Assembly (NCBI GenBank): GCA_016183565.1
Contig: JACPEJ010000004.1
Coordinates: 41,178-105,177, forward strand
Direction of reading: 5' to 3'
Origin: Candidatus Blackburnbacteria bacterium
GTDB lineage: Bacteria; Patescibacteriota; Microgenomatia; UBA8517; UBA10165
Length of the DNA stretch: 64,000 bases
Shown: positions 1 to 64,000 of the stretch, piece by piece
Layout of the letters: the number at the start of each line of letters is the position of its first letter
Numbering within the stretch: position 1 is the stretch's first letter
Program-made: the position numbers and the translations under genes
Notes under the pieces: model-generated
What the model was told of the DNA's origin: nothing
Database searches by the model: none
The model's input: the letters and a program-made list of their open reading frames with translations, nothing else

Positions 1-157
1 TAGCAGGACATAAACGTTTATCAACAACTGAACGCTACTTGGAATTTATAGAAAGAAAATCAGCAGGCCGAAGTACCAGGCTTGCGGAGCTGTAAATCCC
101 CTTTTTGCCTTTCTGAGGCAAAAAGCCTACAATCCAAACCAATGGCAAGGTTTAAGC

Positions 158-1279
158 ATGACAGTTGAACAGCGAGGGAGTCTGTTTTACCTAGATACAA
201 AAGGTGGGTTAGCGCTTCTAGATGAAGATCCTGAACAATTAGACCTTGCACTTCCTAACCCCGATATACATCCAACTAATGGTGAAAAAAGGCCTTCCGA
301 TACCTTCAATCAATATCTCCGTGAGATAAGCAAAACCCCACTTTTGACTGCCCAAGAAGAGGTTAAACTTGCTCTTCAAATAGAAACTGCCAAAACATAT
401 TTGGTAAAAAACATGCCCTCACTTCCATCAGACATTCCTCTTGGTCAAGCTCTGCTTAGAAAGGTAGCAGAAGAAAAACCCTCTTTGCTACCCATAGTTC
501 AAGCTGGAGTAGAAGCAAGAGAGCACATGATTAAAGCAAATTTAAGACTAGTCGTTTCTATTGCCAAAAGAAAAGTGGGCAAGGGTCTTCCTCTTGTTGA
601 CCTTGTGCAAGAGGGAAATTTAGGTCTTTTTAAAGCGATAGAAAAGTTTGATCCAAGAATAGGTTACAAGTTTTCCACGTATGCCACATGGTGGATAAGA
701 CAAGCAATTACAAGAGCATTCAGTGACCAAAGTCGTAATATTCGCTTACCTGTCCATATTGGAGAAGAAAAAGGTCGCTTAGTTAATGCAACACTAGCCC
801 TTACTCAAGAATTAGGTGAAACACCAACACATGCGCAAATTGCTAACAGATTAAATAAGCATCTTCGCAAAGGCAAACGTCCCTATACTGCCGAAAGTGT
901 TTCCTTTTTGTTCCAAGCCCTTAAACTCGAACCTATTCCGATGTCGTGGGGAATTAAAGGTGATAAAAAGGAAGATGATATGGAACTGGGAGATGTGATC
1001 CCAGATGAACATGTTGATGTTGAAAAAGAAGCCTCTCACACCTTTCTTAGGGATGACCTTTTGAAACAATTAGCTCACCTTTCTCCAAGAGAGCAAACTA
1101 TAATGAAACTTCGTCATGGTTTGATGTGGGATGGAGAGATTCGACCTCCTCTTACTTTAGAAGAAATTGGGAAATTAATAGATTTAACGCGTGAGCGTGT
1201 GCGACAAATTGAAGACGAGGCGTTGACAAAATTGAGAAAACTACCTACGATTTGGCATCTGAGGGAATATCTGGAGTAA
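158..1279 (+). CDS. rpoD: RNA polymerase sigma-70 family factor (primary-like, RpoD/SigA)
   Basis: 373-aa ORF; sigma-70 region 2 ([40 protein letters not shown]) and region 4 HTH ([29 protein letters not shown]). Confidence 0.8.
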
Positions 1280-1399
1280 GATTAGTGAAGTTTTCTTTTG
1301 GTTCGCCGTTTGATACTGCACCTGGAATTTTATCCCAATCTCTAACTTTTCTTATCTTCAAGTTCTTTGCTGCATTTGCGTCCGTCAAAAATTTGGGGT

Positions 1400-2050
1400 T
1401 CATGGCAAAGTGGATACCTTCCTGAATTTTTTTAAAAGTTCCACTACTTTCTTGTCTGTCACTTGTTGGAAATCTTCGTACCAGCTACCAACAGAGGTAA
1501 ATTCAACAGAAGTTAGAAGAGAAACCAGATTGTTAACCTGCTGTTTTAAGTTGCCAGCAGTGTCTGCAGCACAAACCGGAAATGCAGCTACGATGCAACG
1601 AGGGTTCATCTTTCGAATTGCTTTTATTGCAGCTCTTGCTGTAACTCCGGTTGCCAATCCGTCGTCAACAAGAATAGCTGTATGGCCGGATAGTTTGGGT
1701 AATGGTTTGCCTTTTCGGTATAGCTGGACACGTCTTGCAAGCTCTTTCCTTTCTTTCTCTATTGCCTTTTCTATAGCTTCTTTTGAAACGTCAAGCTGTT
1801 TGATAGTGTGTATATCTAAAACAACTACGTCACCTTCGCTTATTGCGCCTATGCCAAATTCAGGATTGCCAGGCATGCCTATTTTCCGCGCAACAATCAC
1901 TGAAAAGGGAACGTGCAAAACTTTTGCAATCTCAAATCCTACTGGAACTCCACCTCTTGGTAACGCGAGAACAATTGTATTTTTGTTTTTGTACTTTCCA
2001 AGTTTTCGCGCAAGAAGTCGGCCAGCCGTACTTCTATTCTTAAACCTCAT
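1400..2050 (-). CDS. phosphoribosyltransferase-domain protein
   Basis: PRTase signature (TIVLALPRGGVPVGFEIA ... AILVDDGLATGVTARAAIKAI); start placed at internal Met MRFKNR. Confidence 0.65.
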   Translation of the reverse strand: MRFKNRSTAGRLLARKLGKYKNKNTIVLALPRGGVPVGFEIAKVLHVPFSVIVARKIGMPGNPEFGIGAISEGDVVVLDIHTIKQLDVSKEAIEKAIEKERKELARRVQLYRKGKPLPKLSGHTAILVDDGLATGVTARAAIKAIRKMNPRCIVAAFPVCAADTAGNLKQQVNNLVSLLTSVEFTSVGSWYEDFQQVTDKKVVELLKKFRKVSTLP

Positions 2051-2954
2051 GCTCCAAATTGTACAACTCATTGTTAAGCCTGATACCAAAAAGCTTTTTT
2101 AAAATCCCAAAGCTAAGACTGGTGAAGCTATAAACTTCTAACCCGAAAGTGAGGTATCCTATATATCCTAGGATGGGCATTTCGAAAATTTTAAAAAATC
2201 CAAGGTAAGGAACCGAGTAAGTCCACTTTGGTAGGGAGTAAAAGTTCCAAAGTTCCCACCAGAATCCTGTAAACAAAGAGGCTGCTGCAACGGAAATGGG
2301 TATGGTCCATTTACCTTGTCGGATTAAGTTTAAAAATGAAGGTAGACCCAAACTGTAATTTAAGGGATCAACTAGAAGAAAAAGTGTTACCCAAACAAGG
2401 GGATAGCTTAAATTCGGCACAAAGAAAATTAGTAACAATGCTATGATTCCTAGTGTAAAAAGGAAAAATGGATTAATTTTTATCTTTTTACCTGTAATGG
2501 GTCTGATCCTTCTCAAAATTCCGTAGACCAAAAAAGAAACTGAGAGTATTGCTGGAACTACTGTTGAAAAACTTATTGAGGCCCGTAAAAAATATTCCGT
2601 AGGCTTAAAAAGTTCGGGGCCTATATATCTCCAATTCTGAGTATGTAAGTTTAGTAGCTCGAAAAACCACCAAAAAGGTATGGAGACTAAAAATAGAAAT
2701 AGAAAATTTGAATTCATTCTGGAGAGAAGCGAGTCGTGGAGCAATAACCCGGAAAAACCGTTTATGGTTATGATAAGTCCTAACCAAAGAGGGAAGAATG
2801 TGTATTCATAGAGACTAGCAAACCTTCCCCATGCAAAGATCCAAGAGAGAATAGTTAGTACTACACCAGAGATAAATAACTTAAAGTACAAGTCGTCGTT
2901 GCTTTTTCTAACGTCATCTTTCACTTTCTGCTTTTGTATATTATAGATAAGCAT
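2040..2954 (-). CDS. polytopic integral membrane protein, function unknown
   Basis: 304-aa ORF with about 8 hydrophobic helices; no recognisable catalytic motif. Confidence 0.45.
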   Translation of the reverse strand: MLIYNIQKQKVKDDVRKSNDDLYFKLFISGVVLTILSWIFAWGRFASLYEYTFFPLWLGLIITINGFSGLLLHDSLLSRMNSNFLFLFLVSIPFWWFFELLNLHTQNWRYIGPELFKPTEYFLRASISFSTVVPAILSVSFLVYGILRRIRPITGKKIKINPFFLFTLGIIALLLIFFVPNLSYPLVWVTLFLLVDPLNYSLGLPSFLNLIRQGKWTIPISVAAASLFTGFWWELWNFYSLPKWTYSVPYLGFFKIFEMPILGYIGYLTFGLEVYSFTSLSFGILKKLFGIRLNNELYNLEHEV

Positions 2955-3089
2955 GATGTAGCAATTGCAATGATTATTTAGAATGGTGTAAGAACCTTGT
3001 AATAATTTATCAGAACCTTACAGACAATTCACACTACTTTTTTAAATTTACCAATATGGCAAAAATCGCAACAGGATTGATGGGTTTAA

Positions 3090-3501
3090 GGAGAACAGGC
3101 TTCACCAGCTTTAGATATTCCTGGGGTTTCTGTTGTGGCACAAAACCTTGAGGTTCCGTGGGCGATTGCGTTTCTTCCTGATAGAAGTATACTGGTCACA
3201 GAACGTCCGGGTCGGGTAAGGATAATTGATAAAGATGGCAATCTTATATTTTCGTTTTGATTCGGATTTAGCAAAGGTAGAGAGAATTAACGAGCATTTT
3301 AAAAAAGAATTCGGTAGGATAAGAGATGTTGTGGTTGGTCCAGACAATATGCTTTATATGACGACAAGCAATAGAGATGGTAGAGGAAATCGTCTCGCGA
3401 ATGATGATACAATAATCTGTGATGATCAAATACAGGTTCTATTTCAAAGAGATGATGGAGCAAAACAAAGAGCTTTTTTCCGCGTTTCAAGAGATTCATG
3501 A
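3090..3501 (+). pseudogene. remnant of PQQ-dependent soluble sugar (glucose/sorbosone) dehydrogenase, YliI family
   Basis: N-terminal fragment (ASPALDIPGVSVVAQNLEVPWAIAFLPDRSILVTERPGRVRIIDKDG) ends at a stop near 3257; a C-terminal-like fragment follows in another frame (VVVGPDNMLYMTTSNRDGRGN...DDTIICDDQIQ). The roughly 250-aa central beta-propeller part is missing. Confidence 0.5.
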
Positions 3502-3754
3502 CAAATATGTAAAAGATCCTAAAAAATGGCAGGATGAGTTTAACAAGCAAGGAAGAAAGGTTTTAGAGATTATTCGCAAGTTTGAGAACAGACTTTGCTC
3601 GCGCACAGAAAGTGGTATGTATGGCAAATACTCGGCAAGTCTCTCGGAAAAGTTCCGAGCTGAGGTAAGAAGGCGGTTTCCTAAAATTGATTTTGTGGGA
3701 GTTAAAATCTCTGATCCTTTTGCGGAAAAACTGAAGCAGATACAACTTGATTAA
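3455..3754 (+). CDS. hypothetical protein
   Basis: ORF with no recognisable motif; start chosen at MMEQNKELF because the upstream part overlaps the dehydrogenase remnant. Confidence 0.3.
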   Translation: MEQNKELFSAFQEIHDKYVKDPKKWQDEFNKQGRKVLEIIRKFENRLCSRTESGMYGKYSASLSEKFRAEVRRRFPKIDFVGVKISDPFAEKLKQIQLD

Positions 3755-3799
3755 GTATAAGCCTGATAAATTTACACTGTATGATGTTGTGGTTATCTA

Positions 3800-3823
3800 A
3801 TATCATGATTCGAATCATGATAT
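3800..3823. repeat. 24-bp perfect palindrome atatcatgattcgaatcatgatat between convergent genes
   Basis: read directly; the sequence equals its reverse complement; no flanking U-tract. Confidence 0.6.
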
Positions 3824-3857
3824 CAAGAGAACAGCGCTTGGCCATAGTACTCATATA

Positions 3858-4088
3858 TTATCTATTATCGTCCAGATTCACGGTGTATCCAAGTGACTCT
3901 ATAATTTTTTTTATATCTTTTTCTTCTACCTTGGTTTCGTCGAACTCTACCTCACATTCTGCTTTTGCATAATTTGTAGAGGCGCATTTAACTCCTTCCG
4001 TGTTCTCCAATTCACCATCAATTAGTATTGCACATGCAGTGCAGTTTAACCCATCAACTTTGAATCTTTTCTTAACAATAGTTGTCAT
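3858..4088 (-). CDS. heavy-metal-associated (HMA) domain protein, CopZ-like
   Basis: GLNCTAC metal-binding loop in a ferredoxin-like fold of about 76 aa; the ATG overlaps the upstream stop as ATGA (translational coupling). Confidence 0.6.
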   Translation of the reverse strand: MTTIVKKRFKVDGLNCTACAILIDGELENTEGVKCASTNYAKAECEVEFDETKVEEKDIKKIIESLGYTVNLDDNR

Positions 4089-5125
4089 ATGACCTCTATT
4101 ATCCCACCATACATTCCCATAGAACAAGTGAAGGAATACTTCCCTCGTTTTTCAGGGAGGAATTCTACAGAATCAGTGCTGTTATTATTTAAAAGTTTTG
4201 TAATGCCAAACTGGGGTATTGTAAATGCCCTGGTACAACCAAGTTTGCTGTTTGTTTTCAAATTTAGTTTTACTGGTACTCCAGCTTTTACCCGAATATA
4301 CTCAGGGTCGTAGCTTGTGGGGTTAACTGAAATATCAACCACCTGAACACCATTGATCAGCTGTACATTAGAATTTGCAGCCAATACACTGCCACCTGCC
4401 GGATTTATAGCAGTTGCCAGAATATCCTTGGCACTTGATGTTAGCATTTGAGCTGTAAATGGTAAGCCAGCAATATTTAAGGCACCGTTTATGCTAGTTA
4501 GACCCATATATAAAACTCCAAAAGCTGCTATTTTCAAAAAGTTTTTTTTGAACAACCCATTTAAGGAGGATGTGATAAATCCAAATCCTGTAAAAAGTGG
4601 CATTGTGCCCAGGATAAACACACTCATTACAAGAGCACCTTTTACTGCGCTGCCTGTTGAGATTGCCAAAGCTTCCATGGCAAGAGTTGTTCCACAAGGA
4701 ATAAATAGAGTCATTGCTCCTAATAAGGCTGGAGCAAAGAGTTTTTCGCTTTTTGATTGGTTCCGAACAAGTTTGCCCAAAAACTTTGGTGGCTGGATCA
4801 CGGTATATCTAAAAATGGGGTGTACATTAAGAAGATTAAGTGCTACGGCAATCATGTACAAACCAGCAAGTGCCTGCATTATGATTCTTGTGCTTTGTGA
4901 TAAAGATAGTTTTTCGCCAAAAAGTCCGAGAATAAATCCAAGTATTGTATAAACGACTAGTTTAGATAGCAGGAAACTTAAGGTAGGCCAAATGGTGGTT
5001 CCCAATCGCGAAACTTTGTCGGATTTTCCGGTAGCTATAACGGATGCAAGGAGTCCTCCTTGCACAGCCATACAAGATAGACTTCCGACTGTTAAACCGG
5101 TTAGGAAAACTACAAATAAACTCAC
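4085..5125 (-). CDS. integral membrane permease fused to a C-terminal cupredoxin-like domain (putative copper handling)
   Basis: N-terminal multi-helix domain ([24 protein letters not shown]...); C-terminal beta domain with type-1 copper-like ligands (CTRAF...CSMGMYGG). Confidence 0.55.
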
Positions 5126-7386
5126 GAGATTTTAGCTTTTTTCAGAAGCAAAGAATTCGCCACCACAGATGTTGACGAAAAGGCCATTGCTACTGAGGCA
5201 AGAATTGGGCTTAATAAAATTCTAAAAATTGGGTAAAGAGCCCCCATGGCAACAGGTATGAGTATAACATTATACCCGAAAGCCCAAAAAAGATTAGATT
5301 TAATTGTTTTCATTGTTTTTTTAGAAAGCTTTATTGCTCCTACTACTGATCTTAAATCTTTATTAATAAGTGTAATATCTGCAGCCTCTATGGCAACATC
5401 TGTGCCAGTTCCCATTGCGATGCCAACATCAGCAGCAGCTAATGCTGGTGCATCGTTAATACCATCCCCTACCATCGCAACAACCTTTCCTTCAGATTGT
5501 ATCTTTCTTACTTCAGCTTCTTTTTGATCCGGTAATACTTCCGCTAGGACTCTTTTTATTCCAACTTCTTTTGCAATAGCCGTGGCAGTTCTTTTATTAT
5601 CTCCCGTAATCATAGCAACCTCGATATCTAATTTTTCAAGGGCTTTAACTCCTTCTTTTGCAGAATCTTTCAGTGTGTCAGCAACTGCTATCAATCCTAC
5701 AACTTTTCCTTTAAGTGCTAGGATCATAACAGTCTTTCCTTCACTTTCCAGCCTTGCAAGGGGACGCCTTGCAGGGCTAGTGTCGACTTTTTCTTTCTCC
5801 ATTAACCGGGTGTTCCCCAGTAGCACGCAATCCCCATGTACTTTGCCTTCTACGCCGTGCCCAGGTATGGCCCTAAACCCTTCGACTTTACTCAGAACAA
5901 GATTCTCTTCCTCAGCTTTAGTAACAATTGCTTCGGCAAGGGAATGTTCGGAGCCTTTTTCGATAGATGCTGCTAACTGTAGGATAGTTTGTAGGTTGTA
6001 GGTTGTAGGTTGTAGGGGCATTACATCTGTCACCTTCGGCTTTCCTTGTGTCAAAGTTCCGGTTTTGTCAAAAATAATTGTCTTAACTTTATGGGCTGTT
6101 TCTAAACTTTCCGCGTCTTTTATTAAAATTCCCTGTTCAGCACCTTTTCCAGTGCCAACCATAATAGCAGTAGGAGTCGCAAGACCCATTGCACAAGGAC
6201 AGGCGATAATAAGAACCGCAACTGTGTTCAGAAGTGCAAATAAAAGTGCAGGTTGAGGGCCAAAGTCATACCAAAGCACAAACGTGGTAGTTGCGAGTAT
6301 TATCACTACTGGTACAAAGTAGGAAGAAATAAGGTCAACTAGTTTTTGAATAGGAGCTTTGCTTGCTTGAGCTTCTTCAACAAGTCTTATGATTTGCGAA
6401 AGCATGGTTTCCATCCCCACTTTAGTGGCTTTATATGTAAATGTTCCGGTTTTATTTATAGTTCCTCCGATAACTGTATCCCCTTTTAACTTGTCGACAG
6501 GAATACTTTCCCCTGTAACCATTGATTCATCAATTGAGGACTCGCCATCTAAGATTGTTCCATCAACTGGTATTTTTTCGCCCGGTCTTACCCGAATAAT
6601 ATCACCAAGCTCAACTTCTCCTATTGGTACATCGACCTCAACTTTTCCCCTAAGAACTTTTGCTGTTTTGGCTTGGAGACCAATGAGTTTTCTTATTGCC
6701 TCTGAAGTGCCAGCGCGGGCTTTTGCTTCAAAATATCTACCTAAAAGAATTAGGGCGATAATTATGACCGGAACATCAAAATATGGCATAGGCTTAATTC
6801 CCAGTGCTTCGACTGTTTCGGGGAAAATAGTCACGAATACTGAGTAGCTGTAGGCCATTGTAGTACCAAGGCTCACTAGGGTGTCCATGTTTGCTGTGCG
6901 ATGTTTAAGAGCGGGGATTGCGGCTTTATAAAATTCCAGTCCAACCCAAAATTGGACTATTGAGGCAAGAACTAGTTGCACTAAAAAGTTTTTTAACACA
7001 GAGGGTGCAAAATCCATCAAAAATGGGAAGCTACCCCATAGAATCAAAACACCAGTAGCCAAAGCGAAAGCAACTTTTTTTCTAAGATTATCAAGCTCTT
7101 TCTTTTTTTGTTCTTTTTCTATTTCTGTGTCTTTTGCTGTTTTTTCCAAGAGCGCTTTGTACCCAACTTGAGAAACAGTAGTAATTATTTGCTCATCCGT
7201 GACTTTTTTGGGATCATAAGAAATATTCGCTTTTTCTGTTGCAAAATTTACCTGTGCTTCCCTCACCCCTTCTACTTTTTCCAAAGCACGTTCAATAACT
7301 CTTACGCAAGAAGCACAGTGCATACCTTTAATGAGAAAGGTTGTAGTGAGTAGGTTGTAGTTTTTAGGTTGTAGGTTGTAGGTCAT
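5122..7386 (-). CDS. copA: copper-translocating P1B-type ATPase
   Basis: N-terminal HMA GMHCASC; CPC motif ([19 protein letters not shown]); DKTGTLT phosphorylation site; [10 protein letters not shown] hinge. Confidence 0.9.
5750..5780. repeat. palindromic (ccttgcaagg)x2 element, copy inside copA
   Basis: agccttgcaaggggacgccttgcagggctag; encodes the in-frame insert LARLESEG in CopA. Confidence 0.7.
5989..6017. repeat. tandem heptamer repeat (ggttgta)x4 inside copA
   Basis: tgtaggttgtaggttgtaggttgtagg; translated in-frame as [13 protein letters not shown] in CopA. Confidence 0.7.
7339..7360. repeat. left 22-bp inverted repeat flanking the IVS-protein cassette
   Basis: ggttgtagtgagtaggttgtag; perfect reverse complement of 7752..7773. 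Confidence 0.75.
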
Positions 7387-7736
7387 TTCTGTAACACATT
7401 GATTAATTTATTAAGCATCTTCATTATTTCTTGAAGTAAATTATTTACACTATCGAATTCTACCTGACTGATGTAACCAATTTTCAATGCTATGAATAAC
7501 TGTGTTTCTAGCTCAGCACCAGAGCCAAACGATATCCTAAGAAATTGGATGTACTCTGCTTTATGTCCCCGTCTCTGACCCTCCGCAATATTCGAAGGAA
7601 TAGCAACAGTGCATCTTCTTATTTGAGAAATTAATCCATACAACTCATTCTTAGGAAAACTCTCTGTAATTCTATATGCAATAATGCATAGATCAATCGA
7701 TTTTTGCCATACTGTTAAATCTTTATAAGAATTCAT
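7383..7736 (-). CDS. four-helix-bundle protein (23S rRNA intervening-sequence protein family)
   Basis: 117 aa; family pattern [50 protein letters not shown]...[16 protein letters not shown]. Confidence 0.8.
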
Positions 7737-7751
7737 CCTCTCGCTCTTAAG

Positions 7752-7773
7752 CTACAACCTACTCACTACAACC
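7752..7773. repeat. right 22-bp inverted repeat flanking the IVS-protein cassette
   Basis: ctacaacctactcactacaacc. Confidence 0.75.
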
Positions 7774-7775
7774 TA

Positions 7776-8138
7776 CTACCTAACAACTATCTTCCCATGA
7801 TACATGTTCATCCCACAAGAATAGCCGAAAGTCCCGGGGTTTTGGGGAGTAATTTCAACTGTCACTGGTGTGTTTAGCGGCAGCTCTTTTCTGATTTTAA
7901 AATCCCCAAGAACAACTTCTGACAAACAACTACTCGGGTCTTTTCGGATAAAAGTTATTTTGGTTGTTTTGCCTTTGGGTATAACAACTGCTTCCGGCGA
8001 GTAACCTCCTTCAACAGTGATTTCAACGTTATCACTTGAAGCCACAACTTCTCTTTCTTTTTTACCCAAGAAAAACCAGTAGGTAAATGCAATTCCTAAT
8101 ATACCGAGGATGGTTACTATTACTTTGTCTGTTTCCAT
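7776..8138 (-). CDS. membrane-anchored cupredoxin-domain protein
   Basis: N-terminal transmembrane helix, then a beta domain ending ...GTFGYSCGMNMYHGKIVV (Cys/His/Met copper-ligand pattern). Confidence 0.55.
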   Translation of the reverse strand: METDKVIVTILGILGIAFTYWFFLGKKEREVVASSDNVEITVEGGYSPEAVVIPKGKTTKITFIRKDPSSCLSEVVLGDFKIRKELPLNTPVTVEITPQNPGTFGYSCGMNMYHGKIVVR

Positions 8139-8139
8139 A

Positions 8140-8976
8140 CTAGATTCTTCGAAAAATCTTGTAGAGCAAAAAGCCAATGGCTCCTATAAAAAGTATATCA
8201 AAAATAACGTTACCTCCAACGACAGAGTTTACAAGCTCGCCTGCTTTTTGGATATTTTTTGTAACTATGTCTGATTTGCCCATAGAAAGTCGTCCTGTAA
8301 TAACTAAAAACAAAGTTAATATTCCTGTTGCAAAGAAGATTCCAGATGCTATTAAGTTCCCTAACATTAAAGGGTATTCCTTACCAGAAATTTTAAGTGT
8401 CCTCAGGGGTTTTCTAAAAAGAGAGAGGCCGGGCATTTTATAGGAAAGAAAAAGAGAGATAAACAAAAGGGGGGAAACCATTCCTAAGACATATACAGCA
8501 CCCACTGCAATTGCCCACCAGAAGTTAGGCGAAAGAACAGTGAACGCCAAAACTCCGATTAAAACAGGTGCGCAACAAGCGCTTGTTATTCCTGAAAAAA
8601 TCCCAAGAGTAAAAACAGACAAAATATCTGTTTTCCCTTCTACTTTATTGCTCAAGTGCGGCATCGGTAATTTCAAGCCAAAAAAGGAAATAATTGCAAC
8701 GGCAAGCATTATTACTCCACCTAATATGTATATAAATTCATGGTAAGCAAAAAGAACTTTTGAGATAAAAGCAATGCCCAAGACCGCCGGGAGAAGGACG
8801 ATAAAGATACCCAACCCGAAAACGAGAGTCATTAAAAGAACTTTCTCTCGCTGCCTAAAAACACTTCCTAAGTAAGCTGGTAGAAGAAAAGTAATACAAC
8901 AGGGAGCAAAAAGGGCAACAAGCCCTGCGACAAATGCGGCAACTAAAGATGTCTGGAAAAGGAGGCTTTCTGTCAT
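8140..8976 (-). CDS. DsbD/CcdA-like (cytochrome c biogenesis-type) transmembrane protein
   Basis: polytopic membrane protein with a paired-Cys motif in the first helix (LFAPCCITFLLPAYLGSVF). Confidence 0.5.
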   Translation of the reverse strand: MTESLLFQTSLVAAFVAGLVALFAPCCITFLLPAYLGSVFRQREKVLLMTLVFGLGIFIVLLPAVLGIAFISKVLFAYHEFIYILGGVIMLAVAIISFFGLKLPMPHLSNKVEGKTDILSVFTLGIFSGITSACCAPVLIGVLAFTVLSPNFWWAIAVGAVYVLGMVSPLLFISLFLSYKMPGLSLFRKPLRTLKISGKEYPLMLGNLIASGIFFATGILTLFLVITGRLSMGKSDIVTKNIQKAGELVNSVVGGNVIFDILFIGAIGFLLYKIFRRI

Positions 8977-9926
8977 GCTCCGCACCCACCACCTGACTGC
9001 TTAAGTAGTGGCCATTCTATGGTGCCAACTTGATTTTTTATTGCGCTGTAACCCATTGCGGAAGAAAAAGTCTTGGAAAGGATTTCTTGGGCAGATACTT
9101 TTGTGTAATCCTTTCCATTTTTAGCAAAGTGATAAGAAATATCAAGGTAGGTTTTCGGGAACCAGTAAGCATTAAAGGCTAGGATTGTTTTATAGATATC
9201 TTCTTTGGAAAATCCTTGCGAGACCATGAGTTCTACTAAGCCTAAGGCTGCCATACCATGGTTACAGTCGGGAAATGCCGTGGAGTTTCCACAACAAGGA
9301 CGATAAATATTTCCTGCGATTTCTTGTACAATGCTTTCTTGTTCTGGGGTTAGGTTTGTATAAGAGAACTTGCTATAAACTTGCATGGGTTGTTTGCGGC
9401 CGAGTGTCCACCCGCCAGTTGAGGCAAAATTAGCAGCTTTTCCTCCTTCTACCATTGGTCCTTTGTCCAAAATCACACTTTTGTTTGCAAGTCCTAAACC
9501 CCATAAAACATCTACCCAAAAGTGGGCATTAGCTTGGGTAAGTTCTATTTGTTGCGGGTCAGAACTGTCGAAATATTTTTTAAACTCCGGGGGGAGTTGG
9601 TCTTGTCCCGAGACTGCTTGAGCAAGTTTTTTCTCGTCAATAACTCCGTCTTGAATCATACGTTGGCCCAAGTCTCCCCATTTAATCTTGAAAGTATAAC
9701 CTGAGGCAGATAAGACTTTTTCCTGGAGTTTGGTCAGATCGATGTCACTTTTGGGAGAGTTTGCGACAGTTGTTCCTCTTTTACCAACAACTTTTTGGTC
9801 TACAAAAACACCAGCCACAAAAGAAGCCATGGCAATATTAAAACAGAGAAGGATCAAGAAGCCGTGCTTTTTAACAAACTTTAATACCTTCTTAGTCTTA
9901 GACTTAGACTTGGACTGATATTTCAT
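8973..9926 (-). CDS. hypothetical secreted or membrane-anchored Cys-rich protein
   Basis: N-terminal hydrophobic anchor; CCGNSTAFPDCNHGM and C-terminal GGGCGA; lies in the copper locus. Confidence 0.45.
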   Translation of the reverse strand: MKYQSKSKSKTKKVLKFVKKHGFLILLCFNIAMASFVAGVFVDQKVVGKRGTTVANSPKSDIDLTKLQEKVLSASGYTFKIKWGDLGQRMIQDGVIDEKKLAQAVSGQDQLPPEFKKYFDSSDPQQIELTQANAHFWVDVLWGLGLANKSVILDKGPMVEGGKAANFASTGGWTLGRKQPMQVYSKFSYTNLTPEQESIVQEIAGNIYRPCCGNSTAFPDCNHGMAALGLVELMVSQGFSKEDIYKTILAFNAYWFPKTYLDISYHFAKNGKDYTKVSAQEILSKTFSSAMGYSAIKNQVGTIEWPLLKQSGGGCGA

Positions 9927-10426
9927 TTTACAACTGTTCCATCAAAAGCAAATTCAACATATGGTTGGTTCGGATCGCTAGTTTCGAAACTGACAACTCT
10001 TGAGATCGGGCCAACTCCTTGCGGACCGTGTGCTGTTGGGTCGAAAATTACTACTACTTCTCCACTTTCGCCGGGGGTTAAAGATCCTTTCCAAGATGAG
10101 GGTTGGGACATTCCCTTCATTCCGAATTCAGGGCTTTTGCCTCCTGTGCCCTGAAACAGTACTTTTGTACACATACAAGAAGTTGAGAAATTTGCAAGTG
10201 TTAAAGGACCATAACCAGTATTTTTGACTTTAAACACATGTTGAGCATTCCCGCCGGAGTAAGGTATGTCGCCAAATGAGAATTTTGTTTCGGTAAACTC
10301 AATCTTGGCATCAGAATTTTTGGCCATCCGGGCCCGAGAGGGTAAAAATTTAAATAAAGCTACTGCCAAGATGAATATAAGAACTGTAAAAATTCCTATT
10401 CCTATAAAAAGTTTTTTGTCTTCCAT
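9923..10426 (-). CDS. DUF1573-like secreted beta-sandwich protein
   Basis: FSFGDIPYSGGNAQHVFKVKNTGYGPLTL...SCMC pattern typical of DUF1573; start at MEDKKLF avoids overlap with csoR. Confidence 0.55.
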   Translation of the reverse strand: MEDKKLFIGIGIFTVLIFILAVALFKFLPSRARMAKNSDAKIEFTETKFSFGDIPYSGGNAQHVFKVKNTGYGPLTLANFSTSCMCTKVLFQGTGGKSPEFGMKGMSQPSSWKGSLTPGESGEVVVIFDPTAHGPQGVGPISRVVSFETSDPNQPYVEFAFDGTVVK

Positions 10427-10430
10427 GTTG

Positions 10431-10700
10431 TTAGCGACTAAGTTTAAAAATATTGACAATTTCTTCTATTGCTTTTTTGTCTTCGCCGCTTTTTATATTA
10501 TCAACAGTACAGCTTTTAAGATGATTTTCTAAAAGCAAATTGTCAACTTCTTTAAGTGCTTTTTGTATTGCTTGGGATTGGTGGATGATGTCAACACAGT
10601 ACTTGTCTTCTTGTACCATTTGTACAACTTTTTTTAGATGGCCCATGGAAATTTTTAGTCTGTGCACTATTCGCTCTTGTGTGTCTTTTGGTCTGTACAT
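10431..10700 (-). CDS. csoR: CsoR/RcnR-family metal-sensing transcriptional repressor
   Basis: about 90 aa; RLKISMGHLKKVVQMVQEDKYCVDIIHQSQAIQKALKEVDNLLLENHLKSC, with the conserved Cys/His ligand positions. Confidence 0.75.
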   Translation of the reverse strand: MYRPKDTQERIVHRLKISMGHLKKVVQMVQEDKYCVDIIHQSQAIQKALKEVDNLLLENHLKSCTVDNIKSGEDKKAIEEIVNIFKLSR

Positions 10701-10782
10701 GGATATCCCCCCTACAGGGATATATTCTACGGAAAATAGGTGGGTCTTGTCAATACAAACAAATTTGTATAATATATGGGGC
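10701..10782. promoter_or_regulatory. divergent promoter region with candidate CsoR operator
   Basis: GC-cored inverted repeat atatcccccctacagggatat; then ttgtca ... tataat-like hexamers ahead of the sigma gene. Confidence 0.4.
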
Positions 10783-11946
10783 ATGGCAGTAACAGTAGAA
10801 GCCCCGCGCGCCACTCGTGCCAGGCAAATAGAACTAGACACTATTATTACAGAAATCAAGGCATCTACACTCCAAGAGCGATCTTTAATTTGTACAAGAC
10901 TTGTAGAAGCAGACCGCCGCGCTCTCTATAAGACGAGGGGTGAACTTGTTGCTTTGTCTACAATAGCCGGGCGTGACTTTGAAGCTTATGTCCCCCCAAT
11001 CTTTGAACAGTCGGTTCAAGAAGCTGGTATACCTCTGGTGCCAGTTGCCATAGGTCGACGTAGTGACGGAACAGCATATACAGTCACTACATTGCCAGCA
11101 GTGGATATCAAGCACGCACAAGCTCGATTACTGGCTGACGAGCGCTTGCGGCCATTTCTCAAAAAAGAGGTTGAACCCACGCCGAAACAAGCGGTTGAGT
11201 CCACTGAGCAGGCAAAACCAGGAAGACGGAGTGGCACGACACAGATTACAAAGTCCAACGGAGTCGTCTTTGCAGGGTCAAATGGTTCAGTAACAAGTTA
11301 TGAGTGGACAAGCAAAAGACCTGAAAACATACCTGTTGTGGAAGTTACACCTGAAGTTATAGTTCGCGCACAAGCAGGAGACCATGAAGCATTTGAGGTA
11401 ATCTTCGATCGGTATCAAAGCGCTATCTACAATTACGCCTATCGGTTAACGGGAAATCGTGAAGATGCATTTGATTTAACACAAGACACATTTCTTAAGG
11501 TATACCAGGGTTTACCTAAAACCCAACTAGGGCTTCGGCTCAATAGCTGGTTGTACCGAATCGCAACAAACACTTGTTTAGATGAGTTAAGACATAGAAA
11601 GACTCTAAAAGGGAAGCCGTGGGAAGATTTTATGTCTGTTTTTCACTCCTCGCAGGTTAGCCGGGAGGATCCTGAGAGAAGTGTTTTGGATAAAGAAAAC
11701 CAGGAAGAAGTCCAACTTATTCTTAATCTCATGCATCCTAGACATAGAATGTGTCTTATTCTTCGCGAATACCACGGCTTGTCTTGCGACGAGATTGCAG
11801 AAGTTCTGGAGACCACTCGTACAGCAGTAAGGACTCTCTTTTTTAAGGCAAAAGCAAGGTTTAGAGAGATATATGCTCGTTCAAAAAGACAGCCCCAAAT
11901 TTTGCCCCAAAGACGGGTTTTGTATGCTGGTAACAGGGTTCGCTGA
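10783..11946 (+). CDS. ECF-type sigma-70 factor with a roughly 200-aa N-terminal extension
   Basis: C-terminal half has ECF region 2 (FEVIFDRYQSAIYNYAYRLTGNREDAFDLTQDTFLKVYQ) and region 4 (LREYHGLSCDEIAEVLETTRTAVRTLFFKAKARF); start moved to 10783 because the 10540 start overlaps csoR. Confidence 0.6.
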   Translation: MAVTVEAPRATRARQIELDTIITEIKASTLQERSLICTRLVEADRRALYKTRGELVALSTIAGRDFEAYVPPIFEQSVQEAGIPLVPVAIGRRSDGTAYTVTTLPAVDIKHAQARLLADERLRPFLKKEVEPTPKQAVESTEQAKPGRRSGTTQITKSNGVVFAGSNGSVTSYEWTSKRPENIPVVEVTPEVIVRAQAGDHEAFEVIFDRYQSAIYNYAYRLTGNREDAFDLTQDTFLKVYQGLPKTQLGLRLNSWLYRIATNTCLDELRHRKTLKGKPWEDFMSVFHSSQVSREDPERSVLDKENQEEVQLILNLMHPRHRMCLILREYHGLSCDEIAEVLETTRTAVRTLFFKAKARFREIYARSKRQPQILPQRRVLYAGNRVR

Positions 11947-11953
11947 CTAGTTA

Positions 11954-12610
11954 TCACTTCCCAACTATTTTTATTCTGCCGGGGGCAAAAGAGGCTTCTT
12001 GGCTTGTTGTGGATTTTATTTGGACTCGGTATTGGTTGTTTCCACTCCAAAGAGAAATGTTTCCAGAAGAAACTGTTGTGTAGTCTGAGGTTACTACTGA
12101 GACTTCGCTACCGGAGACTGCAATTCCATTTGTTACATCATAGAGACGTGCCCAGGCTTCGCCGTTTGCATTGCCAATTTTCAAAGAAGCTTCCCAAGAA
12201 ACGTTCAAGGACTTACCAAATTCAGAGGGGTCAATCCACATCTCCCCTCCTTTAATATCAGTCCAGTCAGTATTCTTTGTTGAGAAAGCACTTCCGACCG
12301 AGACAAAACTGGTCCGAGATGTTGTTCCAGTTGTTCCGGTTTGTGTTCCAGTGTTTGCGGTAGTTTTAGTAGAGGCAGACAAAGTAGCAACTGCTTGGGC
12401 AACTTCTTCCGCAATTATTTTTTTGCATTTTTCTCCACAAGTGTCAATACTAATCTGATTGGGAAAAGGTAAGAAACTGCTACTACCCTTGCTTTTAGAA
12501 ACCTCAAGCAAATTGCTATTTAGAATCCAGATATTAACAACAAGGAGAGAGACAAACAAAATTAAAAGAACCTTAATTCCTCTATCGTATTTCCAAAAAA
12601 GTTCGTGCAT
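11954..12610 (-). CDS. hypothetical secreted protein with N-terminal membrane anchor
   Basis: 218-aa ORF; hydrophobic N-terminus; Thr/Gly-rich linker; no known motif. Confidence 0.4.
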   Translation of the reverse strand: MHELFWKYDRGIKVLLILFVSLLVVNIWILNSNLLEVSKSKGSSSFLPFPNQISIDTCGEKCKKIIAEEVAQAVATLSASTKTTANTGTQTGTTGTTSRTSFVSVGSAFSTKNTDWTDIKGGEMWIDPSEFGKSLNVSWEASLKIGNANGEAWARLYDVTNGIAVSGSEVSVVTSDYTTVSSGNISLWSGNNQYRVQIKSTTSQEASFAPGRIKIVGK

Positions 12611-12615
12611 GGCGG

Positions 12616-14013
12616 TTAAACGTTTTGCGTTTTTCGTTTTACAGTAGGTCCCTCCGGTGTGTCCTCAATCTCGTACCCCCTCTCCTGAATTTTCTTTCGC
12701 AAGTTGTCTGCCTCATCCCACTTACCAACTTGTCTTAATCTTTCTCTTTCTTCTATCATATCCTGTACTACTTGTACTACTTGTTCCACTTCTACCCGTT
12801 TTCCCAGGCCCAGCCCCAAAACTTCATCAAATGATAAAATCAAATCAAGTTTATCTTGGGAGGGAATGTTGCTTTTTATTGCTTCCCAGAGGATGGCTAA
12901 AGCTTGGGGGGTACCAAGATCGTTGTTAATCACAGCGTAAAACCTATCACGGTAATCATCATATTTGTTTTCTTTTTCCTCTGAAAGAACAGTTCTACTT
13001 TTCTCCTGTTGTAGTCCTGCCTTGCCGGCAGGCAGGCCGTAGACCATAGTCTGTAGTCTCTCCAAAGCGCTTTGTGCCGCAGCTAAGGAATCCCAGGTAA
13101 AGTTTATTGGATCACGATAGTGTGCTGTTAAGAAAAGGTATCTTAAAGCTATTGGATCAAAGCCTTTGGCTTTAATATGACGAAGTGTATAAAAATTCCC
13201 AAGGGATTTGCTCATCTTTTTTCCATCAACCATAAGATGTGCATTGTGCACCCAGAAACGCGCAAATTTTTTACCGGTTGCGGCTTCTGATTGCGCAATT
13301 TCATCTTCATGGTGCGGGAAGATAAGGTCTACACCGCCAGCGTGCAGGTCCAAGGTTTCACCTAAAATATCCATACTCATGGCAGAACACTCAATATGCC
13401 AGCCTGGGCGGCCTTTGCCAAAAGGTGCATCCCAAGAGGGTTCATCCTCTTTAGGAGCTTTCCATAAAGCAAAGTCTTGTACATTTTCTTTTGTGTATTC
13501 ATCGGCCGCTACTCGGGCTCCGGGTTTTATTTCGCGTTGGTCGAGTTTAGACAATGTTCCATATTGAGGGAATTTTTCTATTGAGAAGTAAATTGTTTCG
13601 TCGGGAGCTTTATAGGCAACGCCTTTCTCAAGAAGTTTGTTTATTAAAGAAATCATTTGTGGGATATATTCTGTAGCTTTGGGGTAAAAGTTTGCGGGAA
13701 GAATTCCAAGCTTTTTAATATCAGCAAAAAACGCTTCTTCGTACTTTTTGGTAAATTCCCCAATTGTTGCCCCAGCTTCATTTGCTTTTTTTATTATCTT
13801 GTCTTCAATATTGGTAATATTCATAACATGCACTACATCAAAACCGTTTGTTTGTAACACCCTTTTTAGTATGTCATTAAAGACATATGCTCTTAGGTTT
13901 CCGATATGAACATAGTCGTGGACTGTAGGTCCGCAGGTATACATTCTTACTTTTGGGGGGTTAAGTGGGGTAAATTCTTCTTTTTTTGTGGTTAGGGTGT
14001 TGTATAAAAGCAT
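12616..14013 (-). CDS. cysS: cysteinyl-tRNA synthetase
   Basis: class I HIGH (HIGN) and KMSKS motifs; CysS-type N-terminus MLLYNTLTTKKEEF. Confidence 0.9.
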   Translation of the reverse strand: MLLYNTLTTKKEEFTPLNPPKVRMYTCGPTVHDYVHIGNLRAYVFNDILKRVLQTNGFDVVHVMNITNIEDKIIKKANEAGATIGEFTKKYEEAFFADIKKLGILPANFYPKATEYIPQMISLINKLLEKGVAYKAPDETIYFSIEKFPQYGTLSKLDQREIKPGARVAADEYTKENVQDFALWKAPKEDEPSWDAPFGKGRPGWHIECSAMSMDILGETLDLHAGGVDLIFPHHEDEIAQSEAATGKKFARFWVHNAHLMVDGKKMSKSLGNFYTLRHIKAKGFDPIALRYLFLTAHYRDPINFTWDSLAAAQSALERLQTMVYGLPAGKAGLQQEKSRTVLSEEKENKYDDYRDRFYAVINNDLGTPQALAILWEAIKSNIPSQDKLDLILSFDEVLGLGLGKRVEVEQVVQVVQDMIEERERLRQVGKWDEADNLRKKIQERGYEIEDTPEGPTVKRKTQNV

Positions 14014-14062
14014 TTCGAGTTCATATTTATTCTACCCCAGCCTCCCTGCAAACGCAAAGCCA

Positions 14063-14115
14063 CCCGATGTGCAAAGCTATTCCACTCCCGATGTGGAATA
14101 GGTTGACACGTCGGG
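14063..14115. repeat. nested-hairpin repeat element, copy A
   Basis: cccgatgtgcaaagctattccactcccgatgtggaataggttgacacgtcggg; related copies at 43334 and 50335. Confidence 0.7.
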
Positions 14116-14297
14116 GTAAACATCATCGCTGTGGCTGCTTCATGGCTTGGGTGGGCGCCTTTCTGGGCCGAGTCAATGCGGGCGATTCCCCTGCGGCCAG
14201 GCGACCAAGGCCAGTTGAGTACTAAAACTCGAACCCCTGTTTGGTGTAGGTGTTGACAGTTTCATGTCAACACACAAACACCAGGCGGGGGTGTTTT

Positions 14298-14723
14298 TTA
14301 CTGGGCGGGGTTTTTGCCAAGTTCTGTGTGGGTTTGCTTTCTTTTTAGGAATCCAGCGAATCCTCTTAACATTCCTTTTGGTCTTTTCCCTTGTGGTTCT
14401 TCTGGAGCAGGTTGTATCCGAGTCGCCTCTTCTTGTTTTTTCTGGGCATATTCCTCCTCTTGTCTACCAACTATTTCCTGTTTTTCCCTCTCTTCGGTTA
14501 TCTGAGAAACTTCTTCTCGGAGTTCGCGCAATCTAGCCCTTGACCTTGCTTCTGTGATTTCTTCTGGAATAGCTTGTTCTTTTACAGAGAGAGGTTGCTG
14601 GGCTTCCATGCTTGGTTTTACATTAGCTCCGCTTAGTTGCTCAGTAGCTGTTTTGACAATTTGCGAGGGCTCTTCAAATGGATTATATATCTTTGTTTTG
14701 GGTGATTTAGAAAAACTTTGCAT
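14298..14723 (-). CDS. hypothetical charged low-complexity protein
   Basis: 141-aa E/K/Q-rich ORF downstream of recR. Confidence 0.35.
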   Translation of the reverse strand: MQSFSKSPKTKIYNPFEEPSQIVKTATEQLSGANVKPSMEAQQPLSVKEQAIPEEITEARSRARLRELREEVSQITEEREKQEIVGRQEEEYAQKKQEEATRIQPAPEEPQGKRPKGMLRGFAGFLKRKQTHTELGKNPAQ

Positions 14724-14726
14724 TCT

Positions 14727-15344
14727 TTAAAACTCCCTTCTTCCTTCTATTGCATGCCGCAAAGTCATATCATCAGCATACTCTAAATCAGCTCCAGTTG
14801 GTACGCCAACTCCCAACCTTGTAATTTTGATACTCGATGTGCCATTTCCCAGATCTATTATCTGCCGTTTTATATACATAGCTGTTGCCTCGCCTTCCAT
14901 CGTCGGATTGGTTGCCAAAATTATCTCCTTCACCCTTTCCCCTTCACCCTTCACCCTTTCTGTAAGTTTTTTAATAAAAATCTCATCAGGCCCAATATTT
15001 TCCAAAGGATTTATCGCACCATGCAAAACATGATAAACCCCCTTATACCTTCCGGATCTTTCCATTGCTAATATATCTAAAGGCTGTTCTACTACCATAA
15101 TCGTACTTTTGTCTCTATTTCTGTCCTCGCAGATGTAGCAGGGGTCTGTTTCTCCAATGTTTTTACAAACAGAACACAAGACTGTGGATTTTTTTAAATT
15201 AACCAAAGCGTTAGCAAAAGATTCTAAATGCTCTTGGGGGACGTGCAATAAATAAAAAGTAAGCCTTTGTGCAGTTTTTGGTCCAACTCCAGGAAGTTTT
15301 TCAAACGCTTCGATTAGTCTTATTATAGCCCTTGGAATACGCAT
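14727..15344 (-). CDS. recR: recombination protein RecR
   Basis: C4 zinc finger (CSVCKNIGETDPCYIC), Toprim region; classic dnaX-ybaB-recR order. Confidence 0.9.
   Translation of the reverse strand: MRIPRAIIRLIEAFEKLPGVGPKTAQRLTFYLLHVPQEHLESFANALVNLKKSTVLCSVCKNIGETDPCYICEDRNRDKSTIMVVEQPLDILAMERSGRYKGVYHVLHGAINPLENIGPDEIFIKKLTERVKGEGERVKEIILATNPTMEGEATAMYIKRQIIDLGNGTSSIKITRLGVGVPTGADLEYADDMTLRHAIEGRREF
14926..14962. repeat. tandem heptamer (cttcacc)x3 repeat inside recR
   Basis: ccttcaccctttccccttcacccttcaccc; encodes in-frame KGEGERVKGEG. Confidence 0.6.
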
Positions 15345-15425
15345 GGTTTGTCTTGCTGATTATACCAAAAATTAGATTTAACAGCGCGGGGGTCTCTTTT
15401 CTTTTACAACCCAGTACAACCCAGT

Positions 15426-15454
15426 AGCCTCGCAAGGTCTCACCTTGCGAGGCT
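15426..15454. repeat. palindromic cgcaagg element, intergenic copy
   Basis: agcctcgcaaggtctcaccttgcgaggct. Confidence 0.65.
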
Positions 15455-15460
15455 AACGCC

Positions 15461-15487
15461 ACGAAAAATCCCCCTTCGCGGGGGATT
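15461..15487 (-). terminator. candidate intrinsic terminator after ybaB
   Basis: perfect GC stem aatccccc-ttcg-gggggatt followed by a T-run on the minus strand. Confidence 0.5.
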
Positions 15488-15511
15488 CTCCGAGATCCTG
15501 GTATTTGTCAG

Positions 15512-15799
15512 TTATTTCAACCCTCCAAGCAAACCGCCTAATCCGCCTCCCATTTCTTGCATTTTTCTTGCAACAGTTTTTTGGGTTTGTCCAAACGCTT
15601 TGTTTACTGCTTTTATAGCTCTTTCTTGGTTTTGTCCGTCAATTTGAAGCTCGCGTATTTTTAGATCTCCGGAGACAACAACCTTAATACCATCTTCTTC
15701 TACAGTAAGTCGTTCGCGCGATAATTCGTTTTGGATCTGGCGAAGTTTATTGAGAGCTTTTAGGCTGTCTGCGCCCTGGCGGAATTTATCAAAAACCAT
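15512..15799 (-). CDS. ybaB: nucleoid-associated protein YbaB/EbfC
   Basis: about 95 aa, between dnaX and recR; ends in the family's Gly-rich GGLGGLLGGLK tail. Confidence 0.75.
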   Translation of the reverse strand: MVFDKFRQGADSLKALNKLRQIQNELSRERLTVEEDGIKVVVSGDLKIRELQIDGQNQERAIKAVNKAFGQTQKTVARKMQEMGGGLGGLLGGLK

Positions 15800-15841
15800 T
15801 TTGGGTATTGTATCACTTACAAAAAAGACAAACAAGTTTTT

Positions 15842-17446
15842 CTAGTTGGGTAATTTCTTCTCCTCTTTCCCTCCAAAGATATCCTCTGCGACGCGGATGA
15901 TGTCTTCTTCGACTTCTTCAGTTAGGTTCGCAATATCTATGGCTCGTTTTTTTGAGGAAGATAAAAAGCAAACGATATGAATTTCTTTGCCAAAAACTTC
16001 TTGCGCGATTTTTTCAACCAGGCTACGATACGGGTCTTTTTCTATTCTTTCTTTGTGGAATTGGTAAAAAACTTCAAGCATTAAGTTGTTTCCATTAAGT
16101 CCTTGTGGTTTGGTTGCGCGCAGCAAGGCTTCAATCGAATGGTTTGTCTTTTTTGCCTGCTCCATAAGTTTTTTCCATTGTTCGTCGAGATTTAAAGTAG
16201 ACAGTGGAATTTTACCCCCTACGTCCTTCAAACTCTCTAAGGAGGGTGAGCTTGCCGACGAACGCTCGTCGCGATTGTCTGAGGCAGGCTCGAGCGGACG
16301 ACGTCGCCGCGCAGACGGCGCAGAGTCCCGAGAGCCAGTACCTTCTGAGGTAGCCGAGTTGAGCGACAAGTGAGTCGGTAACAAACCCTCCGACCCTCCG
16401 ACCCACTCAATCACAGCCATCTCCAAAGGCAGTTGTGGAATAACTGCAGAGGGTATGTCTAAAGCTGCTTTTGAGAAAAGTTCAATTGCAAATTTAACTT
16501 TTTCCACTCCTTCGAGGTCTTTTGCTTTCAGATCGTTCCTGCCGTCATTGGTAAATTCCGAAAGTAGAATATTTCTTAAAAGCCCGACTAGTTGGGATGT
16601 ATAAAGCCGGAGGTTAACTCCGTCTTTGACAATTATGTCTATTTCTTCTAAAGCTTCCTTTGTTTTTCCTTCACTCAGCGCGAGAAGGAGGTTCTCCGGG
16701 GTGCGGGAAACAGCAATGCTGTTTTTTACATCCTCCACTGTTATTTTCTTTTTTCCAAGAGATAATTGTTCTAAAATTTTATGTGCTTCTCTGAAACTTC
16801 CGTCAACTATTTTGACAATCTCGGATAGTGCATCATCGCTAACATTTATACCCTCACCTTCAACAACCTTTTTTAAAGAGGCAACAATCTCTAGAGAGTC
16901 AGCTTTCCTAAAGTTTATTATGGTACACCTGGAACGAATTGTGTCGGGAAGTTTTTCGGGGGCGGTTGTTGCAAGGATGAACAGGACGTGGTCAGGCGGT
17001 TCCTCTAGGGTTTTAAGAAGAGCGTTTGCGGCTTCTAGTGTTAACATGTGGGCTTCGTCGATGATGTAGACTTTTTTACTTGCCCCGGCTGGAGCAAGCT
17101 TTACTGCGTCACGCAGGGCTCGTACGTCATCAACCCCTCTGTGGCTTGCTGCGTCAATTTCCAGTACGTCCAGGCTTGCCCCACGAACGATTGCCTCACA
17201 CTGCGCACACTTGTTACAAGGCTCTATATTAGCGTTTTTCCCCTTTTCCCTTTTCCCTTTTCCTTCACAGTTGACGGCTTTCGCTAATATGCGAGCTGCT
17301 GAGGTTTTGCCACTACCCCTGGGGCCGGCAAAAAGAAAAGCATGGGGAATGTTACTACTACCAAGGATATTTTTTAGCTGTTCCCGGACTTCCGGAAGAT
17401 CAAGTTCTGAGATTGTTTTGGGACGGTATTTTAAATAAAAAGTCAT
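15842..17446 (-). CDS. dnaX: DNA polymerase III subunit gamma/tau
   Basis: Walker A GPRGSGKTSAARILAKAVNC; zinc module CNKCAQCEAI; AAA+ sensor motifs. Confidence 0.9.
   Translation of the reverse strand: MTFYLKYRPKTISELDLPEVREQLKNILGSSNIPHAFLFAGPRGSGKTSAARILAKAVNCEGKGKREKGKNANIEPCNKCAQCEAIVRGASLDVLEIDAASHRGVDDVRALRDAVKLAPAGASKKVYIIDEAHMLTLEAANALLKTLEEPPDHVLFILATTAPEKLPDTIRSRCTIINFRKADSLEIVASLKKVVEGEGINVSDDALSEIVKIVDGSFREAHKILEQLSLGKKKITVEDVKNSIAVSRTPENLLLALSEGKTKEALEEIDIIVKDGVNLRLYTSQLVGLLRNILLSEFTNDGRNDLKAKDLEGVEKVKFAIELFSKAALDIPSAVIPQLPLEMAVIEWVGGSEGLLPTHLSLNSATSEGTGSRDSAPSARRRRPLEPASDNRDERSSASSPSLESLKDVGGKIPLSTLNLDEQWKKLMEQAKKTNHSIEALLRATKPQGLNGNNLMLEVFYQFHKERIEKDPYRSLVEKIAQEVFGKEIHIVCFLSSSKKRAIDIANLTEEVEEDIIRVAEDIFGGKEEKKLPN
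17239..17265. repeat. tandem heptamer (ccctttt)x3 repeat inside dnaX
   Basis: ccccttttcccttttcccttttcc; encodes in-frame EGKGKREKGKN between the Walker A and zinc module. Confidence 0.6.
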
Positions 17447-17575
17447 TAGTTAAAATTTTCAATTTTTAATTTTTAATTTTCAATCAAATCTCAATGAACA
17501 AATTTTCAATGTTTTAAACATTTAAGAATTGGAAATTCATTGAAAATTGAGACTTGAAAATTGTAAATTTCCTAC
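17441..17575. repeat. AT-rich palindromic intergenic element (aattttcaat/attgaaaatt family)
   Basis: about 130 bp large imperfect inverted repeat built from aattttcaat units. Confidence 0.7.
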
Positions 17576-17958
17576 TCATGGTGTATTCCCAACAAATGCA
17601 TTACTCCGTGCTCGGCAAGTTCACCTAACACATCATCCATCATTTTGTTTTTCTTTATAGCAATTTTTCTTGCTTCAGGATAACATATTACAACATCTCC
17701 CAGGGGTAGTTTATCAGGTGGAACCACAAATTCCCCATCTTCCGATGCAGAGAAAGACAGGACCTCGTGAACTGGATCGCTTTTATTTTCCTTTAGATAC
17801 TTTTGTCCAAGTTCACGCATTTTCCGCTCGCCTACTAGAGCAATACTAACCTCTGCGTCTTTAACACCTCTTAAAGAGAGTACATCTTCAATTTTGTGTT
17901 TCAAGGCCTTTGTGTCTAAAGGATAACGTGACTGGCGAGTGATGAAAATGCGAAGCAT
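17572..17958 (-). CDS. ybeY: endoribonuclease YbeY (rRNA maturation)
   Basis: metal-binding motif HGVMHLLGIHHE near the C-terminus; 128 aa. Confidence 0.8.
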   Translation of the reverse strand: MLRIFITRQSRYPLDTKALKHKIEDVLSLRGVKDAEVSIALVGERKMRELGQKYLKENKSDPVHEVLSFSASEDGEFVVPPDKLPLGDVVICYPEARKIAIKKNKMMDDVLGELAEHGVMHLLGIHHE

Positions 17959-18001
17959 TTTTTTGAAATCTTAAATTCGAAATCCTAAATCCGAAACAAA
18001 T

Positions 18002-18445
18002 TCAACCATGTAGTTTTTCCCTCACGATTCTAGAAACCACATCGCCACTTGCAGCACCTTTAATTTTCCCCATCACAACTCCCATCACTTTTCCAAAATC
18101 CCCTGGACTTGAAGCGCCAGTTTCTGAGATCACCTGGTTAACAATATTTCCTATTTCTTCGTCTAACATCTGAGCAGGCAAAAATTCTTTTAAGATTTCC
18201 TCTTCTTTTGCTTCTTTTTGGGCCGCTTCTTCTCTGCCACCTTTTTTATAGGCCTCAGTTGCCTCTTCTCTTTGCTTTATCTGTCTTCTTACAATTGCCA
18301 ACTCTTCATCTTCTGTAAGACCCCGTTGTTTTGCTATTTCTTCGTTGTGGATTGCGCTTGAAAGAAGTCGTAGTGTTGAAACGCACAGTGTATCTCCGCT
18401 TTTTAGGGCATCTTGGATTTGAGTAGTAAGATTCTCTACTATCAT
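18002..18445 (-). CDS. GatB/YqeY-domain protein
   Basis: YqeY-like helical domain (NLTTQIQDALKSGD...LRLLSSAI...GKVMGVVMGKIKGAASGDVVSRIVREKL). Confidence 0.65.
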   Translation of the reverse strand: MIVENLTTQIQDALKSGDTLCVSTLRLLSSAIHNEEIAKQRGLTEDEELAIVRRQIKQREEATEAYKKGGREEAAQKEAKEEEILKEFLPAQMLDEEIGNIVNQVISETGASSPGDFGKVMGVVMGKIKGAASGDVVSRIVREKLHG

Positions 18446-18807
18446 GGAAACTCCTTTTTTACTTCCATTTCTGGTGTTTCTTGCCAACCACCAACTATGT
18501 GATAGTGAGTATGGAATACTGACTGTCCTGCAGCTTCACCTGATGCAGTGAGAACGCGAAAGGCGTCCCCGATATTTAGTTTTTTGGCAACTTGGGCTGC
18601 CACCAGTTGACACCTACCAAGAACCTCCACGTCATCTTCTGAGACCTCCACAAGCCGTGGAATGTGCTTTTTTGGAATTACAAGCACATGAATTGGAGCT
18701 TTAGGATTTATGTCGTGGAAAGCAAAAATTTCGTCATCTTCATACTCCTTTTTTGAAGGAATTTCTCCACTAGCAATTTTGCAAAAAACACAGTTTTGAG
18801 GTTCCAC
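18442..18807 (-). CDS. HIT-family (histidine triad) nucleotide hydrolase
   Basis: CVFCKI N-terminus and histidine triad HTHYHIVGG. Confidence 0.8.
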   Translation of the reverse strand: MEPQNCVFCKIASGEIPSKKEYEDDEIFAFHDINPKAPIHVLVIPKKHIPRLVEVSEDDVEVLGRCQLVAAQVAKKLNIGDAFRVLTASGEAAGQSVFHTHYHIVGGWQETPEMEVKKEFP

Positions 18808-18834
18808 GATACGGAAAGTATACCGCTACTGTGT

Positions 18835-19827
18835 TTAAGAGACAAGCTTTATGATAGCTCGGGCGAGTTTTTTGGGATCGTGGCGCAAAAACTCTCCTGT
18901 TCTTAAAAAATTGCCTTTTATCACCCTAACTCCATCTTGTTTGCTGTCTAGGTCGTTTTGTATTGGTTCTGAGGCAAATTTACTATACCAAGCTAGTGTT
19001 CTGACGCTATCGGGAAAGTCGTTATTTACAATAACGTAAGTAAGTTTGTCCGAGGCTTGGGCCATATAGTCCTTTGCTACACGTACAAAGTCTGAGGCCT
19101 TGAAATTATCTGTCTCCCCCGGCTTTGTCATGAGATTAACAATTAATGCTACTTTAGCTGGAGATTTTAATATTGCTTCAGGTACTCCTTGGACAAGCAG
19201 GTTGGGTACAATACTTGTATAAAGGTCGCCTGGCCCAACAACAATGAGATCAGCTGCCTCCAGAGCCTTTTTAGCACCGGGATAAATTGAAGCTTTTGGT
19301 TTCAGATAAACTTTTTTTATGGGGATGTCAGCGTCTTCCCCGCCATGCCAACGAAGGTCTATTTTTGTCTCGCCAATAATTTTCTTTCCGTTTTCAAGTA
19401 TTGCTATGAGAGTATTTGAATCCAAAGTAACAGGATAGACATAGCCTGAGACAGCAAGAATTTTGCCTGCTTCCTCAATTGCTAAATCAGCACGTCCAGT
19501 AATTTGTGTTAAAGCTGCAATAAGGAGATTGCCAACGGAGTGTCCTTTAAGAGTTTTGCCTTTGCTAAACCGGAAGTCGAAAAGCCGCTCAAGAGTTCTT
19601 TCGGCAAGGGGAAGGTTTGATAAAGCAATAAGTGCTCGTCTTATGTCTCCAGGAGGGAGAATGCCTAGTTCGCGCCTAAGTTTTCCTGTGGAGCCGCCTG
19701 AGTCGGACATTGCGACAATTGCAGAAAGTTGGACAGGATATTTTTTCAAACCCACCAGAACTTGATATGTCCCAGTCCCACCGCCGACAACAACTATCTT
19801 TTTGTTTTTCTTCTCTTGTTTCCCCAT
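18835..19827 (-). CDS. YvcK/CofD-family gluconeogenesis factor
   Basis: IVVVGGGTGTYQVLVGLK ... AIVAMSDSGGSTGKLRRELGILPPGDIRRAL matches the UPF0052/YvcK signature. Confidence 0.8.
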   Translation of the reverse strand: MGKQEKKNKKIVVVGGGTGTYQVLVGLKKYPVQLSAIVAMSDSGGSTGKLRRELGILPPGDIRRALIALSNLPLAERTLERLFDFRFSKGKTLKGHSVGNLLIAALTQITGRADLAIEEAGKILAVSGYVYPVTLDSNTLIAILENGKKIIGETKIDLRWHGGEDADIPIKKVYLKPKASIYPGAKKALEAADLIVVGPGDLYTSIVPNLLVQGVPEAILKSPAKVALIVNLMTKPGETDNFKASDFVRVAKDYMAQASDKLTYVIVNNDFPDSVRTLAWYSKFASEPIQNDLDSKQDGVRVIKGNFLRTGEFLRHDPKKLARAIIKLVS

Positions 19828-20016
19828 CCAGGTTGAACAATATTGTGCTCTTTTAGAACATTCCTTGTCAAACAGAAAATGCTTTGTAGGGCATGTTGCT
19901 TAAGGGTTGGAATTAATCTGCCGCCAAAACTTGTCTCGGATGCTCTGGGGTAGATATATCTTTCGTATATCGTCAACTTACTGTAGAATTATGACACTGT
20001 CTGTTAGTTACAAACA

Positions 20017-21456
20017 ATGGTAGCAGAAGCACCTGTTAACATAGTTAGGCCAGGTTGTTATCCTGAGGACCAAGCACCAAGGTCATTCCTTCGTTCAACC
20101 TTACTTGAGCAAGTCATTAGACAGAAAGGCATAGAAGATACCCTAACATCCTCTGATCACCCATCTACGGGTTCTTCTGTAGATATGTTCATGCATGAAA
20201 TCCACAGGTATCCCATACTAAGATCTGAAAACGAGCAACGGCTGTTTAAACACATGTCTAATGGAGATTCTATAGAAGATCTTGCCAATGATGCAGAGTT
20301 TGTTGGGTCACTCGGACCGCGGGAGTTAATCAAGACCAGACGTGTTTTATTAGACTGCTCTTCGCTTGAACAAGTTGCTATCTGCTGCAACTTTGGTCTT
20401 GTAATAGAGTTTGGGAAACCATTTATGCGAGTTATGTCGCTTGAAGATATTATCCAGGAAGGAGCCCTTGGTTTAAGGGAAGCGGTTCGTAAATTCGATT
20501 ACAAACGAGGCTATAAACTTTCAACTTATGCATGTTGGTGGATTAAACAAAGTATCCAATGTGCCCTTGCAGATACCGGTACCACAATAAGATTTCCCGT
20601 GCATGTGCATGAAAAACTTAGCGCTGCTAACAAAATAAGTCAAGGGTATAGTTTCAGATACGGAGAAGACCCGCTTCCGGGTGAGTTAAGGGATTTAATT
20701 TTAGCCAGGAAGGATATCAGTCCAACCGAAGCTGACTCTGTAATTAGAATTCTCTCTTTAGGTATACATAATCCATTATCTCTTAAGCCTTTATCTCTTG
20801 ATCATGCTGTTGACGCTCATCACGAGACAGAACTTGTTGAACTCATCCCTGATAGAACACAGGACGTTGATGGCGAAGCACTAGGTCTTGTTGAGAACTC
20901 CGACACACAAGCAAGGGTTAGGCGAGCTTTAGACAACCACCCCACACTTACTCCGCGGCAGCGCAGATTGTTAGAGGAACGTTTCGGCCTTGTGGACAGG
21001 AAAGGGAAAACTTTAGACCAAGTAGGAAAAATGTTCGGTCTTACAAGAGAAAGGGTGAGACAAATTGAAGCGAAAGCGTTAAAAATACTATATGACGACC
21101 CAGATCTTCGGCAGATATGGGAAGCTGACGGTGTACCTTTAGAGCAAATATCTAATGGTAAAATCCACAAAGTACCGCAAGTATTTCAGTCGAGAGTTCA
21201 CTGGGGCCAGGAGGTTGTTGAATCCGCACGTAAAGATCCGGCAGTCTGGGAACAATTCTCAAGACGCGCGCAGTCTATGTTTGAGTTCTACTTCTGCCGA
21301 TCCGAGCATTTAGTTAGCAAAAGACGCCTAGCAGCAATTTTTAAGATTGATATGGAACAGTTGGATAAAGAAGTCTCGGACTATTTAAGCGAGGTGGTCC
21401 GGCTTTTGTGGAGTGAACGCAAAAGAACAATGAAAAAATGGGCTGTCAATACTTGA
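20017..21456 (+). CDS. second sigma-70 family factor with C-terminal extension
   Basis: region 2 (IIQEGALGLREAVRKFDYKRGYKLSTYACWWIKQSI); region 4 ([29 protein letters not shown]); about 100 extra C-terminal residues; start uncertain. Confidence 0.65.
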   Translation: MVAEAPVNIVRPGCYPEDQAPRSFLRSTLLEQVIRQKGIEDTLTSSDHPSTGSSVDMFMHEIHRYPILRSENEQRLFKHMSNGDSIEDLANDAEFVGSLGPRELIKTRRVLLDCSSLEQVAICCNFGLVIEFGKPFMRVMSLEDIIQEGALGLREAVRKFDYKRGYKLSTYACWWIKQSIQCALADTGTTIRFPVHVHEKLSAANKISQGYSFRYGEDPLPGELRDLILARKDISPTEADSVIRILSLGIHNPLSLKPLSLDHAVDAHHETELVELIPDRTQDVDGEALGLVENSDTQARVRRALDNHPTLTPRQRRLLEERFGLVDRKGKTLDQVGKMFGLTRERVRQIEAKALKILYDDPDLRQIWEADGVPLEQISNGKIHKVPQVFQSRVHWGQEVVESARKDPAVWEQFSRRAQSMFEFYFCRSEHLVSKRRLAAIFKIDMEQLDKEVSDYLSEVVRLLWSERKRTMKKWAVNT

Positions 21457-21502
21457 CAAATGCTGAGGTAATCGTGTATATAAATAATATTACAGGTTAA
21501 GT

Positions 21503-22201
21503 ATGGCTATAGAAAGAATAATCTTCGCACTAAGACAAGACCAAATGCTTAAAGCTGCTGCAGCAGCTGAAAAAAGTGCCAGGATGATGCGAAGCGGAAA
21601 AAGACAAGAAGCTGGTAATCTGTTAACCCAAGCTCAGGAATCTCTCGATAAAGCAGAGACTATAGACGCATCAGTATACCCCAAAATTATGGACGTTCTC
21701 CACACTAACGGCATAGAAGATCCGCCTGTTAGTCTTCTTAGAGAGATAGTTGAAGCAGATGAGCAAAACAAATTTGTTCCTGGCGAAAAAGAAGCAAAAG
21801 AACCAGATAACTTCTTGCTCACTTCCCAACAAATTGCTTTTATTGCTCAAGCCCTTTTGCAAAAAGATAGAGGTGCGCTCCGTGACCTTGGAATCAACAT
21901 TGAACAAGAAGACGAAGAAACACTACGCAGACTAATAAAGACAATACTCGTAGGAGATGTTGGTATTCCAAACGATCCGCAATTTTTGAAAGAAACCGAG
22001 TCTAGGCTAACTGCTCTCCTTGCAAATTCTGAGGAGTCTTTTCCTGCAGTAACCGGCGCAACAAAAGAATTACTTTTTATTTTAGGGGAGGCTAAAGATC
22101 CTTTACGTATTGCAACTTACCTTACAGCAGCACCTCCAAAGCCTAGGTTTGCCAAACTAACGCCTCAGGAAGTCGAAGAGCTTAGATCAAGACAAAGATA
22201 A
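21503..22201 (+). CDS. hypothetical protein downstream of the sigma factor
   Basis: 232-aa helical, Ala/Glu-rich ORF; no known motif. Confidence 0.4.
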   Translation: MAIERIIFALRQDQMLKAAAAAEKSARMMRSGKRQEAGNLLTQAQESLDKAETIDASVYPKIMDVLHTNGIEDPPVSLLREIVEADEQNKFVPGEKEAKEPDNFLLTSQQIAFIAQALLQKDRGALRDLGINIEQEDEETLRRLIKTILVGDVGIPNDPQFLKETESRLTALLANSEESFPAVTGATKELLFILGEAKDPLRIATYLTAAPPKPRFAKLTPQEVEELRSRQR

Positions 22202-22398
22202 TCTCTGCCGCCAAAAAACCACCATTAAATGATTCCAAAATCTCCATCGGCGACAAAATCCTGAAGGTATCTGTAGAATAAGAATTTGGCTTAATGGAAG
22301 GTTTTTGAGCAGATACTTGCAAAATTTTGTATTATTTGGTATATTATGTTTGTGGAACGAGAGAGTTTTTACTCTCCATGACGCTAAAGTTCAAAAAC

Positions 22399-22827
22399 CT
22401 AAGCGTGAGGCGTTCCACTTTTTTGTATTCTCACGCCTTTCTGTTTTTTGTCCATAACTGAATAAAATATTTTATTCTTTTCTTTATCTTCTATCAAAAT
22501 CACTCTGACTTTCCTAAGCGCTTCATTACCATTCTCTTTAATCATAATTACCGCCTCCAAGGCATAAAAAGTTTTTTCGCCTTTGGTAGTTACATTTTGT
22601 ATGGTAGTTGATTTTTCAATAATCTCTTTGGCATAAGAAACAAGTTTTAGTCTTCTATATGTATCTTGATAGGTTCGTTTCTTTGATCCTGTTGCCCCAG
22701 TTATATGGCGCCATCCCATTAAAGAAACTCTTATATATGTTTTTAAAGCAGGGGAATAAGTTTTTTCTTTTCTCCATTTGTCATAAAATTTCCAAACCTC
22801 TTTTTTGATTTTTTTTAGATTTTCCAT
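22399..22827 (-). CDS. hypothetical protein
   Basis: 142-aa basic ORF; no recognised motif. Confidence 0.35.
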   Translation of the reverse strand: MENLKKIKKEVWKFYDKWRKEKTYSPALKTYIRVSLMGWRHITGATGSKKRTYQDTYRRLKLVSYAKEIIEKSTTIQNVTTKGEKTFYALEAVIMIKENGNEALRKVRVILIEDKEKNKIFYSVMDKKQKGVRIQKSGTPHA

Positions 22828-22958
22828 ATATTCTTACTTTACGTAAATACTTTTCTTCATTCTTAGCATGGCAAATACTGAACTGAAAGTAAAGTTATTA
22901 AAGAAAATCCTATCACTGTTTATTTGCTATTTTAATTCAAATTTGGAACAATAATTCT

Positions 22959-23093
22959 ATGAAAGTAAAAGGATATACAAAACTTTGGAAGCTTATACTA
23001 CTTGTTATCATTCTACTAATTTTATTTGTTCCAATTCCTTATCAAAAAAATATGGTTTCTGCGAACCATGGATTTCCGATTGTGTTCATGTAA
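22959..23093 (+). CDS. possible small membrane peptide (44 aa)
   Basis: MKVKGYTKLWKLILLVIILLILFVPIPYQKNMVSANHGFPIVFM inside a roughly 750 bp otherwise ORF-free gap; speculative. Confidence 0.15.
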   Translation: MKVKGYTKLWKLILLVIILLILFVPIPYQKNMVSANHGFPIVFM

Positions 23094-23576
23094 AATGGTA
23101 CTTAGGTCCATCTTTGTGGCAACGTTTTACCTCCTTGTTTTATTGAACAATTTAGAGAGTAAAACCTCGTTTAATAGTTAAGTATTATTTTTTAAGTTGG
23201 GAATAAATACGACCTCTCAGTGAGAAATTGAACCTCCTGCTGATTTTAAGGCAACGGCAGGATAAAACTTATTCATGGAGTTTTTTGATTGCAGATATTT
23301 GATTTCTGATAAAGTTTGACCCTTGGAAAATGAGTGGCGCAACCCCAAAGATATAATCAAAAAGCAAAAGGCCATCACTTACAACAGGTGACTGTCTTGA
23401 CACAGGGATTGAATCAGACTTTCTGGTTTATCGCATAATAACGCCTTATGTTTTTTAGCGGCGCTTTTAAAAAAGTCTAAGCTCTTTTCTGTAAGTGTCA
23501 ATGTTACCTTGGTCTTTTTTCATTTTCGTCTGCAGAGGACCAACTATGTCTTGAAGAAGTCAAGCGTCTAATTCCT

Positions 23577-24665
23577 CTATGGTTTAGGGGATTCTAGGAG
23601 AAAAGGAGAACCACCACCTACCAATCTTCGTATATCTTGTATTGTAACCAAAAAGATTAAGGTCAGAAGAATAATAAGACCGGCTATGTGGATTACTTTT
23701 TCAAAAGATGGCAAAATTCTTTTGCCAAACAAGGTTTCTGCAACAATAAACAAGAGTCTGCCACCGTCTAGTGCAGGAAAAGGAACTATGTTTAAAACAG
23801 CAAGATTAATAGAAAGGATGGCGATAAAGGTAAGGAGGGGTAAAATCCCAAGTTTTGCAAAAGCACTTGTTACTTGGAAAATGCCGATCGGCCCAGTAAC
23901 TCCTGAGGGAGCTTCCCCTCGGATTGCGCCAGTAATCATACTCCAAAAGCCCAAAACAGTATTACCAACCCAAGTAGTTGCTTCGCTAAATCCGTACCAG
24001 AATGAGACAAAAGGCCGCTGCCAAAAGGGAGGTTGCGCCAAGATCATATCAGATACTGCAACTCCTAAAGGACCTTCGTGTTTGGGCGGATCGATACGCG
24101 GAACGACTCTAATCTCAAACTCTTGGCTATCTCGCTTAACGGTTAATAAAATTTCTTTACCTTTGTTTTGGTCAACTATTGAGATGAATTTTTGTACTTG
24201 GTCAACTTTTTCGTTGTTAACTTTTAGAATTTCATCTCCTTCTGCCAATCCAACTTGTTGTGCAGGAGAGTTTTCTGCAATCGCGTTTACCTGTATTTTG
24301 TCTGTAGTTTGCGGGATTCCTTGTGCCCAAAAAACAATACCAAATGCTAAAACACCCAAAAGGAAATTTGCTAAAACTCCTGCGATTGAGACAAGGGCGC
24401 GAACTCCTTTTCCTTTGTAGTAGAAAGAGCGGTTGCGGTTTTTTGTGACAGCGGAATCTTCTCCATAAAGCCGTACAAAACCCCCTATAGGGATTGCGTT
24501 AAGGGAATAGATTGTTTCACCAATTTTTTTACTGATAAGGCGAGGTGGAAAACCTAAGGCGAACTCTTCAATTTTGATCCCGGATTTTTTTGCAACAATG
24601 AAATGTCCAAACTCATGGACAAAAATTAAAAGAGAAAGAACGGCTATGAAAATAATTATGGTCAT
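23577..24665 (-). CDS. rseP: RseP-type site-2 zinc metalloprotease (M50) with PDZ domain
   Basis: HEFGHFIVAK HExxH in the first helix; a PDZ-like middle region; polytopic. Confidence 0.85.
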   Translation of the reverse strand: MTIIIFIAVLSLLIFVHEFGHFIVAKKSGIKIEEFALGFPPRLISKKIGETIYSLNAIPIGGFVRLYGEDSAVTKNRNRSFYYKGKGVRALVSIAGVLANFLLGVLAFGIVFWAQGIPQTTDKIQVNAIAENSPAQQVGLAEGDEILKVNNEKVDQVQKFISIVDQNKGKEILLTVKRDSQEFEIRVVPRIDPPKHEGPLGVAVSDMILAQPPFWQRPFVSFWYGFSEATTWVGNTVLGFWSMITGAIRGEAPSGVTGPIGIFQVTSAFAKLGILPLLTFIAILSINLAVLNIVPFPALDGGRLLFIVAETLFGKRILPSFEKVIHIAGLIILLTLIFLVTIQDIRRLVGGGSPFLLESPKP

Positions 24666-25234
24666 AGTGAGCGTAGCTCACTTTCCTTTGTCTTCCCCAT
24701 TTCGTCAATCTTCCCTGTGTACTCATCTGTTAATGCTTGTATTTTCTTCTCTTCTCTGTCTCTTTCATCTTCGGAGAGTTCTTTGTTTTCAAAAGATTCT
24801 TTTATCTCTCGCATTCTATCTTGTCTAACTTGTCTTATCTTTACGCGACCAGATTCAAGTTTTTGGTGCAAAAGTCTTATGTAATTTTCGCGATCTTCGG
24901 CAGTTAAAGGAGGAAGGTTGATTCGTAATTCATCTCCGGTTATAACGGGGTTAAGTCCAACATTTGCCTCCAGTATCCCCTTTCTTATTTCACCAACTAT
25001 GCTTTTGTCCCAAGGGGAAATAAGAAGACTTTGAGGGTCAGGGGCTGTAATTGTTGCTAATTCGATTAAACGAAGTTTTGCTCCGCCAGCTGGCGGACCA
25101 CCGTAGGCTGGGACAACAATATCTTCAACTAATGCTGGGGTTGCGCGACCAGTGCGGATACCTCCCATTTCCCGGCGAACTTCTTCTAAACCATGGTCCA
25201 TCCGTTCTCTTGTTTGTGCCTCGTCCATACTCAT
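24662..25234 (-). CDS. frr: ribosome recycling factor
   Basis: RRF family pattern (IRTGRATPALVEDIVV ... RVKIRQVRQD); 190 aa. Confidence 0.85.
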   Translation of the reverse strand: MSMDEAQTRERMDHGLEEVRREMGGIRTGRATPALVEDIVVPAYGGPPAGGAKLRLIELATITAPDPQSLLISPWDKSIVGEIRKGILEANVGLNPVITGDELRINLPPLTAEDRENYIRLLHQKLESGRVKIRQVRQDRMREIKESFENKELSEDERDREEKKIQALTDEYTGKIDEMGKTKESELRSL

Positions 25235-25683
25235 ATTTCAAATCTCTTGAAATCTTGAATTTGTATGTTTTCTCCTGTTTTGGCAATAACGCCTTGTACT
25301 AAAGCATCAATTGTTGTGCTGGGATCTCTAATGTAGTCTTGTTTTTTTAGGTCTTCTACGCTTTCTGGTTTCATAGAAGCAATTTGCATTGCGATTTCGC
25401 GTCCTAATTCTTGAAACTCATCAGTTCGTGCAACAAAATCGGTTTCACAAAGTATCGCGACTATTGATCCGACAGTTCCGGAGTGGTGAATGTAGGAGAA
25501 TATACGGCCTGTTTTTGTCTCGCGACTGGCCTTTTTAGCAGCACGAGTAAATCCAGCTTCTTTCAAAATCTGTCGGGCTTTGTCTTCGTTTCCACGAGAT
25601 TCCTCTAAAGCCCGTTTAACATCCATAACACTAGCACTCGTAGCCTTACGGAGTTTTTTGATTTGGTCAAGAGAGATAGACAT
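25231..25683 (-). CDS. tsf: elongation factor Ts (short form)
   Basis: UBA-like N-terminus ISLDQIKKLRKATSASVMDVKRALEE; start at MSISLDQ; the upstream Met codons fall inside the AT-rich repeat. Confidence 0.75.
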   Translation of the reverse strand: MSISLDQIKKLRKATSASVMDVKRALEESRGNEDKARQILKEAGFTRAAKKASRETKTGRIFSYIHHSGTVGSIVAILCETDFVARTDEFQELGREIAMQIASMKPESVEDLKKQDYIRDPSTTIDALVQGVIAKTGENIQIQDFKRFEI

Positions 25684-25790
25684 AATTTTCAATTTACAAT
25701 TTTTAATTTTCAATCAAGTATCATTCATTCAATTTTCAATGAAAATTAATCAATGAAAATTGTAAATTAAAAACTGATCATTTTTTCAGG
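25684..25790. repeat. AT-rich palindromic intergenic element
   Basis: aattttcaatttacaatttttaattttcaat ... aattttcaatgaaaattaatcaatgaaaattg between rpsB and tsf. Confidence 0.7.
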
Positions 25791-26491
25791 GTTGCAGTCT
25801 TTTGTTCCTCGAACTTTTTCTTTCCTTCCTCAATCGCTTTCCCAACAAAATCAAGTATGAGCGATATTGCTTTCACTGCGTCATCGTTTGCTGGGATAGG
25901 ATAGTTGACCAGGTCGGGATTTGCGTTAGTGTCAACTATTGCAACCATTGGTACACCAAGTTGATTGGCTTCTTTAACGACACCGTCTTCTTTGTGAGTA
26001 TCAACTACAAAAATCATATCAGGAATGTTTTTTAAATTCACTAGTCCTCCGAAGAGTCTTTCCAGACGTCCGATTTCTCTATCTATCAAGAGCTTTTCTT
26101 TCTTGGTGTAACCTTTGAATCCTCCGGATTCTCTTTTTTCTCTCAAGTCACTTAACTTTTTGACAGATCGGCGCATTTGCTCAAAATTGGTTAGTGTTCC
26201 TCCAAGCCAACGATGGGTAACATATGGCATTCCTGTTTTTTTAGCTAAATCTTGAATTAAATCTTTGGCTTGTCTTTTTGTGCCAACTAAAAGGATTGCT
26301 CCGCCTTTTGAAACTGTGTCTTTTATAGCTTTAGCAGCTTCCAAAAGAGCATCGCGAGTTTTTGCAAGGTCAAAAATATGCACACCTTCGCGGCTGCCAT
26401 AGATAAATGGGGCCATTTGAGGATCCCAACGACGGGTCTGGTGTCCAAAATGCACACCAGCCTCCAATAATTCTTCTAAAGTTATGTCCAT
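25778..26491 (-). CDS. rpsB: 30S ribosomal protein S2
   Basis: EAGVHFGHQTRRWDP S2 signature; start at MDITLEEL with AAGGAG RBS 4 nt upstream. Confidence 0.9.
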   Translation of the reverse strand: MDITLEELLEAGVHFGHQTRRWDPQMAPFIYGSREGVHIFDLAKTRDALLEAAKAIKDTVSKGGAILLVGTKRQAKDLIQDLAKKTGMPYVTHRWLGGTLTNFEQMRRSVKKLSDLREKRESGGFKGYTKKEKLLIDREIGRLERLFGGLVNLKNIPDMIFVVDTHKEDGVVKEANQLGVPMVAIVDTNANPDLVNYPIPANDDAVKAISLILDFVGKAIEEGKKKFEEQKTATLKK

Positions 26492-26602
26492 TGACTCCTT
26501 AAACCACCATCCGACAGAAGCTTCAGGAGTCCAGCCGGATGTGAGTGATGTCCTGTATTTTACCAGAAACAAATTTGCCGCGCAAACCTTATTGAAGTAT
26601 CT

Positions 26603-26634
26603 ATAGATATTTGGAATATTAATATCTATTTTGT
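26603..26634. repeat. 32-bp direct repeat, copy 1 (ends in ttgaaa)
   Basis: ggaatattaatatctattttgtcttcttgaaa; same at 27992. Confidence 0.6.
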
Positions 26635-26883
26635 CTTCTTGAAAAACCAGCAGTATATTTTCTCTCTTCGAAAGGAAGACAATTGGTTGCAAATTTATAC
26701 CTTGCTCACTATCCCAATAAAGTTAAGGAACTTTTGCAAGATTTTAAAGATCATCTTAATGATGGAATAATACTTGAGGATAACAAGATTCAATTCTTTA
26801 CCCCAGCATTTTATGTGGTATTAGAAGAACTTATTCCCCTCTTAAAATTAAAACCTGATGCATATATGTATTATGAAGCTCCG

Positions 26884-26976
26884 CTGGCTTACGCCAGCGG
26901 TATCTTCTAGCTTCATATCGAATCGCGCTACGCGCTCTCGATATGTACTTCGTACCGCTTCATCCACGGACTCACG
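26884..26976. other. series of three GC-rich hairpins in AT-rich context
   Basis: gctggcttacgccagc; atcgcgctacgcgctctcgat; ccacggactcacgtccgtgg. Confidence 0.4.
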
Positions 26977-27084
26977 TCCGTGGTTTTCGCGATTCGCTAT
27001 AAAAACAAAATCTGGGAAGACTGGATGGATAACAACATCGTCGGAGAACGAATAGACGCCCAACATTTGACAATTAGATTATAG

Positions 27085-27954
27085 TTGAGTATTATACTCA
27101 GCATTATGTCCATAGATCTTGAGCAAGAGCTTGGAAAGTTCAGAGAAGACAGCATCCCAGGAAAGGCTTCCTTAGCAAGGGCGTTTAGTGCTGTATCAGA
27201 AGCTTGGAGAGAACAATATGGACCACTTCCAACAATAGGCAAAGTAACTCCAGCAGACAGTCATAAAACAGTGGATGATCCTTTAATCAGTCCTCATGAA
27301 CAAATTCGGACTTCCTTAGGACTTGCTCCAGAACAATTAGCACAACAACCAGATCAAATTACCCCAGATACTAAAGCGTATATCGGACCTTTAGTACATC
27401 GTGATAGTAAAGGCGAAATTATCCCAATTTTCAGTAAGCTAGGTAGTGTTGACCATGTCTATAGACCTGACGGTACAGAAATCCCTCGGTGGCGTTTACC
27501 GTATGGCGGTAAAAGCGTTTCTCAATTAGAATCGGAACTGGACGGTGCAGGAGTTTGGGTTAGTCCCGATGCAGGATACATACTAAGATACATGTTTAGG
27601 AGTAAAGAATTTACCACTCAAGCTAAACCCGAAGTTGCAGAACTGATGATGCCAACTGTTGAGGATATGGGATTCCCTGAAGTAACAAGATGGCAAATGC
27701 TTTTCGATCAGACAAAGGCTTTAGGGGGCGTATGCTCGCCTGAAATAGGTCCTTACCAAAGATTATACGATCGAGAACAAAAGCCCAACACTTGGTATTA
27801 TGTTGTTATGGAACCAATTGCTGACTCCTACGGCTATCCGCTCGTCTTCAGGGTGATACGGGATGGTGTCAGGCGTTGGTTGCGCGGCCATTGGGTTTAT
27901 CCTGACTACAGGTGGGATCCTACGACTCCGGTGGTTGTTACTCTTGGCAAGTAA
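27085..27954 (+). CDS. hypothetical protein
   Basis: 289-aa ORF; no recognised motif. Confidence 0.4.
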   Translation: MSIILSIMSIDLEQELGKFREDSIPGKASLARAFSAVSEAWREQYGPLPTIGKVTPADSHKTVDDPLISPHEQIRTSLGLAPEQLAQQPDQITPDTKAYIGPLVHRDSKGEIIPIFSKLGSVDHVYRPDGTEIPRWRLPYGGKSVSQLESELDGAGVWVSPDAGYILRYMFRSKEFTTQAKPEVAELMMPTVEDMGFPEVTRWQMLFDQTKALGGVCSPEIGPYQRLYDREQKPNTWYYVVMEPIADSYGYPLVFRVIRDGVRRWLRGHWVYPDYRWDPTTPVVVTLGK

Positions 27955-27991
27955 CACTTGTGCCGCTTATTCTCTTTAAATTTTGATCCTC

Positions 27992-28023
27992 GGAATATTA
28001 ATATCTATTTTGTCTTCTTGAAA
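27992..28023. repeat. 32-bp direct repeat, copy 2
   Basis: identical to 26603..26634. Confidence 0.6.
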
Positions 28024-28046
28024 GAATAGTTTACACGGAATATAGT
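28018..28046 (+). promoter_or_regulatory. sigma-70-like promoter TTGAAA-17-TATAGT, probably leaderless
   Basis: -35 at 28018 and -10 at 28041; ATG at 28053 is only 7 nt after the -10. Confidence 0.45.
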
Positions 28047-28052
28047 TTGAGA

Positions 28053-28370
28053 ATGCTTACTAAAAATGATTTTGATCAAATCAGAGGGATAATAAGAGAA
28101 GAAGTAGAAAATGAGGTGCAAGCATCCAGAGACTCCTTAGATAGCACTATCAGAGAAGCACGTGTGAGGATACAGACGGATGTACGGGACCAAGCCGACA
28201 GAATTAAGAACTTGGAAATTCGTATAACGGGAAATCACAAAGAACTTAAAAAAGAAATTCGGCAAGTAGCCGACTTCCTGGATAAGGAAAACTTGAAAAC
28301 TCAAAAGCGTGTAAGCAGGATTGAAGACCATCTCGACTTACCCCTAATGCCATCTGGTTCAACCTCTTAA
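28053..28370 (+). CDS. hypothetical coiled-coil protein
   Basis: 106-aa charged helical ORF. Confidence 0.4.
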   Translation: MLTKNDFDQIRGIIREEVENEVQASRDSLDSTIREARVRIQTDVRDQADRIKNLEIRITGNHKELKKEIRQVADFLDKENLKTQKRVSRIEDHLDLPLMPSGSTS

Positions 28371-28524
28371 TTAATTTTAAAACGCTACCATTATCTTTTT
28401 AGAATTTTGTTTAGTTTTTTTGTGAAGACCAAGTTTTCTGCGAAGTTTTGCTGGGATGCTTATTTGACCCTGGGAAGTAATGGAAACTGTTTAAACCATT
28501 TCGCATTACTTTTGTCAAGACACA

Positions 28525-29334
28525 TTAAGTCCTCTTACTCGCTGCCTCAACTAGGTTTTCGAGGAGACAGGCAACAGTCACTGGGCCAATGCCGCCTGGT
28601 ACGGGGGTAATAAATGATGCAACAGATTTTACTGAGTCAAAATCAACGTCTCCACCGGGTGCTCCAACGTCAATAACAATGGCGTTTTTTTTAATCATAT
28701 CTCCGTTGATAATCCGGGGGTTCCCTGTTGCAGAGATAACAATATCTGCTTTTTTCGTTTGGAACCAAACATCTTGAGTTGTTACGTCTATTTCAATAAC
28801 TTGTGCAGCGTAATCTTTCAAAACTTTAGTCAAAGCTCGGCCTACTATTCCAGTTGCCCCTACAACAGCCACCTTTACACTCACCAAGCTGAGCTTGGTG
28901 AGGCTAAGGCCTGCATCATTTAGTGCTACAAGGACAGCTTTTACAGTTGCAGGCAAAAAGGGCGAGTCGTCCCTCAAACCGTCAACATCTTTTTCTTTTG
29001 TAATAGCTTCCAGCAAAGCTTGCCAGTTTTTTTCCTGGAATGCAAATTCTCCTGAAGGGTGTTGTACTAGAATTCCGTGAACAGCAGGATCCTTTGAAGA
29101 TTCTCTGATTTGTGAGACTGCATCTTGCGCTCTATAGATCTCAATATCCTCAAATTCTATTCCGACACTTTGTGCTTTTTGCTTTTTGATCCGCGTATAC
29201 AAAGCGCTCCCTGGATCATCTGGTTTGTAGAAGCTTATAAGTTTTGGGGTAAAATGGAGTTTCGCAACTCTACGTCGCACATTCTCCGAAATTTCCTCGG
29301 CCTTTCTTTTTCCGTCAAAAATTTTTGCAGACAT
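28525..29334 (-). CDS. folD: bifunctional methylenetetrahydrofolate dehydrogenase/cyclohydrolase
   Basis: GILVQHPSG...; Rossmann GATGIVGRALTKVL; C-terminal PVPGGIGPVTVACLLEN. Confidence 0.85.
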   Translation of the reverse strand: MSAKIFDGKRKAEEISENVRRRVAKLHFTPKLISFYKPDDPGSALYTRIKKQKAQSVGIEFEDIEIYRAQDAVSQIRESSKDPAVHGILVQHPSGEFAFQEKNWQALLEAITKEKDVDGLRDDSPFLPATVKAVLVALNDAGLSLTKLSLVSVKVAVVGATGIVGRALTKVLKDYAAQVIEIDVTTQDVWFQTKKADIVISATGNPRIINGDMIKKNAIVIDVGAPGGDVDFDSVKSVASFITPVPGGIGPVTVACLLENLVEAASKRT

Positions 29335-29336
29335 GG

Positions 29337-30665
29337 TTATGGTACTGGGAATTTTTGACACAAGTCTTTTACTTTTCCGGCAATCTCTTGCAGCACCTTA
29401 TTTCCTTTTATCCGTACTTTAAACTCTTTTAAGAAAGCTTGTTTTCCGTCTTTGTCTTCGGGCAATTTTTCATTCTCAACCTCCCCGACCGCCTTAATAA
29501 TCCACTCTGCGATTTTGGTCATTTCTGTTTCTCCCATGCCGCGGGTTGTGACAGCAGGGGTTCCCAAGCGGATACCCGAGGGATAGAATGGCGAAGTATC
29601 ACCTGGAATACTATTTTTGTTACACACAATTCTTGCTTTTTCCAGAGCTTCGGCAACAACATTTCCAGAAAGCCCGTTGGGTCTCAAGTCCACAAGCATC
29701 AGGTGGCTTTCTGTCCCACCGCCGATCAGTTTTAGCCTTGCAAGGGGACGCCTTGCAAGGCTAGAGCCCTCCTGCAGCGCTTGAGCTAGAACTTTGGCAT
29801 TGGCAACCACTTGCTTAGCATATTTTTTGAATTCCGGAGTGTCTGCTTCAAAAAGAGCCTGGGCGATACCGGCGGTTGTGTTGTTATGGGGTCCACCTTG
29901 CAACCCAGGAAATACTGCTCTATCTATGTCTTCCCCCAACTTCCCATACTTCCCCAATCCCTTCTCAGTTACCATAATCATCGCACCCCTTGGCCCCCGT
30001 AATGTTTTATGCGTCGTAGTCGTGACAATATGTGCATACGGAAAAGGAGAAGGATAAACGTTACCAATAATAAGTCCGACAACATGAGCAATATCGGCAA
30101 CTAAGTAGGCACCAACTGAATCGGCAATTTCGCCAAAAAGCTTCCAGTCTAGAGCAAGAGGGTAAGCAGTAGTGCCAATAATTATCACTCTTGGTTTTTC
30201 TGCCTTCGCAAGAGCTTGAACCTTTTTGTAATCTATGGTTCCATCTCCCTCGACACCAAATTGCACAGAACGAAAATACTTTCCAGAAAAAGTGATCTTC
30301 GGTTGGCCGTGAGTAAGATGGCCACCTGAAGCAAGTTCCATGCCCATGATAGTGTCACCCGGCTCACAGAGAGCGAATAAAACCGCTGAGTTTGCAGGAC
30401 TTCCGGAATAAGGTTGGACATTAGCATGAGGAACGTTAAAAAGTTTTTTTGCCCGTTCTATTGCTAAACGTTCCACTTCATCAACGAGATCATTTCCTTG
30501 GTAGTATCGCCTCCCTGGATAACCTTCAGAGTATTTATTGGAAAGCACACTACCAACTGCCTCTCGGACAGCTCTTGAAGCATAGTTTTCGGAAGGAATT
30601 AGGGTTAGTGTATTCTCCTGCCGTTTTTCTTCTCGAGTTATAAGTTCCTGAAGATGTTTGTCCAC
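29337..30665 (-). CDS. glyA: serine hydroxymethyltransferase
   Basis: LTLIPSENYASRAVREAVGSVLSNKYSEGYPGRRYYQGN; PLP-lysine region TTTTHKTLRGPRGA. Confidence 0.9.
   Translation of the reverse strand: MDKHLQELITREEKRQENTLTLIPSENYASRAVREAVGSVLSNKYSEGYPGRRYYQGNDLVDEVERLAIERAKKLFNVPHANVQPYSGSPANSAVLFALCEPGDTIMGMELASGGHLTHGQPKITFSGKYFRSVQFGVEGDGTIDYKKVQALAKAEKPRVIIIGTTAYPLALDWKLFGEIADSVGAYLVADIAHVVGLIIGNVYPSPFPYAHIVTTTTHKTLRGPRGAMIMVTEKGLGKYGKLGEDIDRAVFPGLQGGPHNNTTAGIAQALFEADTPEFKKYAKQVVANAKVLAQALQEGSSLARRPLARLKLIGGGTESHLMLVDLRPNGLSGNVVAEALEKARIVCNKNSIPGDTSPFYPSGIRLGTPAVTTRGMGETEMTKIAEWIIKAVGEVENEKLPEDKDGKQAFLKEFKVRIKGNKVLQEIAGKVKDLCQKFPVP
29734..29764. repeat. palindromic (ccttgcaagg)x2 element inside glyA
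   Basis: agccttgcaaggggacgccttgcaaggctag; encodes an in-frame [10 protein letters not shown] insert. Confidence 0.7.
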
Positions 30666-30701
30666 AAGTGTATTTTAACACTCAGAGAAGGTGAGACAAA
30701 A

Positions 30702-32468
30702 TTAGAAGGTCCAGGGATAGGTTGGTCCGGGTCTAATTCTTTGTTTCATCTTGAGTCGGAGATATTCATAAATTATTGGTTGCACTTCCTTTACTTGATC
30801 TAAAACTGGCCACATAAGCCTGCGGATAAAAGGATGAGCTGTTGGTCCGGTGCGCAAATCCCACAGATGGTAACCCTGGCGCAGATTGTATTTAGCAACC
30901 GTAGGCCTGTAATGAAGTCTTGTGACACAATAGTGAGCAGTGTATGGATCGACTTGGTAAACTGCGTTAAATAATCCTTCTACTTCTCCCATCACGCGTT
31001 TTATTGCCCCCACAGCGCCATGGAATTGTGGGTCAGATGACTCATCCATTTCTTGGGCAAGAGGTGGAATCATATACCCCCAGCGAACATCAAGGTCTTT
31101 TATGTAATACGACTGTATTCTGTGACGTTTATATTCTCGCAAATCACCATATGTCATTCCGGGATAGTCGACAATATAATCTCCGGGCATTTCTAAAGCT
31201 CTAATAGGCGCATCGTGCGTCCCTAAGCCCCCAAGGAGTTTTTCCATTACTCGACGTTTTTCACCAAGGTCCATTTTACCAACAAGTTCCATCAACTTCC
31301 CAAACGAGCCGGTGCGAGCATCTTGAAAAAGCGCTGTTGCAATCAATTTATCGTCAGCTCGGGGATCTGCTTCTAAAACAACTGCTGGTTTTCGGTCTTC
31401 TCTGAACTCAGGGATATATCCTTGGAAGCGAGTTTCTTCTGCGAGTTGACCTATTCCTCGACGTGCTGCCACTAGGTACTCGTTTCGGTCTGCATATCTA
31501 ACAAGAGTTGGTGCTACCCTTAGCGATTGTTCCTTGATAAGGCTGCCAAGTGACCGAATTGAAGGATATGGAGAAGATAGGAATTTTTGGATTAAATGTT
31601 CTGCTGTACGAGCGTTTAAGGTAATACCAACACTTGTAAGGCGAGACGCAGGTAACAAATTTTTCATTTGATCTGCGACTGTTTTTGTCATTACTTTTCT
31701 GGTCGGCCATTTGGCCCTTGCTTCATCAGTTTGGATATAGCCCATGCCCTTAACCATTAATAAATCGTTAAGCTCAAAAAGCATTGCGTGCACTTGATGC
31801 CAACGGGCTGACAACACCGGATCCTGTTTTACAACATCAGGAGTGTAATAACCAACATCTTGTCTTCCTTTAAATCGAGCTGAAAACTCAGTAAATGATG
31901 CTAGACGGTTGTCCGTTACCCAATCACCGTCTAGGGAAGGTATTCCTTCAACAGCTAAGTGGATAATGGCATGTTCAGCAACTGAGGCATGGCCGTACCC
32001 TTCCACACTTACTGTCCATTTTCTATGAAACTCTCGGGCACCTTCTTCGGTAATTGCGCGGCCGTGTTCCTCAATTGACCCTGGCTCTCGCGAGACGCGG
32101 GCGAGCATAACAGCTAGTTCTTCCTCTGTTCGGAGAGCGTGAGTGATAAAATCTATTTCCTTGGGATATGCTTGTTCTCCGTCTTTTATTGCATCGTCAA
32201 GTAAGGCTGCTGCGGCAAATAGACCTGTGAAAGAAATTCTGTCTTCTTGGAAAGCTATCAAAGATTCGTGCAATACTTTGCCCACGTCGGAGAAACGTCC
32301 CACGCGCAATCCCCATGCCGCAGCGGAATCAACAAGCTTGCGTTTTAACTCGGGGGTAAAACCTAGTGGATAGACACAAACAGAAGTGTCGGCAGCAACC
32401 AATCCCTCGCGAACTTCTTGTGGTTGTACTTGGGCTATTCTTTGTTCTCTTTGTTCTGCTGTTGCCAT
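30702..32468 (-). CDS. long, divergent ThyX-family (Thy1/FAD-dependent thymidylate synthase-like) protein, tandem-domain
   Basis: first half has a degenerate ThyX core (GHASVAEHAIIHLAVEGIPSL...DNRLASFTEFSARF); second half has RHR (EYKRHRIQSY); about 590 aa versus about 230 for canonical ThyX. Confidence 0.55.
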   Translation of the reverse strand: MATAEQREQRIAQVQPQEVREGLVAADTSVCVYPLGFTPELKRKLVDSAAAWGLRVGRFSDVGKVLHESLIAFQEDRISFTGLFAAAALLDDAIKDGEQAYPKEIDFITHALRTEEELAVMLARVSREPGSIEEHGRAITEEGAREFHRKWTVSVEGYGHASVAEHAIIHLAVEGIPSLDGDWVTDNRLASFTEFSARFKGRQDVGYYTPDVVKQDPVLSARWHQVHAMLFELNDLLMVKGMGYIQTDEARAKWPTRKVMTKTVADQMKNLLPASRLTSVGITLNARTAEHLIQKFLSSPYPSIRSLGSLIKEQSLRVAPTLVRYADRNEYLVAARRGIGQLAEETRFQGYIPEFREDRKPAVVLEADPRADDKLIATALFQDARTGSFGKLMELVGKMDLGEKRRVMEKLLGGLGTHDAPIRALEMPGDYIVDYPGMTYGDLREYKRHRIQSYYIKDLDVRWGYMIPPLAQEMDESSDPQFHGAVGAIKRVMGEVEGLFNAVYQVDPYTAHYCVTRLHYRPTVAKYNLRQGYHLWDLRTGPTAHPFIRRLMWPVLDQVKEVQPIIYEYLRLKMKQRIRPGPTYPWTF

Positions 32469-32470
32469 AT

Positions 32471-33010
32471 TTAAACTTGCTTTTCTCGGGCAGTTGCTGC
32501 AACACGGCCACCTTGCCACTGCCCTCTGTAGTTTGAACCACCACCTGAGACTTCGGAAAACTGAATGTGTGCAACTCGTGCACCCATTTCGATTGTAACC
32601 GGAACGGGCCCAGTATTTTTCAATCCAAAAATAAGTTTTCCTTTGTATCCTGGTGCAACTTGGGTTGCCATAAAATTAACTCCACTTCTAAAAAGTGTGG
32701 ATCTGGGGAAATTTCGCGCTGTTAAGTTGTCGGGTAAAGAAACTTCCTCCATGGTTTCCATAAGAACAAAATCATTAGGTTGAATAGTATATGAAGATTT
32801 TTGGTTTTCCTGATATTCAGCGACAACTTCTTCCTTAGGGGTCTGTCGTTCGTCAACTCCCAAAAAAGCTTCGCCTGAGATTTTAAACAATCTGCCTATC
32901 CGAAGATCAAAACCTGCACCTTCCGGATTTGCAAGTTCCCTTTCGCAAAGATTTTGAACAAGGTTTTTAGTTTTAACTAGTTCTAAAAGTTTAGTTGGTC
33001 CGAGTGGCAT
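32471..33010 (-). CDS. dCTP deaminase/dUTPase-fold protein (Dcd-like paralogue)
   Basis: AGFDLRIG...APGYKGKLIFGLKNTGPVPVTIEMGARVAHIQF matches the Dcd/Dut beta-barrel motifs. Confidence 0.6.
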   Translation of the reverse strand: MPLGPTKLLELVKTKNLVQNLCERELANPEGAGFDLRIGRLFKISGEAFLGVDERQTPKEEVVAEYQENQKSSYTIQPNDFVLMETMEEVSLPDNLTARNFPRSTLFRSGVNFMATQVAPGYKGKLIFGLKNTGPVPVTIEMGARVAHIQFSEVSGGGSNYRGQWQGGRVAATAREKQV

Positions 33011-33013
33011 ATT

Positions 33014-33652
33014 TTAAATTTGAGCTGTATCTTGCACACCATATCTTGCCCCATCCCGACCTGAATATGGTTGCAAAGTCGGAGAACTAAGGTGAGTAAA
33101 ACTCATTGCGCAAATTGCTGCACCATGTCTACAAACAGCTGATAATGTTCCGACATTGTGTAATTCCAAAATCGGGTGTCCATCCCAACCAGCGTCGAAA
33201 AGTGGCGCTGCTTGGACCGAGACTCCACGCCTTGCAATGCTACTTTTCCCTTCCATTCTCCCGATAATATCGTCCGGAAGCGTGACCCTTTCTAGTGTAG
33301 TTGCAACAACAACTTCACCGGGATGAATTAACACTTGGCCTAGTTTTCTTACATCAATCCTTATAAAGTATTCTTCAGGAATTGGCCCTGAAAGATCAAT
33401 GTGTGTAAGCCTTGTTGCATCTACAACAAGCGCTTGGTCACCGAGATGTAAATCAACTTTGCAAGTTCCCAAGTCACTCTTTGTTCCAGTTTCAATATTA
33501 GGACACGGGTTAATCCTTATCCGACCCACCTCAACCAATCTTTTAATATCCCTATCTGATAAAGCCGCACCAAAAGGTAATTCGCAAGTTGTGCACCAGA
33601 TCCTTTGTTCTAGTTCTCTTAGCCTTTGTTCAAGAGATTCGAGTGTGGCCAT
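33014..33652 (-). CDS. dcd: dCTP deaminase
   Basis: LSDRDIKRLVEVGRIRINP...HPGE...GRMEGKSSIARRGVSVQAAPLFDAGWDGHPILELHNVG, canonical Dcd motifs. Confidence 0.8.
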   Translation of the reverse strand: MATLESLEQRLRELEQRIWCTTCELPFGAALSDRDIKRLVEVGRIRINPCPNIETGTKSDLGTCKVDLHLGDQALVVDATRLTHIDLSGPIPEEYFIRIDVRKLGQVLIHPGEVVVATTLERVTLPDDIIGRMEGKSSIARRGVSVQAAPLFDAGWDGHPILELHNVGTLSAVCRHGAAICAMSFTHLSSPTLQPYSGRDGARYGVQDTAQI

Positions 33653-34097
33653 CAGAATTAACGAGTTTTAAGACAACTGTGCAATAGTGTTGTAAGGGTT
33701 CTTCAACTTGCAGTGGCGTTTCAGGTGAGAGTGCTGTTGCTAGAGTTTTAACATCTTCCAATGTCATAGAAGTTCGAGGGTTGGTTCTAATTCTTACTTC
33801 GCATACCCTTTTAGAATATACAACTCTGGTTATTGATACTTCTCCTTCGTCCTCTAGGCACTTTCTAATCTGCTGATATTGCGAGGTAAGCACTGCAATA
33901 TTTCCAGCTCCGTGCATTAACTGTACTTTAGTATAATGTGTTTTAATTGCACTATCTGCTGAATTCACTAGTGATGCAAGAGTTCTTTGGTCTTCTCGAA
34001 GACCTTCAATGAAATGATCAAGGTGCGCAAGGCTTTCTTGGGGAATTTCTATTAGTGTAATAGAGGTTTGTGGTTCTTGTTCAGTTCTGACAGCCAT
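33630..34097 (-). CDS. hypothetical protein within the thymidylate cluster
   Basis: 155-aa ORF; no known motif. Confidence 0.4.
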   Translation of the reverse strand: MAVRTEQEPQTSITLIEIPQESLAHLDHFIEGLREDQRTLASLVNSADSAIKTHYTKVQLMHGAGNIAVLTSQYQQIRKCLEDEGEVSITRVVYSKRVCEVRIRTNPRTSMTLEDVKTLATALSPETPLQVEEPLQHYCTVVLKLVNSDGHTRIS

Positions 34098-34185
34098 TTT
34101 TGAATTTGGACAGTTTAGAAAGCACTCTAATACTCTAACTATTAGTTGTCAATAGTTAAAACCAGGGTACGTTTGTTGTGTTTAA

Positions 34186-35796
34186 TCAAATCAACCTCTT
34201 CGCTGTATACTCCTCAAGTTCTTCCCAATTAAAAACAGGTTGACCACACCAACGTTTATCCTCGGGACACCTGGGTCTTATTCCCGCAGCACTTCTTATT
34301 CCACAGGGGGCTAAAAACATAGACTTAGCTTCCGGCAAGACCCCCCTTAACTGCAAAGCTTGTTCACAAGATATAAAGAAAAATTCTTCTTGAGCAAGGA
34401 AACACAAACGTTGTCTTAATCTGTGAAACCAATCAAAAAGGTCCCCAGTCTCAGTTACCTTTATCACATGCGCGTTAGGTAAAAGCAAAAGCGCTTGCTC
34501 GCGGCTCATCCCGCTATCAAGACACTTATTCACTCCTTCGTAAACTCTTCCTAGAATTTTTTCGTAAGCCTCTCGCAACTGCGGAGTTTCTCGAACTACC
34601 TTAGGAATAATATAATCAGGCGTACTGTTATACATTTGGGCAACAGGCAATGTAACTCCATGAGTTCTTCTATGCCTTTGACGTTGAGAATCAGCTGTGT
34701 GTGAAAGACGAGTTATAAACGTTGCACTAACTAACCTTAAACAGTCAGTCAAATAATCAAACATTCCAACATCGTACATATCAGCCAGCAAATGGTTTTT
34801 CGCAGGATCCATGACAAGACCTAACACCTGACTATCGCTTAAATCCAAACCCCCTCCTAAAAATCTCCTCGCAGCAGCCAAGATTACACCTCGACCGTTT
34901 TGTGGGAAAGAAATAAGAAGTGACTGTCGCCCTCCAAGATGTGTGTCAAACACTTCTCTGGTAAACCGGGTGCCAAACTGAGTTGGCGCCTGTGTCGTAA
35001 AATCATTGATAGGCACTCGCAGATCTTTAATGATAGTTGGGTCCTCCTTCGCAATACTTACTATCATCTGCGCTATTACATACCTTGCCTCGTCTGTAAA
35101 ATGAGGCATTTGACTTGCCCGGAATAACCTAAGAAGCTGAAGCTCACTAAGATCGTGATAGTAGTTAGTTTTTTGTGCAATCGGTAAAACATATCTTGCA
35201 ATTTCTTGCGAGGCTTTGATAGTTCTTTCGGCAACAATTACTTCTGCCCACTTTCCCCTAGGGTGCATCGCCTTCTCACGTCTACCTACCTCAGGCTTTA
35301 AAAGTTCTAAGAGTTTAAAATAAGCACGATTCGCAAGATCCGCCGTCTCTGTGTATAACTGTCTCTGTTCACCAGAAAGACCCGTAGGGACAAGATAACT
35401 TCCTGAAACAGCTTCAACATAACGTTGACTTTGCTGCTCACTGTTGTAAAAGGGGTGGCTGTGAAATATATCGTGAGTGGCACTACGGCTTACTCCCTGA
35501 ACGAGCCATGTATACGAGACATGCTGCCGAGTAGTGTGGTGTCCTGCCTCAAGAGTACTATCAGCAATTGCTTCTGATCTCCCGTCCTGCCGCTGCCGCA
35601 TTGGAGCAATCCCAGGAGCATAACACTGGACAGATGTGGTCACTGCAACGTCCCTGGCTCCAAGCCGATTTATACCATCAGGCAGAACAAGTTTCATCTT
35701 TGGGGGATCAACCAAATTTTCTCCAAGCTTAAGATATTCACTAAGATAGGCTTCTACTGTTTTTGTTTGTAGTAATCTTTCTTTTGTTGCCGCCAT
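34186..35796 (-). CDS. thyX: FAD-dependent thymidylate synthase ThyX, long form
   Basis: near-canonical ThyX motif RQHVSYTWLVQGVSRSATHDIFHSHPFYNSEQQSQRYV; RHR later (QRQRHRRTHG); C-terminal LPNAHV...FHRLRQRLCFLAQEE; 536 aa. Confidence 0.7.
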   Translation of the reverse strand: MAATKERLLQTKTVEAYLSEYLKLGENLVDPPKMKLVLPDGINRLGARDVAVTTSVQCYAPGIAPMRQRQDGRSEAIADSTLEAGHHTTRQHVSYTWLVQGVSRSATHDIFHSHPFYNSEQQSQRYVEAVSGSYLVPTGLSGEQRQLYTETADLANRAYFKLLELLKPEVGRREKAMHPRGKWAEVIVAERTIKASQEIARYVLPIAQKTNYYHDLSELQLLRLFRASQMPHFTDEARYVIAQMIVSIAKEDPTIIKDLRVPINDFTTQAPTQFGTRFTREVFDTHLGGRQSLLISFPQNGRGVILAAARRFLGGGLDLSDSQVLGLVMDPAKNHLLADMYDVGMFDYLTDCLRLVSATFITRLSHTADSQRQRHRRTHGVTLPVAQMYNSTPDYIIPKVVRETPQLREAYEKILGRVYEGVNKCLDSGMSREQALLLLPNAHVIKVTETGDLFDWFHRLRQRLCFLAQEEFFFISCEQALQLRGVLPEAKSMFLAPCGIRSAAGIRPRCPEDKRWCGQPVFNWEELEEYTAKRLI

Positions 35797-35797
35797 A

Positions 35798-36067
35798 CTA
35801 ATTCTCAGTTAAACAAATAACTTCTACTCCCACTTCTCCAAAAAGGTTTCTTGTGTAGGGTTGATCCATGTTGTTGTAAAGCTCCCGAAATACTACTTTG
35901 CAGTTACTTCTGAGTGGACAGTTCTTGTACAATGTCCGTTTTCCATTCTGCAGCCAACTTCTGTGCAATGCGGCAAACCCCTGGGCGCACCATTGTAACC
36001 TGTTGATAGTACCATACCATCTCTTACTCTTATTGTTTCCCCGTGCTTCCAAAACCACCTTCGCCAC
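35798..36067 (-). CDS. hypothetical small protein (possibly spurious)
   Basis: 89-aa ORF overlapping the 3' end of dut. Confidence 0.2.
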   Translation of the reverse strand: MAKVVLEARGNNKSKRWYGTINRLQWCAQGFAALHRSWLQNGKRTLYKNCPLRSNCKVVFRELYNNMDQPYTRNLFGEVGVEVICLTEN

Positions 36068-36464
36068 GATCCGACTCAGAAAGTTCTTTTACTTCTTGAA
36101 TGTTTGCTTGTGGCGCTTGTTGCAAGATTCCTTGAGATATCTTATCACCAACCTCAATTGTGCATTCTTCTTTACCCAGGTTGATCATATTCACTCCCCA
36201 TTCGCCTCTATAGCCACTATCAATAACTCCACCTAAGTTGTGAAGTCCATATTTTGTCGCTAATCCGCTTTTGTCTCTTAAAGAAACAAACCAGTCTTCG
36301 GGAATTTCAGAAGCTATGCCAATTATAAACAAATGACGCTCGCCTGGTTTTAAAGTTTCAGTTTCTAGTGAGTAAAGGTCAAAACCAGCGTTAGTAGTGT
36401 GGGCATATTGAGGAAGTTTGGCATTAGGAGAAAGAAGTTTGAATTTAAGACTAGGGCTCTCCAT
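36030..36464 (-). CDS. dut: dUTP diphosphatase
   Basis: trimeric dUTPase motifs AGFDLYS; GVIDSGYRGEWGVNMINLG; RGEGGFGSTG. Confidence 0.85.
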   Translation of the reverse strand: MESPSLKFKLLSPNAKLPQYAHTTNAGFDLYSLETETLKPGERHLFIIGIASEIPEDWFVSLRDKSGLATKYGLHNLGGVIDSGYRGEWGVNMINLGKEECTIEVGDKISQGILQQAPQANIQEVKELSESDRGEGGFGSTGKQ

Positions 36465-36502
36465 GCCCTCTTTTAACAGACAACCAATAGGACTGTCAAT
36501 AA

Positions 36503-37390
36503 CTAAAATCCATACGCAGACATTGGGGAATTGCCGATCCTGCTCCTTCTCATTGCGTAAGGAAGTTTTGCGCATTGGTAGGAGCCTGGGATAGTTGTGA
36601 ATGCAGTTTTTATGCCAAGTTCTTTGAAAACTTCCTCACTGGCTTTAGTTTGTGTCCCATAAGGATAAGCGAACGCAGTGACTGGCCCTAGTCCCCGATC
36701 CTCAAGCTGCTCTTGGGCGGTTCTCACTTCATACTTGAGCTTTTCTTCATCCGCACTGCTTAGGTTCTTGTGTGACCACGTGTGGTTTGCGAACGTAATA
36801 AGTCCTGAACCTGCCATTTCTCGAATTTGGTCCCAAGTTAGGTAGTCGGCGCCACCAACAAGTCCGGTTACTATAAAGACTGTTGCAGCTAAGTTGTTTT
36901 TAACAAGTTCAGGGTAGGCGTAGGTATAAAAGTCTCTATAGCCGTCGTCGAAAGTTATAAGTATTGGTTTCCCCGGAAGTGTTCCTGTTAAACCTGCCAA
37001 AAGCTGGTCTGGGGTTAGGGTTGTGTATCCTTTTCCTGCAAGGTAGGCCATTTGGTTTGTAAAGGAGTCATTGGTAACGCTAATATTCTTTTGGTTTTTG
37101 GCCATGGCTTCTTCTAGTGGCTGGATATGATGGTAAAGGATAGCCGGGATGTTTTTGCAAGGACCATACACTTTCGGGTCAGGAAGAGGGATGGGGGTTG
37201 GGGTGGGAGTAGGAGACACAGGTACAGACACAGGCACAGATACAGGGGTAGGAGTTATTAACAGTTCCGCCTTTTTACTATTTTCTGTATCTATATCTGT
37301 ATCTGTGTCTCTGAGGAGGGCCGATCCAGAAATAATGAGTAAACCACCTAACCCCAGGACTATTAAACCAATTAGTCTTTTCTTTCCCAC
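36503..37390 (-). CDS. polysaccharide deacetylase (NodB homology) with membrane anchor and Pro/Thr linker
   Basis: ILITFDDGYRDFYTYAYPELVKNNLAATVFIVTG NodB motif; N-terminal TM; PTPVSVPVSVPVSPTPTPTPIP linker. Confidence 0.75.
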   Translation of the reverse strand: MGKKRLIGLIVLGLGGLLIISGSALLRDTDTDIDTENSKKAELLITPTPVSVPVSVPVSPTPTPTPIPLPDPKVYGPCKNIPAILYHHIQPLEEAMAKNQKNISVTNDSFTNQMAYLAGKGYTTLTPDQLLAGLTGTLPGKPILITFDDGYRDFYTYAYPELVKNNLAATVFIVTGLVGGADYLTWDQIREMAGSGLITFANHTWSHKNLSSADEEKLKYEVRTAQEQLEDRGLGPVTAFAYPYGTQTKASEEVFKELGIKTAFTTIPGSYQCAKLPYAMRRSRIGNSPMSAYGF

Positions 37391-37408
37391 AAGGCAAAGT
37401 TTAACATC

Positions 37409-37840
37409 TTACGGAAGGACTTTAAATCCTGCACGAGCAAAATCTCGGTCAAAAGTAAAAACCTCTATAAGACCTAAACGCTTCATAACAGCAAAGCTTG
37501 TACAGTCAGTATAAGAAACACCTCGTCCGGGAAGTTCTTTAAAGAATTTCCATGCTTCAACTTCGTCTTGTGCTAACACCCGTTGTGGTCTTTTAAATCC
37601 TGGGGAAATATTAATTCGTTGTTTAAACTTTATAGCAGGCTCTCTTCCCAGTCTTACTCGAAGGAGAGTATAAGTTTCGTCTAGTACAAAGTTTGTGGTC
37701 AGTACTGGTTGTTTTTGCTTAGAAAGACGGCCCCAGAGCTTACGTGCTTGTGAGTTAAAGTCATCGGAAAAGTCAATAAGAGCCTTGAAAGCACTGGTAT
37801 CAACAAAAATTGTGGTGGTTTTTATTTTTTGGTTTTCCAA
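37409..37840 (-). CDS. vapC: PIN-domain toxin (VapC-like)
   Basis: IFVDTSAF...TTNFVLDETYTLL...SYTDCTSFAVMKRLGLIEVFTFDRDF, PIN acidic residues. Confidence 0.75.
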   Translation of the reverse strand: MENQKIKTTTIFVDTSAFKALIDFSDDFNSQARKLWGRLSKQKQPVLTTNFVLDETYTLLRVRLGREPAIKFKQRINISPGFKRPQRVLAQDEVEAWKFFKELPGRGVSYTDCTSFAVMKRLGLIEVFTFDRDFARAGFKVLP

Positions 37841-38085
37841 TCTTCGGTATAAATATATTTATCGTGGTTGATTGCACCATCACGGTCACCGCTTTTGTAT
37901 TTTTTAAACTCACGAGGGTCAAAAAGGAACTTTTTGCTGGTCTTCTTGGAAGGGTACATTGTTCTCTCTATGAGAGAATCGTAAATATATGCAGAAAAAC
38001 TTAATCCTTCGGCTTTTGCCAAGCTCTTATATTTCTCCATTTCTTCCTTCGGCAATCGAATAACAGTAGGCACTAAACTAGACAT
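37822..38085 (-). CDS. antitoxin (ribbon-helix-helix-like) paired with the PIN toxin
   Basis: small ORF overlapping the PIN start; VIRLPKEEMEKYKSLAKAEGLSFSAYI. Confidence 0.5.
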   Translation of the reverse strand: MSSLVPTVIRLPKEEMEKYKSLAKAEGLSFSAYIYDSLIERTMYPSKKTSKKFLFDPREFKKYKSGDRDGAINHDKYIYTEDWKTKK

Positions 38086-38128
38086 AAGTGATATCACGAT
38101 ATCACCTAGTGTAATAATTGTCAAGGGC

Positions 38129-40198
38129 TTATGCTATACTCTTGGGCTGTTCTGGATTCCCTGGTTTTCTCCAAGAAGCCCACTTACATTTTGGATAGAG
38201 GGAACAACCGAAGAATCTTTTTCCTTTGCGTGTTTTTCTTGCTACAACTTCGCCTTTGCTGCAGTCAGGGCATTTTATCCCTAATTCTTCAATATAAGGG
38301 GCTGTCCAATCGCATTCAGGAAAACTTGAGCAAGATAAAAACTTCCCAAATCTTCCAACCCTTACAACCTGTTCTCCAACTTTGCATTTAGGACATTTAT
38401 CCCCTGTTTTTTCTACCTCAACATGTACTCTTTTTGCTGTTTTTTCTGTACTCTCCACCTTACTTTCAAATGGTTTCCAAAATTCGGAAATTATCGGTAC
38501 CCATTGCTTTTCGCCGTTTGCTATCTCGTCGAGATCATCTTCCATTCGGGCTGTGAATTTGTAGTCAACTATGTTGGGGAAATATTTGAATAAAAAGTCG
38601 TTAACAGCTATACCCAAAACAGTTGGAGAGAACTTTCCTTCTGTTTTTTCAACATACTGTCTTGTTTGAATTGTGGAGATAGTAGGCGCATAAGTTGATG
38701 GTCTGCCGATTCCTAGTTTTTCCAGTGTTTTGATAAGACTTGCTTCTGTGTATCTTGGAGGTGGTTGGGTGAACTTTTGTTGTGGATCCACTTTAACCAA
38801 TTGAAGAACCTCATCCTTTTCCACTTCAGGCAATTGAACAGACTCTTCTTCTACTTCCAGTTTGCCGTAAACTACCCTCCAGCCGGAAAACTTCATAATT
38901 TGCCCAGTAGCCGTTAATAAGTAACGGTTAGCTATGGAACTATCTTGCTTTATAGCTTCTACTTTTATGGTCGTCTCGTCAAAAACACTATCTGTCATTT
39001 GGCAGGCAACAAACCTCCTCCAAATAAGCCCGTACAGCTTTTCTGCATCGCTTCCTAATTCTTTTGAAAATTGCCTGCCCGCCAATTGCTTCGCTGCTAG
39101 GCGATAGCAGGCGGGAAAATTGAAAATTGAAAATTTGGCCACGTCAGTTGGCCTTACGGCCTCATGTGCTTCTTGCGCAAGTTTGTTTGAGGTTTTATAG
39201 AATTTTGGTTTTTCAGGCAAAAATTCTTTGCCATATTTTTTTTCAATGAAAGTACGTACAGACGAGACAGCTTCAGATGATAAATTCAAAGAATCTGTTC
39301 TGTGGTAAGTTATCAAGCCTTCTTCGTAAAGTTTTTGGGCAACTGACATTGTTTTTTTTGCGGACCAAAAGTAGGTTCTTGAGGCGGCTTGGGCCATAGT
39401 AGATGTTGTAAATGGCGCGGGGGCTCTCTTGTGAACTTCTTTTCTTTCGATGTCGGAGACTATATATTCGGCTTTGTGAAGATCGGATACCACTCCATCT
39501 GCTTGTTCCTTGTTTTTAACCTCCGCCTTTTTGTCATCTATTTTTACAAGTTTAACTATAAATTCTTCATTTTTGACTTTTGACTTTTGACTTTTGACTT
39601 GACAATATATCTCCCAATATTCCTCAGACTTGAAAGCCTCTATTTCTCTCTCTCGCTCGACTATTAATTTTACTGTAACGCTTTGAACACGGCCGGCTGA
39701 TAAACCTCTTCTTACTTTTCTCCAAAGAAGGGGTGAAAGTTTGTATCCAACAAGTCTATCTAAAACTCGTCTTGCTTGCTGGGCATGATAAAGTTTGAGG
39801 TCAACGTCTCGAGGGTTTTCTAAAGCATGTTTAACAGCTCCTTCTGTGATCTCGTGAAAAACCACCCTGTAGAATTTTGAATTTTGAATTTTGAATTTTG
39901 AACTTGAGCTTACCACGTCCTTGACGTGGTAAGCGATTGCTTCTCCTTCGCGGTCAGGATCTGTGGCAAGGTATATTTTTGAAGCTTGCTTTGCTTCTTG
40001 TTTAATCTTCCCGACTATGTCCTTTTTCTTGGTAACTAAGACATATTCAGGTTCAAAATTATGTTCTATATCAACACCCATTTTGCTTTTTGGCAAATCC
40101 ATAACATGCCCCATTGTGGGTTCAACCACGTATTCCTGCCCCAGGAAGCGACCTAGGGTACGCGCTTTGGTTGGTGATTCAACGATAATTAGATTCAT
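38129..40198 (-). CDS. topA: DNA topoisomerase I
   Basis: Toprim MNLIIVESPTKARTL; DPDREGEAIA; catalytic Tyr domain; C-terminal zinc ribbons CPKCKVGE.../CPDCSKGE. Confidence 0.9.
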   Translation of the reverse strand: MNLIIVESPTKARTLGRFLGQEYVVEPTMGHVMDLPKSKMGVDIEHNFEPEYVLVTKKKDIVGKIKQEAKQASKIYLATDPDREGEAIAYHVKDVVSSSSKFKIQNSKFYRVVFHEITEGAVKHALENPRDVDLKLYHAQQARRVLDRLVGYKLSPLLWRKVRRGLSAGRVQSVTVKLIVEREREIEAFKSEEYWEIYCQVKSQKSKVKNEEFIVKLVKIDDKKAEVKNKEQADGVVSDLHKAEYIVSDIERKEVHKRAPAPFTTSTMAQAASRTYFWSAKKTMSVAQKLYEEGLITYHRTDSLNLSSEAVSSVRTFIEKKYGKEFLPEKPKFYKTSNKLAQEAHEAVRPTDVAKFSIFNFPACYRLAAKQLAGRQFSKELGSDAEKLYGLIWRRFVACQMTDSVFDETTIKVEAIKQDSSIANRYLLTATGQIMKFSGWRVVYGKLEVEEESVQLPEVEKDEVLQLVKVDPQQKFTQPPPRYTEASLIKTLEKLGIGRPSTYAPTISTIQTRQYVEKTEGKFSPTVLGIAVNDFLFKYFPNIVDYKFTARMEDDLDEIANGEKQWVPIISEFWKPFESKVESTEKTAKRVHVEVEKTGDKCPKCKVGEQVVRVGRFGKFLSCSSFPECDWTAPYIEELGIKCPDCSKGEVVARKTRKGKRFFGCSLYPKCKWASWRKPGNPEQPKSIA
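39571..39603. repeat. tandem heptamer (ttttgac)x4 inside topA
   Basis: ttttgacttttgacttttgacttttgacttgac; encodes in-frame VKSQKSKVKN. Confidence 0.6.
39872..39903. repeat. tandem heptamer (gaatttt)x4 inside topA
   Basis: gaattttgaattttgaattttgaattttgaac; encodes in-frame SSSKFKIQNSKF. Confidence 0.6.
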
Positions 40199-40263
40199 AT
40201 AAGTCTAAGTCTAAGTTCAAGTCTAGGAAGGAAAACTCCTAAACTTAGACTTAGACTGTCATC

Positions 40264-41373
40264 TTAGACCTTTCTATACTCTCCTCCAACATTCTTAACC
40301 ATACCTTTCAATTCCATACTAGTCAATGTTCCCAAGACAATGCCCACGTCTAAACCACTTATTCTAACAATGCTGTCAACATCTAACCCCTCTCTCTCCA
40401 GTAGGCTTAACAGCTTCTCTTCCTCTTTTGTCTCTGGCAAGGTTTTCTTTGATTCATAATTCTTTATCCTTGATTCTATCTTGAGTTCCTCTAATATGTC
40501 TTCAGCTCTTTCTACAAGTTTTGCTCCTTGTTTGATTAATAAATTTGGGGCTTGAGACAAAATAGAAGTAATGGGCCCTGGAACTGCAAAAACATCTCTT
40601 CCCTGACGGGCTGCACAGGATGCTGTTAAAAGTGTTCCTGATTTTGCTGTTCCTTCGATAACAAGAACTGCTAAAGACATGCCTGATACGATTCTGTTTC
40701 TATAAGGAAAATTTTGAGGGAGAGCAGGGTACCCAAGAGGGTATTCTGAGATTATTGTGCCATTTTTGCTCTCGAGCATGCGCCGGGCGAGCAGTCTATT
40801 TGAGGGAGGATAAATAGTATCAAGACCATTCCCTAAAACCGCGATTGTCGAGCCCTTACAATCTACAGCAGTTTTGTGGGCGATTGCATCAATGCCTAGT
40901 GCTAAGCCGGAAACTATGGTCACTCCGGCATCTACAAGTCCTGCCACTAGTCTTTCTGTAACATCTTTCCCATAGGAGGTTGCTTTTCTCGAGCCGACAA
41001 CCGCAACTGCCACCTCTGAAATTTCTGCTAGATTAGCCTTGCAAGGCGTCCCCTTGCAAGACTGGCGAGCGTAAAGGAGGTATGGGGTATCGTCAATTTC
41101 TTTTAACCTAGCTGGATATTCTTCGTCGTCCTTCAGGATTACATCGATCCCTAATTTCTCCAGAGAGTTCAAGTACAAGTCTAAGTCTAAGTTGCTTCTG
41201 TGCTCCTTTAACTTTGCCACTAAACTTGGACTCAGACCGATTTCTGTAAGCTGTTTTATCGGAGCTTCCCAAGCTTTCTCTGCACTTCCAAAGTACTCAA
41301 CTAAAAGCTTTATGTGCGCTGGGCCAAAAGGGACAAAAGTACTCCAAGCAATCCAGGCTTCTTTCTCGGTCAT
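40264..41373 (-). CDS. dprA: DNA processing protein DprA/Smf
   Basis: VAVVGSRKATSYG ... LGIDAIAHK ... FPYRNRIVSG Rossmann-like DprA core. Confidence 0.85.
   Translation of the reverse strand: MTEKEAWIAWSTFVPFGPAHIKLLVEYFGSAEKAWEAPIKQLTEIGLSPSLVAKLKEHRSNLDLDLYLNSLEKLGIDVILKDDEEYPARLKEIDDTPYLLYARQSCKGTPCKANLAEISEVAVAVVGSRKATSYGKDVTERLVAGLVDAGVTIVSGLALGIDAIAHKTAVDCKGSTIAVLGNGLDTIYPPSNRLLARRMLESKNGTIISEYPLGYPALPQNFPYRNRIVSGMSLAVLVIEGTAKSGTLLTASCAARQGRDVFAVPGPITSILSQAPNLLIKQGAKLVERAEDILEELKIESRIKNYESKKTLPETKEEEKLLSLLEREGLDVDSIVRISGLDVGIVLGTLTSMELKGMVKNVGGEYRKV
41034..41062. repeat. palindromic (ccttgcaagg)x2 element inside dprA (inverted orientation)
   Basis: agccttgcaaggcgtccccttgcaagact; encodes in-frame KGTPCKANLA. 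Confidence 0.7.
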
Positions 41374-41619
41374 ACTTTGACATTACCACAATCTGCTGTT
41401 GGTGGTATACTGAGTTTGTGGGGCTGAAGGTATCTTTTACAGAGAACCAGCTTAAGATGCTTGCGGTTGTTGCAGCAGATGCTGGCCAGGTGTTCTTTGC
41501 GATAACAGTGGTTCCTTTTTTAATCAGTCCCAGCCAGACGAGTCTGTTGGCATTCTTTTTTGGGATATCACTCACATTAGCTTGTTGGGTAGCCAGCTTA
41601 ATATTAACAAAGTAAAATC

Positions 41620-41769
41620 ATGATCACACCAGAGTCTATTAACCAGGGACTAATGATATTCTATTTAACCGGAGCCATATTACTTCTTGCCATGGCAATC
41701 CTCGTATATCCAACTCTCCGAGAGCGCGAGCGCGCAAGAAGGACAAAAAAGAAACAACCTCGCAAGTAG
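41620..41769 (+). CDS. possible small membrane protein (49 aa)
   Basis: MITPESINQGLMIFYLTGAILLLAMAILVYPTLRERERARRTKKKQPRK; one TM helix plus basic tail; below the ORF-track cutoff. Confidence 0.25.
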   Translation: MITPESINQGLMIFYLTGAILLLAMAILVYPTLRERERARRTKKKQPRK

Positions 41770-41937
41770 CTCTTCTGTAACTATTTTTTGACTATAGGTT
41801 GACTTTGGGGGTATTTTATGGTAAGATTAACCACTTTGACAAACCGCAAAACAAGGTCTCTGGGCACAGAGAATTCAAACCTTGTTCGGTGTGTCCAAGA
41901 AAGTTAGTTCGCACATCACAAGTGAAGGAGAAAGGTC

Positions 41938-42513
41938 ATGTCTCGACGGCTTGCCATTGGGGTGTTTGCACTCGTATGCGCTGCTGTTGTCTGGGTTCTC
42001 GGCGGCTGGGTGATACAATTGGTCGATTGGGGCCTTCCGTCCACCCCGCCGGCGGTTCGGGTCGAGATCTATCGACACTTCCCGGAGCGTGGGATGATCG
42101 GAGATGTCAAGAGCCGAACAACAGTAAGGCCAGGTGAAGCAATCGTGGACGTTGTTCGCTTCACAAACACTGGCAAGTGGGTAAGCCACTTTGACACAAC
42201 TGTGGTCTTTCTTGATTGGGTGCTAAACATCTCGGGTCCGTACAGTTTGCCCGAGGGTTGGTGGCAACGAGGGCCGCATGAGCCAACGGCCTTTCCCATG
42301 CATCGGCTGCGATATGAACCCGTAGGTGGGATTCCCACCGGTGCACAGTCAGAGGTAGTCTTCAGCTATAGAGTCAACGATCAGCTGGGAACTACGTTGT
42401 GGGTGCCACTTGAAGTGCGCACAATGGTTATGATGACAACCGACGGCGGTCGTCGAGTCTTATCTTCACATGAGATAAGCTCGAGAGTGGTGTTGCCTAA
42501 TGGTCAACAGTAG
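41938..42513 (+). CDS. hypothetical secreted protein in GC-rich island
   Basis: 191-aa ORF with signal-like N-terminus; local GC clearly higher than flanks. Confidence 0.45.
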   Translation: MSRRLAIGVFALVCAAVVWVLGGWVIQLVDWGLPSTPPAVRVEIYRHFPERGMIGDVKSRTTVRPGEAIVDVVRFTNTGKWVSHFDTTVVFLDWVLNISGPYSLPEGWWQRGPHEPTAFPMHRLRYEPVGGIPTGAQSEVVFSYRVNDQLGTTLWVPLEVRTMVMMTTDGGRRVLSSHEISSRVVLPNGQQ

Positions 42514-42704
42514 ACCGATCTTTATGATATCGAGCACTTGAGACTTGCCAGAGCAACAACCGACCTCTTCCGTATCGCCGTTACTACCGCCTTGCTAAGG
42601 TGTTCGATATAGGCTACTGGCCTAATTTGACACTGACCCAGGCGGTTCTTTTTTTGCGTTGAGTTACCTGCCTTATCTTCGCACTCGTCTTCTACTCGTC
42701 TTCT

Positions 42705-42729
42705 AGCCTCGCAAGGTGAGACCTTGTGA
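42705..42729. repeat. palindromic cgcaagg element (variant copy)
   Basis: agcctcgcaaggtgagaccttgtga. Confidence 0.55.
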
Positions 42730-42820
42730 ACGTAAACCACAAAGAAGCCGCCTCTTAAGGAATGTCCCACATGGGAAACAAACCCGCTAAGGCGGCAAGA
42801 ACAAAATCGGAGCTATGCAG

Positions 42821-43183
42821 CTACGGACGCATCAGCCATTGCGCCGCAGCCCGCTTGTCGGAGGGGGACTTTAGGACAACAGGTCCGTCGGAGGTTGTCG
42901 TCAACCGGAGCTTTTGGAGCTGTGCCATTCCTGGGTAGTGACCATCTAACATCCAGCCTTGCTCCGTGATGATCTCAAGGACCTCTCGCCGCTCTTCTCC
43001 CTGTAAGCCCGCTGAGTTGACCCTCATTATAAGGGTTTCGTAGGTCCTTCTGAGATCCTCCGCGTACTTGTCAGAGATACGTAACAACGCCTTGCTTTCA
43101 TCGGACAACGGCCGATTCAACACAAGCAGAGCTGCGTCAGAGTAAAGCCCAGCACGAGTGCGTACCGTTGTGTTGACAGGCAT
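42821..43183 (-). CDS. hypothetical protein in GC-rich island
   Basis: 120-aa ORF; no known motif. Confidence 0.35.
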   Translation of the reverse strand: MPVNTTVRTRAGLYSDAALLVLNRPLSDESKALLRISDKYAEDLRRTYETLIMRVNSAGLQGEERREVLEIITEQGWMLDGHYPGMAQLQKLRLTTTSDGPVVLKSPSDKRAAAQWLMRP

Positions 43184-43333
43184 GATCCCTCCGTTTTAGT
43201 TGTGATGTGCGGATTGGCTCCACCCATTGCTCAATCAGGGTAGGCAATCCTAGTCAGAAGTATAACACACGGCTGAACACAAACGCAATTGGCTATAGGA
43301 TAAATATTTAATTTATCTTTTATCTATCTAGAT

Positions 43334-43385
43334 CCCGATGTGCAAAGCTATTCCACTCCCGATGTGGAATACGTTGGCACATCGG
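43334..43385. repeat. nested-hairpin repeat element, copy B
   Basis: cccgatgtgcaaagctattccactcccgatgtggaatacgttggcacatcgg; flanked by tatctatcta-type low-complexity repeats. Confidence 0.7.
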
Positions 43386-43411
43386 TATGTCTCATCGGTA
43401 TGTCTATCTGT

Positions 43412-45190
43412 CTATCTATTCTCAAGCCATTCTTCTAACACCTTCCTCACAACCGGTGCTGCGACGCTGGACCCTTCTCCCCCTTCTTCGAGAATGGCGG
43501 TAAGAACAATATCCGGATTTTGGGAAGGTGCAAATGAAGTTAGCCAGGCATGTGTTTTGTCAGCTTTAAATTGGGCAGTGCCAGTTTTGCAGGCAACTCT
43601 TCCAGGAGGCTCGACGGAAACTTCAAGGTCAAAAAGAGGAAAAGCAGTTCCTCCGGGGCTACATACTCCTACCATTCCTTCAGTAATTAACTCCATGGTT
43701 TCTTTCTTGAGCCCAATATCTTTACATCCCTGTGCTATTTGTACTACATGTGGTTTGCACAACTTTCCACCGTTTGCGATAACACTAGTCATGTTAACAA
43801 TCTGAACTGGTGTTGCGGTCATATCCCCTTGCCCTATTGCCATATGGTAAGTATTTCCTAAAAACCACTTCTCTTTTTTTATTTTCTCTTTCCACTCTGG
43901 ATTTGGGACAAGGCCAGAGACTTCGCCAGGGAGATCGATACCACTCGGCCTACCCAGCCCGAACTTTTCCGCCCACTCTGATAGTTTGTTAACCCCCAAC
44001 TCCCCACCAATATAATAAAAGAAAGTGTCGGTTGAGCGAGTTAGTGCACGAACAACATTGATTAATCCTTCAGTCTTGCCGTATTGAGTAAAATACCAGT
44101 TCTTGTAGTTAAACTTTCCAACAGTTACAACTCCTTCGTCTTTATATTCAAAGTCTTTGTCAATTTTCCCTTCCTCTAGTGCCCCGCTTGCTGTAACAAT
44201 TTTGAAAGTTGAGCCAGGGTGATATGCTCCCCCTATCGCACGATTGAAAAGAGGCAGGTTTGCATCTTTGGCTAAGGAGGGATAGTTTTGCGAAATTTTG
44301 TTTGGATCAAATGAAGGAACGGAGACCATGGCCTGGAGTTCACCGTTTGCCGGATTTTGGGCAACAAGGGCTCCTTTGGCGACAGTTCCACCTTCCCAAC
44401 CAGGTTTGCCTCCGGAAGATCGAGCTAAAGAGGGCGCAGAAACCAGAGCCTGATATGCTGATTCTTGGATGTTTTTGTCTATTGTCAATGTTATATTGTT
44501 ACCCGGAACAGGTTCGCGCCTCCCCATTTTCCGAATAATCTTCCCTCTTGAGTCAACTTCAATTAGCTCTTCCCCGTTTATGCCGCGTAAAATACAATCA
44601 TATTGTGCCTCGATTCCCATGCGACCTATTGCATCACCGAGTTGGAGAGGATAGGTTGTAGTACAAGCTGGACTGCCAACCTCGTCCGCAGAAGCTTCGT
44701 TGACATACCCAACCAAGTGTGCCGAGGCCATTCTCAAGGGGTATTCTCGCTCTATGTCGACAATAATGCGGGAGGCTTGTTCGGAATCTGAGGCCTGAAT
44801 TTTTAATGCCTCTTCTCGTGAGATTTTTTGAGTTTCAGTAACGACTCCTCCTTTGGAGAAAGTAGCAAGTTTGTAAACTGGTAAATTTCGGGCTAAGGCA
44901 GCTCCATTTTTGTCCAAAATTTCGCCTCTGGAGGCTTTTAGGGGGATTCTTCTTATTCTATTTCCTTCGGCTAATGCGCGGAAGTAGGAGCCGCGGATTA
45001 TTTGGAGGTCGATAATTCTTGCAATACCGATAAGCCAAAAAACAATTAGAAAGCATAAAAATAATACCCAACGAGGAGATTGCACTTCCGGAAGGTGATA
45101 TGAAGAACCAACCTTGAATGAAATCCCTTCTCCGAATGCTCTTTTGACATTTTGAGTAATAAGAGGATTCTTTCGTTTCATTTTGGTCAT
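43412..45190 (-). CDS. mrdA: penicillin-binding protein 2 (peptidoglycan D,D-transpeptidase)
   Basis: SxxK GSTFKIVT; KTGTA box ACKTGTAQF; N-terminal TM; upstream of mreD/mreC. Confidence 0.85.
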   Translation of the reverse strand: MTKMKRKNPLITQNVKRAFGEGISFKVGSSYHLPEVQSPRWVLFLCFLIVFWLIGIARIIDLQIIRGSYFRALAEGNRIRRIPLKASRGEILDKNGAALARNLPVYKLATFSKGGVVTETQKISREEALKIQASDSEQASRIIVDIEREYPLRMASAHLVGYVNEASADEVGSPACTTTYPLQLGDAIGRMGIEAQYDCILRGINGEELIEVDSRGKIIRKMGRREPVPGNNITLTIDKNIQESAYQALVSAPSLARSSGGKPGWEGGTVAKGALVAQNPANGELQAMVSVPSFDPNKISQNYPSLAKDANLPLFNRAIGGAYHPGSTFKIVTASGALEEGKIDKDFEYKDEGVVTVGKFNYKNWYFTQYGKTEGLINVVRALTRSTDTFFYYIGGELGVNKLSEWAEKFGLGRPSGIDLPGEVSGLVPNPEWKEKIKKEKWFLGNTYHMAIGQGDMTATPVQIVNMTSVIANGGKLCKPHVVQIAQGCKDIGLKKETMELITEGMVGVCSPGGTAFPLFDLEVSVEPPGRVACKTGTAQFKADKTHAWLTSFAPSQNPDIVLTAILEEGGEGSSVAAPVVRKVLEEWLENR

Positions 45191-45191
45191 G

Positions 45192-45626
45192 CTACACCTT
45201 ATATCCAACCACATGGTGTCTTGAGATGTATTTAAAAAACAAAAAGGAGAGAAAACCAATAGTCAAAGTAGACCAAAAGTAGAACTCTCCAAAGACAACT
45301 TTTGCCCGTAAAAGATTTGACAAGACAACTAGACTTCCTAAAAAAAATGGGTTTTTGGAAAAGAACTCTTTTTTGGTCGATGTCCAAAACAGTAAAACCC
45401 CAAAAAATAAAATCGGGGTTAGTCCTAATTTTGTCCCTTGGATAAGATCAAAAGTAAACGAAAGCCCGAACACAAGAAAAAGAGTTTTGCTGGACACAAA
45501 TTCTTTACTGTGGTTTATAGAAAGAAAGATTAATACCAGCAAAAATCCTTCCAAAAATACTGGAGGCAGAAGAGGGCCTTGAACAAGGGAAAAGATTGTG
45601 GCTAATAACAGAACTATGTGTGAACT
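45192..45626 (-). CDS. mreD: rod shape-determining protein MreD
   Basis: small polytopic membrane protein placed between mreC and the PBP2 gene. Confidence 0.55.
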   Translation of the reverse strand, partial: SSHIVLLLATIFSLVQGPLLPPVFLEGFLLVLIFLSINHSKEFVSSKTLFLVFGLSFTFDLIQGTKLGLTPILFFGVLLFWTSTKKEFFSKNPFFLGSLVVLSNLLRAKVVFGEFYFWSTLTIGFLSFLFFKYISRHHVVGYKV

Positions 45627-45628
45627 CA

Positions 45629-45765
45629 TAAATTTAAAATTTTCATTTTTCAATTTACGCGCATCGCCTTGTTACACAAGTCGGCAATCAAGTATCAATT
45701 ACTAAATTTTCAATGAAAATTCAATAAAAATTGTAAATTAAAAATTAAAAATTACTTAGTATTTT
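45629..45765. repeat. AT-rich palindromic intergenic element
   Basis: aatttaaaattttcatttttcaattt ... aaattttcaatgaaaattcaataaaaattgtaaattaaaaattaaaaatt. Confidence 0.65.
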
Positions 45766-46565
45766 GTCACAAAGAAAACTGTGTCAAGTGCATTTACGTT
45801 TGTTGCCAATTCCATCTCCGCTTGCTGCCAAGCACCGTCTTTTACTGGCAAAACGCGTGTTATAACCCCGAGCAAAAGCCCAGCGGGAAATGCACCGTCT
45901 TCGTTAGTTAAAATTAAATCCCCTTTTTTTAGTGTTTCTTTTGTTAAAACTTGGTCAAGAATAACTTTTCCTCCACGACCCAAGGCAAGACCTACGGCCG
46001 TTAGTTGCCCGTTGTTTTTATCACGGACAACAACAGGAATTTTAGAAAGATCGGATGTGGGTAAGATAATTTTAATTTTGCGTCCTACTTTCTCCTCTGT
46101 AAATCCTACAAAAACTCCACCTTGCTTTACCTTGTCGTCTGTTGTAATAACAGCGGTATTGGAAGAGGGTGTGTAATCACTTGTTACTTGTAAAATATCC
46201 CCGGATGAGGAAACAACATTAGCAAGCTCAAACATCCAAGAAGGTGGCAAACTTGCTCCTAGGAGTTTTCTTAATCGCGCATTTTCTTTTTCAAGACTCC
46301 CAAGCTTCGCAAGCTGGGAAGATAGAAACGCATTCCTTACCTCAGCCTCCTCAGCTTTTTTCTCCAACTCACCTGATGAAACGAGAAAGACATTCGGAGC
46401 AATAGATTTCTTGGTTTTAAACAAGCGTGTATCGAGGGGAATTGTAAGTGCTTGAACTAAATTATGGATAGGGGTAAGAAATCCTCGTAGATCTAAGAAA
46501 AAAAGGAGGCTTGAACAAACGAGGTACAAGATGAGTGTTCGCCCAGATTTCTCAAGACCAAGCAT
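45756..46565 (-). CDS. mreC: rod shape-determining protein MreC
   Basis: N-terminal TM, coiled coil (LEKENARLRKLLG), C-terminal beta domains. Confidence 0.75.
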   Translation of the reverse strand: MLGLEKSGRTLILYLVCSSLLFFLDLRGFLTPIHNLVQALTIPLDTRLFKTKKSIAPNVFLVSSGELEKKAEEAEVRNAFLSSQLAKLGSLEKENARLRKLLGASLPPSWMFELANVVSSSGDILQVTSDYTPSSNTAVITTDDKVKQGGVFVGFTEEKVGRKIKIILPTSDLSKIPVVVRDKNNGQLTAVGLALGRGGKVILDQVLTKETLKKGDLILTNEDGAFPAGLLLGVITRVLPVKDGAWQQAEMELATNVNALDTVFFVTKY

Positions 46566-46605
46566 GTTTGCATTTTACCATGTAAATAACATGGTAATAT
46601 GAAGT

Positions 46606-55588: not shown

Positions 55589-55762
55589 CTATTTCAGCTT
55601 CTGAGTTTCGCGGTGCTCCGTGTGTTGGCGGCACTTTTTGCAGAATTTGTTAAGTGTTAGTTTCCCTTCTGTATTGGTTTTGTTCTTTTCGGTTATATAG
55701 TTTGCAGTCTTGCAAACCGAACACACGAGCCCGAACAGTTGTCTTGCTCCTTTTTTAGCCAT
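55589..55762 (-). CDS. rpmG: 50S ribosomal protein L33
   Basis: hand translation MAKKGARQLFGLVCSVCKTANYITEKNKTNTEGKLTLNKFCKKCRQHTEHRETQKLK; two CxxC pairs of the L33 zinc ribbon. Confidence 0.7.
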   Translation of the reverse strand: MAKKGARQLFGLVCSVCKTANYITEKNKTNTEGKLTLNKFCKKCRQHTEHRETQKLK

Positions 55763-55786
55763 CTTTTACTCCTTTCTACTTGCTGA

Positions 55787-55857
55787 GCCTGGAGGGAGGA
55801 TTGAACTCCCGGCCTCTTTCTTACCATGAAAGCGTTCTCCCACTGAACTATCCAGGC
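55787..55857 (-). tRNA. tRNA-Thr (anticodon GGU)
   Basis: cloverleaf read by hand: acceptor gcctgga/tccaggc; D-arm gttc-agtggga-gaac; anticodon stem ctttc/gaaag with loop atGGTaa; T-arm gggag-ttcaatc-ctccc. Confidence 0.75.
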
Positions 55858-55906
55858 AATTCTTTTGATTTTGCCAAAATTGCGAGTCAATTTTTAATTC
55901 GATGAG

Positions 55907-55990
55907 TGCTGGGAGAGGGATTCGAACCCCCGAAGGCATATGCCACCTGATTTACAGTCAGGCTGGTTTGGCCGCTTCCAATATCCCAGC
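55907..55990 (-). tRNA. tRNA-Tyr (anticodon GUA), type II with long variable arm
   Basis: acceptor gctggga/tcccagc; anticodon stem cctga/tcagg with loop ctGTAaa; variable stem ggcat/atgcc; T-loop ttcgaat. Confidence 0.7.
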
Positions 55991-56785
55991 ATTATTTGTT
56001 AAATTATCTTTAAAACTTAAAAATCTTCCGATGTGTCTTTGGTTACTAAATCGTATTTCGCTGTAAAACTTATTTATATTGTCTCTTCTTGTCAAAAATA
56101 TACTGTAACTAGAAATTCTGGACGGTTTGAAACCAAGTGTTTCCAGTATCCTCCGAGTAGATTTTAACAAATTCTCTGACCGATTGCGGAAAGACATTTG
56201 CATTCCACCCGAAGCTAAAAGATAGACAGACCCATCTGTATCAAAAAATCCTCTTAAAAAAGCCTTCATATACTCTTTGTTTGTCCAAATCCAAGCAGGA
56301 ACATCCACCTGCCCTTTAACCTTATTTGGCATTAAACCCATCTCGAGCAACCATCGGACTATTTTCGTAGATCCGACATAGATAACTTGATAACCTTTTT
56401 TGGTATATATTGCTCGAGGATGGCACTCAAATAATTTCAATATTAACTTTTGTATGAAAGTACAATATTGTTGCTCCTTGTTTCCCAAGTGAACAAGAAC
56501 TTGAGTAGGTGAAATGTGCCCATCTCCAAGCATTATCCCAATAAATTCTGCTAGCTCTGGGGAATATCTAGGCAGCTTAACGGTTAGATTGCTAGAGTTA
56601 TTAAACCCGGGCTTTTTATATCTTTGAGTCGGTATTCGCAAACGAACCAAGCGATCATAAATTGTAGTTTCCGCTAAACCGATCTCTTTGCCAATTTCAC
56701 CTATTGCTTTATTCTTTTTAACGTACAGGTCAACAAGTTCTTTTCGATGCTCATCTTCTTGTTGTTTTGTCCAACGCTTTGCCAT
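55958..56785 (-). CDS. LAGLIDADG-family homing endonuclease (double-motif) with N-terminal HTH
   Basis: two LAGLIDADG motifs (FIGIMLGDGHI and LRGFFDTDGSV); N-terminal HTH (IGKEIGLAETTIYDRL); the last 11 codons overlap the 5' part of tRNA-Tyr. Confidence 0.75.
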   Translation of the reverse strand: MAKRWTKQQEDEHRKELVDLYVKKNKAIGEIGKEIGLAETTIYDRLVRLRIPTQRYKKPGFNNSSNLTVKLPRYSPELAEFIGIMLGDGHISPTQVLVHLGNKEQQYCTFIQKLILKLFECHPRAIYTKKGYQVIYVGSTKIVRWLLEMGLMPNKVKGQVDVPAWIWTNKEYMKAFLRGFFDTDGSVYLLASGGMQMSFRNRSENLLKSTRRILETLGFKPSRISSYSIFLTRRDNINKFYSEIRFSNQRHIGRFLSFKDNLTNNAGILEAAKPA

Positions 56786-56789
56786 TCTG

Positions 56790-56873
56790 AGCCGGAGGAG
56801 GGATTCGAACCCACGAAAACCTTGCGGTCCTTCGCTTTACAAAAGCGCTGCTCTACCACTGAGCTACTCCGGC
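56790..56873 (-). tRNA. tRNA-Thr (anticodon UGU)-like with an unusually long (about 16 nt) variable region
   Basis: acceptor gccggag/ctccggc; D-arm tagctcagtggtagagc; anticodon arm cagcgc-tTTGTaa-agcg aligns with bacterial tRNA-Thr; an extra accgcaaggtt mini-hairpin lies in the variable loop; T-loop ttcgaat. Confidence 0.55.
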
Positions 56874-56965
56874 TTGCGTAACGTAGATTATATCAAACTT
56901 TGGGCTCAAAGGGAATCTCTCGAGAGTGGAAAGAATATGAGGTTTGAAGTATAATTATGTCAGAT

Positions 56966-57036
56966 AGGGCTGTGGTGAAATGGCATCACTGCTGTCTCCA
57001 AAACAGCCATTCCAGGTTCGAATCCTGGCAGCCCTG
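56966..57036 (+). tRNA. tRNA-Trp (anticodon CCA)
   Basis: acceptor agggctg/cagccct; D-arm gtga-aatggca-tcac; anticodon stem gctgt/acagc with loop ctCCAaa; T-arm ccagg-ttcgaat-cctgg. Confidence 0.8.
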
Positions 57037-57280
57037 CATTCCAGGTGCCTTCGGAATTATACTTCGCTTAAAGCTGTGCCACCTGTAAAGTAGAAATGCG
57101 AGGTTAAGGGTGTGTGTCGAGAAAACTCCTCAAGAATAATTTTTTGATAAGGAAAATTCGGCCTTTTAGGGTCTTTTTGAGTTCCTCTATTTGGTAATCC
57201 CAAATCAAGCTCACAAGTTATTGTACATCAAATCGACCACTCAAAGCAAAGAGGGTGACCCTGTAATTACTTGACATTCA

Positions 57281-57309
57281 GTGAACTTTATAGTATACTA
57301 TTGGCTTAG
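57281..57309 (+). promoter_or_regulatory. sigma-70 consensus-like promoter TTGACA-17-TATACT
   Basis: read directly; about 105 bp upstream of the GTG start at 57415, which is preceded by an aaggag RBS. Confidence 0.45.
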
Positions 57310-57414
57310 AGGATGAGATAGTTGGCTGTCCGCAAACCAATCAATTCTCAACTTCTCACTACCCGCAAGGGAGTGAAACTAGCACTTTAAATTGCGGAAG
57401 AAGGAGAACAAGAG

Positions 57415-58101
57415 GTGAAGCTTTTCTGGGCAGTCCTGGTATCCGTTTCGTTGGTGGTCACGACCTTCGGCTCAGCCTCCGCTGACAACAGCAAGGCGAC
57501 CCCGATAGTGCCGCGTGTCGAGCTTTCCATGCCGGTAAGCGTACAGCCCGGCCAGACCGTTGAGGTCCCCGTCGTTGTCCGCACCGCTGGCGTGGCCGTG
57601 GATGTGGGCGAGTTCCTACTTGTCTACCCTGTCGACGCGATCGAGTCCGTCACTTTCAAAGCTGCGGATGGTATCACTACCATCACACAGCCTCGTCGCG
57701 AGGACGAGGGCCTTGGCAAGTTCTACCTGGCCTATGGGGTGTTGGGAGGCACGCTGAAGGATGGTCAAAGGGTGGCAACGATCAAGGTCGCACTCAAGAA
57801 CAGCCTTCCGGCCACAACCATCACACTGCAGCTTCAGCGGAACAACCTGGCCCACGCCGGCATGCCTATTTCGCAAGCCCCTGACACGACGTATACCATC
57901 AGTGTGAGGCAGCTCCTGCTGGGTGATGCGAACGGCGACGGCGTCGTGGACCTTATTGACTTTTCGATCATGCTCGGGTCTTTCGGCGTCTGCAAGGGGC
58001 AGACCGCCTACAATCCGCAGGCCGACTTCAGTCGGAGCGGGTGCGTCAACACCGAAGACTTCTCGCTCTTGAGGAGCAATTTCGGCCGTAAGCAGGCGTA
58101 A
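57415..58101 (+). CDS. secreted cohesin-like / dockerin-domain protein (GC-rich island)
   Basis: signal peptide; beta-rich middle region; C-terminal dockerin-type Ca-binding repeats (LGDANGDGVVDLIDFSIML ... ADFSRSGCVNTEDFSLLRSNFG); about 60% GC. Confidence 0.55.
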   Translation: MKLFWAVLVSVSLVVTTFGSASADNSKATPIVPRVELSMPVSVQPGQTVEVPVVVRTAGVAVDVGEFLLVYPVDAIESVTFKAADGITTITQPRREDEGLGKFYLAYGVLGGTLKDGQRVATIKVALKNSLPATTITLQLQRNNLAHAGMPISQAPDTTYTISVRQLLLGDANGDGVVDLIDFSIMLGSFGVCKGQTAYNPQADFSRSGCVNTEDFSLLRSNFGRKQA

Positions 58102-58404
58102 AGCCCTTCTTCCACAAGTATACAAAGGCACCGTGTTCAGATACCAGTCGGTATCTGATTGTGACAATGACGTCACCACGGTGCCTTTTCTTTTGGTTCT
58201 TTTCTTTACTAACACAAAACAATTCCTTAAGTGAATTCTCAAAATTACACTACACTCCTACGTAGGAGTGTAGTGTGTTCAATTAAATATATGAATAAAC
58301 TTATATGTTACAGGTGATATTTTGTGATACGTTATATCTCCTTGCCTCGCTTGACAAATAAAAGCACAAATGTATACTTAAATATACATTCAAGTGCATA
58401 TATT

Positions 58405-58701
58405 ATGAACTACATGACTACAACTGAATTACGAACAAAGACAAAGGAACTTATCCAAGCTCTCAAGGATGGTGAGACTGTGGAGTTGATTCATAGATCC
58501 AAAATCATTGGAGAGTTTAGGCCAGCTGAAGAAGAAGCGCCAGTAATACGAGACCTAGAGAAGTTTGAAAAATTCCTTGCTGGCATAGATCCTGGTGAAG
58601 ACACAACCTACAGAGAAAGAGAAAGACGCTATAGAAAGCATCTTGAGGGAAAGTATGGCAAGGGTCTTTCTGGACACCAACATATTTATAGACTACGTTG
58701 A
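58405..58701 (+). CDS. Phd/YefM-type antitoxin
   Basis: MTTTELRTKTKELIQALKDGETVELIHRSKIIGEF matches the Phd/YefM N-terminal fold; overlaps the downstream PIN gene. Confidence 0.5.
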   Translation: MNYMTTTELRTKTKELIQALKDGETVELIHRSKIIGEFRPAEEEAPVIRDLEKFEKFLAGIDPGEDTTYRERERRYRKHLEGKYGKGLSGHQHIYRLR

Positions 58702-59029
58702 GCGTAAACCAAGCGCAGACCGAGCAGAGCTTGTATCACACAAGGTCTTTGTATCAGTACTCTCAGTCCACATTTTGGCCTACATATATAAGTACAAAGT
58801 TCCCACACCAAAACTCAAAGACTTGGAAAAGAATTTTACGCTCCTACCGTTCAATAGAATAATATTTGAGAAATCACGTCTAGGGCCAACAACCGATTTT
58901 GAAGATAATGTACAGTTAAATTCTGCTGTCGAAGCCGATTGTGATTTTTTCTTAACACTTGACCGCCAGCTCTTAAAACTGAAGTTTTTTGGCAAAACAA
59001 GGGTGGTTTCCTCTCTGAGCGCAGATTGA
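58655..59029 (+). CDS. PIN-domain toxin (VapC-like)
   Basis: MARVFLDTNIFIDYVER ... acidic PIN residues; about 125 aa. Confidence 0.6.
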   Translation: MARVFLDTNIFIDYVERKPSADRAELVSHKVFVSVLSVHILAYIYKYKVPTPKLKDLEKNFTLLPFNRIIFEKSRLGPTTDFEDNVQLNSAVEADCDFFLTLDRQLLKLKFFGKTRVVSSLSAD

Positions 59030-59044
59030 AACTTGCTACTACAT

Positions 59045-59827
59045 TCATTTAATACAAAAGAAGCTCCCGATTGGGGAAAGTTCGGCAAGAGAAATCTCCT
59101 GAGAGTAAAATGCTGAGGCTGTTCCCCCGTCAAGATTTAGCGCGTCTTTAAACTTTATTCCAGATTTTTCTTCAAACATTTTTAAAACAGAAGGCAGACC
59201 AGCAAGGTTTGGTCCTATAAAAAGAGATTTCGGATTAAAAAGAACAAGGAAGATAGCTTTCCCCTCTTCGCTAGTTCCAACAACAATTCGTCTTTCTCGT
59301 TGATCATTTTTAAGTTTCAAGGATTGTGCACTATTGTTTTTTATCAAAATCGGTCCTGCTTGAACTGCAAACCGAAAGTCTTTTTGTGTCATATCTTCGG
59401 ATACGAACACCACACCCTCACTGTCGATCCCAAAAACTCCGTTAAATAAAGCGTTCTTTGCCCATTTCTTCAGCATTTCTCCCTCTGTCACAAAAAGTCC
59501 TATGTGTTCTCCTTCTTTTGTATAAAAACCTCCGCTTACAATGTTTTTGCATCCTTTTTCTTGCATTAAAGCTTTTGCGGTTTTTTTCTCGTCAAGATTG
59601 GAGAAAAGAAAAATCTCATTTGGGTTCGGAACTTCAAACCAAACAATTCTTAGAGTTGAATCTAAGTAGTTTAGATCAATAATGTTTTTGTTTTTTGTTT
59701 TGATATTACTTTCCACCTCACCTTGTTTTGGTAATTCCGTGTTTGTTTTTTCCAACCACAACCAGAGGTAGCCTAAAATTCCTACACTAATTATCATTCC
59801 TAGAGCCAAGAGATGAACCCTTTTCAT
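59045..59827 (-). CDS. phosphodiester glycosidase-family (DUF2233/NAGPA-like) membrane-anchored protein
   Basis: N-terminal TM; ...IVSGGFY...NLDGGTASAF pattern; family assignment tentative. Confidence 0.45.
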   Translation of the reverse strand: MKRVHLLALGMIISVGILGYLWLWLEKTNTELPKQGEVESNIKTKNKNIIDLNYLDSTLRIVWFEVPNPNEIFLFSNLDEKKTAKALMQEKGCKNIVSGGFYTKEGEHIGLFVTEGEMLKKWAKNALFNGVFGIDSEGVVFVSEDMTQKDFRFAVQAGPILIKNNSAQSLKLKNDQRERRIVVGTSEEGKAIFLVLFNPKSLFIGPNLAGLPSVLKMFEEKSGIKFKDALNLDGGTASAFYSQEISLAELSPIGSFFCIK

Positions 59828-59869
59828 GCAATATACTAGTATATACCCACACCGGTTGGCTGGACGTGG

Positions 59870-60925
59870 ATGGTAAAATGGAGCGTGAGCAAAATTACCA
59901 CACTGACACTTTTCATTTTTGCAATTGTTATTTCTGGAACATTTGGTTGGTGGGTTGGCAAAAACCAAGAAAAAACAACCAGAGCGCTACCTAAAACAAT
60001 TACCGAAAGGTTAAGACCTCTTGAGAAATACTCGATAGAAAATCTTTCAAAAAGAACAATTACTCCATCAGAGATCAAAATTGAAAAAGAATTGCAAGCC
60101 AAGACAACTGCTGTCAAAAACCCAATTTTCAAAAGCTACCTTTTTTCTTATATATCAGAGGGTAAAAAGGTAAGCGGGCAAGTTAATATTCCCTCAGGAT
60201 CGGGGTCATTTCCAGCTGTTGTGATGTACAGGGGATATATTGACCAGAATGAGTACACGACTGGTATGGGGACAAGGAATACTGCCTCTGTTTTGGCACA
60301 AAACGGGTTTGTTACTTTTGCGCCTGATTTTTTGGGGTATGGGGAGTCGGATCCTATTAATCCTGATGTTATTCCGGCACGTTTTGAAACTTACACAACT
60401 GCCTTGGACATGCTTTCTGCTGTCGAAAATGGAAAGTTCGTTTCTGACAATCCTAACATTGAAAATTTCAAATTAAAAATTAAAAATTTATTCTTGTGGG
60501 GTCATTCAAATGGCGGACATATTGCGCTTGCGGTTTTGGAGATAACCCAAAAAGAAATTCCAACTGTTCTTTGGGCACCTGTTACTAAACCTTTCCCCTA
60601 CTCTATTCTCTATTTTACAGATGAATCGGAAGATCATGGCAAATTCTTAAGACGCCAGATTGCTAATTTTGAGGAAGATTATGACATTAATCTTTATTCG
60701 ATTGATACATACTTTGATCGTATTAATGCGCCAATAGAACTTCACCAAGGAACTTTGGACGTGGCTGTCCCCAAACGCTGGTCGGACAGTTTTGTAAATA
60801 CTTTAAAAAAGAAGGAGAAAAAGATAACTTATTTCGTTTATCCGGGCGCGGATCATGACCTTAAACCTTCTTGGGATATTATAGTAAACCGCACTTTAGC
60901 TTTTTACAATAAACACCTTAAATAA
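59870..60925 (+). CDS. alpha/beta-hydrolase (prolyl oligopeptidase/dienelactone hydrolase-like) with N-terminal membrane anchor
   Basis: nucleophile elbow GHSNGG; C-terminal GADHDL catalytic His region. Confidence 0.7.
   Translation: MVKWSVSKITTLTLFIFAIVISGTFGWWVGKNQEKTTRALPKTITERLRPLEKYSIENLSKRTITPSEIKIEKELQAKTTAVKNPIFKSYLFSYISEGKKVSGQVNIPSGSGSFPAVVMYRGYIDQNEYTTGMGTRNTASVLAQNGFVTFAPDFLGYGESDPINPDVIPARFETYTTALDMLSAVENGKFVSDNPNIENFKLKIKNLFLWGHSNGGHIALAVLEITQKEIPTVLWAPVTKPFPYSILYFTDESEDHGKFLRRQIANFEEDYDINLYSIDTYFDRINAPIELHQGTLDVAVPKRWSDSFVNTLKKKEKKITYFVYPGADHDLKPSWDIIVNRTLAFYNKHLK
60462..60492. repeat. AT-rich palindromic element fragment inside hydrolase CDS
   Basis: attgaaaatttcaaattaaaaattaaaaattta; translated in-frame as NIENFKLKIKNLF. 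Confidence 0.55.
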
Positions 60926-60982
60926 CTCTTTGTTCTTGCTATTGACATACACTGTTTGTAAAAGCTAAACTCAAGGAGAATA

Positions 60983-61510
60983 ATGGGTGTTAGTCTTGCA
61001 GAACTAGCTCGCCCTTCAGAACTTACAGGATCTCAGACACCTGAGGTTCTTCAACCCCCAAAGGTGATCATATTTGACTGCGAACAACTTCTTGAAGTAC
61101 TTGAATCATTTCCCCATCCACGAGTGGACCCAGATTTTCAAAGACAGTTAGAGAAGCTAAGAGTTGTAACAGAAAGGGCTTTTGTTCCTGAGTCTCTAGT
61201 TGCTACAGTAAGAGTTGTAGGTTTAGCAAGAGTTGATGATGGTTTTTTGCAAGTGAGCCATGATTATTTTACGATGGGAACTTCTTATAGAAGATTGGGC
61301 AATCCCCGGATCATACAAGTCCAAGGGGATACTGTACGGGGCATAGGGTTTGATTACGAGGAGATGGTTTATCGCTTGTATCAGATTGAGGAGGATCAAG
61401 TAATTTTGGTTGTTAATCGACCACCGGCAGATTCGTTTATACAAGATCCAACAGGCGGACAGAGATATGTTTTAAATCCTCTCCGTTGTCATATCCCCCC
61501 AGTCCTCTGA
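60983..61510 (+). CDS. hypothetical protein
   Basis: 175-aa ORF; no recognised motif. Confidence 0.4.
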   Translation: MGVSLAELARPSELTGSQTPEVLQPPKVIIFDCEQLLEVLESFPHPRVDPDFQRQLEKLRVVTERAFVPESLVATVRVVGLARVDDGFLQVSHDYFTMGTSYRRLGNPRIIQVQGDTVRGIGFDYEEMVYRLYQIEEDQVILVVNRPPADSFIQDPTGGQRYVLNPLRCHIPPVL

Positions 61511-61588
61511 CATATCTTGTTTATTTTTGGTATACTTATGGCAGAAGGTATACTTTCCCAAACATGGAAGGGAGGCGATATATGACAT

Positions 61589-61789
61589 ATGGTAGTTGTC
61601 AAAGCAAAACCTGGCGAGTCAATGGATCGTCTTATTGCGCGTTTTCGAAAAAAAATCTTGCACTCTGGAGTTCTTTTGGAATACAAAGAGCGCGAACGCC
61701 ATAAGACAGACGCACAACGCCGCAAGGAACATAAATATAGAATTAAACATCTTCGGGAGATAGAGAAGAAGTATGGGCAGGATAGGTAA
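61589..61789 (+). CDS. rpsU: 30S ribosomal protein S21
   Basis: MVVVKAKPGESMDRLIARFRKKILHSGVLLEYKERERHKTDAQRRK follows the S21 pattern; ggagg RBS upstream. Confidence 0.7.
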   Translation: MVVVKAKPGESMDRLIARFRKKILHSGVLLEYKERERHKTDAQRRKEHKYRIKHLREIEKKYGQDR

Positions 61790-62020
61790 GAACTTTTCTT
61801 ACCCGTCCATACTTAGGATGTTTTTTGGCAAGTTTTCGCATTGGGTTATCTCTATAAACTTTGGCGATTACAGACGCTGCGGCAGTGGAGATGGATTTTC
61901 GTCCCCTTTTACTATTGCCAACTGGTTCTTTCTTTTGATCCCATGAGTGTACGGCACCTTCGGTAATTGGCAATCTAGGCGTAGGCATGATAGAATAAGA
62001 ACCTGATAGGAATCAGGAAT

Positions 62021-62100
62021 TATCTAATTTTCAATTTACAATTTTCAATGAAAATTTAGAGATTAAAAATTGATTAAAAATTAAAAATTTCAAATTGTAT
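62021..62100. repeat. AT-rich palindromic intergenic element upstream of secE
   Basis: taattttcaatttacaattttcaatgaaaatttagagattaaaaattgattaaaaattaaaaatttcaaattg. Confidence 0.65.
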
Positions 62101-62104
62101 TTTT

Positions 62105-62284
62105 ATGGGTCTTGTCTCGTTTTTAAAAGAGGTTCGGGCTGAATTATCTAAAGTAGTTTGGCCGACAAAGCAGCATACAATTCAAGCAACAATATTGGTT
62201 GTAGTAATATCAATATTTGTAGGCGTGTATGTAGGAGGACTGGATTTGATTTTTACGAGTTTGATGAACACGATACTTAAGTAA
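62105..62284 (+). CDS. secE: preprotein translocase subunit SecE
   Basis: 59 aa; MGLVSFLKEVRAELSKVVWPTKQHTIQATILVVVISIFVGVYVGGLDLIF; single TM; directly upstream of nusG. Confidence 0.7.
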   Translation: MGLVSFLKEVRAELSKVVWPTKQHTIQATILVVVISIFVGVYVGGLDLIFTSLMNTILK

Positions 62285-62316
62285 ATTCAAAAGTTAAAAG
62301 TTAAAAGTCAAAAGTT

Positions 62317-63018
62317 ATGGCTAAAGACCAATCCAAACTACAAGAAGACCAGATTGAAACTCCTGCAGAGGCTGCGGAGGAGGAATTGTCTGTTGAAAAA
62401 CCTGATGTGACCCCAAAAGACACGGGTATTTCTGAGCGTGGAGCTGGCTCAAAGCAACTTTCAGGTCATATTATTATTTCTGAAACCCGCGACCCTCGGG
62501 CCCGTTGGTATGTTGTCCATACAACTTCCGGACACGAAGCACGTGTTGCAGAATCTTTGAGACAAAGAATTGAAACAATGACTCTCGGAGAAAAGGTTTT
62601 TGAGATTTTGATTCCAACACAAGATCGAGTTGTTATAAGGTCCGGTAAAAAACTAATGGTTAAGGAAAAAATCTTCCCTGGGTATCTTTTGGTTAAGATG
62701 ATTTTGGATGAGGATGCTTGGCTTGGTGTGAGAACTACTCCTGGTGTTACAGGATTTGTGGGCGCAGGGAATACACCCACTCCCCTTTCAAACCAAGAAG
62801 TAGAAAATATAGAGAAGTTTATTTCAGCACCTGCAGCACGTTATAAGGTTCGATTCTCAACAGGTGAGGCAGTGAGAATTACAGACGGGCCATTCGCAGA
62901 ATTTTTAGGAACCATAAACGAAATGGATGAAGAGCGAGGAAAAGTTAAGGTTATGGTTTCGATCTTTGGAAGAGAAACACCTGTGGAATTGGATTTTCTA
63001 CAGATAGCGAAGGTGTAA
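62317..63018 (+). CDS. nusG: transcription termination/antitermination factor NusG
   Basis: NGN domain (RWYVVHTTSGHEARV); C-terminal KOW (GEAVRITDGPFAEFLGTINEMDEERGKVKV). Confidence 0.9.
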   Translation: MAKDQSKLQEDQIETPAEAAEEELSVEKPDVTPKDTGISERGAGSKQLSGHIIISETRDPRARWYVVHTTSGHEARVAESLRQRIETMTLGEKVFEILIPTQDRVVIRSGKKLMVKEKIFPGYLLVKMILDEDAWLGVRTTPGVTGFVGAGNTPTPLSNQEVENIEKFISAPAARYKVRFSTGEAVRITDGPFAEFLGTINEMDEERGKVKVMVSIFGRETPVELDFLQIAKV

Positions 63019-63069
63019 ACAGGTTGTAGTTTGTAGGTTTTAGGTTGTAGAAAAATTCTGCCTAATAAA

Positions 63070-63498
63070 ATGGTTGCAAAAAAAGTAAAAATCATTGTCA
63101 AAATTAATTTACCAGCAGGAGAGGCAACTCCTGCTCCTCCTTTGGGTCCAACCTTGGGTCAACATGGAGTTCCGATAATGGATTTTGTTAAGGCTTACAA
63201 TGAAAAAACTGCTGATCAAAAAGGCAATATTGTTCCTGTTGTTATAACAATATATGAAGATCGAAGTTTTGAGTTTGAAACAAAACTTGCACCGGTTTCT
63301 GAACTAATAAAGAAAGAGCTTAATCTTCAAAAAGGAAGCGGAGAACAAAAGAAAAATATAGTTGGAAAATTAACTTCTGATCAGATCAAAAAGATTGCAG
63401 AAGCTAAATTACCGGATTTGAATACTGTAGATGTTGAGGCTGCGATGCACATAGTAGAAGGAACAGCAAGGAGTATGGGGGTGAAAGTAAGTTCGTAG
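63070..63498 (+). CDS. rplK: 50S ribosomal protein L11
   Basis: [42 protein letters not shown] matches the L11 N-terminal domain. Confidence 0.9.
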
Positions 63499-63571
63499 GT
63501 TGTAGTGAGTAGTAAGTAGACTATTCGAAAACAGTAATCTACCACCTACTACCTACAGCCTACAACCTAAA
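63497..63571. other. long imperfect hairpin of ctacaacc-type repeats in the rplK-rplA spacer
   Basis: ggttgtagtgagtagtaagtagac ... ctaccacctactacctacagcctacaacc; related to the repeats flanking the IVS-protein gene. Confidence 0.5.
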
Positions 63572-63577
63572 TTTGTT

Positions 63578-64000: not shown

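Follow-up and report, generated by a model that had tools for sequence, protein, structure and literature searches.

The window, that is, the whole 64-kb stretch of DNA analyzed here, contains a CsoR-type copper operon whose genes all lie on the minus strand, so that the order of its last three genes is cupredoxin, FHB, and copA. The cupredoxin gene (7776..8138, minus strand; 120 aa), whose product is 100% identical to a protein from a "Candidatus Blackburnbacteria bacterium" MAG, lies directly upstream of a gene for a 117-aa four-helix-bundle (FHB) protein (7383..7736, minus strand), which is followed by copA (5122..7386, minus strand). Profile matches identified the copA product as a Cu-exporting P1B-type ATPase of 754 aa; its first 15 residues are encoded by a repeat array. 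A sequence-only reading of this DNA had placed the cupredoxin gene downstream of copA and had considered the cassette around FHB as a separator of copA from downstream genes. This gene order was misread, as the cupredoxin gene (8138-7776) is upstream, and the cassette therefore does not part copA from the genes downstream of it. Instead, it lies between the upstream cupredoxin gene and copA and contributes the copA start codon.

A consensus scan placed the best sigma-70-like site (TTGACA-18-TAGAAT, 11/12) upstream of csoR (10724..10753, minus strand), and this site is, judging from its sequence, likely to be the promoter of the entire csoR...copA operon, with the reservation that the overall count of such sites was not above that in shuffled sequences. 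In the same region, the scan found no promoter-like site of comparable quality directly before FHB. FHB is the sole ORF of the cassette, no transposase or recombinase was found in or beside it, and its neighbors likewise yielded no transposase domain. No rRNA genes were found in the 64-kb window.

On sequence grounds, FHB is clearly a member of the PF05635 (23S_rRNA_IVP)/TIGR02436 four-helix-bundle (S23p) family, as had been proposed for the 117-aa ORF. The PF05635 profile matched residues 5-110 of 117 (E 3e-38, 130.6 bits, cut-off 33.8), and the TIGR02436 (E 1.5e-36, 124.9 bits, cut-off 24) and NF008911 (146.1 bits, cut-off 137) profiles also scored above their cut-offs. A 20-residue stretch of the protein carries the family motif G..R...S...N..E, which the available text of PMC3936711 gives as the PF05635 signature, GxxRxxxSxxxNxxE. 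In sequence comparisons, the nearest solved structure was 2GSC (XCC0516, E 5e-23) and the second solved relative was 2RLD (E 9e-8); both contain five chains, and 2GSC has been described as a homopentamer (PMC4990558).

FHB and bAvd have homologous four-helix-bundle folds, and Avd and PF05635 proteins are known to be homologous (PMC10053308). The possibility that FHB serves a diversity-generating retroelement as its Avd accessory protein could also draw on weak matches to bAvd (PF22296, 28.4 bits) and DivGenRetAVD (NF033474, 32.1 bits). However, the respective cut-offs, 40 and 80 bits, are far above these scores, the neighbors of FHB are the cupredoxin gene and copA with no adjacent reverse transcriptase, the cassette has no TR/VR pair, and relatives repeat the arrangement without a reverse transcriptase. 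An Avd identity is effectively refuted by the sub-cut-off scores and the missing neighbor.

The FHB gene is bracketed by two inverted arrays of GGTTGTA-type heptamers. The inverted-repeat search and direct reading located the 5′ arm, which is G/U-rich on the sense strand (TAGTTGTTAGGTAGTAGGTTGTAGTGAGTAGGTTGTAG), at 7752..7789 (minus strand), and the inverted-repeat search located the C/A-rich 3′ arm (CCTACAACCTACAACCTAAAAACTACAACCTACTCACTACAACC) at 7339..7382 (minus strand). The perfect 22-bp inverted repeat built from the ggttgta heptamer that had been reported earlier is present as described, with ggttgtagtgagtaggttgtag at 7339-7360 and ctacaacctactcactacaacc at 7752-7773; the core 22-mer thus runs from 7773 to 7752 in the 5′ arm and from 7360 to 7339 in the 3′ arm. 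When extended, the repeat matches at 96% over 26 nt and at 77% over 44 nt. Each arm is a heptamer tandem repeat in the sense of at least three head-to-tail 7-nt units with a period of 7, and the 14-mer GGTTGTAGGTTGTA (with two mismatches or fewer) occurs 15 times in the window versus 0.46 times expected.

Both arms are fused to the translation signals of the neighboring genes. The 5′ arm contains TAG or TGA in all three frames, and the first TAG of the array is the stop codon of the cupredoxin gene (7778-7776). Between this arm and the FHB ATG, direct reading shows a purine-rich spacer of 15 nt (CTTAAGAGCGAGAGG; 7737..7751, minus strand) with a Shine-Dalgarno-like GAGAGG. At the other end, the copA ATG (7386-7384) overlaps the FHB stop codon TGA (7385-7383) as ATGA, and the 3′ arm, read as protein, is codons 2-16 of copA, which agrees with the earlier proposal that the repeat encodes the first codons of copA after the start. 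Collectively, the element is an operon-embedded S23p/IVP cassette in a Ca. Blackburnbacteria (CPR) genome, consisting of a promoter-less ORF of approximately 117 codons between inverted arrays of a 7-nt unit.

ORF-bearing IVSs of 23S rRNA, which are also found in Leptospira, Xanthomonas, and Brucella, are located at helix 9, 25, or 45 and are excised by RNase III without religation. The Coxiella IVS at helix 45 carries tandem heptamers before its S23p ORF and a 28-bp terminal stem, has no promoter of its own, and uses host transcription; an RNase III cut was mapped at the first heptamer of the stem, and the S23p protein was not detected (PMC4990558). The window cassette resembles this element in several respects. 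First, it encodes a PF05635 protein. Second, its heptamers lie directly upstream of the ORF, and inverted repeats (22 bp perfect here, 28 bp in Coxiella) close the ORF. Third, transcription would depend on the host here as it does in Coxiella. The proposal of an IVS-like module is supported, since the protein family, the upstream heptamers, and the closing repeat all match the Coxiella element, and the cassette is the same module as the ORF-bearing IVS of 23S rRNA, here in an mRNA operon.

Compared to the rRNA elements, the window cassette also shows distinct features. It is predicted to form a long terminal stem, but it lies outside 23S rRNA, between protein genes of a polycistronic mRNA, and its arms are fused to the stop and start codons of the neighbors and partly translated. 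While the Coxiella ORF is decaying and apparently untranslated, the window ORF is under purifying selection and coupled to copA. The description of these proteins as a family normally encoded in 23S rRNA IVSs reflects the historical name and is not a rule, as none of 183 related loci was embedded in rRNA (Rfam on 10 loci; conserved 16S/23S probes on all). The sole locus with a 16S gene is L121, where that gene starts roughly 2 kb downstream of FHB. Similarly, Zhang and Ye (2013) reported PF05635 genes interspersed in cas operons and considered a Cas-related role; their genes share with FHB the co-oriented insertion between genes of an unrelated operon and the GxxRxxxSxxxNxxE motif, whereas flanking heptamer arms are not described in the available text (PMC3936711).

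As the best explanation of the whole, we consider it somewhat probable that the element is an IVS-type cassette in a CsoR-type copper operon, the arms of which pair as an RNA stem cleavable by RNase III. Transcription of the cassette would be passive, driven by the promoter of the host operon, and pairing of the arms in the transcript would give a duplex of 22 bp or more that loops out the ORF. A duplex of this length would be a natural RNase III substrate, as for the Coxiella IVS, and by this analogy it is plausible that the terminal stem is such a substrate. Fusion of the arrays to the stop and start signals of the neighbors may wire the cassette into operon expression. The AUGA overlap between the FHB stop and the copA start, together with the fusion of the arms to the neighbors' signals, suggests that copA initiation would depend on termination-reinitiation after FHB, and the stem or its cleavage would antagonize copA translation unless ribosomes hold the stem open. 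Since FHB is under purifying selection, the probable target of the protein is either its own cassette or heptamer arrays of the cognate type.

Predicted folding of the RNA is consistent with such a stem, as the arms pair and enclose the ORF in both the MFE and the centroid structures (dG -124.9, z -4.64). However, the predicted arm pairing persisted after the 3′ flank was shuffled, and since GU-rich and CA-rich compositions pair in any order, the predicted fold provides no specific evidence for the model. Further considerations weigh against the RNA model. First, an RNA helix under selection is expected to show an excess of G:U, and no excess of G:U over A:C was found among arm mismatches (91 versus 116), so that this comparison does not establish selection for pairing of the RNA. 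Second, cleavage in the 3′ arm would sever the copA start codon from the body of the gene, and for a resistance gene the cost would be high. Third, in the Coxiella precedent the S23p protein itself went undetected.

Comparison with related copper operons showed that FHB occupies the cupredoxin-copA junction in five further CPR cop operons (L002, L006, L007, L175, and L177), while equally related cop operons (L181, L182, and L183) have the junction without FHB. The sequence-only reading had named an FHB gene at this position without flanking repeats as evidence against itself; inverted heptamer arms are present at the junction in five out of five FHB-bearing relatives, and the reading thus withstood that comparison. 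In several of these relatives, complementarity between the two arms in the DNA is weak (scores 8-12), which speaks against the RNA stem. The reading had also suggested comparing the junction for presence or absence of the cassette, and the five filled and three empty junctions indicate that the cassette is an insertion/deletion unit. A recent transposition, in contrast, is not supported, as the slot is filled across lineages in which copA is only 63-77% identical. Among the cop-linked loci, identity is 66-78% for FHB, 63-77% for copA, and 54-81% for cupredoxin, with FHB no less conserved than copA and cupredoxin.

These observations bear on the possibility that FHB is a domesticated component of the copper operon in Microgenomates-type CPR, retained for a role in copper chaperoning, storage, or regulation. 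Six lineages carry FHB at the identical operon position, its conservation equals or exceeds that of the neighbors, and translational coupling links its stop to the start of copA. However, the three equally related operons dispense with FHB, relatives at 69-76% identity reside in unrelated operons (L173, FemAB-like/PIG-L; L179; L013; L014; and L093), and no metal-binding motif was noticed in FHB by eye. Furthermore, a Mantel test of FHB against copA distances, which addresses vertical inheritance versus re-insertion, gave a weak correlation (r 0.46, p 0.11), and cassettes occur family-wide in operons of any kind, including the cas operons described in the available text of PMC3936711. A copper-specific role is accordingly very unlikely. 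A metagenome scan for close relatives yielded at least one locus at 69% identity or more among the matches listed.

The cassette structure was further compared across 149 non-redundant FHB loci from many phyla. Arm pairing was scored by an ungapped inverted-repeat score with a threshold of at least 11; RNA duplex energies were dropped as a measure because they were implausibly large even for shuffled sequence. With their own flanks, 77% of the 149 loci reached this threshold, compared to 9% in cross-locus controls, indicating that the flanking inverted repeats are locus-specific in these loci. A period (lag) of 7 was alone enriched, in 48% and 46% of flanks versus 0.8% of distal controls. Across the 149 loci, the 5′ arm ends approximately 29 nt upstream of the ATG, the stop codon marks the beginning of the 3′ arm, and the core spans 25 nt. 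The polarity of the arms relative to the ORF is strict, with a G+T-rich 5′ arm in 94% of loci, and arm sequence and FHB protein diverge together. Both neighbors are co-directional with FHB in 84% of loci (approximately 58% expected), and the gaps to them have medians of 63 and 47 nt. A general rule that the 5′ arm carries stops in three frames and the 3′ arm is open was rejected, as stops were found in 70% of units in the sense and 55% in the antisense orientation; the pattern does hold in the GGTTGTA lineage. Plasmid-borne FHB genes were concentrated in Nostoc and Calothrix.

Heptamer arrays also occur away from the cassette. In the window, the 14-mer search found four GGTTGTA-type units inside copA (5987..6014, plus strand), which in the minus-strand reading encode 11 residues in the variable linker that follows DKTGT..GKPKVTD; orthologues have a linker of equal length. 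The array search found a short CTACAAC-type array in the peptide deformylase gene def (53240..53262, plus strand), encoding PQLQPTAY. Neither the copA-internal array (5987-6014) nor the def array (about 53240-53262) had been listed before. Two ctacaacc hairpins had been reported in ribosomal protein spacers. Array search and folding showed that the rplK-rplA spacer indeed contains an ORF-less hairpin (63491..63567, plus strand; dG -29.8, z -5.6), whereas the nusG-rplK spacer contains a one-armed, solo direct array, GGTTGTAGTTTGTAGGTTTTAGGTTGTA (63022..63049, plus strand), with no hairpin (fold z -0.24). The rplK-rplA hairpin has GTAGGTTGTAGTGAGTAG of its 5′ arm in common with the FHB 5′ arm, and the first TAG of its array is the rplK stop codon. 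Heptamer arrays with unrelated units are also present in the window, though it contains a single FHB gene. Elsewhere in FHB loci, same-unit solo arrays or ORF-less hairpins were found at 34 sites versus 4.6 expected, an approximately 7-fold enrichment, and these extra sites mostly do not adjoin another FHB ORF.

Such dispersal is pertinent to a different reading of the arms, namely that they are DNA- or protein-level recognition arrays of one heptamer in opposite orientation, with RNA pairing as a by-product. The arms would be recognized by an FHB pentamer or a host enzyme and serve mobility or maintenance in the manner of terminal inverted repeats. The 34 sites and the same-unit sites in the window (5987, 53240, 63022, and 63491) agree with this reading, as do the strict arm polarity, the co-divergence of arm and protein, and the missing G:U excess. 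When set against the trees of copA and cupredoxin, occupancy of the junction between them is also patchy, and L173, a non-cop cassette, nests among the cop-linked FHBs. However, the cassette has no transposase or recombinase in or beside it, FHB has no known catalytic motif, and no target-site duplication was found when filled junctions (window, L002, L006, and L007) were compared with empty ones (L181-L183). Neither heptamer copy-number nor position polymorphism was seen among near-identical loci, and the window's arrays of unrelated units accompany only one FHB gene. Recognition arrays are a live alternative, although one that we consider rather unlikely.

Compared to known mobile elements, the cassette has the terminal inverted repeats of a TIR element or MITE but neither the target-site duplication nor the cognate transposase. 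Its likeness to REPIN/RAYT systems is one of organization only, in that a conserved gene lies between inverted short repeats and further copies of the repeat are scattered through the genome, singly or as hairpin doublets; RAYT is a Y1 (HUH) transposase, which FHB is not, and REPs are imperfect palindromes of 20-40 nt rather than tandem heptamers.

To our knowledge, no function has been found for 23S IVS-encoded proteins since the early 1990s, and we know of no origin or partner of bacterial heptamer repeats (STRR, TAACTGA, and GGGAATC). The STRRs of cyanobacteria are heptamer tandem repeats and were reportedly first described in Nostoc and Calothrix. According to the available text of the respective reports, TAACTGA repeats occur in Beggiatoaceae, cyanobacteria, and Bacteroidetes (PMC4679880), and GGGAATC repeats of Xanthomonas form 70 convergent pairs (PMC4692102). 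The window arrays share with bacterial heptamer repeats a 7-nt unit, a mostly intergenic location near start codons, stops in one orientation and translatability in the other, and occasional convergent pairs and in-frame copies in ORFs. They differ in bracketing the FHB gene, with which their unit co-varies, whereas no tie to a protein gene is mentioned in the available text on TAACTGA and GGGAATC (PMC4679880, PMC4692102).

This locus and the 149-locus comparison suggest that IVS-type proteins and heptamer repeats belong together. As a rule, an FHB gene forms one unit with two inverted heptamer arrays, hosted by transcription units of all sorts, and the rRNA IVS appears to be one special case of this cassette. 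In the literature covered, which included few subscription journals, we found no published statement that FHB genes are generally flanked by inverted heptamer arrays. A bolder and, in our view, decidedly unlikely idea is that FHB proteins are trans-acting partners of heptamer arrays in a two-component selfish or regulatory system, each variant recognizing its own 7-nt unit. An FHB gene with inverted arrays may then be a "master," and scattered solo arrays, ORF-less hairpins, and in-frame arrays its dependants. This idea fits the co-divergence of arm and protein, the approximately 7-fold excess of nearby same-unit arrays, the four extra GGTTGTA sites in the window, the missing G:U excess, the FHB genes on Nostoc and Calothrix plasmids, and the in-frame viral cassettes. 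If true, it would provide a function for S23p/IVS proteins and an origin for STRR-type heptamer repeats.

The arrays also have consequences for annotation. They provide the stop and start codons of neighboring genes and up to 15 N-terminal residues, and they occur in-frame inside essential genes, where gene callers and alignments will misread such stretches; furthermore, heptamer arrays may break assemblies. In two viral contigs, the whole cassette lies in-frame within a methyltransferase-like ORF.

Every gene between 3.8 and 10.9 kb of the window is carried on the minus strand, and the order 5′ to 3′ on that strand is csoR, genes for a DUF1573 protein, a 317-aa protein and a DsbD-like membrane protein, the cupredoxin gene (8138–7776), the 117-aa ORF (7736–7383), copA (7386–5122), and genes for a DsbD_2–cupredoxin fusion and an HMA protein. 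The cupredoxin gene therefore lies upstream of the 117-aa ORF, not downstream as the sequence-only reading had placed it. The family assignment in that reading was correct: the ORF is an unambiguous four-helix-bundle (FHB) member of PF05635/TIGR02436 by profile match (130.6 bits, cut-off 33.8, E 3.4e-38), and its nearest solved structure is XCC0516, a pentameric four-helix bundle (2GSC; E 5e-23). It is the only FHB gene in the window. A role as a DGR Avd protein was excluded, with scores under the cut-off and no reverse transcriptase present. The host is a Candidatus Blackburnbacteria (CPR/Patescibacteria) MAG, and a protein assigned to this taxon matches the cupredoxin at 100% identity.

The perfect 22-nt inverted repeat noticed at first sight is present at 7339–7360 and 7752–7773 and can be extended to 26 nt at 96% or 44 nt at 77%. 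Its arms are composed of GGTTGTA-type heptamers and overlap the stop and start codons of the neighbouring genes; two such units in tandem (≤2 mismatches) are present at 15 places in the window, where 0.46 would be expected. On the sense (minus) strand, the G/U-rich 5′ arm begins at the cupredoxin stop TAG (7778–7776) and is followed by a 15-nt spacer before the FHB gene; the FHB stop TGA overlaps the copA ATG as ATGA (7386–7383, minus strand); and the C/A-rich 3′ arm is translated as copA codons 2–16, the array-encoded copA start proposed earlier. The cassette is co-oriented with its host operon, and a promoter scan of the region found in it no promoter-like site of its own comparable to the one upstream of csoR.

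CPR bacteria are rich in FHB homologues with 65–79% identity, and five independent relatives (L002, L006, L007, L177 and L175, a Levybacteria MAG) carry an FHB gene in the same slot between cupredoxin and copA. Flanking repeats, whose lack in relatives would have counted against the sequence-only reading, were found in 5/5 as inverted heptamer arrays of the GTAGGTT/GTAGTTT type, varying in sequence details and in register relative to the ORF ends: the 3′ array lies within the final FHB codons and ends at the copA ATG in L002, L175 and L177, and forms the first copA codons in L006 and L007. The comparison of this junction also turned up operons lacking the cassette, in which cupredoxin is followed directly by copA, namely L181 (Daviesbacteria), L182 (Staskawiczbacteria) and L183 (Taylorbacteria). 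The L183 spacer is 3 nt and its copA N-terminus is short (MTHTKKIFSIKGMHC); the 97-nt spacer of L181 (3864–3960) holds an unrelated hairpin repeat of the GTCATTGCGAGCGA...GCGAAGCAATC type.

Neighbour-joining trees built for copA and for cupredoxin intermingle FHB-bearing and FHB-less operons, and the FHB of L173, whose non-cop cassette is flanked by a FemAB-like gene and a PIG-L gene, groups within the cop-linked ones. The cassette is accordingly a unit of gain and loss, though no recent arrival, since CopA divergence among FHB-occupied operons is 23–37%. A Mantel comparison of FHB and CopA distances gave r 0.46 (p 0.11). Among cop-linked loci, FHB (66–78% identity) is conserved at least as well as CopA (63–77%) and cupredoxin (54–81%), which places FHB under purifying selection. 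That the protein has a dedicated copper function is quite improbable, since equally related cop operons do without it and its closest relatives are located in unrelated operons.

The same architecture extends across the family. Species-representative genomes, metagenomes and viral contigs supplied the FHB relatives, which cover CPR, Acidobacteriota, Bacteroidota, Verrucomicrobiota, Chloroflexota, Spirochaetota, Firmicutes and Proteobacteria, and the analysis set comprised 149 non-redundant loci with complete flanks. When the 100 nt upstream of each ORF were scored for inverted repeats against the region around its stop, 77% of the 149 loci reached the threshold (≥11), compared with 9% when upstream flanks were paired with downstream flanks of other loci. 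Lags of 3–12 were scanned for periodicity (positive at ≥17/21 lag-7 matches); lag 7 was found in 48% of flanks upstream of the ORF and 46% of those downstream, against 0.8% of distal control segments, and only lag 8 registered otherwise (~1% of flanks). The median distance from the end of the 5′ arm to the ATG is 29 nt, the 3′ arm has its median start at the stop codon (−1), and the core measures 25 nt; 94% of loci have a 5′ arm that is G+T-rich on the sense strand. Neighbours are co-directional upstream in 95%, downstream in 88% and on both sides in 84% of loci (~58% expected from a per-junction baseline of 0.76), with median gaps of 63 and 47 nt, just room for the arms. None of the loci was found inside rRNA by Rfam and conserved-rRNA-probe checks. 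Annotated plasmid copies give the same picture, as in a Nostoc sp. C052 plasmid (AGGGAAC ×4, FHB, GTTCCCT ×7, among co-directional genes); the majority of the 45 plasmid records with FHB are Nostocales. The window locus is an unremarkable example of a cassette that is widespread. It exposes the architecture very cleanly and makes long-standing questions on IVS (23S rRNA intervening sequence) proteins and heptamer repeats directly testable.

PF05635 ORFs are known in 23S insertions and, in CPR, also in 16S (PMC4990558; PMC11270868). PF05635 genes are also known within cas operons (PMC3936711), and heptamer arrays are plentiful in some bacteria, at times as convergent pairs (PMC4679880; PMC4692102). 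Neither recurrent occupation of the cupredoxin–copA junction in CPR bacteria, nor the general rule that inverted heptamer arrays delimit non-rRNA FHB genes as cassettes, nor co-variation of the heptamer unit with the FHB protein was found in the full-text literature searched, whose coverage is partial, and earlier descriptions are possible.

The heptamer unit is lineage-dependent (AGTGGTT, AGTGACG, TAGTTGG, CAGTAGC, TAGCTTx and others) but tracks the FHB protein. Where the two proteins share more than 80% identity, 92% of pairs show cross-locus arm complementarity (≥11), against 60% at 65–80% and 9–14% below 55% (Spearman 0.23, p 1e-126, across locus pairs). Extra arrays of a locus's own unit, counted at 71 loci with a well-defined unit, number 34 in 426 kb against 4.6 expected from other loci's units as control, and most do not adjoin another FHB-like ORF. 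The window, too, has GGTTGTA-type arrays away from its FHB gene. In the rplK–rplA spacer, a hairpin without an ORF has 18 nt of its 5′ arm in common with the FHB arm (dG −29.8, z −5.6); the second hairpin proposed earlier, between nusG and rplK, is a one-armed array that does not fold as such (z −0.24). Both this co-divergence of arms and protein and the dispersed own-unit arrays would be accounted for if the two arms were required as arrays of a unit recognised by FHB itself or by some host factor, in place of RNA-pairing selection, which we regard as possible though on the unlikely side. Arm mismatches show no G:U excess (G:U 91 vs A:C 116), so arm complementarity may be kept by something other than RNA-pairing selection and could be upheld by concerted evolution at the DNA level.

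For the 476-nt window transcript, MFE and centroid structures both predict that the arms close the ORF (dG −124.9, z −4.64, 0/100 shuffles as good). Terminal closure is predicted for all cop-linked relatives too, a weak control because GU-rich and CA-rich flanks pair whatever the order. In the Coxiella 23S IVS, GACAGAT heptamers precede an ORF of the same protein family, and the pairing of the terminal repeats gives a stem of 28 bp, with RNase III cleavage at the first heptamer (PMC4990558); for that IVS, both the heptamers and the stem are already known. The window cassette lies in an mRNA operon, and the IVS-like interpretation was essentially right as to the nature of the element. From the predicted fold, the Coxiella analogy and the cassette layout, the most likely mechanism is that the cassette is a passenger of its host transcription unit, whose arms would pair as a duplex and potential RNase III substrate and whose ORF would act as a translational relay between the cupredoxin gene and copA. 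As caveats to this mechanism, besides the lack of a G:U excess, a cut in the 3′ arm would decapitate copA, and the stem would face competition from ribosomes that terminate on cupredoxin or elongate along copA.

Several further arrays were observed. Four GGTTGTA-type units are translated within copA (5987–6014), where they take the place of the variable linker without lengthening it, and a short run of the same type lies inside def (53240–53262). The window also has heptamer arrays of unrelated units (CTTTTGA, ATTTTGA, CTTCACC, AAAAGTT, TTTTCCC), several in-frame in coding sequences; in-frame arrays in housekeeping genes are those of copA and def together with fmt (54175–54202), 17235–17262, 39562–39604 and 39867–39907, with GGTTGTA, CTTCACC, TTTTCCC, CTTTTGA and ATTTTGA as units. 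Two intergenic arrays are unlike the FHB arms: AAAAGTT ×4 directly upstream of the nusG ATG (62283–62318) and an AATTTTT-type array (17450–17485). In the L175 copA linker, the peptide ARSEATKQS occurs in-frame at the place of the window's heptamer array, and we take it to be the typical translation of the L181-type hairpin repeat. If the L175 linker did come from such a repeat, the cupredoxin–copA spacer and the copA linker would be insertion hot spots for short structured repeats.

Close FHB homologues are mostly on contigs of only ~1 kb, which assembly breaks at the flanking arrays would explain. In L177 a thioredoxin gene is followed by a second FHB gene (1043–1423), on the strand opposite to the cop-linked one and just 2 kb from it on the same contig; two FHB genes within 4 kb also occur in L033, L037 and L046. 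A Woykebacteria-type FHB (P0055) in L179 lies in a ~2.5-kb stretch (2288–4839) that has no called genes and is not rRNA by Rfam. In two viral contigs, L186 (903–3986; IMGVR_UViG_3300043089_000180) and L187 (103–1617; IMGVR_UViG_3300001682_000446), the entire cassette with both arms (translated as SEQWVVISGQ / QTIHYSLTTNHYS) is nested in a large methyltransferase-like ORF on the same strand. In both contigs this ORF, in a frame other than that of FHB, is uninterrupted through the ~400-nt FHB gene, which points to overlapping genes or to a selected in-frame insertion of the cassette.

Follow-up and report, generated by a model that had tools for sequence, protein, structure and literature searches.

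Among the repeat families described in bacteria, Rickettsia palindromic elements (RPE) are selfish DNA within protein-coding genes, and the hairpins of Correia elements are cleaved by RNase III and sometimes carry promoters. REPs are 20–40 bp long and GC-rich, with a GTAG or CGTC head and an associated RAYT gene, as characterized in the cited reports (PMC3733652, PMC2817692). Heptanucleotide units are known from long simple sequence repeats, including the cyanobacterial STRR (Mrazek et al. 2007, as summarised in PMC4679880), and tandem heptamer DNA repeats are most abundant in intergenic DNA, with no clue to their function (Mori et al., PMC6344855). TAACTGA heptamers recur in marine Beggiatoaceae, Cyanobacteria and Bacteroidetes (MacGregor 2015, PMC4679880). 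In Haemophilus influenzae, 7-bp repeat tracts lie between the promoter and the start codon of hmw1A and hmw2A, where 5′-UTR structure and RNase III are stated to matter in a 2025 study (PMC8262952; PMC12721329).

We analysed a window of 64,000 nucleotides from a Candidatus Blackburnbacteria genome (Microgenomates, CPR/Patescibacteria), in which an AT-rich palindrome of roughly 100 bp (80–130 bp) is found at five gene junctions. It shares with heptanucleotide repeats, as these are summarised, 7-bp tandem units in short arrays, strong intergenic enrichment, a scattered phylogeny and an unexplained function. It differs from those summaries in that its copy number is invariant in sampled populations and its arrays form inverted pairs, giving 80–130 bp palindromes with a shared core that fill spacers from stop to start; this arrangement appears new beside the heptamer repeats so described. 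Like the TAACTGA repeats, the arrays occur in ribosomal-protein operons, occasionally in coding sequences and across phyla, but the unit is another one, and the TAACTGA repeats form direct sets (169 versus 1 indirect) rather than palindromes (PMC4679880). The hmw tracts also precede a start codon, but are presented as phase-variable contingency loci of surface adhesins, with a copy number that differs among strains (PMC8262952; PMC12721329), whereas the tracts in the window belong to core housekeeping operons and do not vary between samples. REP/BIME elements and RAYT-mobilised REPINs are likewise dispersed imperfect palindromes in the transcribed intergenic DNA of co-transcribed genes; the window elements are unlike REPs as reported in being 80–130 bp long, about 80% AT and built of heptamers, and no RAYT gene was seen in the window. 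The resemblance to the Correia/NEMIS elements of Neisseria and the enterobacterial ERIC/RU MITEs, which are co-transcribed inverted repeats of about 100–150 bp with long hairpins, does not extend to sequence, and in place of unique TIRs the arms consist of tandem heptamers; neither a TA target duplication nor an IHF site was identified in the window elements.

The first-pass annotation had described the palindromes as assembled from a 10-mer. The sequence AATTTTCAAT is the top-ranking 10-mer of the window by count, with 17 copies on both strands. Allowing at most one mismatch, 60 matches were observed against 18.8 ± 4.4 expected in the shuffled window, about three times chance and a count reached in 0 of 100 shuffles; 37 of the 60 fall inside the five elements (541 bp, 0.85% of the window), and the motif thus exceeds mere composition. 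The true repeating unit, however, is a tandem heptamer with a period of 7. The left (5′) arm consists of AATTTTC, AATTTAC or AATTTTT units and the right (3′) arm of their complements GAAAATT, GTAAATT or AAAAATT, each arm being a short array whose typical length is about 30 bp (4.3 units). Between them lies a centre, AATTTTCA-N-TGAAAATT, that is itself palindromic. Inverted-repeat arms of 19–57 nt with 74–86% complementarity are present in all five copies, which have in common the non-repeat core GATACTTGATTG and a pairwise identity of 75–88%, a value inflated by low complexity. At least one further copy, identical in its 3′ arm over at least 31 nt, lies elsewhere in the same genome. In independent short-read assemblies, contig breaks fall inside the arrays. 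We lean towards regarding the AATTTTC-type palindromes of the window as copies of one dispersed non-coding repeat.

All five intergenic copies, and the flanking genes encoding YbeY/DnaX, S2/EF-Ts, MreC/MreD, MreB and SecE, are where the first-pass annotation had placed them. Three copies, all on the minus strand, entirely fill the spacer between the stop codon of one gene and the start codon of the next: ybeY/dnaX (17447–17571, with an AATTTTC-type left arm at 17454–17484 and a GAAAATT-type right arm at 17539–17569), rpsB/tsf (25684–25777) and mreC/mreD (45630–45755, with a 27-nt GC-rich insert at 45658–45684 unique to this copy). The rpsB/tsf stem begins 4 nt past the TGA stop of rpsB and ends 2 nt short of the tsf ATG. 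The earlier claim that the repeat supplies upstream Met codons of tsf is incorrect in its details: the extended reading frame starts at a TTG that is not the real start. Translation starts at the ATG at 25683, directly past the repeat, and the resulting protein of 150 aa matches the NCBI record exactly. The other two copies occupy divergent spacers and adjoin the start codons of mreB (49609–49690, minus strand) and secE (62015–62104, plus strand). Immediately upstream of the former, on the mreB strand, is the extended −10-like sequence TGCTATACT, and ahead of the latter is a promoter-like TTGGCA-18-TAGAAT (61967–61996); these copies are therefore probably 5′ leaders of mreB and secE. No Shine–Dalgarno sequence precedes the genes downstream of the five copies. 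The large imperfect hairpins ascribed to every copy were borne out in four, which as RNA have more stable folds than shuffled sequences (z of −1.9, −4.0, −3.4 and −2.9 for the dnaX, tsf, mreD and mreB copies); the secE copy is the weakest hairpin and does no better than shuffles (z +0.6).

The window contains several families of heptamer arrays, with the AATTTTC family the most abundant; the first-pass annotation had overlooked this diversity. In a strict count, 10 arrays have a period of 7, whereas a Markov model predicts 0 and every other period from 4 to 12 yields 0–1. TRF returned about 25 period-7 rows, and in 8 of 17 co-directional spacers autocorrelation is strongest at a period of 7; about half of these spacers are built from such arrays. 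The rplK/rplA spacer (63499–63577, plus strand) has GTAGGTT/AACCTAC heptamers forming a stop-to-start hairpin like those of the palindromes (z −4.1). The secE/nusG spacer (62285–62316, plus) consists of (AAAAGTT)4 throughout and ends at the nusG ATG, GGATTTN heptamers in the yqeY/ybeY spacer (17959–18001, minus) end 6 nt short of the ybeY ATG, and the nusG/rplK spacer (63019–63069, plus) holds a (GGTTGTA)4 array.

Palindrome copies were 100% identical across independent assemblies from at least five sequencing runs: the dnaX and mreD copies each in three sample assemblies and the tsf copy in Logan contig L216. Since the sampled populations all carry identical elements, the variation in copy number for which a check had been suggested is not seen. 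In related genomes (L207–L209, L211 and L214), rpsB/tsf and ybeY/dnaX have 21–26 bp spacers or overlapping genes; in L207 and L213 the AATTTTC-type family is found at frr/rseP instead, and in L210, L212 and L215 rpsB/tsf carries hairpins of different heptamers. A hairpin is kept at rpsB/tsf in five lineages with differing units, which could reflect selection for structure. Full-length elements that share arm order and much of their sequence with those of the window occur in Saccharibacteria, Moranbacteria, Magasanikbacteria, Gribaldobacteria and Curtissbacteria, a distribution that is hard to square with neutral local slippage and suggests horizontal spread or conserved constraint. About 17 of 26 elements in CPR genomes lie between co-directional genes, with ends no more than about 11 nt from the stop and start codons. 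In high-GC phyla, mirrored (TTGAAAA)n...(TTTTCAA)n arrays flank GC hairpins between convergent genes, like a bidirectional terminator.

Rfam, terminator, promoter, strand-asymmetry and covariation tests gave no support for a specific function. No Rfam family reached its gathering score in the scan; the mreB copy gave a sub-threshold Gut-1 match. The long AU hairpin might nevertheless have an intercistronic function in processing or coupling. Serving, for instance, as a target of RNase III or another RNase, it would split the cistrons, so that the downstream mRNA had a very short leader or none; alternatively, it would hold stop and start together for re-initiation. We consider such a role rather unlikely, although stop-to-start hairpins at three window copies and many CPR loci, downstream genes free of Shine–Dalgarno sequences, the many first genes that look leaderless (TGnTAnnnT 5–7 nt ahead of the start), the rpsB/tsf hairpin retained through turnover of its units and the similar rplK/rplA hairpin built of others all speak for it. 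Against it, the closest relatives manage with short spacers or overlapping genes, the mreB and secE copies are not intercistronic and the latter lacks a folding advantage. Sense and antisense folding energies do not differ (n = 28, Wilcoxon p = 0.53), and so give no sign of strand-specific RNA selection; the elements have no clear G–U excess, and RNAalifold found neither a consensus structure nor covariation in them. Termination or attenuation common to the junctions, which the first-pass annotation had offered as an alternative, is very improbable: large hairpins do lie at gene boundaries and the mirrored arrays of high-GC phyla are terminator-like, but the window arms run in the reverse order with an A-rich 3′ arm, no copy has a GC-rich stem followed by a U tract or a terminator-like match in the scan of the window, and termination within essential operons would be harmful.

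The further half-sites flanking the palindromic core, the 21 bp of three heptamers that would span two helical turns and the location at growth-related operons are compatible with a Fur-box-like array on which a global regulator or nucleoid-associated protein polymerises. This reading, close to the AT-hook or nucleoid-protein binding array suggested in the first-pass annotation and improbable to us, is weakened because other junctions build a like architecture from unrelated GTAGGTT, GGATTT and CTAAAT heptamers (and topA from hexamers); arrays also occur within coding sequences, the matching junctions of close relatives have no element, and no candidate protein was identified. It is also quite improbable that the 3′ arm acts as a promoter for near-leaderless transcription of the downstream gene, through TTGATT-15-TAAATT (or AAAATT) placed 7–8 nt before the ATG. 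That spacing holds in the tsf, mreB and secE copies, no submotif is better conserved among CPR copies than TTGATTG(A/T)AAATT and the organism seemingly uses leaderless mRNAs; yet a spacer of 15 nt suits sigma-70 poorly, the TGnTAnnnT extended −10 of this genome's clear promoters is absent from the arrays, a consensus scan found no promoter in the arms facing downstream genes, the insert of the mreD copy would disrupt one, and the mreB and secE copies have better promoter-like sites ahead of them. Low complexity and a high AT content might point to an artefact of composition or assembly, but this is refuted by the shuffles, the Markov expectation and the identity of independent assemblies, and has a negligible probability.

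Our somewhat favoured explanation is that the palindromes are REP/MITE-like, DNA-level heptamer repeats tolerated in transcribed spacers, and they resemble selfish or mutational DNA that the genome tolerates more than they do a dedicated regulator. The arrays are lineage-specific additions, found both in spacers that measure 21–26 bp in the closest relatives and in protein surface loops. They would arise by expansion of the 7-bp unit and inverted duplication, may also spread by copying between AT-rich spacers, and would persist where harmless, in short spacers of co-transcribed genes and in 5′ leaders. Position and folding suggest that the elements are transcribed with their host genes and form one long AU hairpin from just past the upstream stop to just short of the next AUG, which would keep stop and start close and leave the downstream gene an AT-rich leader lacking a Shine–Dalgarno sequence. 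Any effect on expression, through mRNA processing, stability or coupling, would be secondary and modest, because close relatives do without the element. Several observations sit awkwardly with this explanation: arrays are oddly constant at about 30–31 bp, contrary to what free slippage predicts; copy number does not vary in the sampled populations; full-length elements recur in distant CPR classes, and the rpsB/tsf hairpin is kept despite differing units; and no transposase, target-site duplication or defined termini were found for the palindrome. That last result weakens the earlier MITE/REP-like interpretation, which the dispersed palindromes, shared core and extra copy uphold; partly supported, it remains the best available label for a dispersed palindromic element. 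A more accurate description of the elements is that they are inverted arrays of tandemly repeated heptanucleotides, one local form of a widespread, known but unexplained class of bacterial heptamer repeats.

Short arrays are also found within coding sequences. The in-frame fragment NIENFKLKIKNLF that the first-pass annotation reported in the alpha/beta-hydrolase gene is real: a short GAAAATT/AAAAATT array (60458–60492, plus strand) is read in frame there as NIENFKLKIKN, at a position where the closest homologue of solved structure has a 5-aa gap. Three arrays in topA (minus strand) had been missed. An (AATTTTC)3 array at 39115–39135 and a 41-nt GC-rich piece make up an insertion at 39074–39135 (KFSIFNFPACYRLAAKQLAGRQF) that neither E. 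coli TopA nor a CPR TopA of 51% identity has. The (AAAATTC)4 array at 39872–39902, read as SSKFKIQNSKF, inserts 8 aa compared with the CPR homologue, and (GTCAAAA)4 at 39571–39600, read as KSQKSKVK, is a 4-aa insertion relative to homologues, the same phenomenon with a different unit. Judged by these alignments, the arrays are lineage-specific insertions coinciding with gaps in homologues. They resemble RPE as repeat-derived in-frame sequence at insertion positions, but the coding sequences of the window hold only short arrays of 21–60 nt and never a whole palindrome. A separate 31-bp GC-rich palindrome in the window matches the RPE picture better than the heptamer arrays do.

The five AT-rich elements reported by the first-pass annotation were found where it had placed them, at ybeY|dnaX (17441-17575), rpsB|tsf (25684-25790) and mreC|mreD (45629-45765) and upstream of mreB (49611-49690) and secE (62021-62100). 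Their neighbours, identified by Pfam as YbeY|DnaX, S2|EF-Ts, MreC|MreD, MreB and SecE, are those it had named. In the window, which has a G+C content of 41.8%, AATTTTCAAT is the commonest 10-mer, with 17 copies on both strands. When up to one mismatch is allowed, 60 matches are observed versus 18.8 ± 4.4 expected, a number that none of 100 dinucleotide shuffles of the window reached. The five elements, which together comprise 541 bp (0.85% of the window), contain 37 of these 60 matches, and 41 of the 60 fall in non-coding DNA, approximately 17% of the window, reflecting a preference for intergenic sequence. This excess and its concentration in the elements exclude a 10-mer that is frequent through composition only and lacks positional bias.

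The building unit, however, is a tandem heptamer rather than the proposed 10-mer. A strict detector returned ten period-7 arrays of at least three units in the window, where the Markov expectation is zero, and zero or one array at each of the other periods from 4 to 12. TRF listed about 25 period-7 rows, and among 17 co-directional spacers of 30-200 nt, autocorrelation was best at period 7 in eight. The repeats, 7-nt units joined head-to-tail beyond chance, therefore belong with heptanucleotide tandem repeats (LSSR/STRR-like). Array length is nearly uniform at approximately 30-31 bp (4.3-4.4 units), regardless of unit sequence and in coding and intergenic DNA alike (for example, 17454-17484, 25684-25714, 39571-39600, 54171-54200 and 63021-63050), whereas free slippage would predict a broad distribution of lengths.

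Read in the sense of the downstream gene, all copies have the same order of parts: a 5′ array of AATTTTC, AATTTAC or AATTTTT units; a central palindrome, AATTTTCA-N-TGAAAATT; a short spacer, often with GATACTTGATTG; and a 3′ array of GAAAATT, GTAAATT or AAAAATT units that ends 0-15 nt before the ATG (0, 0, 7, 8 and 15 nt in the five copies). No Shine-Dalgarno sequence (GGAGG-like) follows the element in any of the five. The elements are 80-130 bp long and 75-84% AT. A hairpin had been claimed for each copy; inverted-repeat arms of 19-57 nt with 74-86% complementarity are indeed present in all five, but RNA folding is better than that of shuffled sequences in only four (z −1.9 to −4.0), the secE copy being no better (z +0.6). 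At ybeY|dnaX, rpsB|tsf and mreC|mreD, where the genes are co-directional, the element fills the whole gap from stop to start codon. The mreB and secE copies are located in divergent spacers and would be 5′ leaders, because better promoter-like sites lie upstream of both (TGCTATACT, identified by reading, for mreB; TTGGCA-18-TAGAAT with TG, identified by consensus scan, for secE).

Gene starts outside the cases checked here are ORF-based, and the scope is 64 kb of the genome plus a handful of relatives. The repeat had been thought to supply upstream Met codons to tsf; the codon at which the extended ORF begins is TTG, whereas translation truly starts with the ATG at 25683, which follows the repeat directly and yields a 150-aa EF-Ts identical to an NCBI protein from a Candidatus Blackburnbacteria MAG (Microgenomates, CPR). 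The rpsB ORF (25778-26692) encodes 304 aa from its first start, with the S2 domain beginning at residue 75, and the protein is 239-250 aa in relatives; its real start is probably some 55-65 codons downstream of the first.

The copies share 75-88% pairwise identity, although low complexity inflates these values. Alignment of the tsf copy with that of mreD extends over approximately 91 nt at 86%, save for a GC-rich insert of 27 nt on the mreD side. Judged by alignment, the copies are homologous beyond their repeats. Logan assemblies of runs SRR12113383-SRR12113430 contain the same strain, and several of their contigs end or change context exactly inside heptamer arrays. In one contig, the tsf 3′ arm is joined to a different left half, which reveals a further copy elsewhere in the genome, identical over at least 31 nt. 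In every sample, the contigs that span elements match the window at 100% identity. Because of these contig breaks, the extra copy and this identity, we conclude that the elements are real and multi-copy and that their unit number is not visibly variable. Variation in copy number between strains, which the first-pass annotation had suggested looking for, was not seen at rpsB|tsf, ybeY|dnaX or mreC|mreD, each of which is identical in assemblies of at least five runs (consensus assemblies of one population). A phase-variable SSR (contingency locus), the mark of which is differing copy number, was set aside.

Orthologous loci from other genomes, fetched by means of EF-Ts homologues, show the same junctions in naturally 'empty' or 'differently filled' form. 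In L207-L209, L211 and L214 (Blackburnbacteria and Woesebacteria), the rpsB|tsf and ybeY|dnaX spacers measure 21-26 bp or the genes overlap, and L207 retains TAATTTTAAATTGAAAATTGAAAATTAATATG, two GAAAATT units, before dnaX. In L210, L212, L213 and L215, the rpsB|tsf or neighbouring spacers are 83-126 bp long and fold into hairpins built from AAATCC/GGATTT, AAATTCG/CGAATTT or CTAAAT/ATTTAG units. A full AATTTTC-type element lies at frr|rseP in L207 and L213, a junction at which the window has no spacer. Because the spacers of relatives are empty or filled with other heptamers, element occupancy is, on this comparison, lineage-specific; the sequence turns over while a hairpin of short-period arrays recurs. 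The element ends merge into AT-rich spacers, and filled and empty sites have diverged (the flanking Tsf shares 68% amino acid identity).

Arrays also occur inside genes. The in-frame repeat fragment described within the α/β-hydrolase gene (60462-60492) is real, although it is not the single case it was taken to be, as three heptamer arrays in topA had been missed. These three coincide exactly with gaps in comparisons with E. coli TopA and with a 51%-identical CPR TopA. The hydrolase array coincides with a 5-residue gap relative to the nearest solved homologue, which is distant and makes for weak evidence. The in-gene arrays are insertions, and the array-making process therefore acts in coding DNA too, with survivors in tolerant loops. 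The 3′ end of rpsB in relatives also encodes short-period repeats, AAAAATC three times in L207 (9940-9976) and a 9-mer, GTAYCAAAG, in L121 (800-850), and repeat growth thus reaches C-terminal coding ends as well.

We lean towards an origin of the elements at the level of DNA, as REP/MITE-like palindromes of inverted heptanucleotide arrays that transcribed spacers and protein loops tolerate. Such elements could be generated by unit expansion and inverted duplication, or by copying between AT-rich spacers; they would be transcribed, and the hairpin may hold stop and start codons close together, with little effect on the expression of the operon. The chief competing explanation, which we consider unlikely, makes the intercistronic hairpin a functional RNA structure that serves processing, coupling or stability. 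In its favour are the stop-to-start geometry, the hairpins recurring at rpsB|tsf, the arm order and TTGATTGAAAATT being conserved throughout CPR, and leaderless genes that seem to be prevalent. Hairpins selected as RNA should, through G-U pairs, fold better on the sense strand than on the antisense strand. Across 28 elements, no such difference was found (mean −0.75 kcal/mol, 17 versus 11, Wilcoxon p = 0.53), with G-U pairs numbering 77 versus 56. RNAalifold returned zero consensus pairs for eight aligned copies, in which the heptamer register slips. A conserved structured RNA is not supported by these two results, which amount to a weak negative given the unreliable repeat register. The lineage-specific gain of the elements, the homology of the copies, their insertion into coding sequences, their multi-family nature and the lack of a strand-specific signal are shown by the data. 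At the gathering score, the only Rfam families in the window are four tRNAs. Permissive thresholds added nothing but a sub-threshold match to Gut-1 (RF01706) at 49629-49696 (+). This match, with 32.8 bits against a gathering score of 50 and covering the full model length, overlaps the mreB copy on the opposite strand; the Gut-1 consensus likewise consists of hairpins separated by repeated (G)UGAAAU.

Readings of the elements as DNA-binding arrays, promoters or terminators are less likely than the RNA hairpin. The suggestion of a shared terminator or attenuator was not supported: a scan of 45000-64000 found no terminator-like site on the three copies in that interval, the ybeY|dnaX and rpsB|tsf copies were judged by reading, and every copy has an A-rich 3′ arm followed by ATG, with no GC-rich stem and U tract of an intrinsic terminator. 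A consensus scan of the same interval found no promoter directed towards the downstream genes in the 3′ arms of the three copies; in the secE copy, one −35-like TTGAAA belongs to a possible promoter of the divergent gene. The best candidate for a sigma-70 promoter found by hand, TTGATT-15-TAAATT-7-ATG, has a poor 15-nt spacer (16-18 nt being usual for this class) and would be broken by the insert in the mreD copy. With respect to mobile or repeated DNA, the elements agree with MITEs in their terminal inverted repeats, their dispersed homologous copies (five in the window and at least one outside) and their lack of coding capacity. The earlier MITE/REP-like label stands in part: REP/BIME sequences are 20-40 bp, GC-rich and headed by GTAG/CGTC, in contrast to elements of 80-130 bp and 75-84% AT without such a head. 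A Pfam scan of 20 window proteins, encoded by genes flanking or containing arrays, gave no transposase. An integron attC was dropped: by reading, the arms have no match to its core sites (RYYYAAC ... GTTRRRY), and their neighbours are core housekeeping genes. A DNA-uptake sequence was rejected because the motif is concentrated at five loci and not evenly spread, and a replication origin because neither dnaA nor dnaN is among the annotated window genes.

A scan for (AATTTTC)-type arrays with one genome per species recovered at least 120 loci across many phyla, including genomes of 60-68% G+C. With a profile of the whole element, near-full-length matches, among the matches listed, were almost confined to CPR lineages (Curtissbacteria, Moranbacteria, Saccharibacteria, Magasanikbacteria, Gribaldobacteria, Nealsonbacteria and unclassified Patescibacteria), and outside CPR mostly bare arrays were found; the E-values of such low-complexity profiles are optimistic. 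Approximately 17 of 26 near-full-length elements separate co-directional genes, and their ends come to within about 11 nt of the stop and start codons. One in a Saccharibacterium precedes rpsH (S8). Saccharibacteria, which carry the same element in a ribosomal-protein operon (L018), are now genetically tractable (PMC10633639), so function can be tested there. Viral contigs contained no full-length element; AATTTTC arrays were present in 40 of them.

Arm order is reversed in Thermoanaerobaculia and in further genomes with 58-68% G+C, where (TTGAAAA)4 and (TTTTCAA)4 enclose local GC-rich sequence (L059 497-577 and 1930-2006; L072 3413-3507; L005 7135-7258; L086 1882-1990; L050 5740-5828; L025 111-193). 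The reversed-order pair lies between convergent genes in seven of eight cases, with the array overlapping the stop codon. Three TTGAAAA units give TGA in all three frames. The inner sequence varies by site, so each gene end seems to have its own array attached.

A broader proposal, which we regard as quite improbable, is that self-complementary heptamer arrays are a CPR-wide intercistronic device that replaces the Shine-Dalgarno spacer and could serve as a processing site releasing near-leaderless downstream mRNAs in organisms dependent on leaderless initiation. Were it true, the reversed-order TTGAAAA pairs in unrelated high-GC phyla would be a three-frame stop plus hairpin at convergent gene ends, the heptamer would be recognised by a universal machine (ribosome, RNA polymerase or RNase), and the 'prime-number' heptamer repeats of bacteria would at last have a function. 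Among the periodic DNA of prokaryotic intergenic regions, tandem heptamers are reported to be the most abundant, with function unknown (PMC6344855), and in many bacteria heptanucleotides are described as the commonest of the long simple repeats (Mrazek 2007, as summarised in PMC4679880). TAACTGA heptamers lie just upstream of start codons that lack a Shine-Dalgarno sequence in Beggiatoaceae, Cyanobacteria and Bacteroidetes, and a translational role has been proposed for them (MacGregor 2015, PMC4679880). The 7-bp tracts of H. influenzae hmw are described as phase-variable, with an effect involving 5′-UTR structure and RNase III (PMC8262952; PMC12721329). The window's elements share with the TAACTGA type a start-proximal heptamer array without Shine-Dalgarno sequence, but their unit differs and has an inverted partner. 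They resemble the known repeats in unit length, proximity to start codons and scattered distribution, and differ in being inverted pairs that form dispersed homologous CPR palindromes, invariant in the samples. Our literature search found no paper with the motif or describing such CPR elements. The window is a compact case in which inverted arrays form the whole spacers of core operons (rpsB-tsf, nusG-rplK-rplA, mreCD and ybeY-dnaX). If the elements are selfish or mutational, very small, gene-dense genomes gather palindromic DNA even in the essential topA; if they are functional, they would represent a new means of organising translation or RNA processing in bacteria that seldom rely on Shine-Dalgarno sequences.

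Further heptamer units in the window are GGTTGTA/CTACAAC, AAAAGTT, GGATTTN, CTTCACC, GTCAAAA and GGGAAAA. The secE|nusG spacer is composed wholly of AAAAGTT and the yqeY|ybeY spacer of GGATTTN, and rplK|rplA is spanned by a stop-to-start hairpin of GTAGGTT/AACCTAC units (z −4.1). The spacer before topA (40199-40263) forms a strong hairpin (z −8.3) from hexamers, GTCTAA/TAAGTC versus TAGACT/GACTTA, and the stop-to-start hairpin theme is therefore not strictly bound to period 7. Inverted GGTTGTA and CTACAAC arrays (7338-7383 and 7752-7787, within 7338-7787) bracket a gene (7383-7736, minus strand) for a 117-aa '23S rRNA intervening-sequence protein' (PF05635). The entire gene would occupy the loop of one long stem, an arrangement like that of rRNA intervening sequences. 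The CTACAAC/GGTTGTA array downstream of this gene also encodes the N terminus of a Cu-ATPase.

Two unique GC-rich, hairpin-forming pieces lie inside AATTTTC arrays, one of 27 nt (45658-45684, the mreD copy) and one of 41 nt (39074-39114), which is translated, in a topA array. AGGCGAT(G/A)C is common to both, and neither was seen to recur elsewhere in the window or in the fetched loci. A second dispersed repeat is a 31-bp GC-rich palindrome, TAGCCTTGCAAGGGGACGCCTTGCAAGGCTA (5752-5782, 15428-15458, 29736-29766, 41037-41067 and 54107-54137), with 13 half-site matches versus 2.6 expected. Four of its five copies lie in frame inside coding sequences, read as ALQGDALQG in formyltransferase, S(P/L)ARRPLARL in the Cu-ATPase and in the 29337-30665 gene, and SCKGTPCKA in the 40264-41373 gene; in this the palindrome resembles Rickettsia-type selfish DNA. 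The long spacer (15345-15511) upstream of recR (14727-15344, minus strand) contains a classical-looking GC hairpin with T tract, cccccgcgaagggggatttttcg, a single CCTCGCAAGG palindrome and a repeated 10-mer, TACAACCCAG.

In front of many first genes, an extended −10-like TGnTAnnnT ends 5-7 nt from the start codon and no Shine-Dalgarno sequence is present. These genes include mreC, the divergent 46606 gene, 52871, 54722, 29337-30665, 36503-37390 and 40264-41373, with example sites at 46566-46605, 52850-52870, 54700-54721, 30666-30701, 37391-37408 and 41374-41395. This pattern, read from sequence, suggests that leaderless mRNAs are widespread in this CPR organism. The 40-bp divergent spacer between mreC and the 46606 gene is itself a palindrome carrying both TGnTAnnnT motifs.

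Follow-up and report, generated by a model that had tools for sequence, protein, structure and literature searches.

A stretch of DNA from Candidatus Blackburnbacteria (Microgenomates, CPR; JACPEJ010000004.1) raises the question of why a single gene cluster should hold two long ThyX-like proteins and two Dcd-like proteins. An earlier note on the same 64,000 nt, hereafter the window, had read them as a duplicated and diverged module for a non-canonical pyrimidine, or as a defence acting on nucleotide pools. We consider instead, with a probability of about 0.7, that the cluster serves housekeeping dTMP synthesis, as an operon in which two alternative thymidylate-synthase modules share a modular slot. 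Its function would be largely ordinary, and the locus is mainly of interest as an evolutionary snapshot.

Gene content and the predicted dTMP route

The nine open reading frames previously described were borne out in order and coordinates, all on the minus strand. The genes among them are transcribed in the order dut, thyX-B, unk155, dcd, dcd-L, thyX-A, glyA and folD. Three separate sequencing runs yielded the same assembly of the polysaccharide deacetylase-to-glyA stretch, and an assembly chimera was excluded because the three independent assemblies share this arrangement. Upstream, the cluster is anchored by topA (38129..40198, minus strand; Pfam Toprim, Topoisom_bac and Zn_ribbon_Top1) and downstream by rpsB (25778..26692, minus strand), which opens an rpsB-tsf-frr-M50 protease series (Pfam Ribosomal_S2, EF_TS, RRF and Peptidase_M50). 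A PIN toxin and a small NikA-like protein are encoded between topA and the deacetylase. The GC content of the cluster genes was 0.40-0.455 and that of the window 0.418, so the locally raised GC of the earlier note amounted to a trivial difference. A search for a riboswitch at the cluster found none.

Pfam and NCBIfam assigned every enzyme of a route from dCTP through dUTP and dUMP to dTMP together with its methylene-THF supply, as the earlier note had assembled it. Dcd would convert dCTP to dUTP, Dut and probably also Dcd-L would convert dUTP to dUMP, and ThyX-A and ThyX-B would each convert dUMP to dTMP with FAD, a reductant and CH2-THF. The CH2-THF would be provided by GlyA, with FolD interconverting the folate forms. 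folD (28525..29361; methylene-THF dehydrogenase/cyclohydrolase, PF00763 and PF02882) probably starts at the ATG at 29334, because NCBIfam FolD models align from residue 10. glyA (29337..30665; serine hydroxymethyltransferase) scored 504 bits with PF00464 and 530 bits with NF000586 (cut-off 335), and its product was 71% identical to GlyA of L004, a Blackburnbacteria-like locus.

The canonical dCTP deaminase gene dcd (33014..33652, 212 aa) scored 135.6 with TIGR02274 (cut-off 92.8), and its product retains the Ser/Arg motif (GKSSIARRG), the Asp in FDAGW and, in ILELHN, the catalytic Glu. In the alignment with E. coli Dcd (1xs1, E = 3e-29), GKSSIARRG and ILELHN matched GRSSLARLG and IVLEFYN, where we take the catalytic residues to be S111, R115 and E138. 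The canonical trimeric dUTPase gene dut (36030..36464; PF00692, TIGR00576 144.3 against a cut-off of 102.55) encodes 144 aa when started at M38 of its open reading frame, the length also called in the independent assemblies, and motif 3 (G-x-I-D-S-G-Y-R-G-E) is present as GGVIDSGYRGEW.

Both ThyX proteins are tandem, with their motifs divided between two domains

The description of both ThyX homologues as tandem-domain proteins was confirmed by profile parsing, which found two Thy1 stretches in each. thyX-A (30702..32468) belongs to a Chloroflexota/Microgenomates type and encodes 588 aa from the annotated start at 32468 within an open reading frame of 30702-32519; its earlier assignment as a long ThyX-like protein holds, while the length of 590 aa does not. 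thyX-B (34186..35796, 536 aa) is of a type common in Patescibacteria. Both passed the Pfam Thy1 gathering score of 24.8 (95.6 for A and 147.7 for B) and neither reached the TIGR02170 equivalog cut-off of 87.9 bits (48.3 and 70.7, respectively).

We located the active-site residues from alignments to the M. tuberculosis, C. glutamicum and T. maritima ThyX and from family alignments. In both proteins the S-x-R-Y/F dUMP loop lies in domain 1 and RHR in domain 2; no domain of either protein has the contiguous R-H-R-x7-S-x-R motif, and a complete ThyX residue set is found only across both domains of each chain. Domain 1 of ThyX-A carries GYGH, DNR and S196-A-R198-F (TDNR at residues 185-188, SARF at 196-199), which agrees with the reported loss of the consensus RHR there. 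Its domain 2 keeps RHR (R448-H-R450) and R539, with the S-G-R-Y loop deleted. In ThyX-B, domain 1 has GHH, R104, S123-Q-R-Y126 and H-S-H-P where RHR is expected, and domain 2 has RHR only (R374-H-R376), together with R463. The near-canonical RHR and SQRY noted previously in ThyX-B are thus both present, although each is in a domain of its own, some 250 residues from the other, and they do not form one motif. The conserved His (M. tuberculosis H69) corresponds to H160 in A and H86 in B. The uracil-binding Arg (T. maritima R174, M. tuberculosis R199) corresponds to R539 and R463, both in domain 2; domain 1 of ThyX-A has K295 at this position, and domain 2 of ThyX-A does not conserve a counterpart of T. 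maritima R147.

AF2 models of ThyX-A (pLDDT 83.8, pTM 0.80) and ThyX-B (pLDDT 85.3, pTM 0.85) matched only single-domain ThyX structures in the PDB by Foldseek, covering about 210 residues in the case of A, with no entry spanning both domains of either protein. The fold of the solved ThyX/FDTS enzymes (PF02511; T. maritima, M. tuberculosis, H. pylori and PBCV-1) recurs in each half of A and B, with top TM scores of 0.63-0.80 (target-normalised). The conserved His, RHR, the S-x-R-Y/F loop and the uracil-binding Arg are each found somewhere in both chains, and the gene neighbours are likewise dUMP-supplying enzymes plus glyA and folD. In contrast to A and B, the solved ThyX that were matched are single domains of about 180-250 aa. 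Classical ThyX is a homotetramer with four identical sites (PMC6514825), whereas the division of the motifs in A and B implies a pseudo-tetramer. Each long ThyX would be a fused pseudo-dimer, two chains of which would rebuild the classical tetramer. With the dUMP loop in domain 1 and both RHR and the R174-equivalent Arg in domain 2, probably only two of the four pseudo-sites would be catalytic. Our literature search found no paper on tandem ThyX of either family.

No recent duplication links A and B, because BLASTP between them gave E = 1.9 and they aligned at the profile level only, collinearly (domain 1 with 1, domain 2 with 2). In species-representative genomes, at least 584 loci belonged to the ThyX-A family, most of them from Chloroflexota (Dehalococcoidia, about 450-480 aa); the ThyX-B family comprised 3,137 matches of about 540 aa in Patescibacteria. 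Both results weigh against a duplicated and diverged module for a non-canonical pyrimidine; membership of each protein in a large, lineage-typical long-ThyX family is an outcome that the earlier note itself had named as speaking against its reading. The ThyX-B of the window was 49-54% identical to other B proteins, which were 53-58% identical among themselves. It is thus slightly more divergent than they are, despite flanking genes that most resemble those of L004.

A conserved slot holds interchangeable thymidylate synthases

We compared related loci over 8-10 kb to either side of the gene concerned. A slot between dprA-topA and rpsB-tsf-frr was conserved in related CPR genomes, flanked by topA and/or rpsB wherever the contig extended that far (topA in L001, L002, L004, L005 and L090-L093). 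Its content took three forms. A-type slots held Dcd, Dcd-L and ThyX-A (L001, L002, L090, L091, L092, L093, L010 and L138). B-type slots held a dCMP deaminase or a third Dcd type followed by ThyX-B and Tmk (L004 and L005), and ThyA-type slots held Dcd, Tmk, Dcd-L, ThyA and DHFR (L094, L096, L102 and L103). The B-type L005 and the A-type L001 share 71% identity in TopA and 68% in FolD, yet have different ThyX types. This alternation of A, B or ThyA in one housekeeping slot also argues against the non-canonical-pyrimidine reading, and points to thymidylate synthases that are interchangeable within the slot, with neither an exotic pyrimidine pathway nor a defence system. It is from the genomic context, in which each was the sole synthase seen in the slot of relatives, that FAD-dependent conversion of dUMP to dTMP by both ThyX-A and ThyX-B is suggested.

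The spread of these synthases resembles non-orthologous displacement of ThyA and ThyX, where analogous synthases are patchy and mutually exclusive; Patescibacteria are reported to have acquired thyA by horizontal transfer (PMC12455944). Here, in contrast, the displacement is seen in situ, within one syntenic slot that admits three synthase types, and one genome has two types plus a decaying accessory gene.

The window combines the A and B modules

The two ThyX types did not occur together in any of 11 related loci; the window is a composite that joins elements of both modules. Its topA, glyA, folD and rpsB were most similar to those of L004, which has a B-type slot. Three observations speak for the composite origin: immediately upstream of thyX-B is a dCMP-deaminase pseudogene, at the place of the intact gene in L004; the window has no tmk; and in L138 unk155 accompanies the A module.

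The pseudogene (ComEB-type, 35822..36036), detected by tblastn with the L004 dCMP deaminase, fills the gap between dut and thyX-B and is frameshifted and internally deleted. Residues 35-81 matched with 66% identity (E = 8.5e-17), HSE replacing HAE ahead of a stop, and residues 118-143 matched in another frame, the PCxxC region being deleted. The 89-aa unknown formerly proposed here (35798-36067) was a spurious open reading frame over this pseudogene, not called by gene callers on the three independent assemblies. The lineage-restricted ORFan unk155 (33630..34097, 155 aa) had no match in Pfam, NCBIfam, PADLOC or PHROG, and only one other cluster, at 38% identity, was found among 1.84 billion representatives. 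The homologue in L138 sits in the order unk-Dcd-DcdL-ThyX-A without ThyX-B upstream, and unk155 belongs to the A module.

In the proposed sequence of events, the A module (unk155-dcd-dcdL-thyX-A) would have entered the B-type slot of an ancestor, between thyX-B and glyA; the dCMP deaminase would then have decayed and tmk would have gone from the slot, with both synthases still intact. The 88-nt gap between thyX-B and unk155 contains a promoter-like site (TTGACA-17-TAGAGT, 34124..34152, minus strand) from which the A module may be transcribed separately, only a hint given that the total count of such sites in the region did not exceed that of shuffled controls.

The pseudogene beside thyX-B, the absence of tmk from the slot, the 4-6 identity points by which the B protein of the window exceeds the divergence of the B proteins from one another and the lack of both types in any related locus could also reflect a displacement still under way, in which the enzymes are redundant and ThyX-B with its dut neighbour is a dispensable leftover of the ancestral module heading for loss. 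We regard this as quite improbable. thyX-B has no frameshift or stop, its product retains 86 of 89 conserved columns (controls, 84-89), the five invariant Cys (58, 465, 498, 510 and 517) and all motif residues are present, and the proteins were identical across three samples. That a streamlined genome keeps both synthases intact speaks for some difference in their function and against pure redundancy.

Other roles for the ThyX pair

Two intact ThyX genes in a small genome, both below the equivalog cut-off, could alternatively mean that one of them has acquired a new function, such as a flavin/folate-dependent C5-methylase or hydroxymethylase acting on dCMP, UMP or dUTP in the manner of PolB, while the other makes dTMP. 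Streptomyces offers a precedent, with ThyX accompanied by the paralogue PolB, which has a new function (PMC5954106). In the family alignment, CPR-type A proteins have F in place of Y after the dUMP loop and no equivalent of M. tuberculosis R87; the F, however, is also found in the C. glutamicum ThyX (SQRF). We hold a new function to be unlikely. In the slot of relatives each type occurs alone and, barring a second synthase elsewhere in the genome, has to be the source of dTMP, and the family-conserved residues were kept in both window proteins, ThyX-A retaining 58 of the 59 columns that are at least 95% conserved in its family. No glycosyltransferases, hypermodification kinases or nucleoside-antibiotic cluster were found nearby. 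PolB (4p5b) matched the ThyX-A model less well than the M. tuberculosis and C. glutamicum ThyX and the best T. maritima chains. Membership of the PolB-type UMP/dUMP methylases was considered and rejected; the neighbours here are topA, rpsB, tsf, frr, glyA and folD.

Two synthase genes per genome are also found in M. tuberculosis and C. glutamicum (ThyA plus ThyX) and in Streptomyces (ThyX plus PolB), and the ThyX of C. glutamicum is dispensable according to the titles of PDB 3ge9 and 3fnn. In the window, by contrast, the pair consists of two tandem ThyX-family proteins encoded in a single operon. They are drawn from deeply separated families that stand in for one another in relatives, and they lack a secondary-metabolite context.

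Homologues of Dcd, Dut and ThyX are common in phages, which together with the PIN toxin and NikA-like protein near topA could suggest an anti-phage nucleotide-pool defence system or a mobile or phage-derived island. This explanation is close to refuted. None of six proteins had a PADLOC match, a result that leaves the defence idea of the earlier note without a hit; the core-gene slot is conserved and common to many relatives, its composition resembles that of the surrounding genome, and its borders carry no integrase, repeats or tRNA. In addition, known defence deaminases that deplete dCTP have the zinc cytidine-deaminase fold and not the Dcd fold.

A conserved Dcd-like protein without the expected catalytic acids

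The main question raised by the locus, read as a housekeeping operon with two synthase modules, is Dcd-L, a member of a very widespread, conserved and uncharacterised family that lacks both expected catalytic acids. dcd-L (32471..33010) encodes a 179-aa Dcd/Dut-fold paralogue (PF22769). Its TIGR02274 score of 93.0 barely reached the cut-off of 92.8, while TIGR00576 (27.8 against 102.55) and NF002598 (61.4 against 130) were not reached. When mapped on PDB Dcd and dUTPase chains, the dUTPase Asp position was Ala119 and the deaminase Glu position Gly129. The second Dcd-like protein is therefore no plain dUTPase, as had been supposed, since it is without the catalytic Asp; it is also without the deaminase Glu. 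Across the 120 closest relatives (59–78% identity), the Asp position was Ala in 66, Pro in 46 and His in 5, never Asp, and the Glu position was Gly in 96, Ala in 23 and Ser in 1, never Glu; a divergent copy in L092 was the only one with Asp. Dcd-L had more than 4,000 homologues and was embedded in dTMP operons throughout.

Dcd-L shares its fold and nucleotide-binding motifs with the dCTP deaminase, DCD-DUT and archaeal Dcd-like dUTPase group (PF22769, TIGR02274, NF002598). About 55 positions are invariant, including the phosphate-binding R-S/T-T...R-S-G, the Tyr of P-G-Y, a Dut-like A-G-F-D-L and the Gly-rich C-terminal arm Y-R-G-Q-W-Q-G-G-R. Unlike that group, Dcd-L has its own invariant N-terminal R-E-L-x-N-P-E-G-A-G-F-D-L-R and its own C-terminal tail Y-R-G-Q-W-Q-G-G-R-V...E-x-Q-V. 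Its best PDB matches, 9ln0 and 8y1w (155-156-aa chains), were deposited as 'dCTP deaminase', and we suspect them to be archaeal-type dUTPases because they have Met at the Glu position. These chains keep the motif-3 Asp (VDPGW), whereas Dcd-L does not (VAPGY).

With neither acid in any of the 120 closest members, Dcd-L may be no enzyme at all and serve as a nucleotide-binding partner that regulates or channels dUTP and dUMP, for example in mixed trimers with Dcd or docked to the thymidylate synthase. We put this forward tentatively, as possible rather than probable. A Glu-bearing Dcd-fold partner shares the operon in 12 operon-type loci and in the window (Dcd in the window and 11 of the 12, a longer Dcd3 type in L091), and spacing in the window is tight, with 3 nt between dcd and dcd-L and 2 nt between dcd-L and thyX-A, upstream of which dcd-L ends. 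A canonical dut also lies alongside in the window and in L092; another dUTPase was, however, absent from most A-type and ThyA-type operons, and no Dcd was detected beside Dcd-L on the fetched stretch in L104, L106 and L108. The very strong conservation, at about the level expected of an enzyme, likewise speaks against a non-catalytic role of Dcd-L, and one of its invariant acids, E25, E30, E88 or E141, could act as a relocated general base.

Gene order and integrity of the dTMP operon

The window is part of a Candidatus Blackburnbacteria genome (Microgenomates, CPR). Its genes were assigned with Pfam and NCBIfam models, and those of the dTMP operon and its neighbours are all on the minus strand. 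In 5′ to 3′ order, dprA (40264-41373) and topA (38129-40198) are followed by the genes for a polysaccharide deacetylase (36503-37390), Dut (144 aa, 36030-36464), ThyX-B (536 aa, 34186-35796), the dCTP deaminase Dcd (212 aa, 33014-33652), its paralogue Dcd-L (179 aa, Dcd-like by the same models, 32471-33010), ThyX-A (588 aa, 30702-32468), GlyA (29337-30665) and FolD (28525-29361, start probably at 29334), and then by rpsB, tsf, frr and an M50 protease gene (23577-26692). The ORFan unk155 (155 aa, 33630-34097, minus) is located between thyX-B and dcd and overlaps the latter by 23 nt. Gaps within the dcd, dcd-L and thyX-A block are 3 nt and 2 nt, and 233 nt separate dut from thyX-B. The stretch from the deacetylase gene to glyA was identical in three assemblies from separate sequencing runs, so the juxtaposition of these genes is real and an assembly chimera could be ruled out. 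Neither module presented a shift in GC or GC3 that would be a sign of recent transfer, and no riboswitch or other RNA element was found in the 233-nt gap or elsewhere within 27.5-38.5 kb. Sub-threshold chance matches to a microRNA model on both strands (37212-37312) fell in a Pro/Val/Thr-rich low-complexity linker of the deacetylase gene and were considered an artefact.

Several neighbouring features were also recorded. Two ORFs on the plus strand without Pfam match (289 and 107 aa, 27085-28370) split the folD/rpsB junction, which is direct in related loci. Between topA and the deacetylase gene, a small, weakly NikA-like ORF precedes a PIN-domain protein of 143 aa (37409-38124, minus); gene callers on the independent assemblies predicted 87 aa for the small ORF, inside the listed ORF of 100 aa. 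The two are probably a toxin-antitoxin pair inserted at this point, and they are missing at the equivalent position of L004, a related locus. Over approximately 2 kb between dprA and the PBP2 gene (41400-43400) the GC content is ~0.50 versus 0.42 for the window, and the ORFs located there (191 and 120 aa) had no Pfam match. Four tRNA genes (Thr-GGT, Tyr-GTA, Thr-TGT and Trp-CCA) are clustered at 55785-57037.

Two putative fused-domain synthases with a divided ThyX motif

ThyX is a drug target whose mechanism is still debated. Pfam detected two Thy1 matches in each of ThyX-A and ThyX-B, and AlphaFold2 modelled them confidently, with a pLDDT of 83.8 and a pTM of 0.80 (ThyX-A) and of 85.3 and 0.85 (ThyX-B). 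The best structural matches of both models in the PDB were exclusively classical single-domain ThyX chains, each spanning ~210-245 residues, about half of the query, and among the PDB structures matched by either model no solved ThyX covered both domains. Chlamydia ThyX is also ~530 aa long. No published description or biochemical study of a tandem or fused ThyX was found in the literature searched. By fold and Pfam threshold, both A and B belong to the Thy1/ThyX superfamily; they lack the contiguous motif and fall short of the equivalog score, two features that define classical ThyX, and are best described, as judged from their sequences, as two fused-domain ThyX subfamilies of putative synthases. 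A recent duplication was discarded as their origin, since BLASTP found no similarity between them (E = 1.9). They were linked only by profile-profile alignment (E = 0.0016, probability 16%), which was collinear over 430 columns and paired domain 1 with domain 1 and domain 2 with domain 2.

The classical residues were placed via alignments to the M. tuberculosis, C. glutamicum and T. maritima ThyX, the numbering of the last being checked on the printed chain minus its 12-residue tag. The conserved His was found in domain 1 of both proteins (H160 in ThyX-A and H86 in ThyX-B), with no reliable mapping in either domain 2. In ThyX-A, the RHR motif reads D186-N-R188 in domain 1 and R448-H-R450 in domain 2; in ThyX-B, the corresponding segments are H-S-H-P and R374-H/Q-R376. 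The dUMP loop of ThyX-A is present in domain 1 (S191, E194, S196, R198 and F199) and deleted in domain 2, and it reads S-A-R-F in the window protein and mostly S-x-R-Y across family A. Domain 1 of ThyX-B carries the invariant loop Q-Q-S123-Q-R125-Y126, with no reliable mapping in domain 2. The uracil-binding Arg (R174 in T. maritima) corresponds to K295 in domain 1 and R539 in domain 2 of ThyX-A and to R463 in domain 2 of ThyX-B, domain 1 of ThyX-B giving no reliable mapping. The two proteins thus represent two deep fused two-domain families in which the classical active-site motif is divided between the halves. The same complementary motif loss in both families suggests that a dimer of fused chains would rebuild the ThyX tetramer, and the residue mapping predicts that this equivalent would have only two composite active sites. 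Such a natural 'half-of-sites' pseudo-tetramer would serve as a useful experimental system.

In the ThyX-B model, the substrate loop (residues 117-125) was the sole internal low-confidence stretch within a functional motif; this loop is flexible in classical ThyX. In addition, five Cys of ThyX-B (C58, C465, C498, C510 and C517) are invariant in 118-119 of 119 family-B proteins, and four of them are located within the C-terminal 75 residues, spaced C-x32-C-x11-C-x6-C. They could constitute a zinc or iron-sulfur site, which classical ThyX lacks. If this set bound a metal or iron-sulfur centre, ThyX-B might take electrons from a donor other than that of ThyX-A, and the two synthases would be kept for different redox conditions.

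Distribution and conservation of the two families

Family B yielded 3,137 matches (~510-560 aa, 45-56% identical), essentially all from Patescibacteria. Family A yielded 147 matches in a word-indexed search, and at least 584 members were confirmed among the 600 pattern matches listed from a set of species-representative genomes. Most of the listed members belong to Dehalococcoidia or other Chloroflexota and have ~450-480 aa, and the Chloroflexota genes are located on chromosomes of 2-5 Mb and are not clustered with dcd. The Microgenomates ThyX-A proteins carry an N-terminal helical extension of up to ~100 residues. A tie between this extension and Dcd-L was rejected, as the ThyX-A proteins of L002 and L093 have short N-termini and their loci carry Dcd-L. 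Outside bacteria, the jumbo Tunturiibacter phage Tunturi_5 (PP885688.1, 46546-48015) encodes a distant, tandem-length ThyX homologue annotated as thymidylate synthase, which aligns with ThyX-A residues 119-588 at 23% identity.

The window ThyX-A kept 58 of the 59 family-A columns with at least 95% conservation, the sole change being E531Q. ThyX-B kept 86 of 89 conserved columns (84-89 in five control members), and its identity to other B proteins was 49-54%, compared to 53-58% among these. This higher divergence is compatible with a slightly relaxed constraint, far from decay.

Three synthase types alternate in one chromosomal slot

Synteny was compared within 8-10 kb to either side of every homologue, and 'sole synthase' accordingly applies to the slot rather than to whole genomes. 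In Microgenomates and relatives, a conserved dTMP slot lies between topA and rpsB-tsf-frr and is filled in one of three ways. Type A loci (L001, L002, L010, L090, L091, L092, L093 and L138) carry Dcd, Dcd-L and ThyX-A, with or without GlyA-FolD or additional Dcd-fold genes. Type B loci carry dCMP deaminase, ThyX-B, Tmk, GlyA and FolD in L004, and a longer Dcd type, ThyX-B, Tmk, TK, GlyA and FolD in L005. Type ThyA loci (L094, L096, L102 and L103) carry Dcd, Tmk, Dcd-L, an ORF without assignment (in the loci checked), ThyA, DHFR in most cases, and then GlyA. The ORF in L094 (3041-4495, 484 aa) showed no family-A similarity and no Pfam match, and was rejected as a hidden third ThyX type; equivalent gaps are present in L096, L102 and L103.

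In none of the compared loci of the three types were A and B found together. Judged by their flanking genes (TopA 71% and FolD 68% identical), L005 and L001 are close relatives, and their synthase types differ. The alternation of three analogous synthases in one housekeeping slot provides strong positional evidence for a predicted thymidylate synthase function of both A and B. The locus constitutes a clear case of in-situ replacement among ThyX-A, ThyX-B and ThyA with DHFR in a single slot, and this three-way module exchange is new here. Transfer of thyA into Patescibacteria has already been reported (PMC12455944).

A new function for one of the ThyX paralogues would be compatible with both proteins scoring below the ThyX equivalog cut-off, with the Phe in place of Tyr and the lack of an equivalent of M. 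tuberculosis R87 in the Microgenomates A proteins, and with the retention of two intact synthases in the window. Considering the positional evidence, we regard this as quite unlikely. The earlier note, made from the sequence alone, had gone further and proposed synthesis of a non-canonical pyrimidine or a defence that manipulates the nucleotide pool. An exotic-nucleotide pathway found no support in the gene context, which contains no modification, glycosylation or antibiotic genes; each ThyX type stands alone in the relatives, and the known phage pyrimidine hydroxymethylases have the ThyA fold. A defence system gave no PADLOC match and fits neither the native composition of the cluster nor its conserved position among core genes, so that both proposals were abandoned. 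The cluster is ordinary in function, which leaves no case for pursuing an exotic nucleotide or a defence role: the operon is predicted to work like the standard thymidylate pathway of Dcd/Dut, ThyX, GlyA and FolD. Two synthases in one genome have a precedent in mycobacteria and corynebacteria, which carry ThyA and ThyX. Streptomyces provides another, with ThyX and PolB (PMC5954106).

A probable composite locus with a pseudogene scar

The flanks of the window were closest to those of the type B locus L004 (GlyA 71%, TopA 65%, RpsB 64% and FolD 59% identical). The 233-nt gap between dut and thyX-B is filled by a pseudogene of a ComEB-type dCMP deaminase (35822-36036, minus) that matches residues 35-81 of the L004 enzyme with 66% identity (E = 8.5e-17), and the intact orthologue precedes ThyX-B in L004. 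In the pseudogene, the catalytic HAE has become HSE and a stop comes after it, the PCxxC region with the zinc ligands has been lost by deletion, and the last 26 C-terminal residues are in another frame. The 89-aa protein listed in the earlier note was therefore withdrawn as a gene, since its ORF overlies this remnant. No tmk was found anywhere in the window.

Among 1.84 billion representatives, unk155 had only one other homologue cluster, which is found in an unk-Dcd-DcdL-ThyX-A arrangement lacking an upstream ThyX-B, indicating that unk155 belongs to the A module (unk155-dcd-dcdL-thyX-A). It showed no homology to the small ORFs of L090, L091, L004 and L104. Upstream of unk155, the 88-nt gap contains a promoter-like site, which offers no more than a weak hint. 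We infer that the window is a composite with two synthases caught in transition, in which a pseudogene scar was left. An ancestral type B slot would have gained the A module between thyX-B and glyA, the direction being suggested by the similarity of the flanking genes to a single type B relative (L004), and the dCMP route to dUMP would then have been lost in favour of the dCTP route. Such an intermediate, in which two ThyX synthases are still present next to a decaying dCMP deaminase, is new here.

Dcd-L, a Dcd-like family without the two canonical catalytic acids

The 212-aa Dcd is predicted to be a normal dCTP deaminase: it scored 135.6 bits against a cut-off of 92.8 and, when aligned with E. 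coli Dcd, shows the Ser/Arg motif, the Asp and the catalytic Glu at matching positions. Dcd-L passed the cut-off of the Dcd model by only 0.2 bits, and carries Gly at the Glu position and Ala at the Asp position (VAPGYKGKLIFGLKN). Its best solved relatives are two chains of 155-156 aa deposited as 'dCTP deaminase', in which Met replaces the Glu and the Asp is retained (VDPGW); a literature search for a publication by the depositors of PDB 9ln0 and 8y1w returned only irrelevant matches. We surveyed the best 120 of 4,084 homologues, which were 59-78% identical and almost all exactly 179 aa. Among these 120, the Asp position was occupied by Ala (66), Pro (46) or His (5), never by Asp, and the Glu position by Gly (96), Ala (23) or Ser (1). 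Approximately 55 positions are invariant, including a Dut-like A-G-F-D-L preceded by R-E-L-x-N-P-E-G, the phosphate-binding R-S/T-T-x-F/Y-R-S-G, P-G-Y, G-A-R-x-x-H-x-Q-F and a Gly-rich C-terminal arm (G-G-G-x-x-Y-R-G-Q-W-Q-G-G-R-V...E-x-Q-V). This apparently acid-less family is new here. Dcd-L is a very large CPR family annotated as dCTP deaminase, and the absence of the residues for deamination and dUTP hydrolysis in the best 120 of the 4,084 relatives implies that CPR metabolic reconstructions may err at this step. As regards names, Dcd-L is not to be mistaken for the functional 'Dcd2' of Dictyostelium, which likewise has its prokaryotic relatives among CPR and Chloroflexi proteins (PMC10733785).

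In the window and in L001, L002, L091, L092, L093 and L138, the gene immediately preceding thyX-A encodes Dcd-L, and in L090 dcd-L lies one gene off; in L091 the Dcd-fold gene found with it is of the longer Dcd3 type, not Dcd. No Dcd-L was detectable between Dcd and ThyX-A in L010. ThyA-type operons also contain Dcd-L, which indicates a general component of dTMP operons rather than an accessory of ThyX-A. The simplest role, to which we assign slightly less than even odds, would be the step from dUTP to dUMP with a relocated general base, for which the invariant E25, E30, E88 and E141 are candidates; Dcd-L, annotated everywhere as 'dCTP deaminase', could then be a dUTP/dCTP pyrophosphatase. Both the window and L092 carry a canonical dut as well as Dcd-L. 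A serious though less probable alternative is a non-catalytic nucleotide-binding partner of Dcd, a subunit that could form mixed trimers with Dcd or dock to the thymidylate synthase and so regulate or channel dUTP and dUMP. In L104, L106 and L108, Dcd-L was present without a detected Dcd on the fetched stretch. That Dcd-L is a new kind of Dcd/Dut fold and, at the same time, that the ThyX-A and ThyX-B families are non-equivalent, which would add two undescribed biochemical features, appears unlikely.

The CPR Dcd-fold proteins also include a third class that is longer (229-298 aa) and was observed together with ThyX-B in L005 (9315-10004) and with ThyX-A in L090 (4823-5527) and L091 (660-1556). 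It is characterised by a G-W-G-D-V-G...R-W-T-x-E motif and a C-terminal W-x-P-x-x-M-L-P tail, and Leu occupies the Glu position in the copy of L090. Yet another Dcd-fold copy, without either acid, is encoded in L093 (6796-7281).

Follow-up and report, generated by a model that had tools for sequence, protein, structure and literature searches.

What is an intact homing-endonuclease gene (HEG) doing among the tRNA genes of a bacterial chromosome, and which DNA would its product cut? This question is raised by a 64,000-nucleotide stretch of Candidatus Blackburnbacteria DNA, referred to here as the window, in which an ORF follows one tRNA gene and runs into the next. A sequence-only reading had proposed that this ORF is a free-standing, double-motif LAGLIDADG gene inserted recently into a tRNA cluster, with tRNA-Tyr as its terminator and perhaps its homing target. 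The answer that we favor, and which we regard as probable though far from assured, is that the enzyme homes into tRNA-Tyr and rebuilds the 5′ part of this tRNA.

An intact endonuclease gene between tRNA genes

ARAGORN and Rfam placed four tRNAs at the locus, in agreement with the tRNA order and the divergent tRNA-Trp that had been read from the sequence (Table 1). The tRNA-Thr(UGU) that precedes the endonuclease gene scores 60.9 bits and carries an unusual extra variable arm, a 15-nt insertion in its variable region (Rfam). The endonuclease ATG lies 4 nt (CAGA) past the discriminator base of this tRNA, not 5 nt as first counted. At the other end of the gene, the tRNA boundaries confirmed that the ORF overlaps tRNA-Tyr. 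This overlap had been described as 11 codons provided by the acceptor and D-arm; it does comprise 10 sense codons plus TGA, but the TGA falls at the start of the anticodon loop and the overlap thus extends past the D-arm. The GILEAAKPA tail of the protein is tRNA-Tyr sequence translated. In relatives, tRNA-Trp follows rpmG on the same strand; in the window it is divergent.

Table 1 Features of the endonuclease locus (window positions) and two types of HEG-less tRNA-Tyr gene from relatives
Feature	Position	Strand	Basis or remark
tRNA-Trp(CCA)	56966..57036	+	Divergent from cluster; ARAGORN and Rfam tRNA models
Putative extended -10 promoter of the tRNA-Thr(UGU) operon, TTTGATATAAT	56887..56897	-	Inference, read from sequence
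tRNA-Thr(UGU), 84 nt	56790..56873	-	Left border of endonuclease gene; ARAGORN and Rfam
LAGLIDADG homing-endonuclease gene, free-standing, 275 aa	55958..56785	-	ORF, Pfam, homologues
N-terminal three-helix HTH domain, aa 7-48	56642..56767	-	AlphaFold2 model
LAGLIDADG motif 1, AEFIGIMLGDG, predicted catalytic D88	56519..56551	-	Homologue alignment
LAGLIDADG motif 2, AFLRGFFDTDG, predicted catalytic D184	56231..56263	-	Alignment, Pfam
Overlap of ORF 3′ end with tRNA-Tyr positions 1-33	55958..55990	-	10 codons and TGA
tRNA-Tyr(GUA), intact, probable homing target	55907..55990	-	ARAGORN and Rfam, 48.8 bits
tRNA-Tyr D-arm, ATTGGAAGCGGCCAAACCAG, candidate resistant half-site of cassette	55963..55982	-	Comparison with L269
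tRNA-Thr(GGU), co-directional	55786..55857	-	ARAGORN and Rfam
rpmG (L33), last gene of presumed operon	55589..55762	-	Pfam 2e-18
L269-type HEG-less tRNA-Tyr gene			Sequence begins GCTGGGATACCGAAGTGGTCAACCGGGCCTGACTGTAAATCAGG
L083-type HEG-less tRNA-Tyr gene			D-arm GGCAGAGTGGTCAATTGCA

An Rfam search of positions 54500-58500 (E ≤ 1) found no group I or group II intron and no RNA family other than tRNAs, and the endonuclease gene is therefore free-standing. An intron- or intein-encoded endonuclease was ruled out on the same ground, and also because the gene starts at an ATG of its own and is flanked by complete tRNAs.

The ORF is an intact gene for a protein with an N-terminal HTH domain and a double-LAGLIDADG core. 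Its product is listed at NCBI as hypothetical protein HYU80_04615 of Candidatus Blackburnbacteria, and its N-terminus (MAKRW) fits that of the family (MAxRW). Both motifs of a monomeric double-motif enzyme are present (FIGIMLGDG with D88 and FLRGFFDTDG with D184), Pfam LAGLIDADG_3 (PF14528) matches residues 171-244 at 4e-15, and 539 homologues were found; together, these results establish a real gene rather than a chance ORF and uphold the initial assignment. Among 23 sequences with 46-56% identity to the window protein, E80, G83, G87, D88 and G89 are invariant in motif 1, and L177, G179, D182, T183, D184 and G185 in motif 2. The window protein keeps all of the invariant and nearly all of the near-invariant family residues. 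Its AlphaFold2 model (pLDDT 88.6) contains two alpha-beta-beta-alpha-beta-beta-alpha units, the order of secondary structure expected for the LAGLIDADG fold, behind three HTH helices (residues 7-23, 28-35 and 39-48) and a linker (residues 49-75). Some homologues match Pfam HTH_7 (PF02796), and there is a weak HTH match to PDB 2lvs.

Comparison with intron- and intein-encoded families, which had been suggested at the outset, located the closest known structures. Foldseek returned the TliVMA intein endonuclease domain, I-Tsp061I (TM 0.73) and I-DmoI as top matches, with a probability of 1.00 to I-Tsp061I, I-DmoI, PI-SceI and I-OnuI. The I-Tsp061I, I-DmoI and VMA intein domains are the best matches in both sequence and structure, and like the window protein they are monomers of two domains with a pair of catalytic acidic residues; however, their identity does not exceed ~22%, an N-terminal HTH is missing from them and they reside in rRNA introns or inteins. 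Enzymes of the monomeric double-motif class make site-specific double-strand cuts in long targets (~20 bp). We infer that the window protein would be such a nuclease and would be mobile; its candidate substrate is the HEG-less tRNA-Tyr gene of the L269/L086 type.

Labels currently used in the family are 'hypothetical', 'WhiA' and 'intein/homing endonuclease'. WhiA likewise combines a LAGLIDADG fold with an HTH domain, it is found among the Foldseek matches of the window protein, and some sources give its name to homologues of that protein. However, WhiA is distributed universally within a phylum, has the reversed domain order and has lost the catalytic acidic residues, whereas the family described here is patchy and retains them. 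We rejected WhiA as the identity of the window protein because the HTH is N-terminal, the catalytic Asp residues are invariant and the WhiA-LAGLIDADG model of Pfam matches weakly, at 27 bits and with no single stretch that passes by itself.

A tRNA partner shared across the family

The sequence-only reading had considered this kind of gene unusual in bacterial chromosomes, but relatives are encoded by at least 380 species-level genomes, and together they form a large family of ultra-small bacteria and archaea. The genome and metagenome frequencies below are samples from the matches listed, not totals. At 56 of 57 related Patescibacteria loci among the matches listed, the gene adjoins tRNA-Tyr, on the same strand and directly 5′ of it, irrespective of a tRNA-Thr upstream. 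The gene does lie between tRNA genes, as first read; its partner, though, is specifically tRNA-Tyr. Among the matches listed, the ORF ends between -14 and +38 relative to tRNA-Tyr +1, and in ~40 of 56 homologues it runs into the tRNA, with stops at +15, +31 and +37/38. The overlap is thus a family-wide trait and not the mark of a recent insertion that it had been taken for. The stop at +37/38 is built from the anticodon GUA and A37, and the tails of homologues (RRSDSGYSRRL, VGTQAVNEDAL and others) are tRNA-Tyr translated in different frames.

More distant relatives adjoin other tRNAs: 19 of 21 loci among the matches listed lie directly 5′ of tRNA-Ser(CGA) (12) or tRNA-Ser(GCU) (1) in bacteria, or of tRNA-Gln (6) in DPANN archaea. 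We therefore lean toward the view, with some reservation, that the endonuclease belongs to a family of free-standing cassettes that are each specific for one tRNA gene. The closest non-self homologue of the window protein is 56% identical (rpmG has 86% homologues); it is encoded on L274, where the ATG follows tRNA-Thr(UGU) by 3 nt in the same layout as in the window. On L084, tRNA-Thr(GGU) is entered by a partial ORF; this ORF showed no significant similarity to the family and was set aside. A phage vehicle for the endonuclease is unsupported by the content of IMG/VR, where all relatives have at most 40% identity and none belongs to the tRNA-Tyr family (44-56% identical). The literature searched, which lay mostly outside subscription journals, contained no account of LAGLIDADG genes that abut tRNAs in CPR or DPANN.

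The presence of the gene is polymorphic at one locus among relatives. With rpmG as the anchor, six of six Microgenomates relatives were found to be HEG-less; L083, L086, L265, L269 and L272 provide HEG-less alleles of the Thr(UGU)-Tyr spacer, and the spacer of the sixth, L085, contains two tRNA-Tyr 5′ fragments of two different types. For one tRNA-Tyr D-arm type, 11 of 68 metagenomic loci listed (~16%) carry the HEG. In SRR12113422 and SRR12113430, Logan contigs end at the tRNAs on either side of the gene. Signs of a homing cycle are present, though few: L059 is a decayed copy of which only residues 109-269 are left, and L085 is a scarred empty site. A purely selfish element would not usually be intact in nearly all of its copies, as this family is; moreover, HEG clusters broadly track host groups.

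tRNA remnants and the probable location of the target

Most copies of the gene are preceded by a second, partial tRNA. A tRNA-Tyr 5′ fragment that ends at positions 22-27 lies upstream of the ATG at 34 of 54 loci among those listed, versus 3 of 188 control windows and 1 of 54 shuffles. This remnant sits ~30 nt ahead of the ATG and ends after the D-arm, and in some cases (L057, L031, L047) it includes the acceptor strand. The same architecture recurs in the tRNA-Ser and tRNA-Gln subfamilies, where the remnant likewise ends after the D-arm. Against the idea of a displaced tRNA segment, the tRNA that adjoins the gene at L032 has a D-arm similar to the remnant type. No remnant above noise was found upstream of HEG-less type-A tRNA-Tyr genes.

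The remnant overlaps the -35 box region of the cassette promoter. Exactly 6 nt before the ATG there is a TAnnnT hexamer at 41 of 64 loci listed (background, ~3 per offset), while a Shine-Dalgarno-like motif was seen at 1 of 64. The remnant and the promoter that follows it suggest a leaderless mRNA and a cassette that inserts after the D-arm with a replacement 5′ segment. Very distant hosts share the remnant sequence AGAGTGGTCAATTGCA, and this conservation fits a role as promoter or operator at least as well as it fits a decaying exon piece. I-TevI reportedly represses its own gene by binding to an operator within the promoter region that is similar in sequence to the homing site (Edgell et al. 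2004); by analogy, a tRNA remnant over the -35 box could serve as an autorepression operator.

These upstream features bear on a different explanation, in which the protein is a domesticated LAGLIDADG/HTH factor that binds DNA or RNA in the manner of WhiA, acts in tRNA-Tyr expression or maturation, is inherited vertically with the tRNA and is often lost, and uses the upstream motif as its operator. The motif is kept beyond what a dead fragment would lead one to expect and overlaps the promoter; moreover, the protein has an HTH domain and WhiA among its structural matches, almost every copy is intact and in the same position, and the HEG clusters broadly match host groups. We nevertheless consider this explanation quite improbable, because both catalytic Asp residues are invariant, the HTH is N-terminal rather than C-terminal as in WhiA, and the gene is missing from close relatives and from all but ~16% of the listed loci with one tRNA-Tyr type. 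Sister subfamilies at tRNA-Ser and archaeal tRNA-Gln with the same remnant architecture, the truncated copy (L059) and the scarred empty site (L085) argue against it as well.

No remnant was relied on in the window copy: a 12-nt match at 57231-57242 is weak, with a score of 20 that 3 of 188 control windows also reached. Like its L274 homologue, which also has no remnant, the window gene is fused behind tRNA-Thr(UGU), and it has no promoter of its own. The window copy thus offers no direct evidence for the insertion point. Clean borders were also sought in near-isogenic pairs and not obtained; L109 and L125/L102 are 84% identical in clpB, yet the HEG replaces a 188-aa ORF instead of being simply inserted, and other pairs are too diverged.

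Relative to the tRNA-Tyr of HEG-less L269, the window tRNA-Tyr is identical at positions 1-9 and at 56 of 58 positions from 27 to 84, and the D-arm differs by 9 substitutions and 1 indel, with compensatory changes in the stem. Outside the D-arm the two are 97% identical, compared with 66-75% for the neighbouring tRNAs. The D-arms of tRNA-Tyr fell into at least six types. As had been suspected, tRNA-Tyr is very probably the homing target. The Thr-Tyr spacer, in which HEG-less alleles had been expected to define the homing site, does have such alleles, but comparison of the loci favors a target within the tRNA itself, where the D-arm meets the anticodon stem.

Immunity through differences within the tRNA was rejected as a general rule, since type-A HEG-bearing and HEG-less tRNAs can be identical. 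HEG-bearing L116 and HEG-less L113, for instance, have one tRNA-Tyr type, and their 85-nt tRNAs are the same. Such HEG-less alleles cannot be both a target and unlike the protected allele; instead, they would need to be resistant and to have arisen through HEG loss or through conversion. This identity could instead mean that only the 5′ flank distinguishes HEG-bearing from HEG-less alleles, as expected if an intergenic homing endonuclease like T4 SegB inserted just upstream of tRNA-Tyr +1 and cut the spacer or the 5′ border of the tRNA, with the fragments arising by sloppy repair or promoter mimicry. In keeping with this alternative, the ORF end at tRNA +1 is the only fixed border, and the copies in the window and on L274 fit neatly between two tRNAs, with no remnant. 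However, HEG-less tRNA-Tyr genes are preceded by unrelated promoters that share no conserved half-site, the remnants of three subfamilies, each at a different tRNA, stop at the same position behind the D-arm, and the divergence between window and L269 tRNA-Tyr is confined to the D-arm. We thus regard an intergenic target as unlikely.

T4 SegB does resemble the window gene in being a free-standing endonuclease gene between tRNA genes that targets the tRNA region of HEG-less relatives; its flanking tRNA genes are co-converted and its target is listed as a tRNA intergenic region (PMC2988022). SegB, however, is a GIY-YIG enzyme of a phage, whereas the window protein matches only LAGLIDADG in Pfam and is encoded on a cellular chromosome. 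Unlike the cassettes proposed here, SegB has no rebuilt tRNA segment, no remnant and no overlap of ORF and tRNA.

Proposed homing cycle and its implications

We propose that the enzyme, an HTH domain joined to a monomeric double-LAGLIDADG core, would cut a HEG-less tRNA-Tyr gene near the junction of the D-arm and the anticodon stem, at approximately positions 22-27, and that repair would copy the cassette from a HEG-bearing allele. The cassette would carry at its end a second tRNA 5′ segment, with acceptor strand and D-arm, so that an intact tRNA-Tyr would be restored directly behind the ORF, and the displaced original 5′ segment would remain upstream as the remnant. A rebuilt D-arm unlike the one that was cut would confer resistance on the invaded allele. 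In canonical cassettes, such as those of L013 and L057, the remnant would supply the -35 box and a -10 box 6 nt before the ATG would yield a leaderless mRNA.

Expression would differ in the window and on L274. With an ATG 3-4 nt behind tRNA-Thr(UGU) and no promoter between them, the gene is presumably transcribed with the tRNA operon, and tRNA processing would release the mRNA. In the window, the only plausible driver would be TTTGATATAAT, whose putative -10 hexamer ends 13 nt ahead of tRNA-Thr(UGU) +1; a promoter-consensus scan did not flag it because it has no -35 element. The same scan flagged no sigma-70 promoter for tRNA-Tyr inside the window ORF. tRNA-Tyr, earlier suggested to act as the terminator of the gene, is more likely an RNase P processing site. 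If RNase P cleaved at tRNA-Tyr +1, the window ORF would lose its stop codon, and expression may be limited as a result.

An ORF with neither its own promoter nor a Shine-Dalgarno sequence, and with its stop inside a tRNA, might also be an inactive relic, once mobile and now stranded, that stays open only by lying in an essential tRNA/rpmG transcript; its nearest homologue is 56% identical and the relatives examined do not have the gene. Retention of the invariant and nearly all near-invariant residues argues against a relic, as does the promoter-less layout, which is common to the 56% homologue on L274 and has therefore persisted under constraint. We consider a relic very unlikely.

Two other groups of elements share parts of the cassette design. 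Free-standing LAGLIDADG ORFs of fungal mitochondria leave partial gene duplications, such as those of the atp6 and cob C-termini, and a replacement end keeps the gene functional (PMC6279837). The endonuclease family, the replacement end and the displaced partial duplicate are as in the cassettes, but the fungal host gene is protein-coding and duplicated at its 3′ end, whereas here a tRNA of CPR and DPANN hosts is affected at its 5′ end. CPR bacteria also have LAGLIDADG endonucleases in the introns and insertion sequences of their rRNA genes (PMC11270868; PMC11809585); the host phylum is the same, and the target is again a highly conserved stable-RNA gene. Those endonucleases lie inside rRNA genes and are removed from the RNA, in contrast to the free-standing gene beside an uninterrupted tRNA described here; the word tRNA is absent from the main text of PMC11270868.

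In archaea, tRNA genes that are split or contain an intron are interrupted at 25/26. A breakpoint at ~22-27 would be close to this position, and cassettes that break a tRNA gene behind its D-arm and exchange the 5′ segment could thus be one route to fragmented tRNA genes. We put this forward tentatively, as a rather unlikely extension of the cassette model, together with the suggestion that the sub-lineage of the window copy has a 'tRNA-punctuated' mRNA in a bacterial tRNA operon, leaderless and in some cases lacking a stop codon.

If the cassette model is true, selfish DNA would occupy an essential stable-RNA gene in a mode different from introns, inteins and the use of phage intergenic regions. 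The model would explain odd tRNA fragments and rearrangements near tRNA clusters in CPR and DPANN, and it would give a cause for the unusual variability of the tRNA-Tyr D-arm. The family would also offer natural meganucleases whose scaffolds are related and whose tRNA-gene targets differ, and the proposed link between mobile elements and fragmented tRNA genes would become directly testable.

Locus layout and the predicted endonuclease

A 275-aa LAGLIDADG gene lying between tRNA genes and overlapping tRNA-Tyr, as the sequence-only reading had described, was upheld by ARAGORN, Rfam and Pfam, and the tRNA scan placed tRNA-Tyr where the overlap requires it. The ATG lies 4 nt (CAGA), rather than the 5 nt first read, past the discriminator base of tRNA-Thr(UGU), and tRNA-Tyr positions 1-33 provide the final 10 sense codons and the TGA stop of the open reading frame (ORF). 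No intron or other RNA family was detectable around the ORF with Rfam. NCBI lists the identical protein, from a Candidatus Blackburnbacteria MAG, as "hypothetical protein".

Features of the endonuclease locus (window positions)
Feature	Position	Strand	Remark
rpmG	55589-55762	-	after the tRNAs
tRNA-Thr(GGU)	55786-55857	-	ARAGORN and Rfam tRNA model agree
tRNA-Tyr(GUA)	55907-55990	-	ARAGORN and Rfam tRNA model agree
endonuclease ORF, 275 aa	55958-56785	-	
tRNA-Thr(UGU)	56790-56873	-	ARAGORN and Rfam tRNA model agree
tRNA-Trp(CCA)	56966-57036	+	ARAGORN and Rfam tRNA model agree

The protein matched LAGLIDADG_3 in Pfam (4e-15). Alignment with 23 homologues (46-56% identical to it) revealed 41 invariant columns, including G87-D88-G89 and D182-T183-D184-G185, which are both LAGLIDADG motifs with the metal-binding Asp residues. 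An AlphaFold2 model (pLDDT 88.6) placed a three-helix HTH at the N-terminus (aa 7-48), joined by a linker to two alpha-beta-beta-alpha-beta-beta-alpha domains. The comparison with intron- and intein-encoded families that had been suggested gave, by sequence and fold, an archaeal VMA intein endonuclease domain and the rRNA-intron enzymes I-Tsp061I and I-DmoI as the best PDB matches, with WhiA as a more remote one. Motif and fold are those of a LAGLIDADG homing endonuclease, the gene qualifies as neither intron-encoded nor intein-encoded, and the protein carries no sequence signs of nuclease inactivation. We file it as a homing endonuclease gene (HEG), with nuclease activity predicted from motifs and fold. 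Its best non-self homologue is 56% identical; L33 homologues reach 86%.

A tRNA partner and a tRNA remnant across the family

Searching 1.84 billion representative proteins with a profile gave 455 clusters at E<=1e-30, and relatives turned up in at least 380 genomes when one genome per species was scanned. Among the matches listed, tRNA-Tyr(GUA) lay directly downstream on the same strand in 56 of 57 full-length loci examined, the lone exception being a contig end, and in 16 of these tRNA-Tyr loci a tRNA-Thr(UGU) gene preceded the ORF in the same orientation. Among these same listed matches, ORFs ended from 14 nt before to 38 nt after the tRNA-Tyr +1, and ~40 of 56 entered the tRNA, with stops at +15, +31 or +37/38, the last built from the anticodon GUA and A37. 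The variable C-terminal tails of the protein alignment are translated tRNA. The 3' overlap had been taken as a sign of recent insertion; it is a property of the whole family and therefore no evidence for recent arrival. The same scan listed 21 more distant relatives (30-41% identity, N-terminal domain unmatched), and 19 of these likewise lay directly 5' of a tRNA gene: tRNA-Ser(CGA) in 12 bacterial loci, tRNA-Ser(GCU) in one bacterial locus and tRNA-Gln(UUG/CUG) in six loci of DPANN archaea, with no downstream tRNA detected in two.

Most tRNA-Tyr loci also carry (G)GYAGAGTGGTCAATTGCA, the tRNA-Tyr D-arm, ~30 nt upstream of the ATG, and several of these remnants include the acceptor strand (e.g., GCGTCGGTGGCAGAGTGGTCAATTGC in L057 and GCGTCGGTACTCAAGCGGTCAACGA in L031, two homologous loci). 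Scored against a 27-nt tRNA-Tyr 5' sequence, 34 of 54 loci reached at least 20 within 100 nt before the ATG, versus 3/188 control windows and 1/54 shuffles. Remnants always end at tRNA positions 22-27 and never include the anticodon arm. Past the remnant, ~17 nt lead to a TAnnnT hexamer, which exactly 6 nt separate from the ATG; the hexamer occupies this offset in 41/64 loci versus ~3 at other offsets, and only 1/64 has a Shine-Dalgarno-like motif. The remnant end TTGCAA is placed like a -35 box and, with the hexamer, would give a leaderless mRNA. The same plan recurs in the Ser subfamily (GGAGRGGTGCSTGAGCGGTTGA, then TTGAC as -35 box and a -10 box) and in the archaeal Gln subfamily (...TAGTGGTCAA, then a TTTATATA box). 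In nearly all loci the remnant D-arm differs from that of the intact downstream tRNA. Clusters of related endonucleases are linked to several D-arm types, and each D-arm type to several clusters.

Within Patescibacteria (HEG-bearing loci L003-L058 and L092-L164), the tRNA-Tyr D-arm is strikingly variable, with at least 6 types, some of which have D-loop alterations; in the same genes the anticodon loop and T-arm are conserved. In the ORFs of three loci (L018, L050 and L052), in-frame TGA codons occur at positions W5, W165 and W145; W5 and W165 are invariant in the family and W145 is W in 56/63 other sequences. L052 also carries a Trp-like tRNA with anticodon UCA (5134-5207). The Patescibacteria MAGs behind these loci appear to decode UGA as Trp, not as stop, nor as Gly as in Gracilibacteria.

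HEG-less alleles and a proposed mechanism

Using rpmG homologues as anchors to locate relatives of the window genome, we found the HEG in none of six related Microgenomates lineages. The HEG-less Thr(UGU)-Tyr spacers that the sequence-only reading had recommended seeking were present in these six, with lengths of 27 nt (L083), 2 nt (L086), 4 nt (L265/L266), 86 nt (L269/L270), 2 nt (L272) and 196 nt (L085). The L085 spacer looks like an emptied site, as it holds a fragment of the tRNA-Thr 3' end together with two tRNA-Tyr 5' fragments that differ in D-arm type. In a metagenome scan with D-arm type TCGGATAGYGGCTATTCCAG, 68 of the tRNA-Tyr loci listed had 100 nt or more of sequence upstream, and 11 of these had the HEG; the rest had an ordinary promoter upstream of tRNA-Tyr. 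Homologous locus L059 (2562-4489) keeps only aa 109-269 of the endonuclease, in a 5'-truncated gene directly before tRNA-Tyr. Upstream of this gene, a 320-aa ORF bearing a YxDD reverse-transcriptase motif lies on the opposite strand, along with a G+C-rich stretch; they may represent a group II intron or retroelement by which the cassette was disrupted. Viral contigs yielded remote relatives only.

Comparison of the window tRNA-Tyr with that of HEG-less L269 revealed identity at positions 1-9, 56/58 matches at positions 27-84, and 9 substitutions plus 1 indel in the D-arm, some of them compensatory stem changes. Because the D-arm holds nearly all differences, divergence is concentrated in precisely the segment that ends where remnants end. 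Outside it, the two genes are more similar than the genomic background (tRNA-Thr(GGU), 54/72; tRNA-Trp, 47/71). Both features fit a cassette that brings its own D-arm, with co-conversion of the target gene.

The simplest reading of these sequence patterns is a four-step scheme. The endonuclease would cut tRNA genes that lack the HEG, close to where the D-arm meets the anticodon stem; repair would copy the promoter, ORF and replacement tRNA 5' segment; the displaced old 5' segment would remain as the remnant; and the new D-arm would shield the allele from cutting. The short acceptor-strand repeats could later recombine, deleting the HEG and leaving a resistant HEG-less tRNA, which would explain why many HEG-less alleles have a tRNA identical to that of HEG-bearing ones. 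Weak points of this scheme are that we found no clean insertion borders in isogenic pairs, that degenerate HEG copies are few, that locus L032 is an exception, and that the remnant shows conservation, perhaps owing to a promoter or operator role. One main rival is that the gene is a domesticated regulator; the other is that it is an ordinary intergenic SegB-like endonuclease. T4 SegB, too, is encoded among tRNA genes; it is, however, a phage enzyme of the GIY-YIG type whose target is intergenic, whereas the window family is LAGLIDADG. For the cut-and-copy scheme, the closest mechanistic analogue is provided by those LAGLIDADG ORFs of fungal mitochondria that leave atp6 or cob partly duplicated, although these affect the 3' end of protein genes, the mirror of the tRNA 5' case here. 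CPR LAGLIDADG enzymes described to date lie in rRNA insertions (PMC11270868, PMC11809585). We found no description of tRNA-abutting LAGLIDADG genes in CPR or DPANN in the literature, of which full-text coverage was incomplete.

The window copy and its tRNA cluster

In this lineage, the tRNA cluster is a hot spot of rearrangement. When window 54722-57036 is compared with relatives, the stretch between and including tRNA-Thr(UGU) and rpmG proves to be inverted with respect to L083, L086 and L272, in which M50 peptidase, tRNAs, rpmG and tRNA-Trp are all co-oriented, and L084, L085 and L265 have further arrangements. Other small mobile-type genes occupy the cluster in relatives: a 91-aa GIY-YIG ORF between tRNA-Tyr and tRNA-Thr(GGU) in L085 (1773-2048, minus strand), and in L272 a GIY-YIG ORF after tRNA-Trp (3382-3660) and a 23S_rRNA_IVP ORF between tRNA-Thr(GGU) and rpmG (2604-2966). 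A partial ORF at the L084 contig end (1-207) enters tRNA-Thr(GGU), with a TAG stop at tRNA positions 8-10; its similarity to the LAGLIDADG family was not significant, and it may be a different kind of tRNA-abutting gene. The tRNA-Tyr/tRNA-Thr(GGU) spacer of L086 (4750-4836) holds a duplicate tRNA-Tyr 3' end, GTCCCTCCGCCAGCACCA, resembling the kind of scar that integrase-type elements targeting tRNA 3' ends would leave.

The window tRNA-Thr(UGU) has a 12-15-nt extra variable arm (GGACC-GCAA-GGUUU), a class-II-like shape unusual for tRNA-Thr, and a G-A mismatch topping the anticodon stem; in L269, L083, L085 and L086 this tRNA is normal (72-77 nt) and otherwise ~92% identical. Two Logan contigs of the same species (L001 and L002) both break 47 nt past the ORF stop, within tRNA-Tyr, and L002 breaks again 73 nt upstream of the ATG, within tRNA-Thr(UGU). 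These breaks could mean that those samples contain both HEG-bearing and HEG-less strain variants.

The copy in the window represents a derived form. Neither remnant nor promoter precedes its ATG. At 57231-57242 (minus strand), ~445 nt upstream of the ORF and past tRNA-Trp, GAGTGGTCGATT weakly resembles the D-arm of tRNA-Tyr, with TACAAT after it; its score level was also reached in 3/188 control windows, and it may be chance. The sole plausible promoter is a putative extended -10 box, TTTGATATAAT, read by eye before tRNA-Thr(UGU), which a promoter scan did not flag. In the closest homologue, P0002 (locus L274; 56% identical), the ATG lies 3 nt past tRNA-Thr(UGU) and the stop 8 nt before tRNA-Tyr; layouts are similar in L049 (10 nt past tRNA-Thr) and Ser-type L065 (7 nt past tRNA-Arg). 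With ATGs 3-10 nt behind tRNAs, this sub-lineage thus appears to exist as a protein-coding gene that tRNAs "punctuate" and that is transcribed with the operon. Both flanking tRNA genes would serve as homology arms, and the mRNA would be freed by tRNA 3' and 5' processing; RNase P cleavage in the window might even remove the ORF's stop codon.
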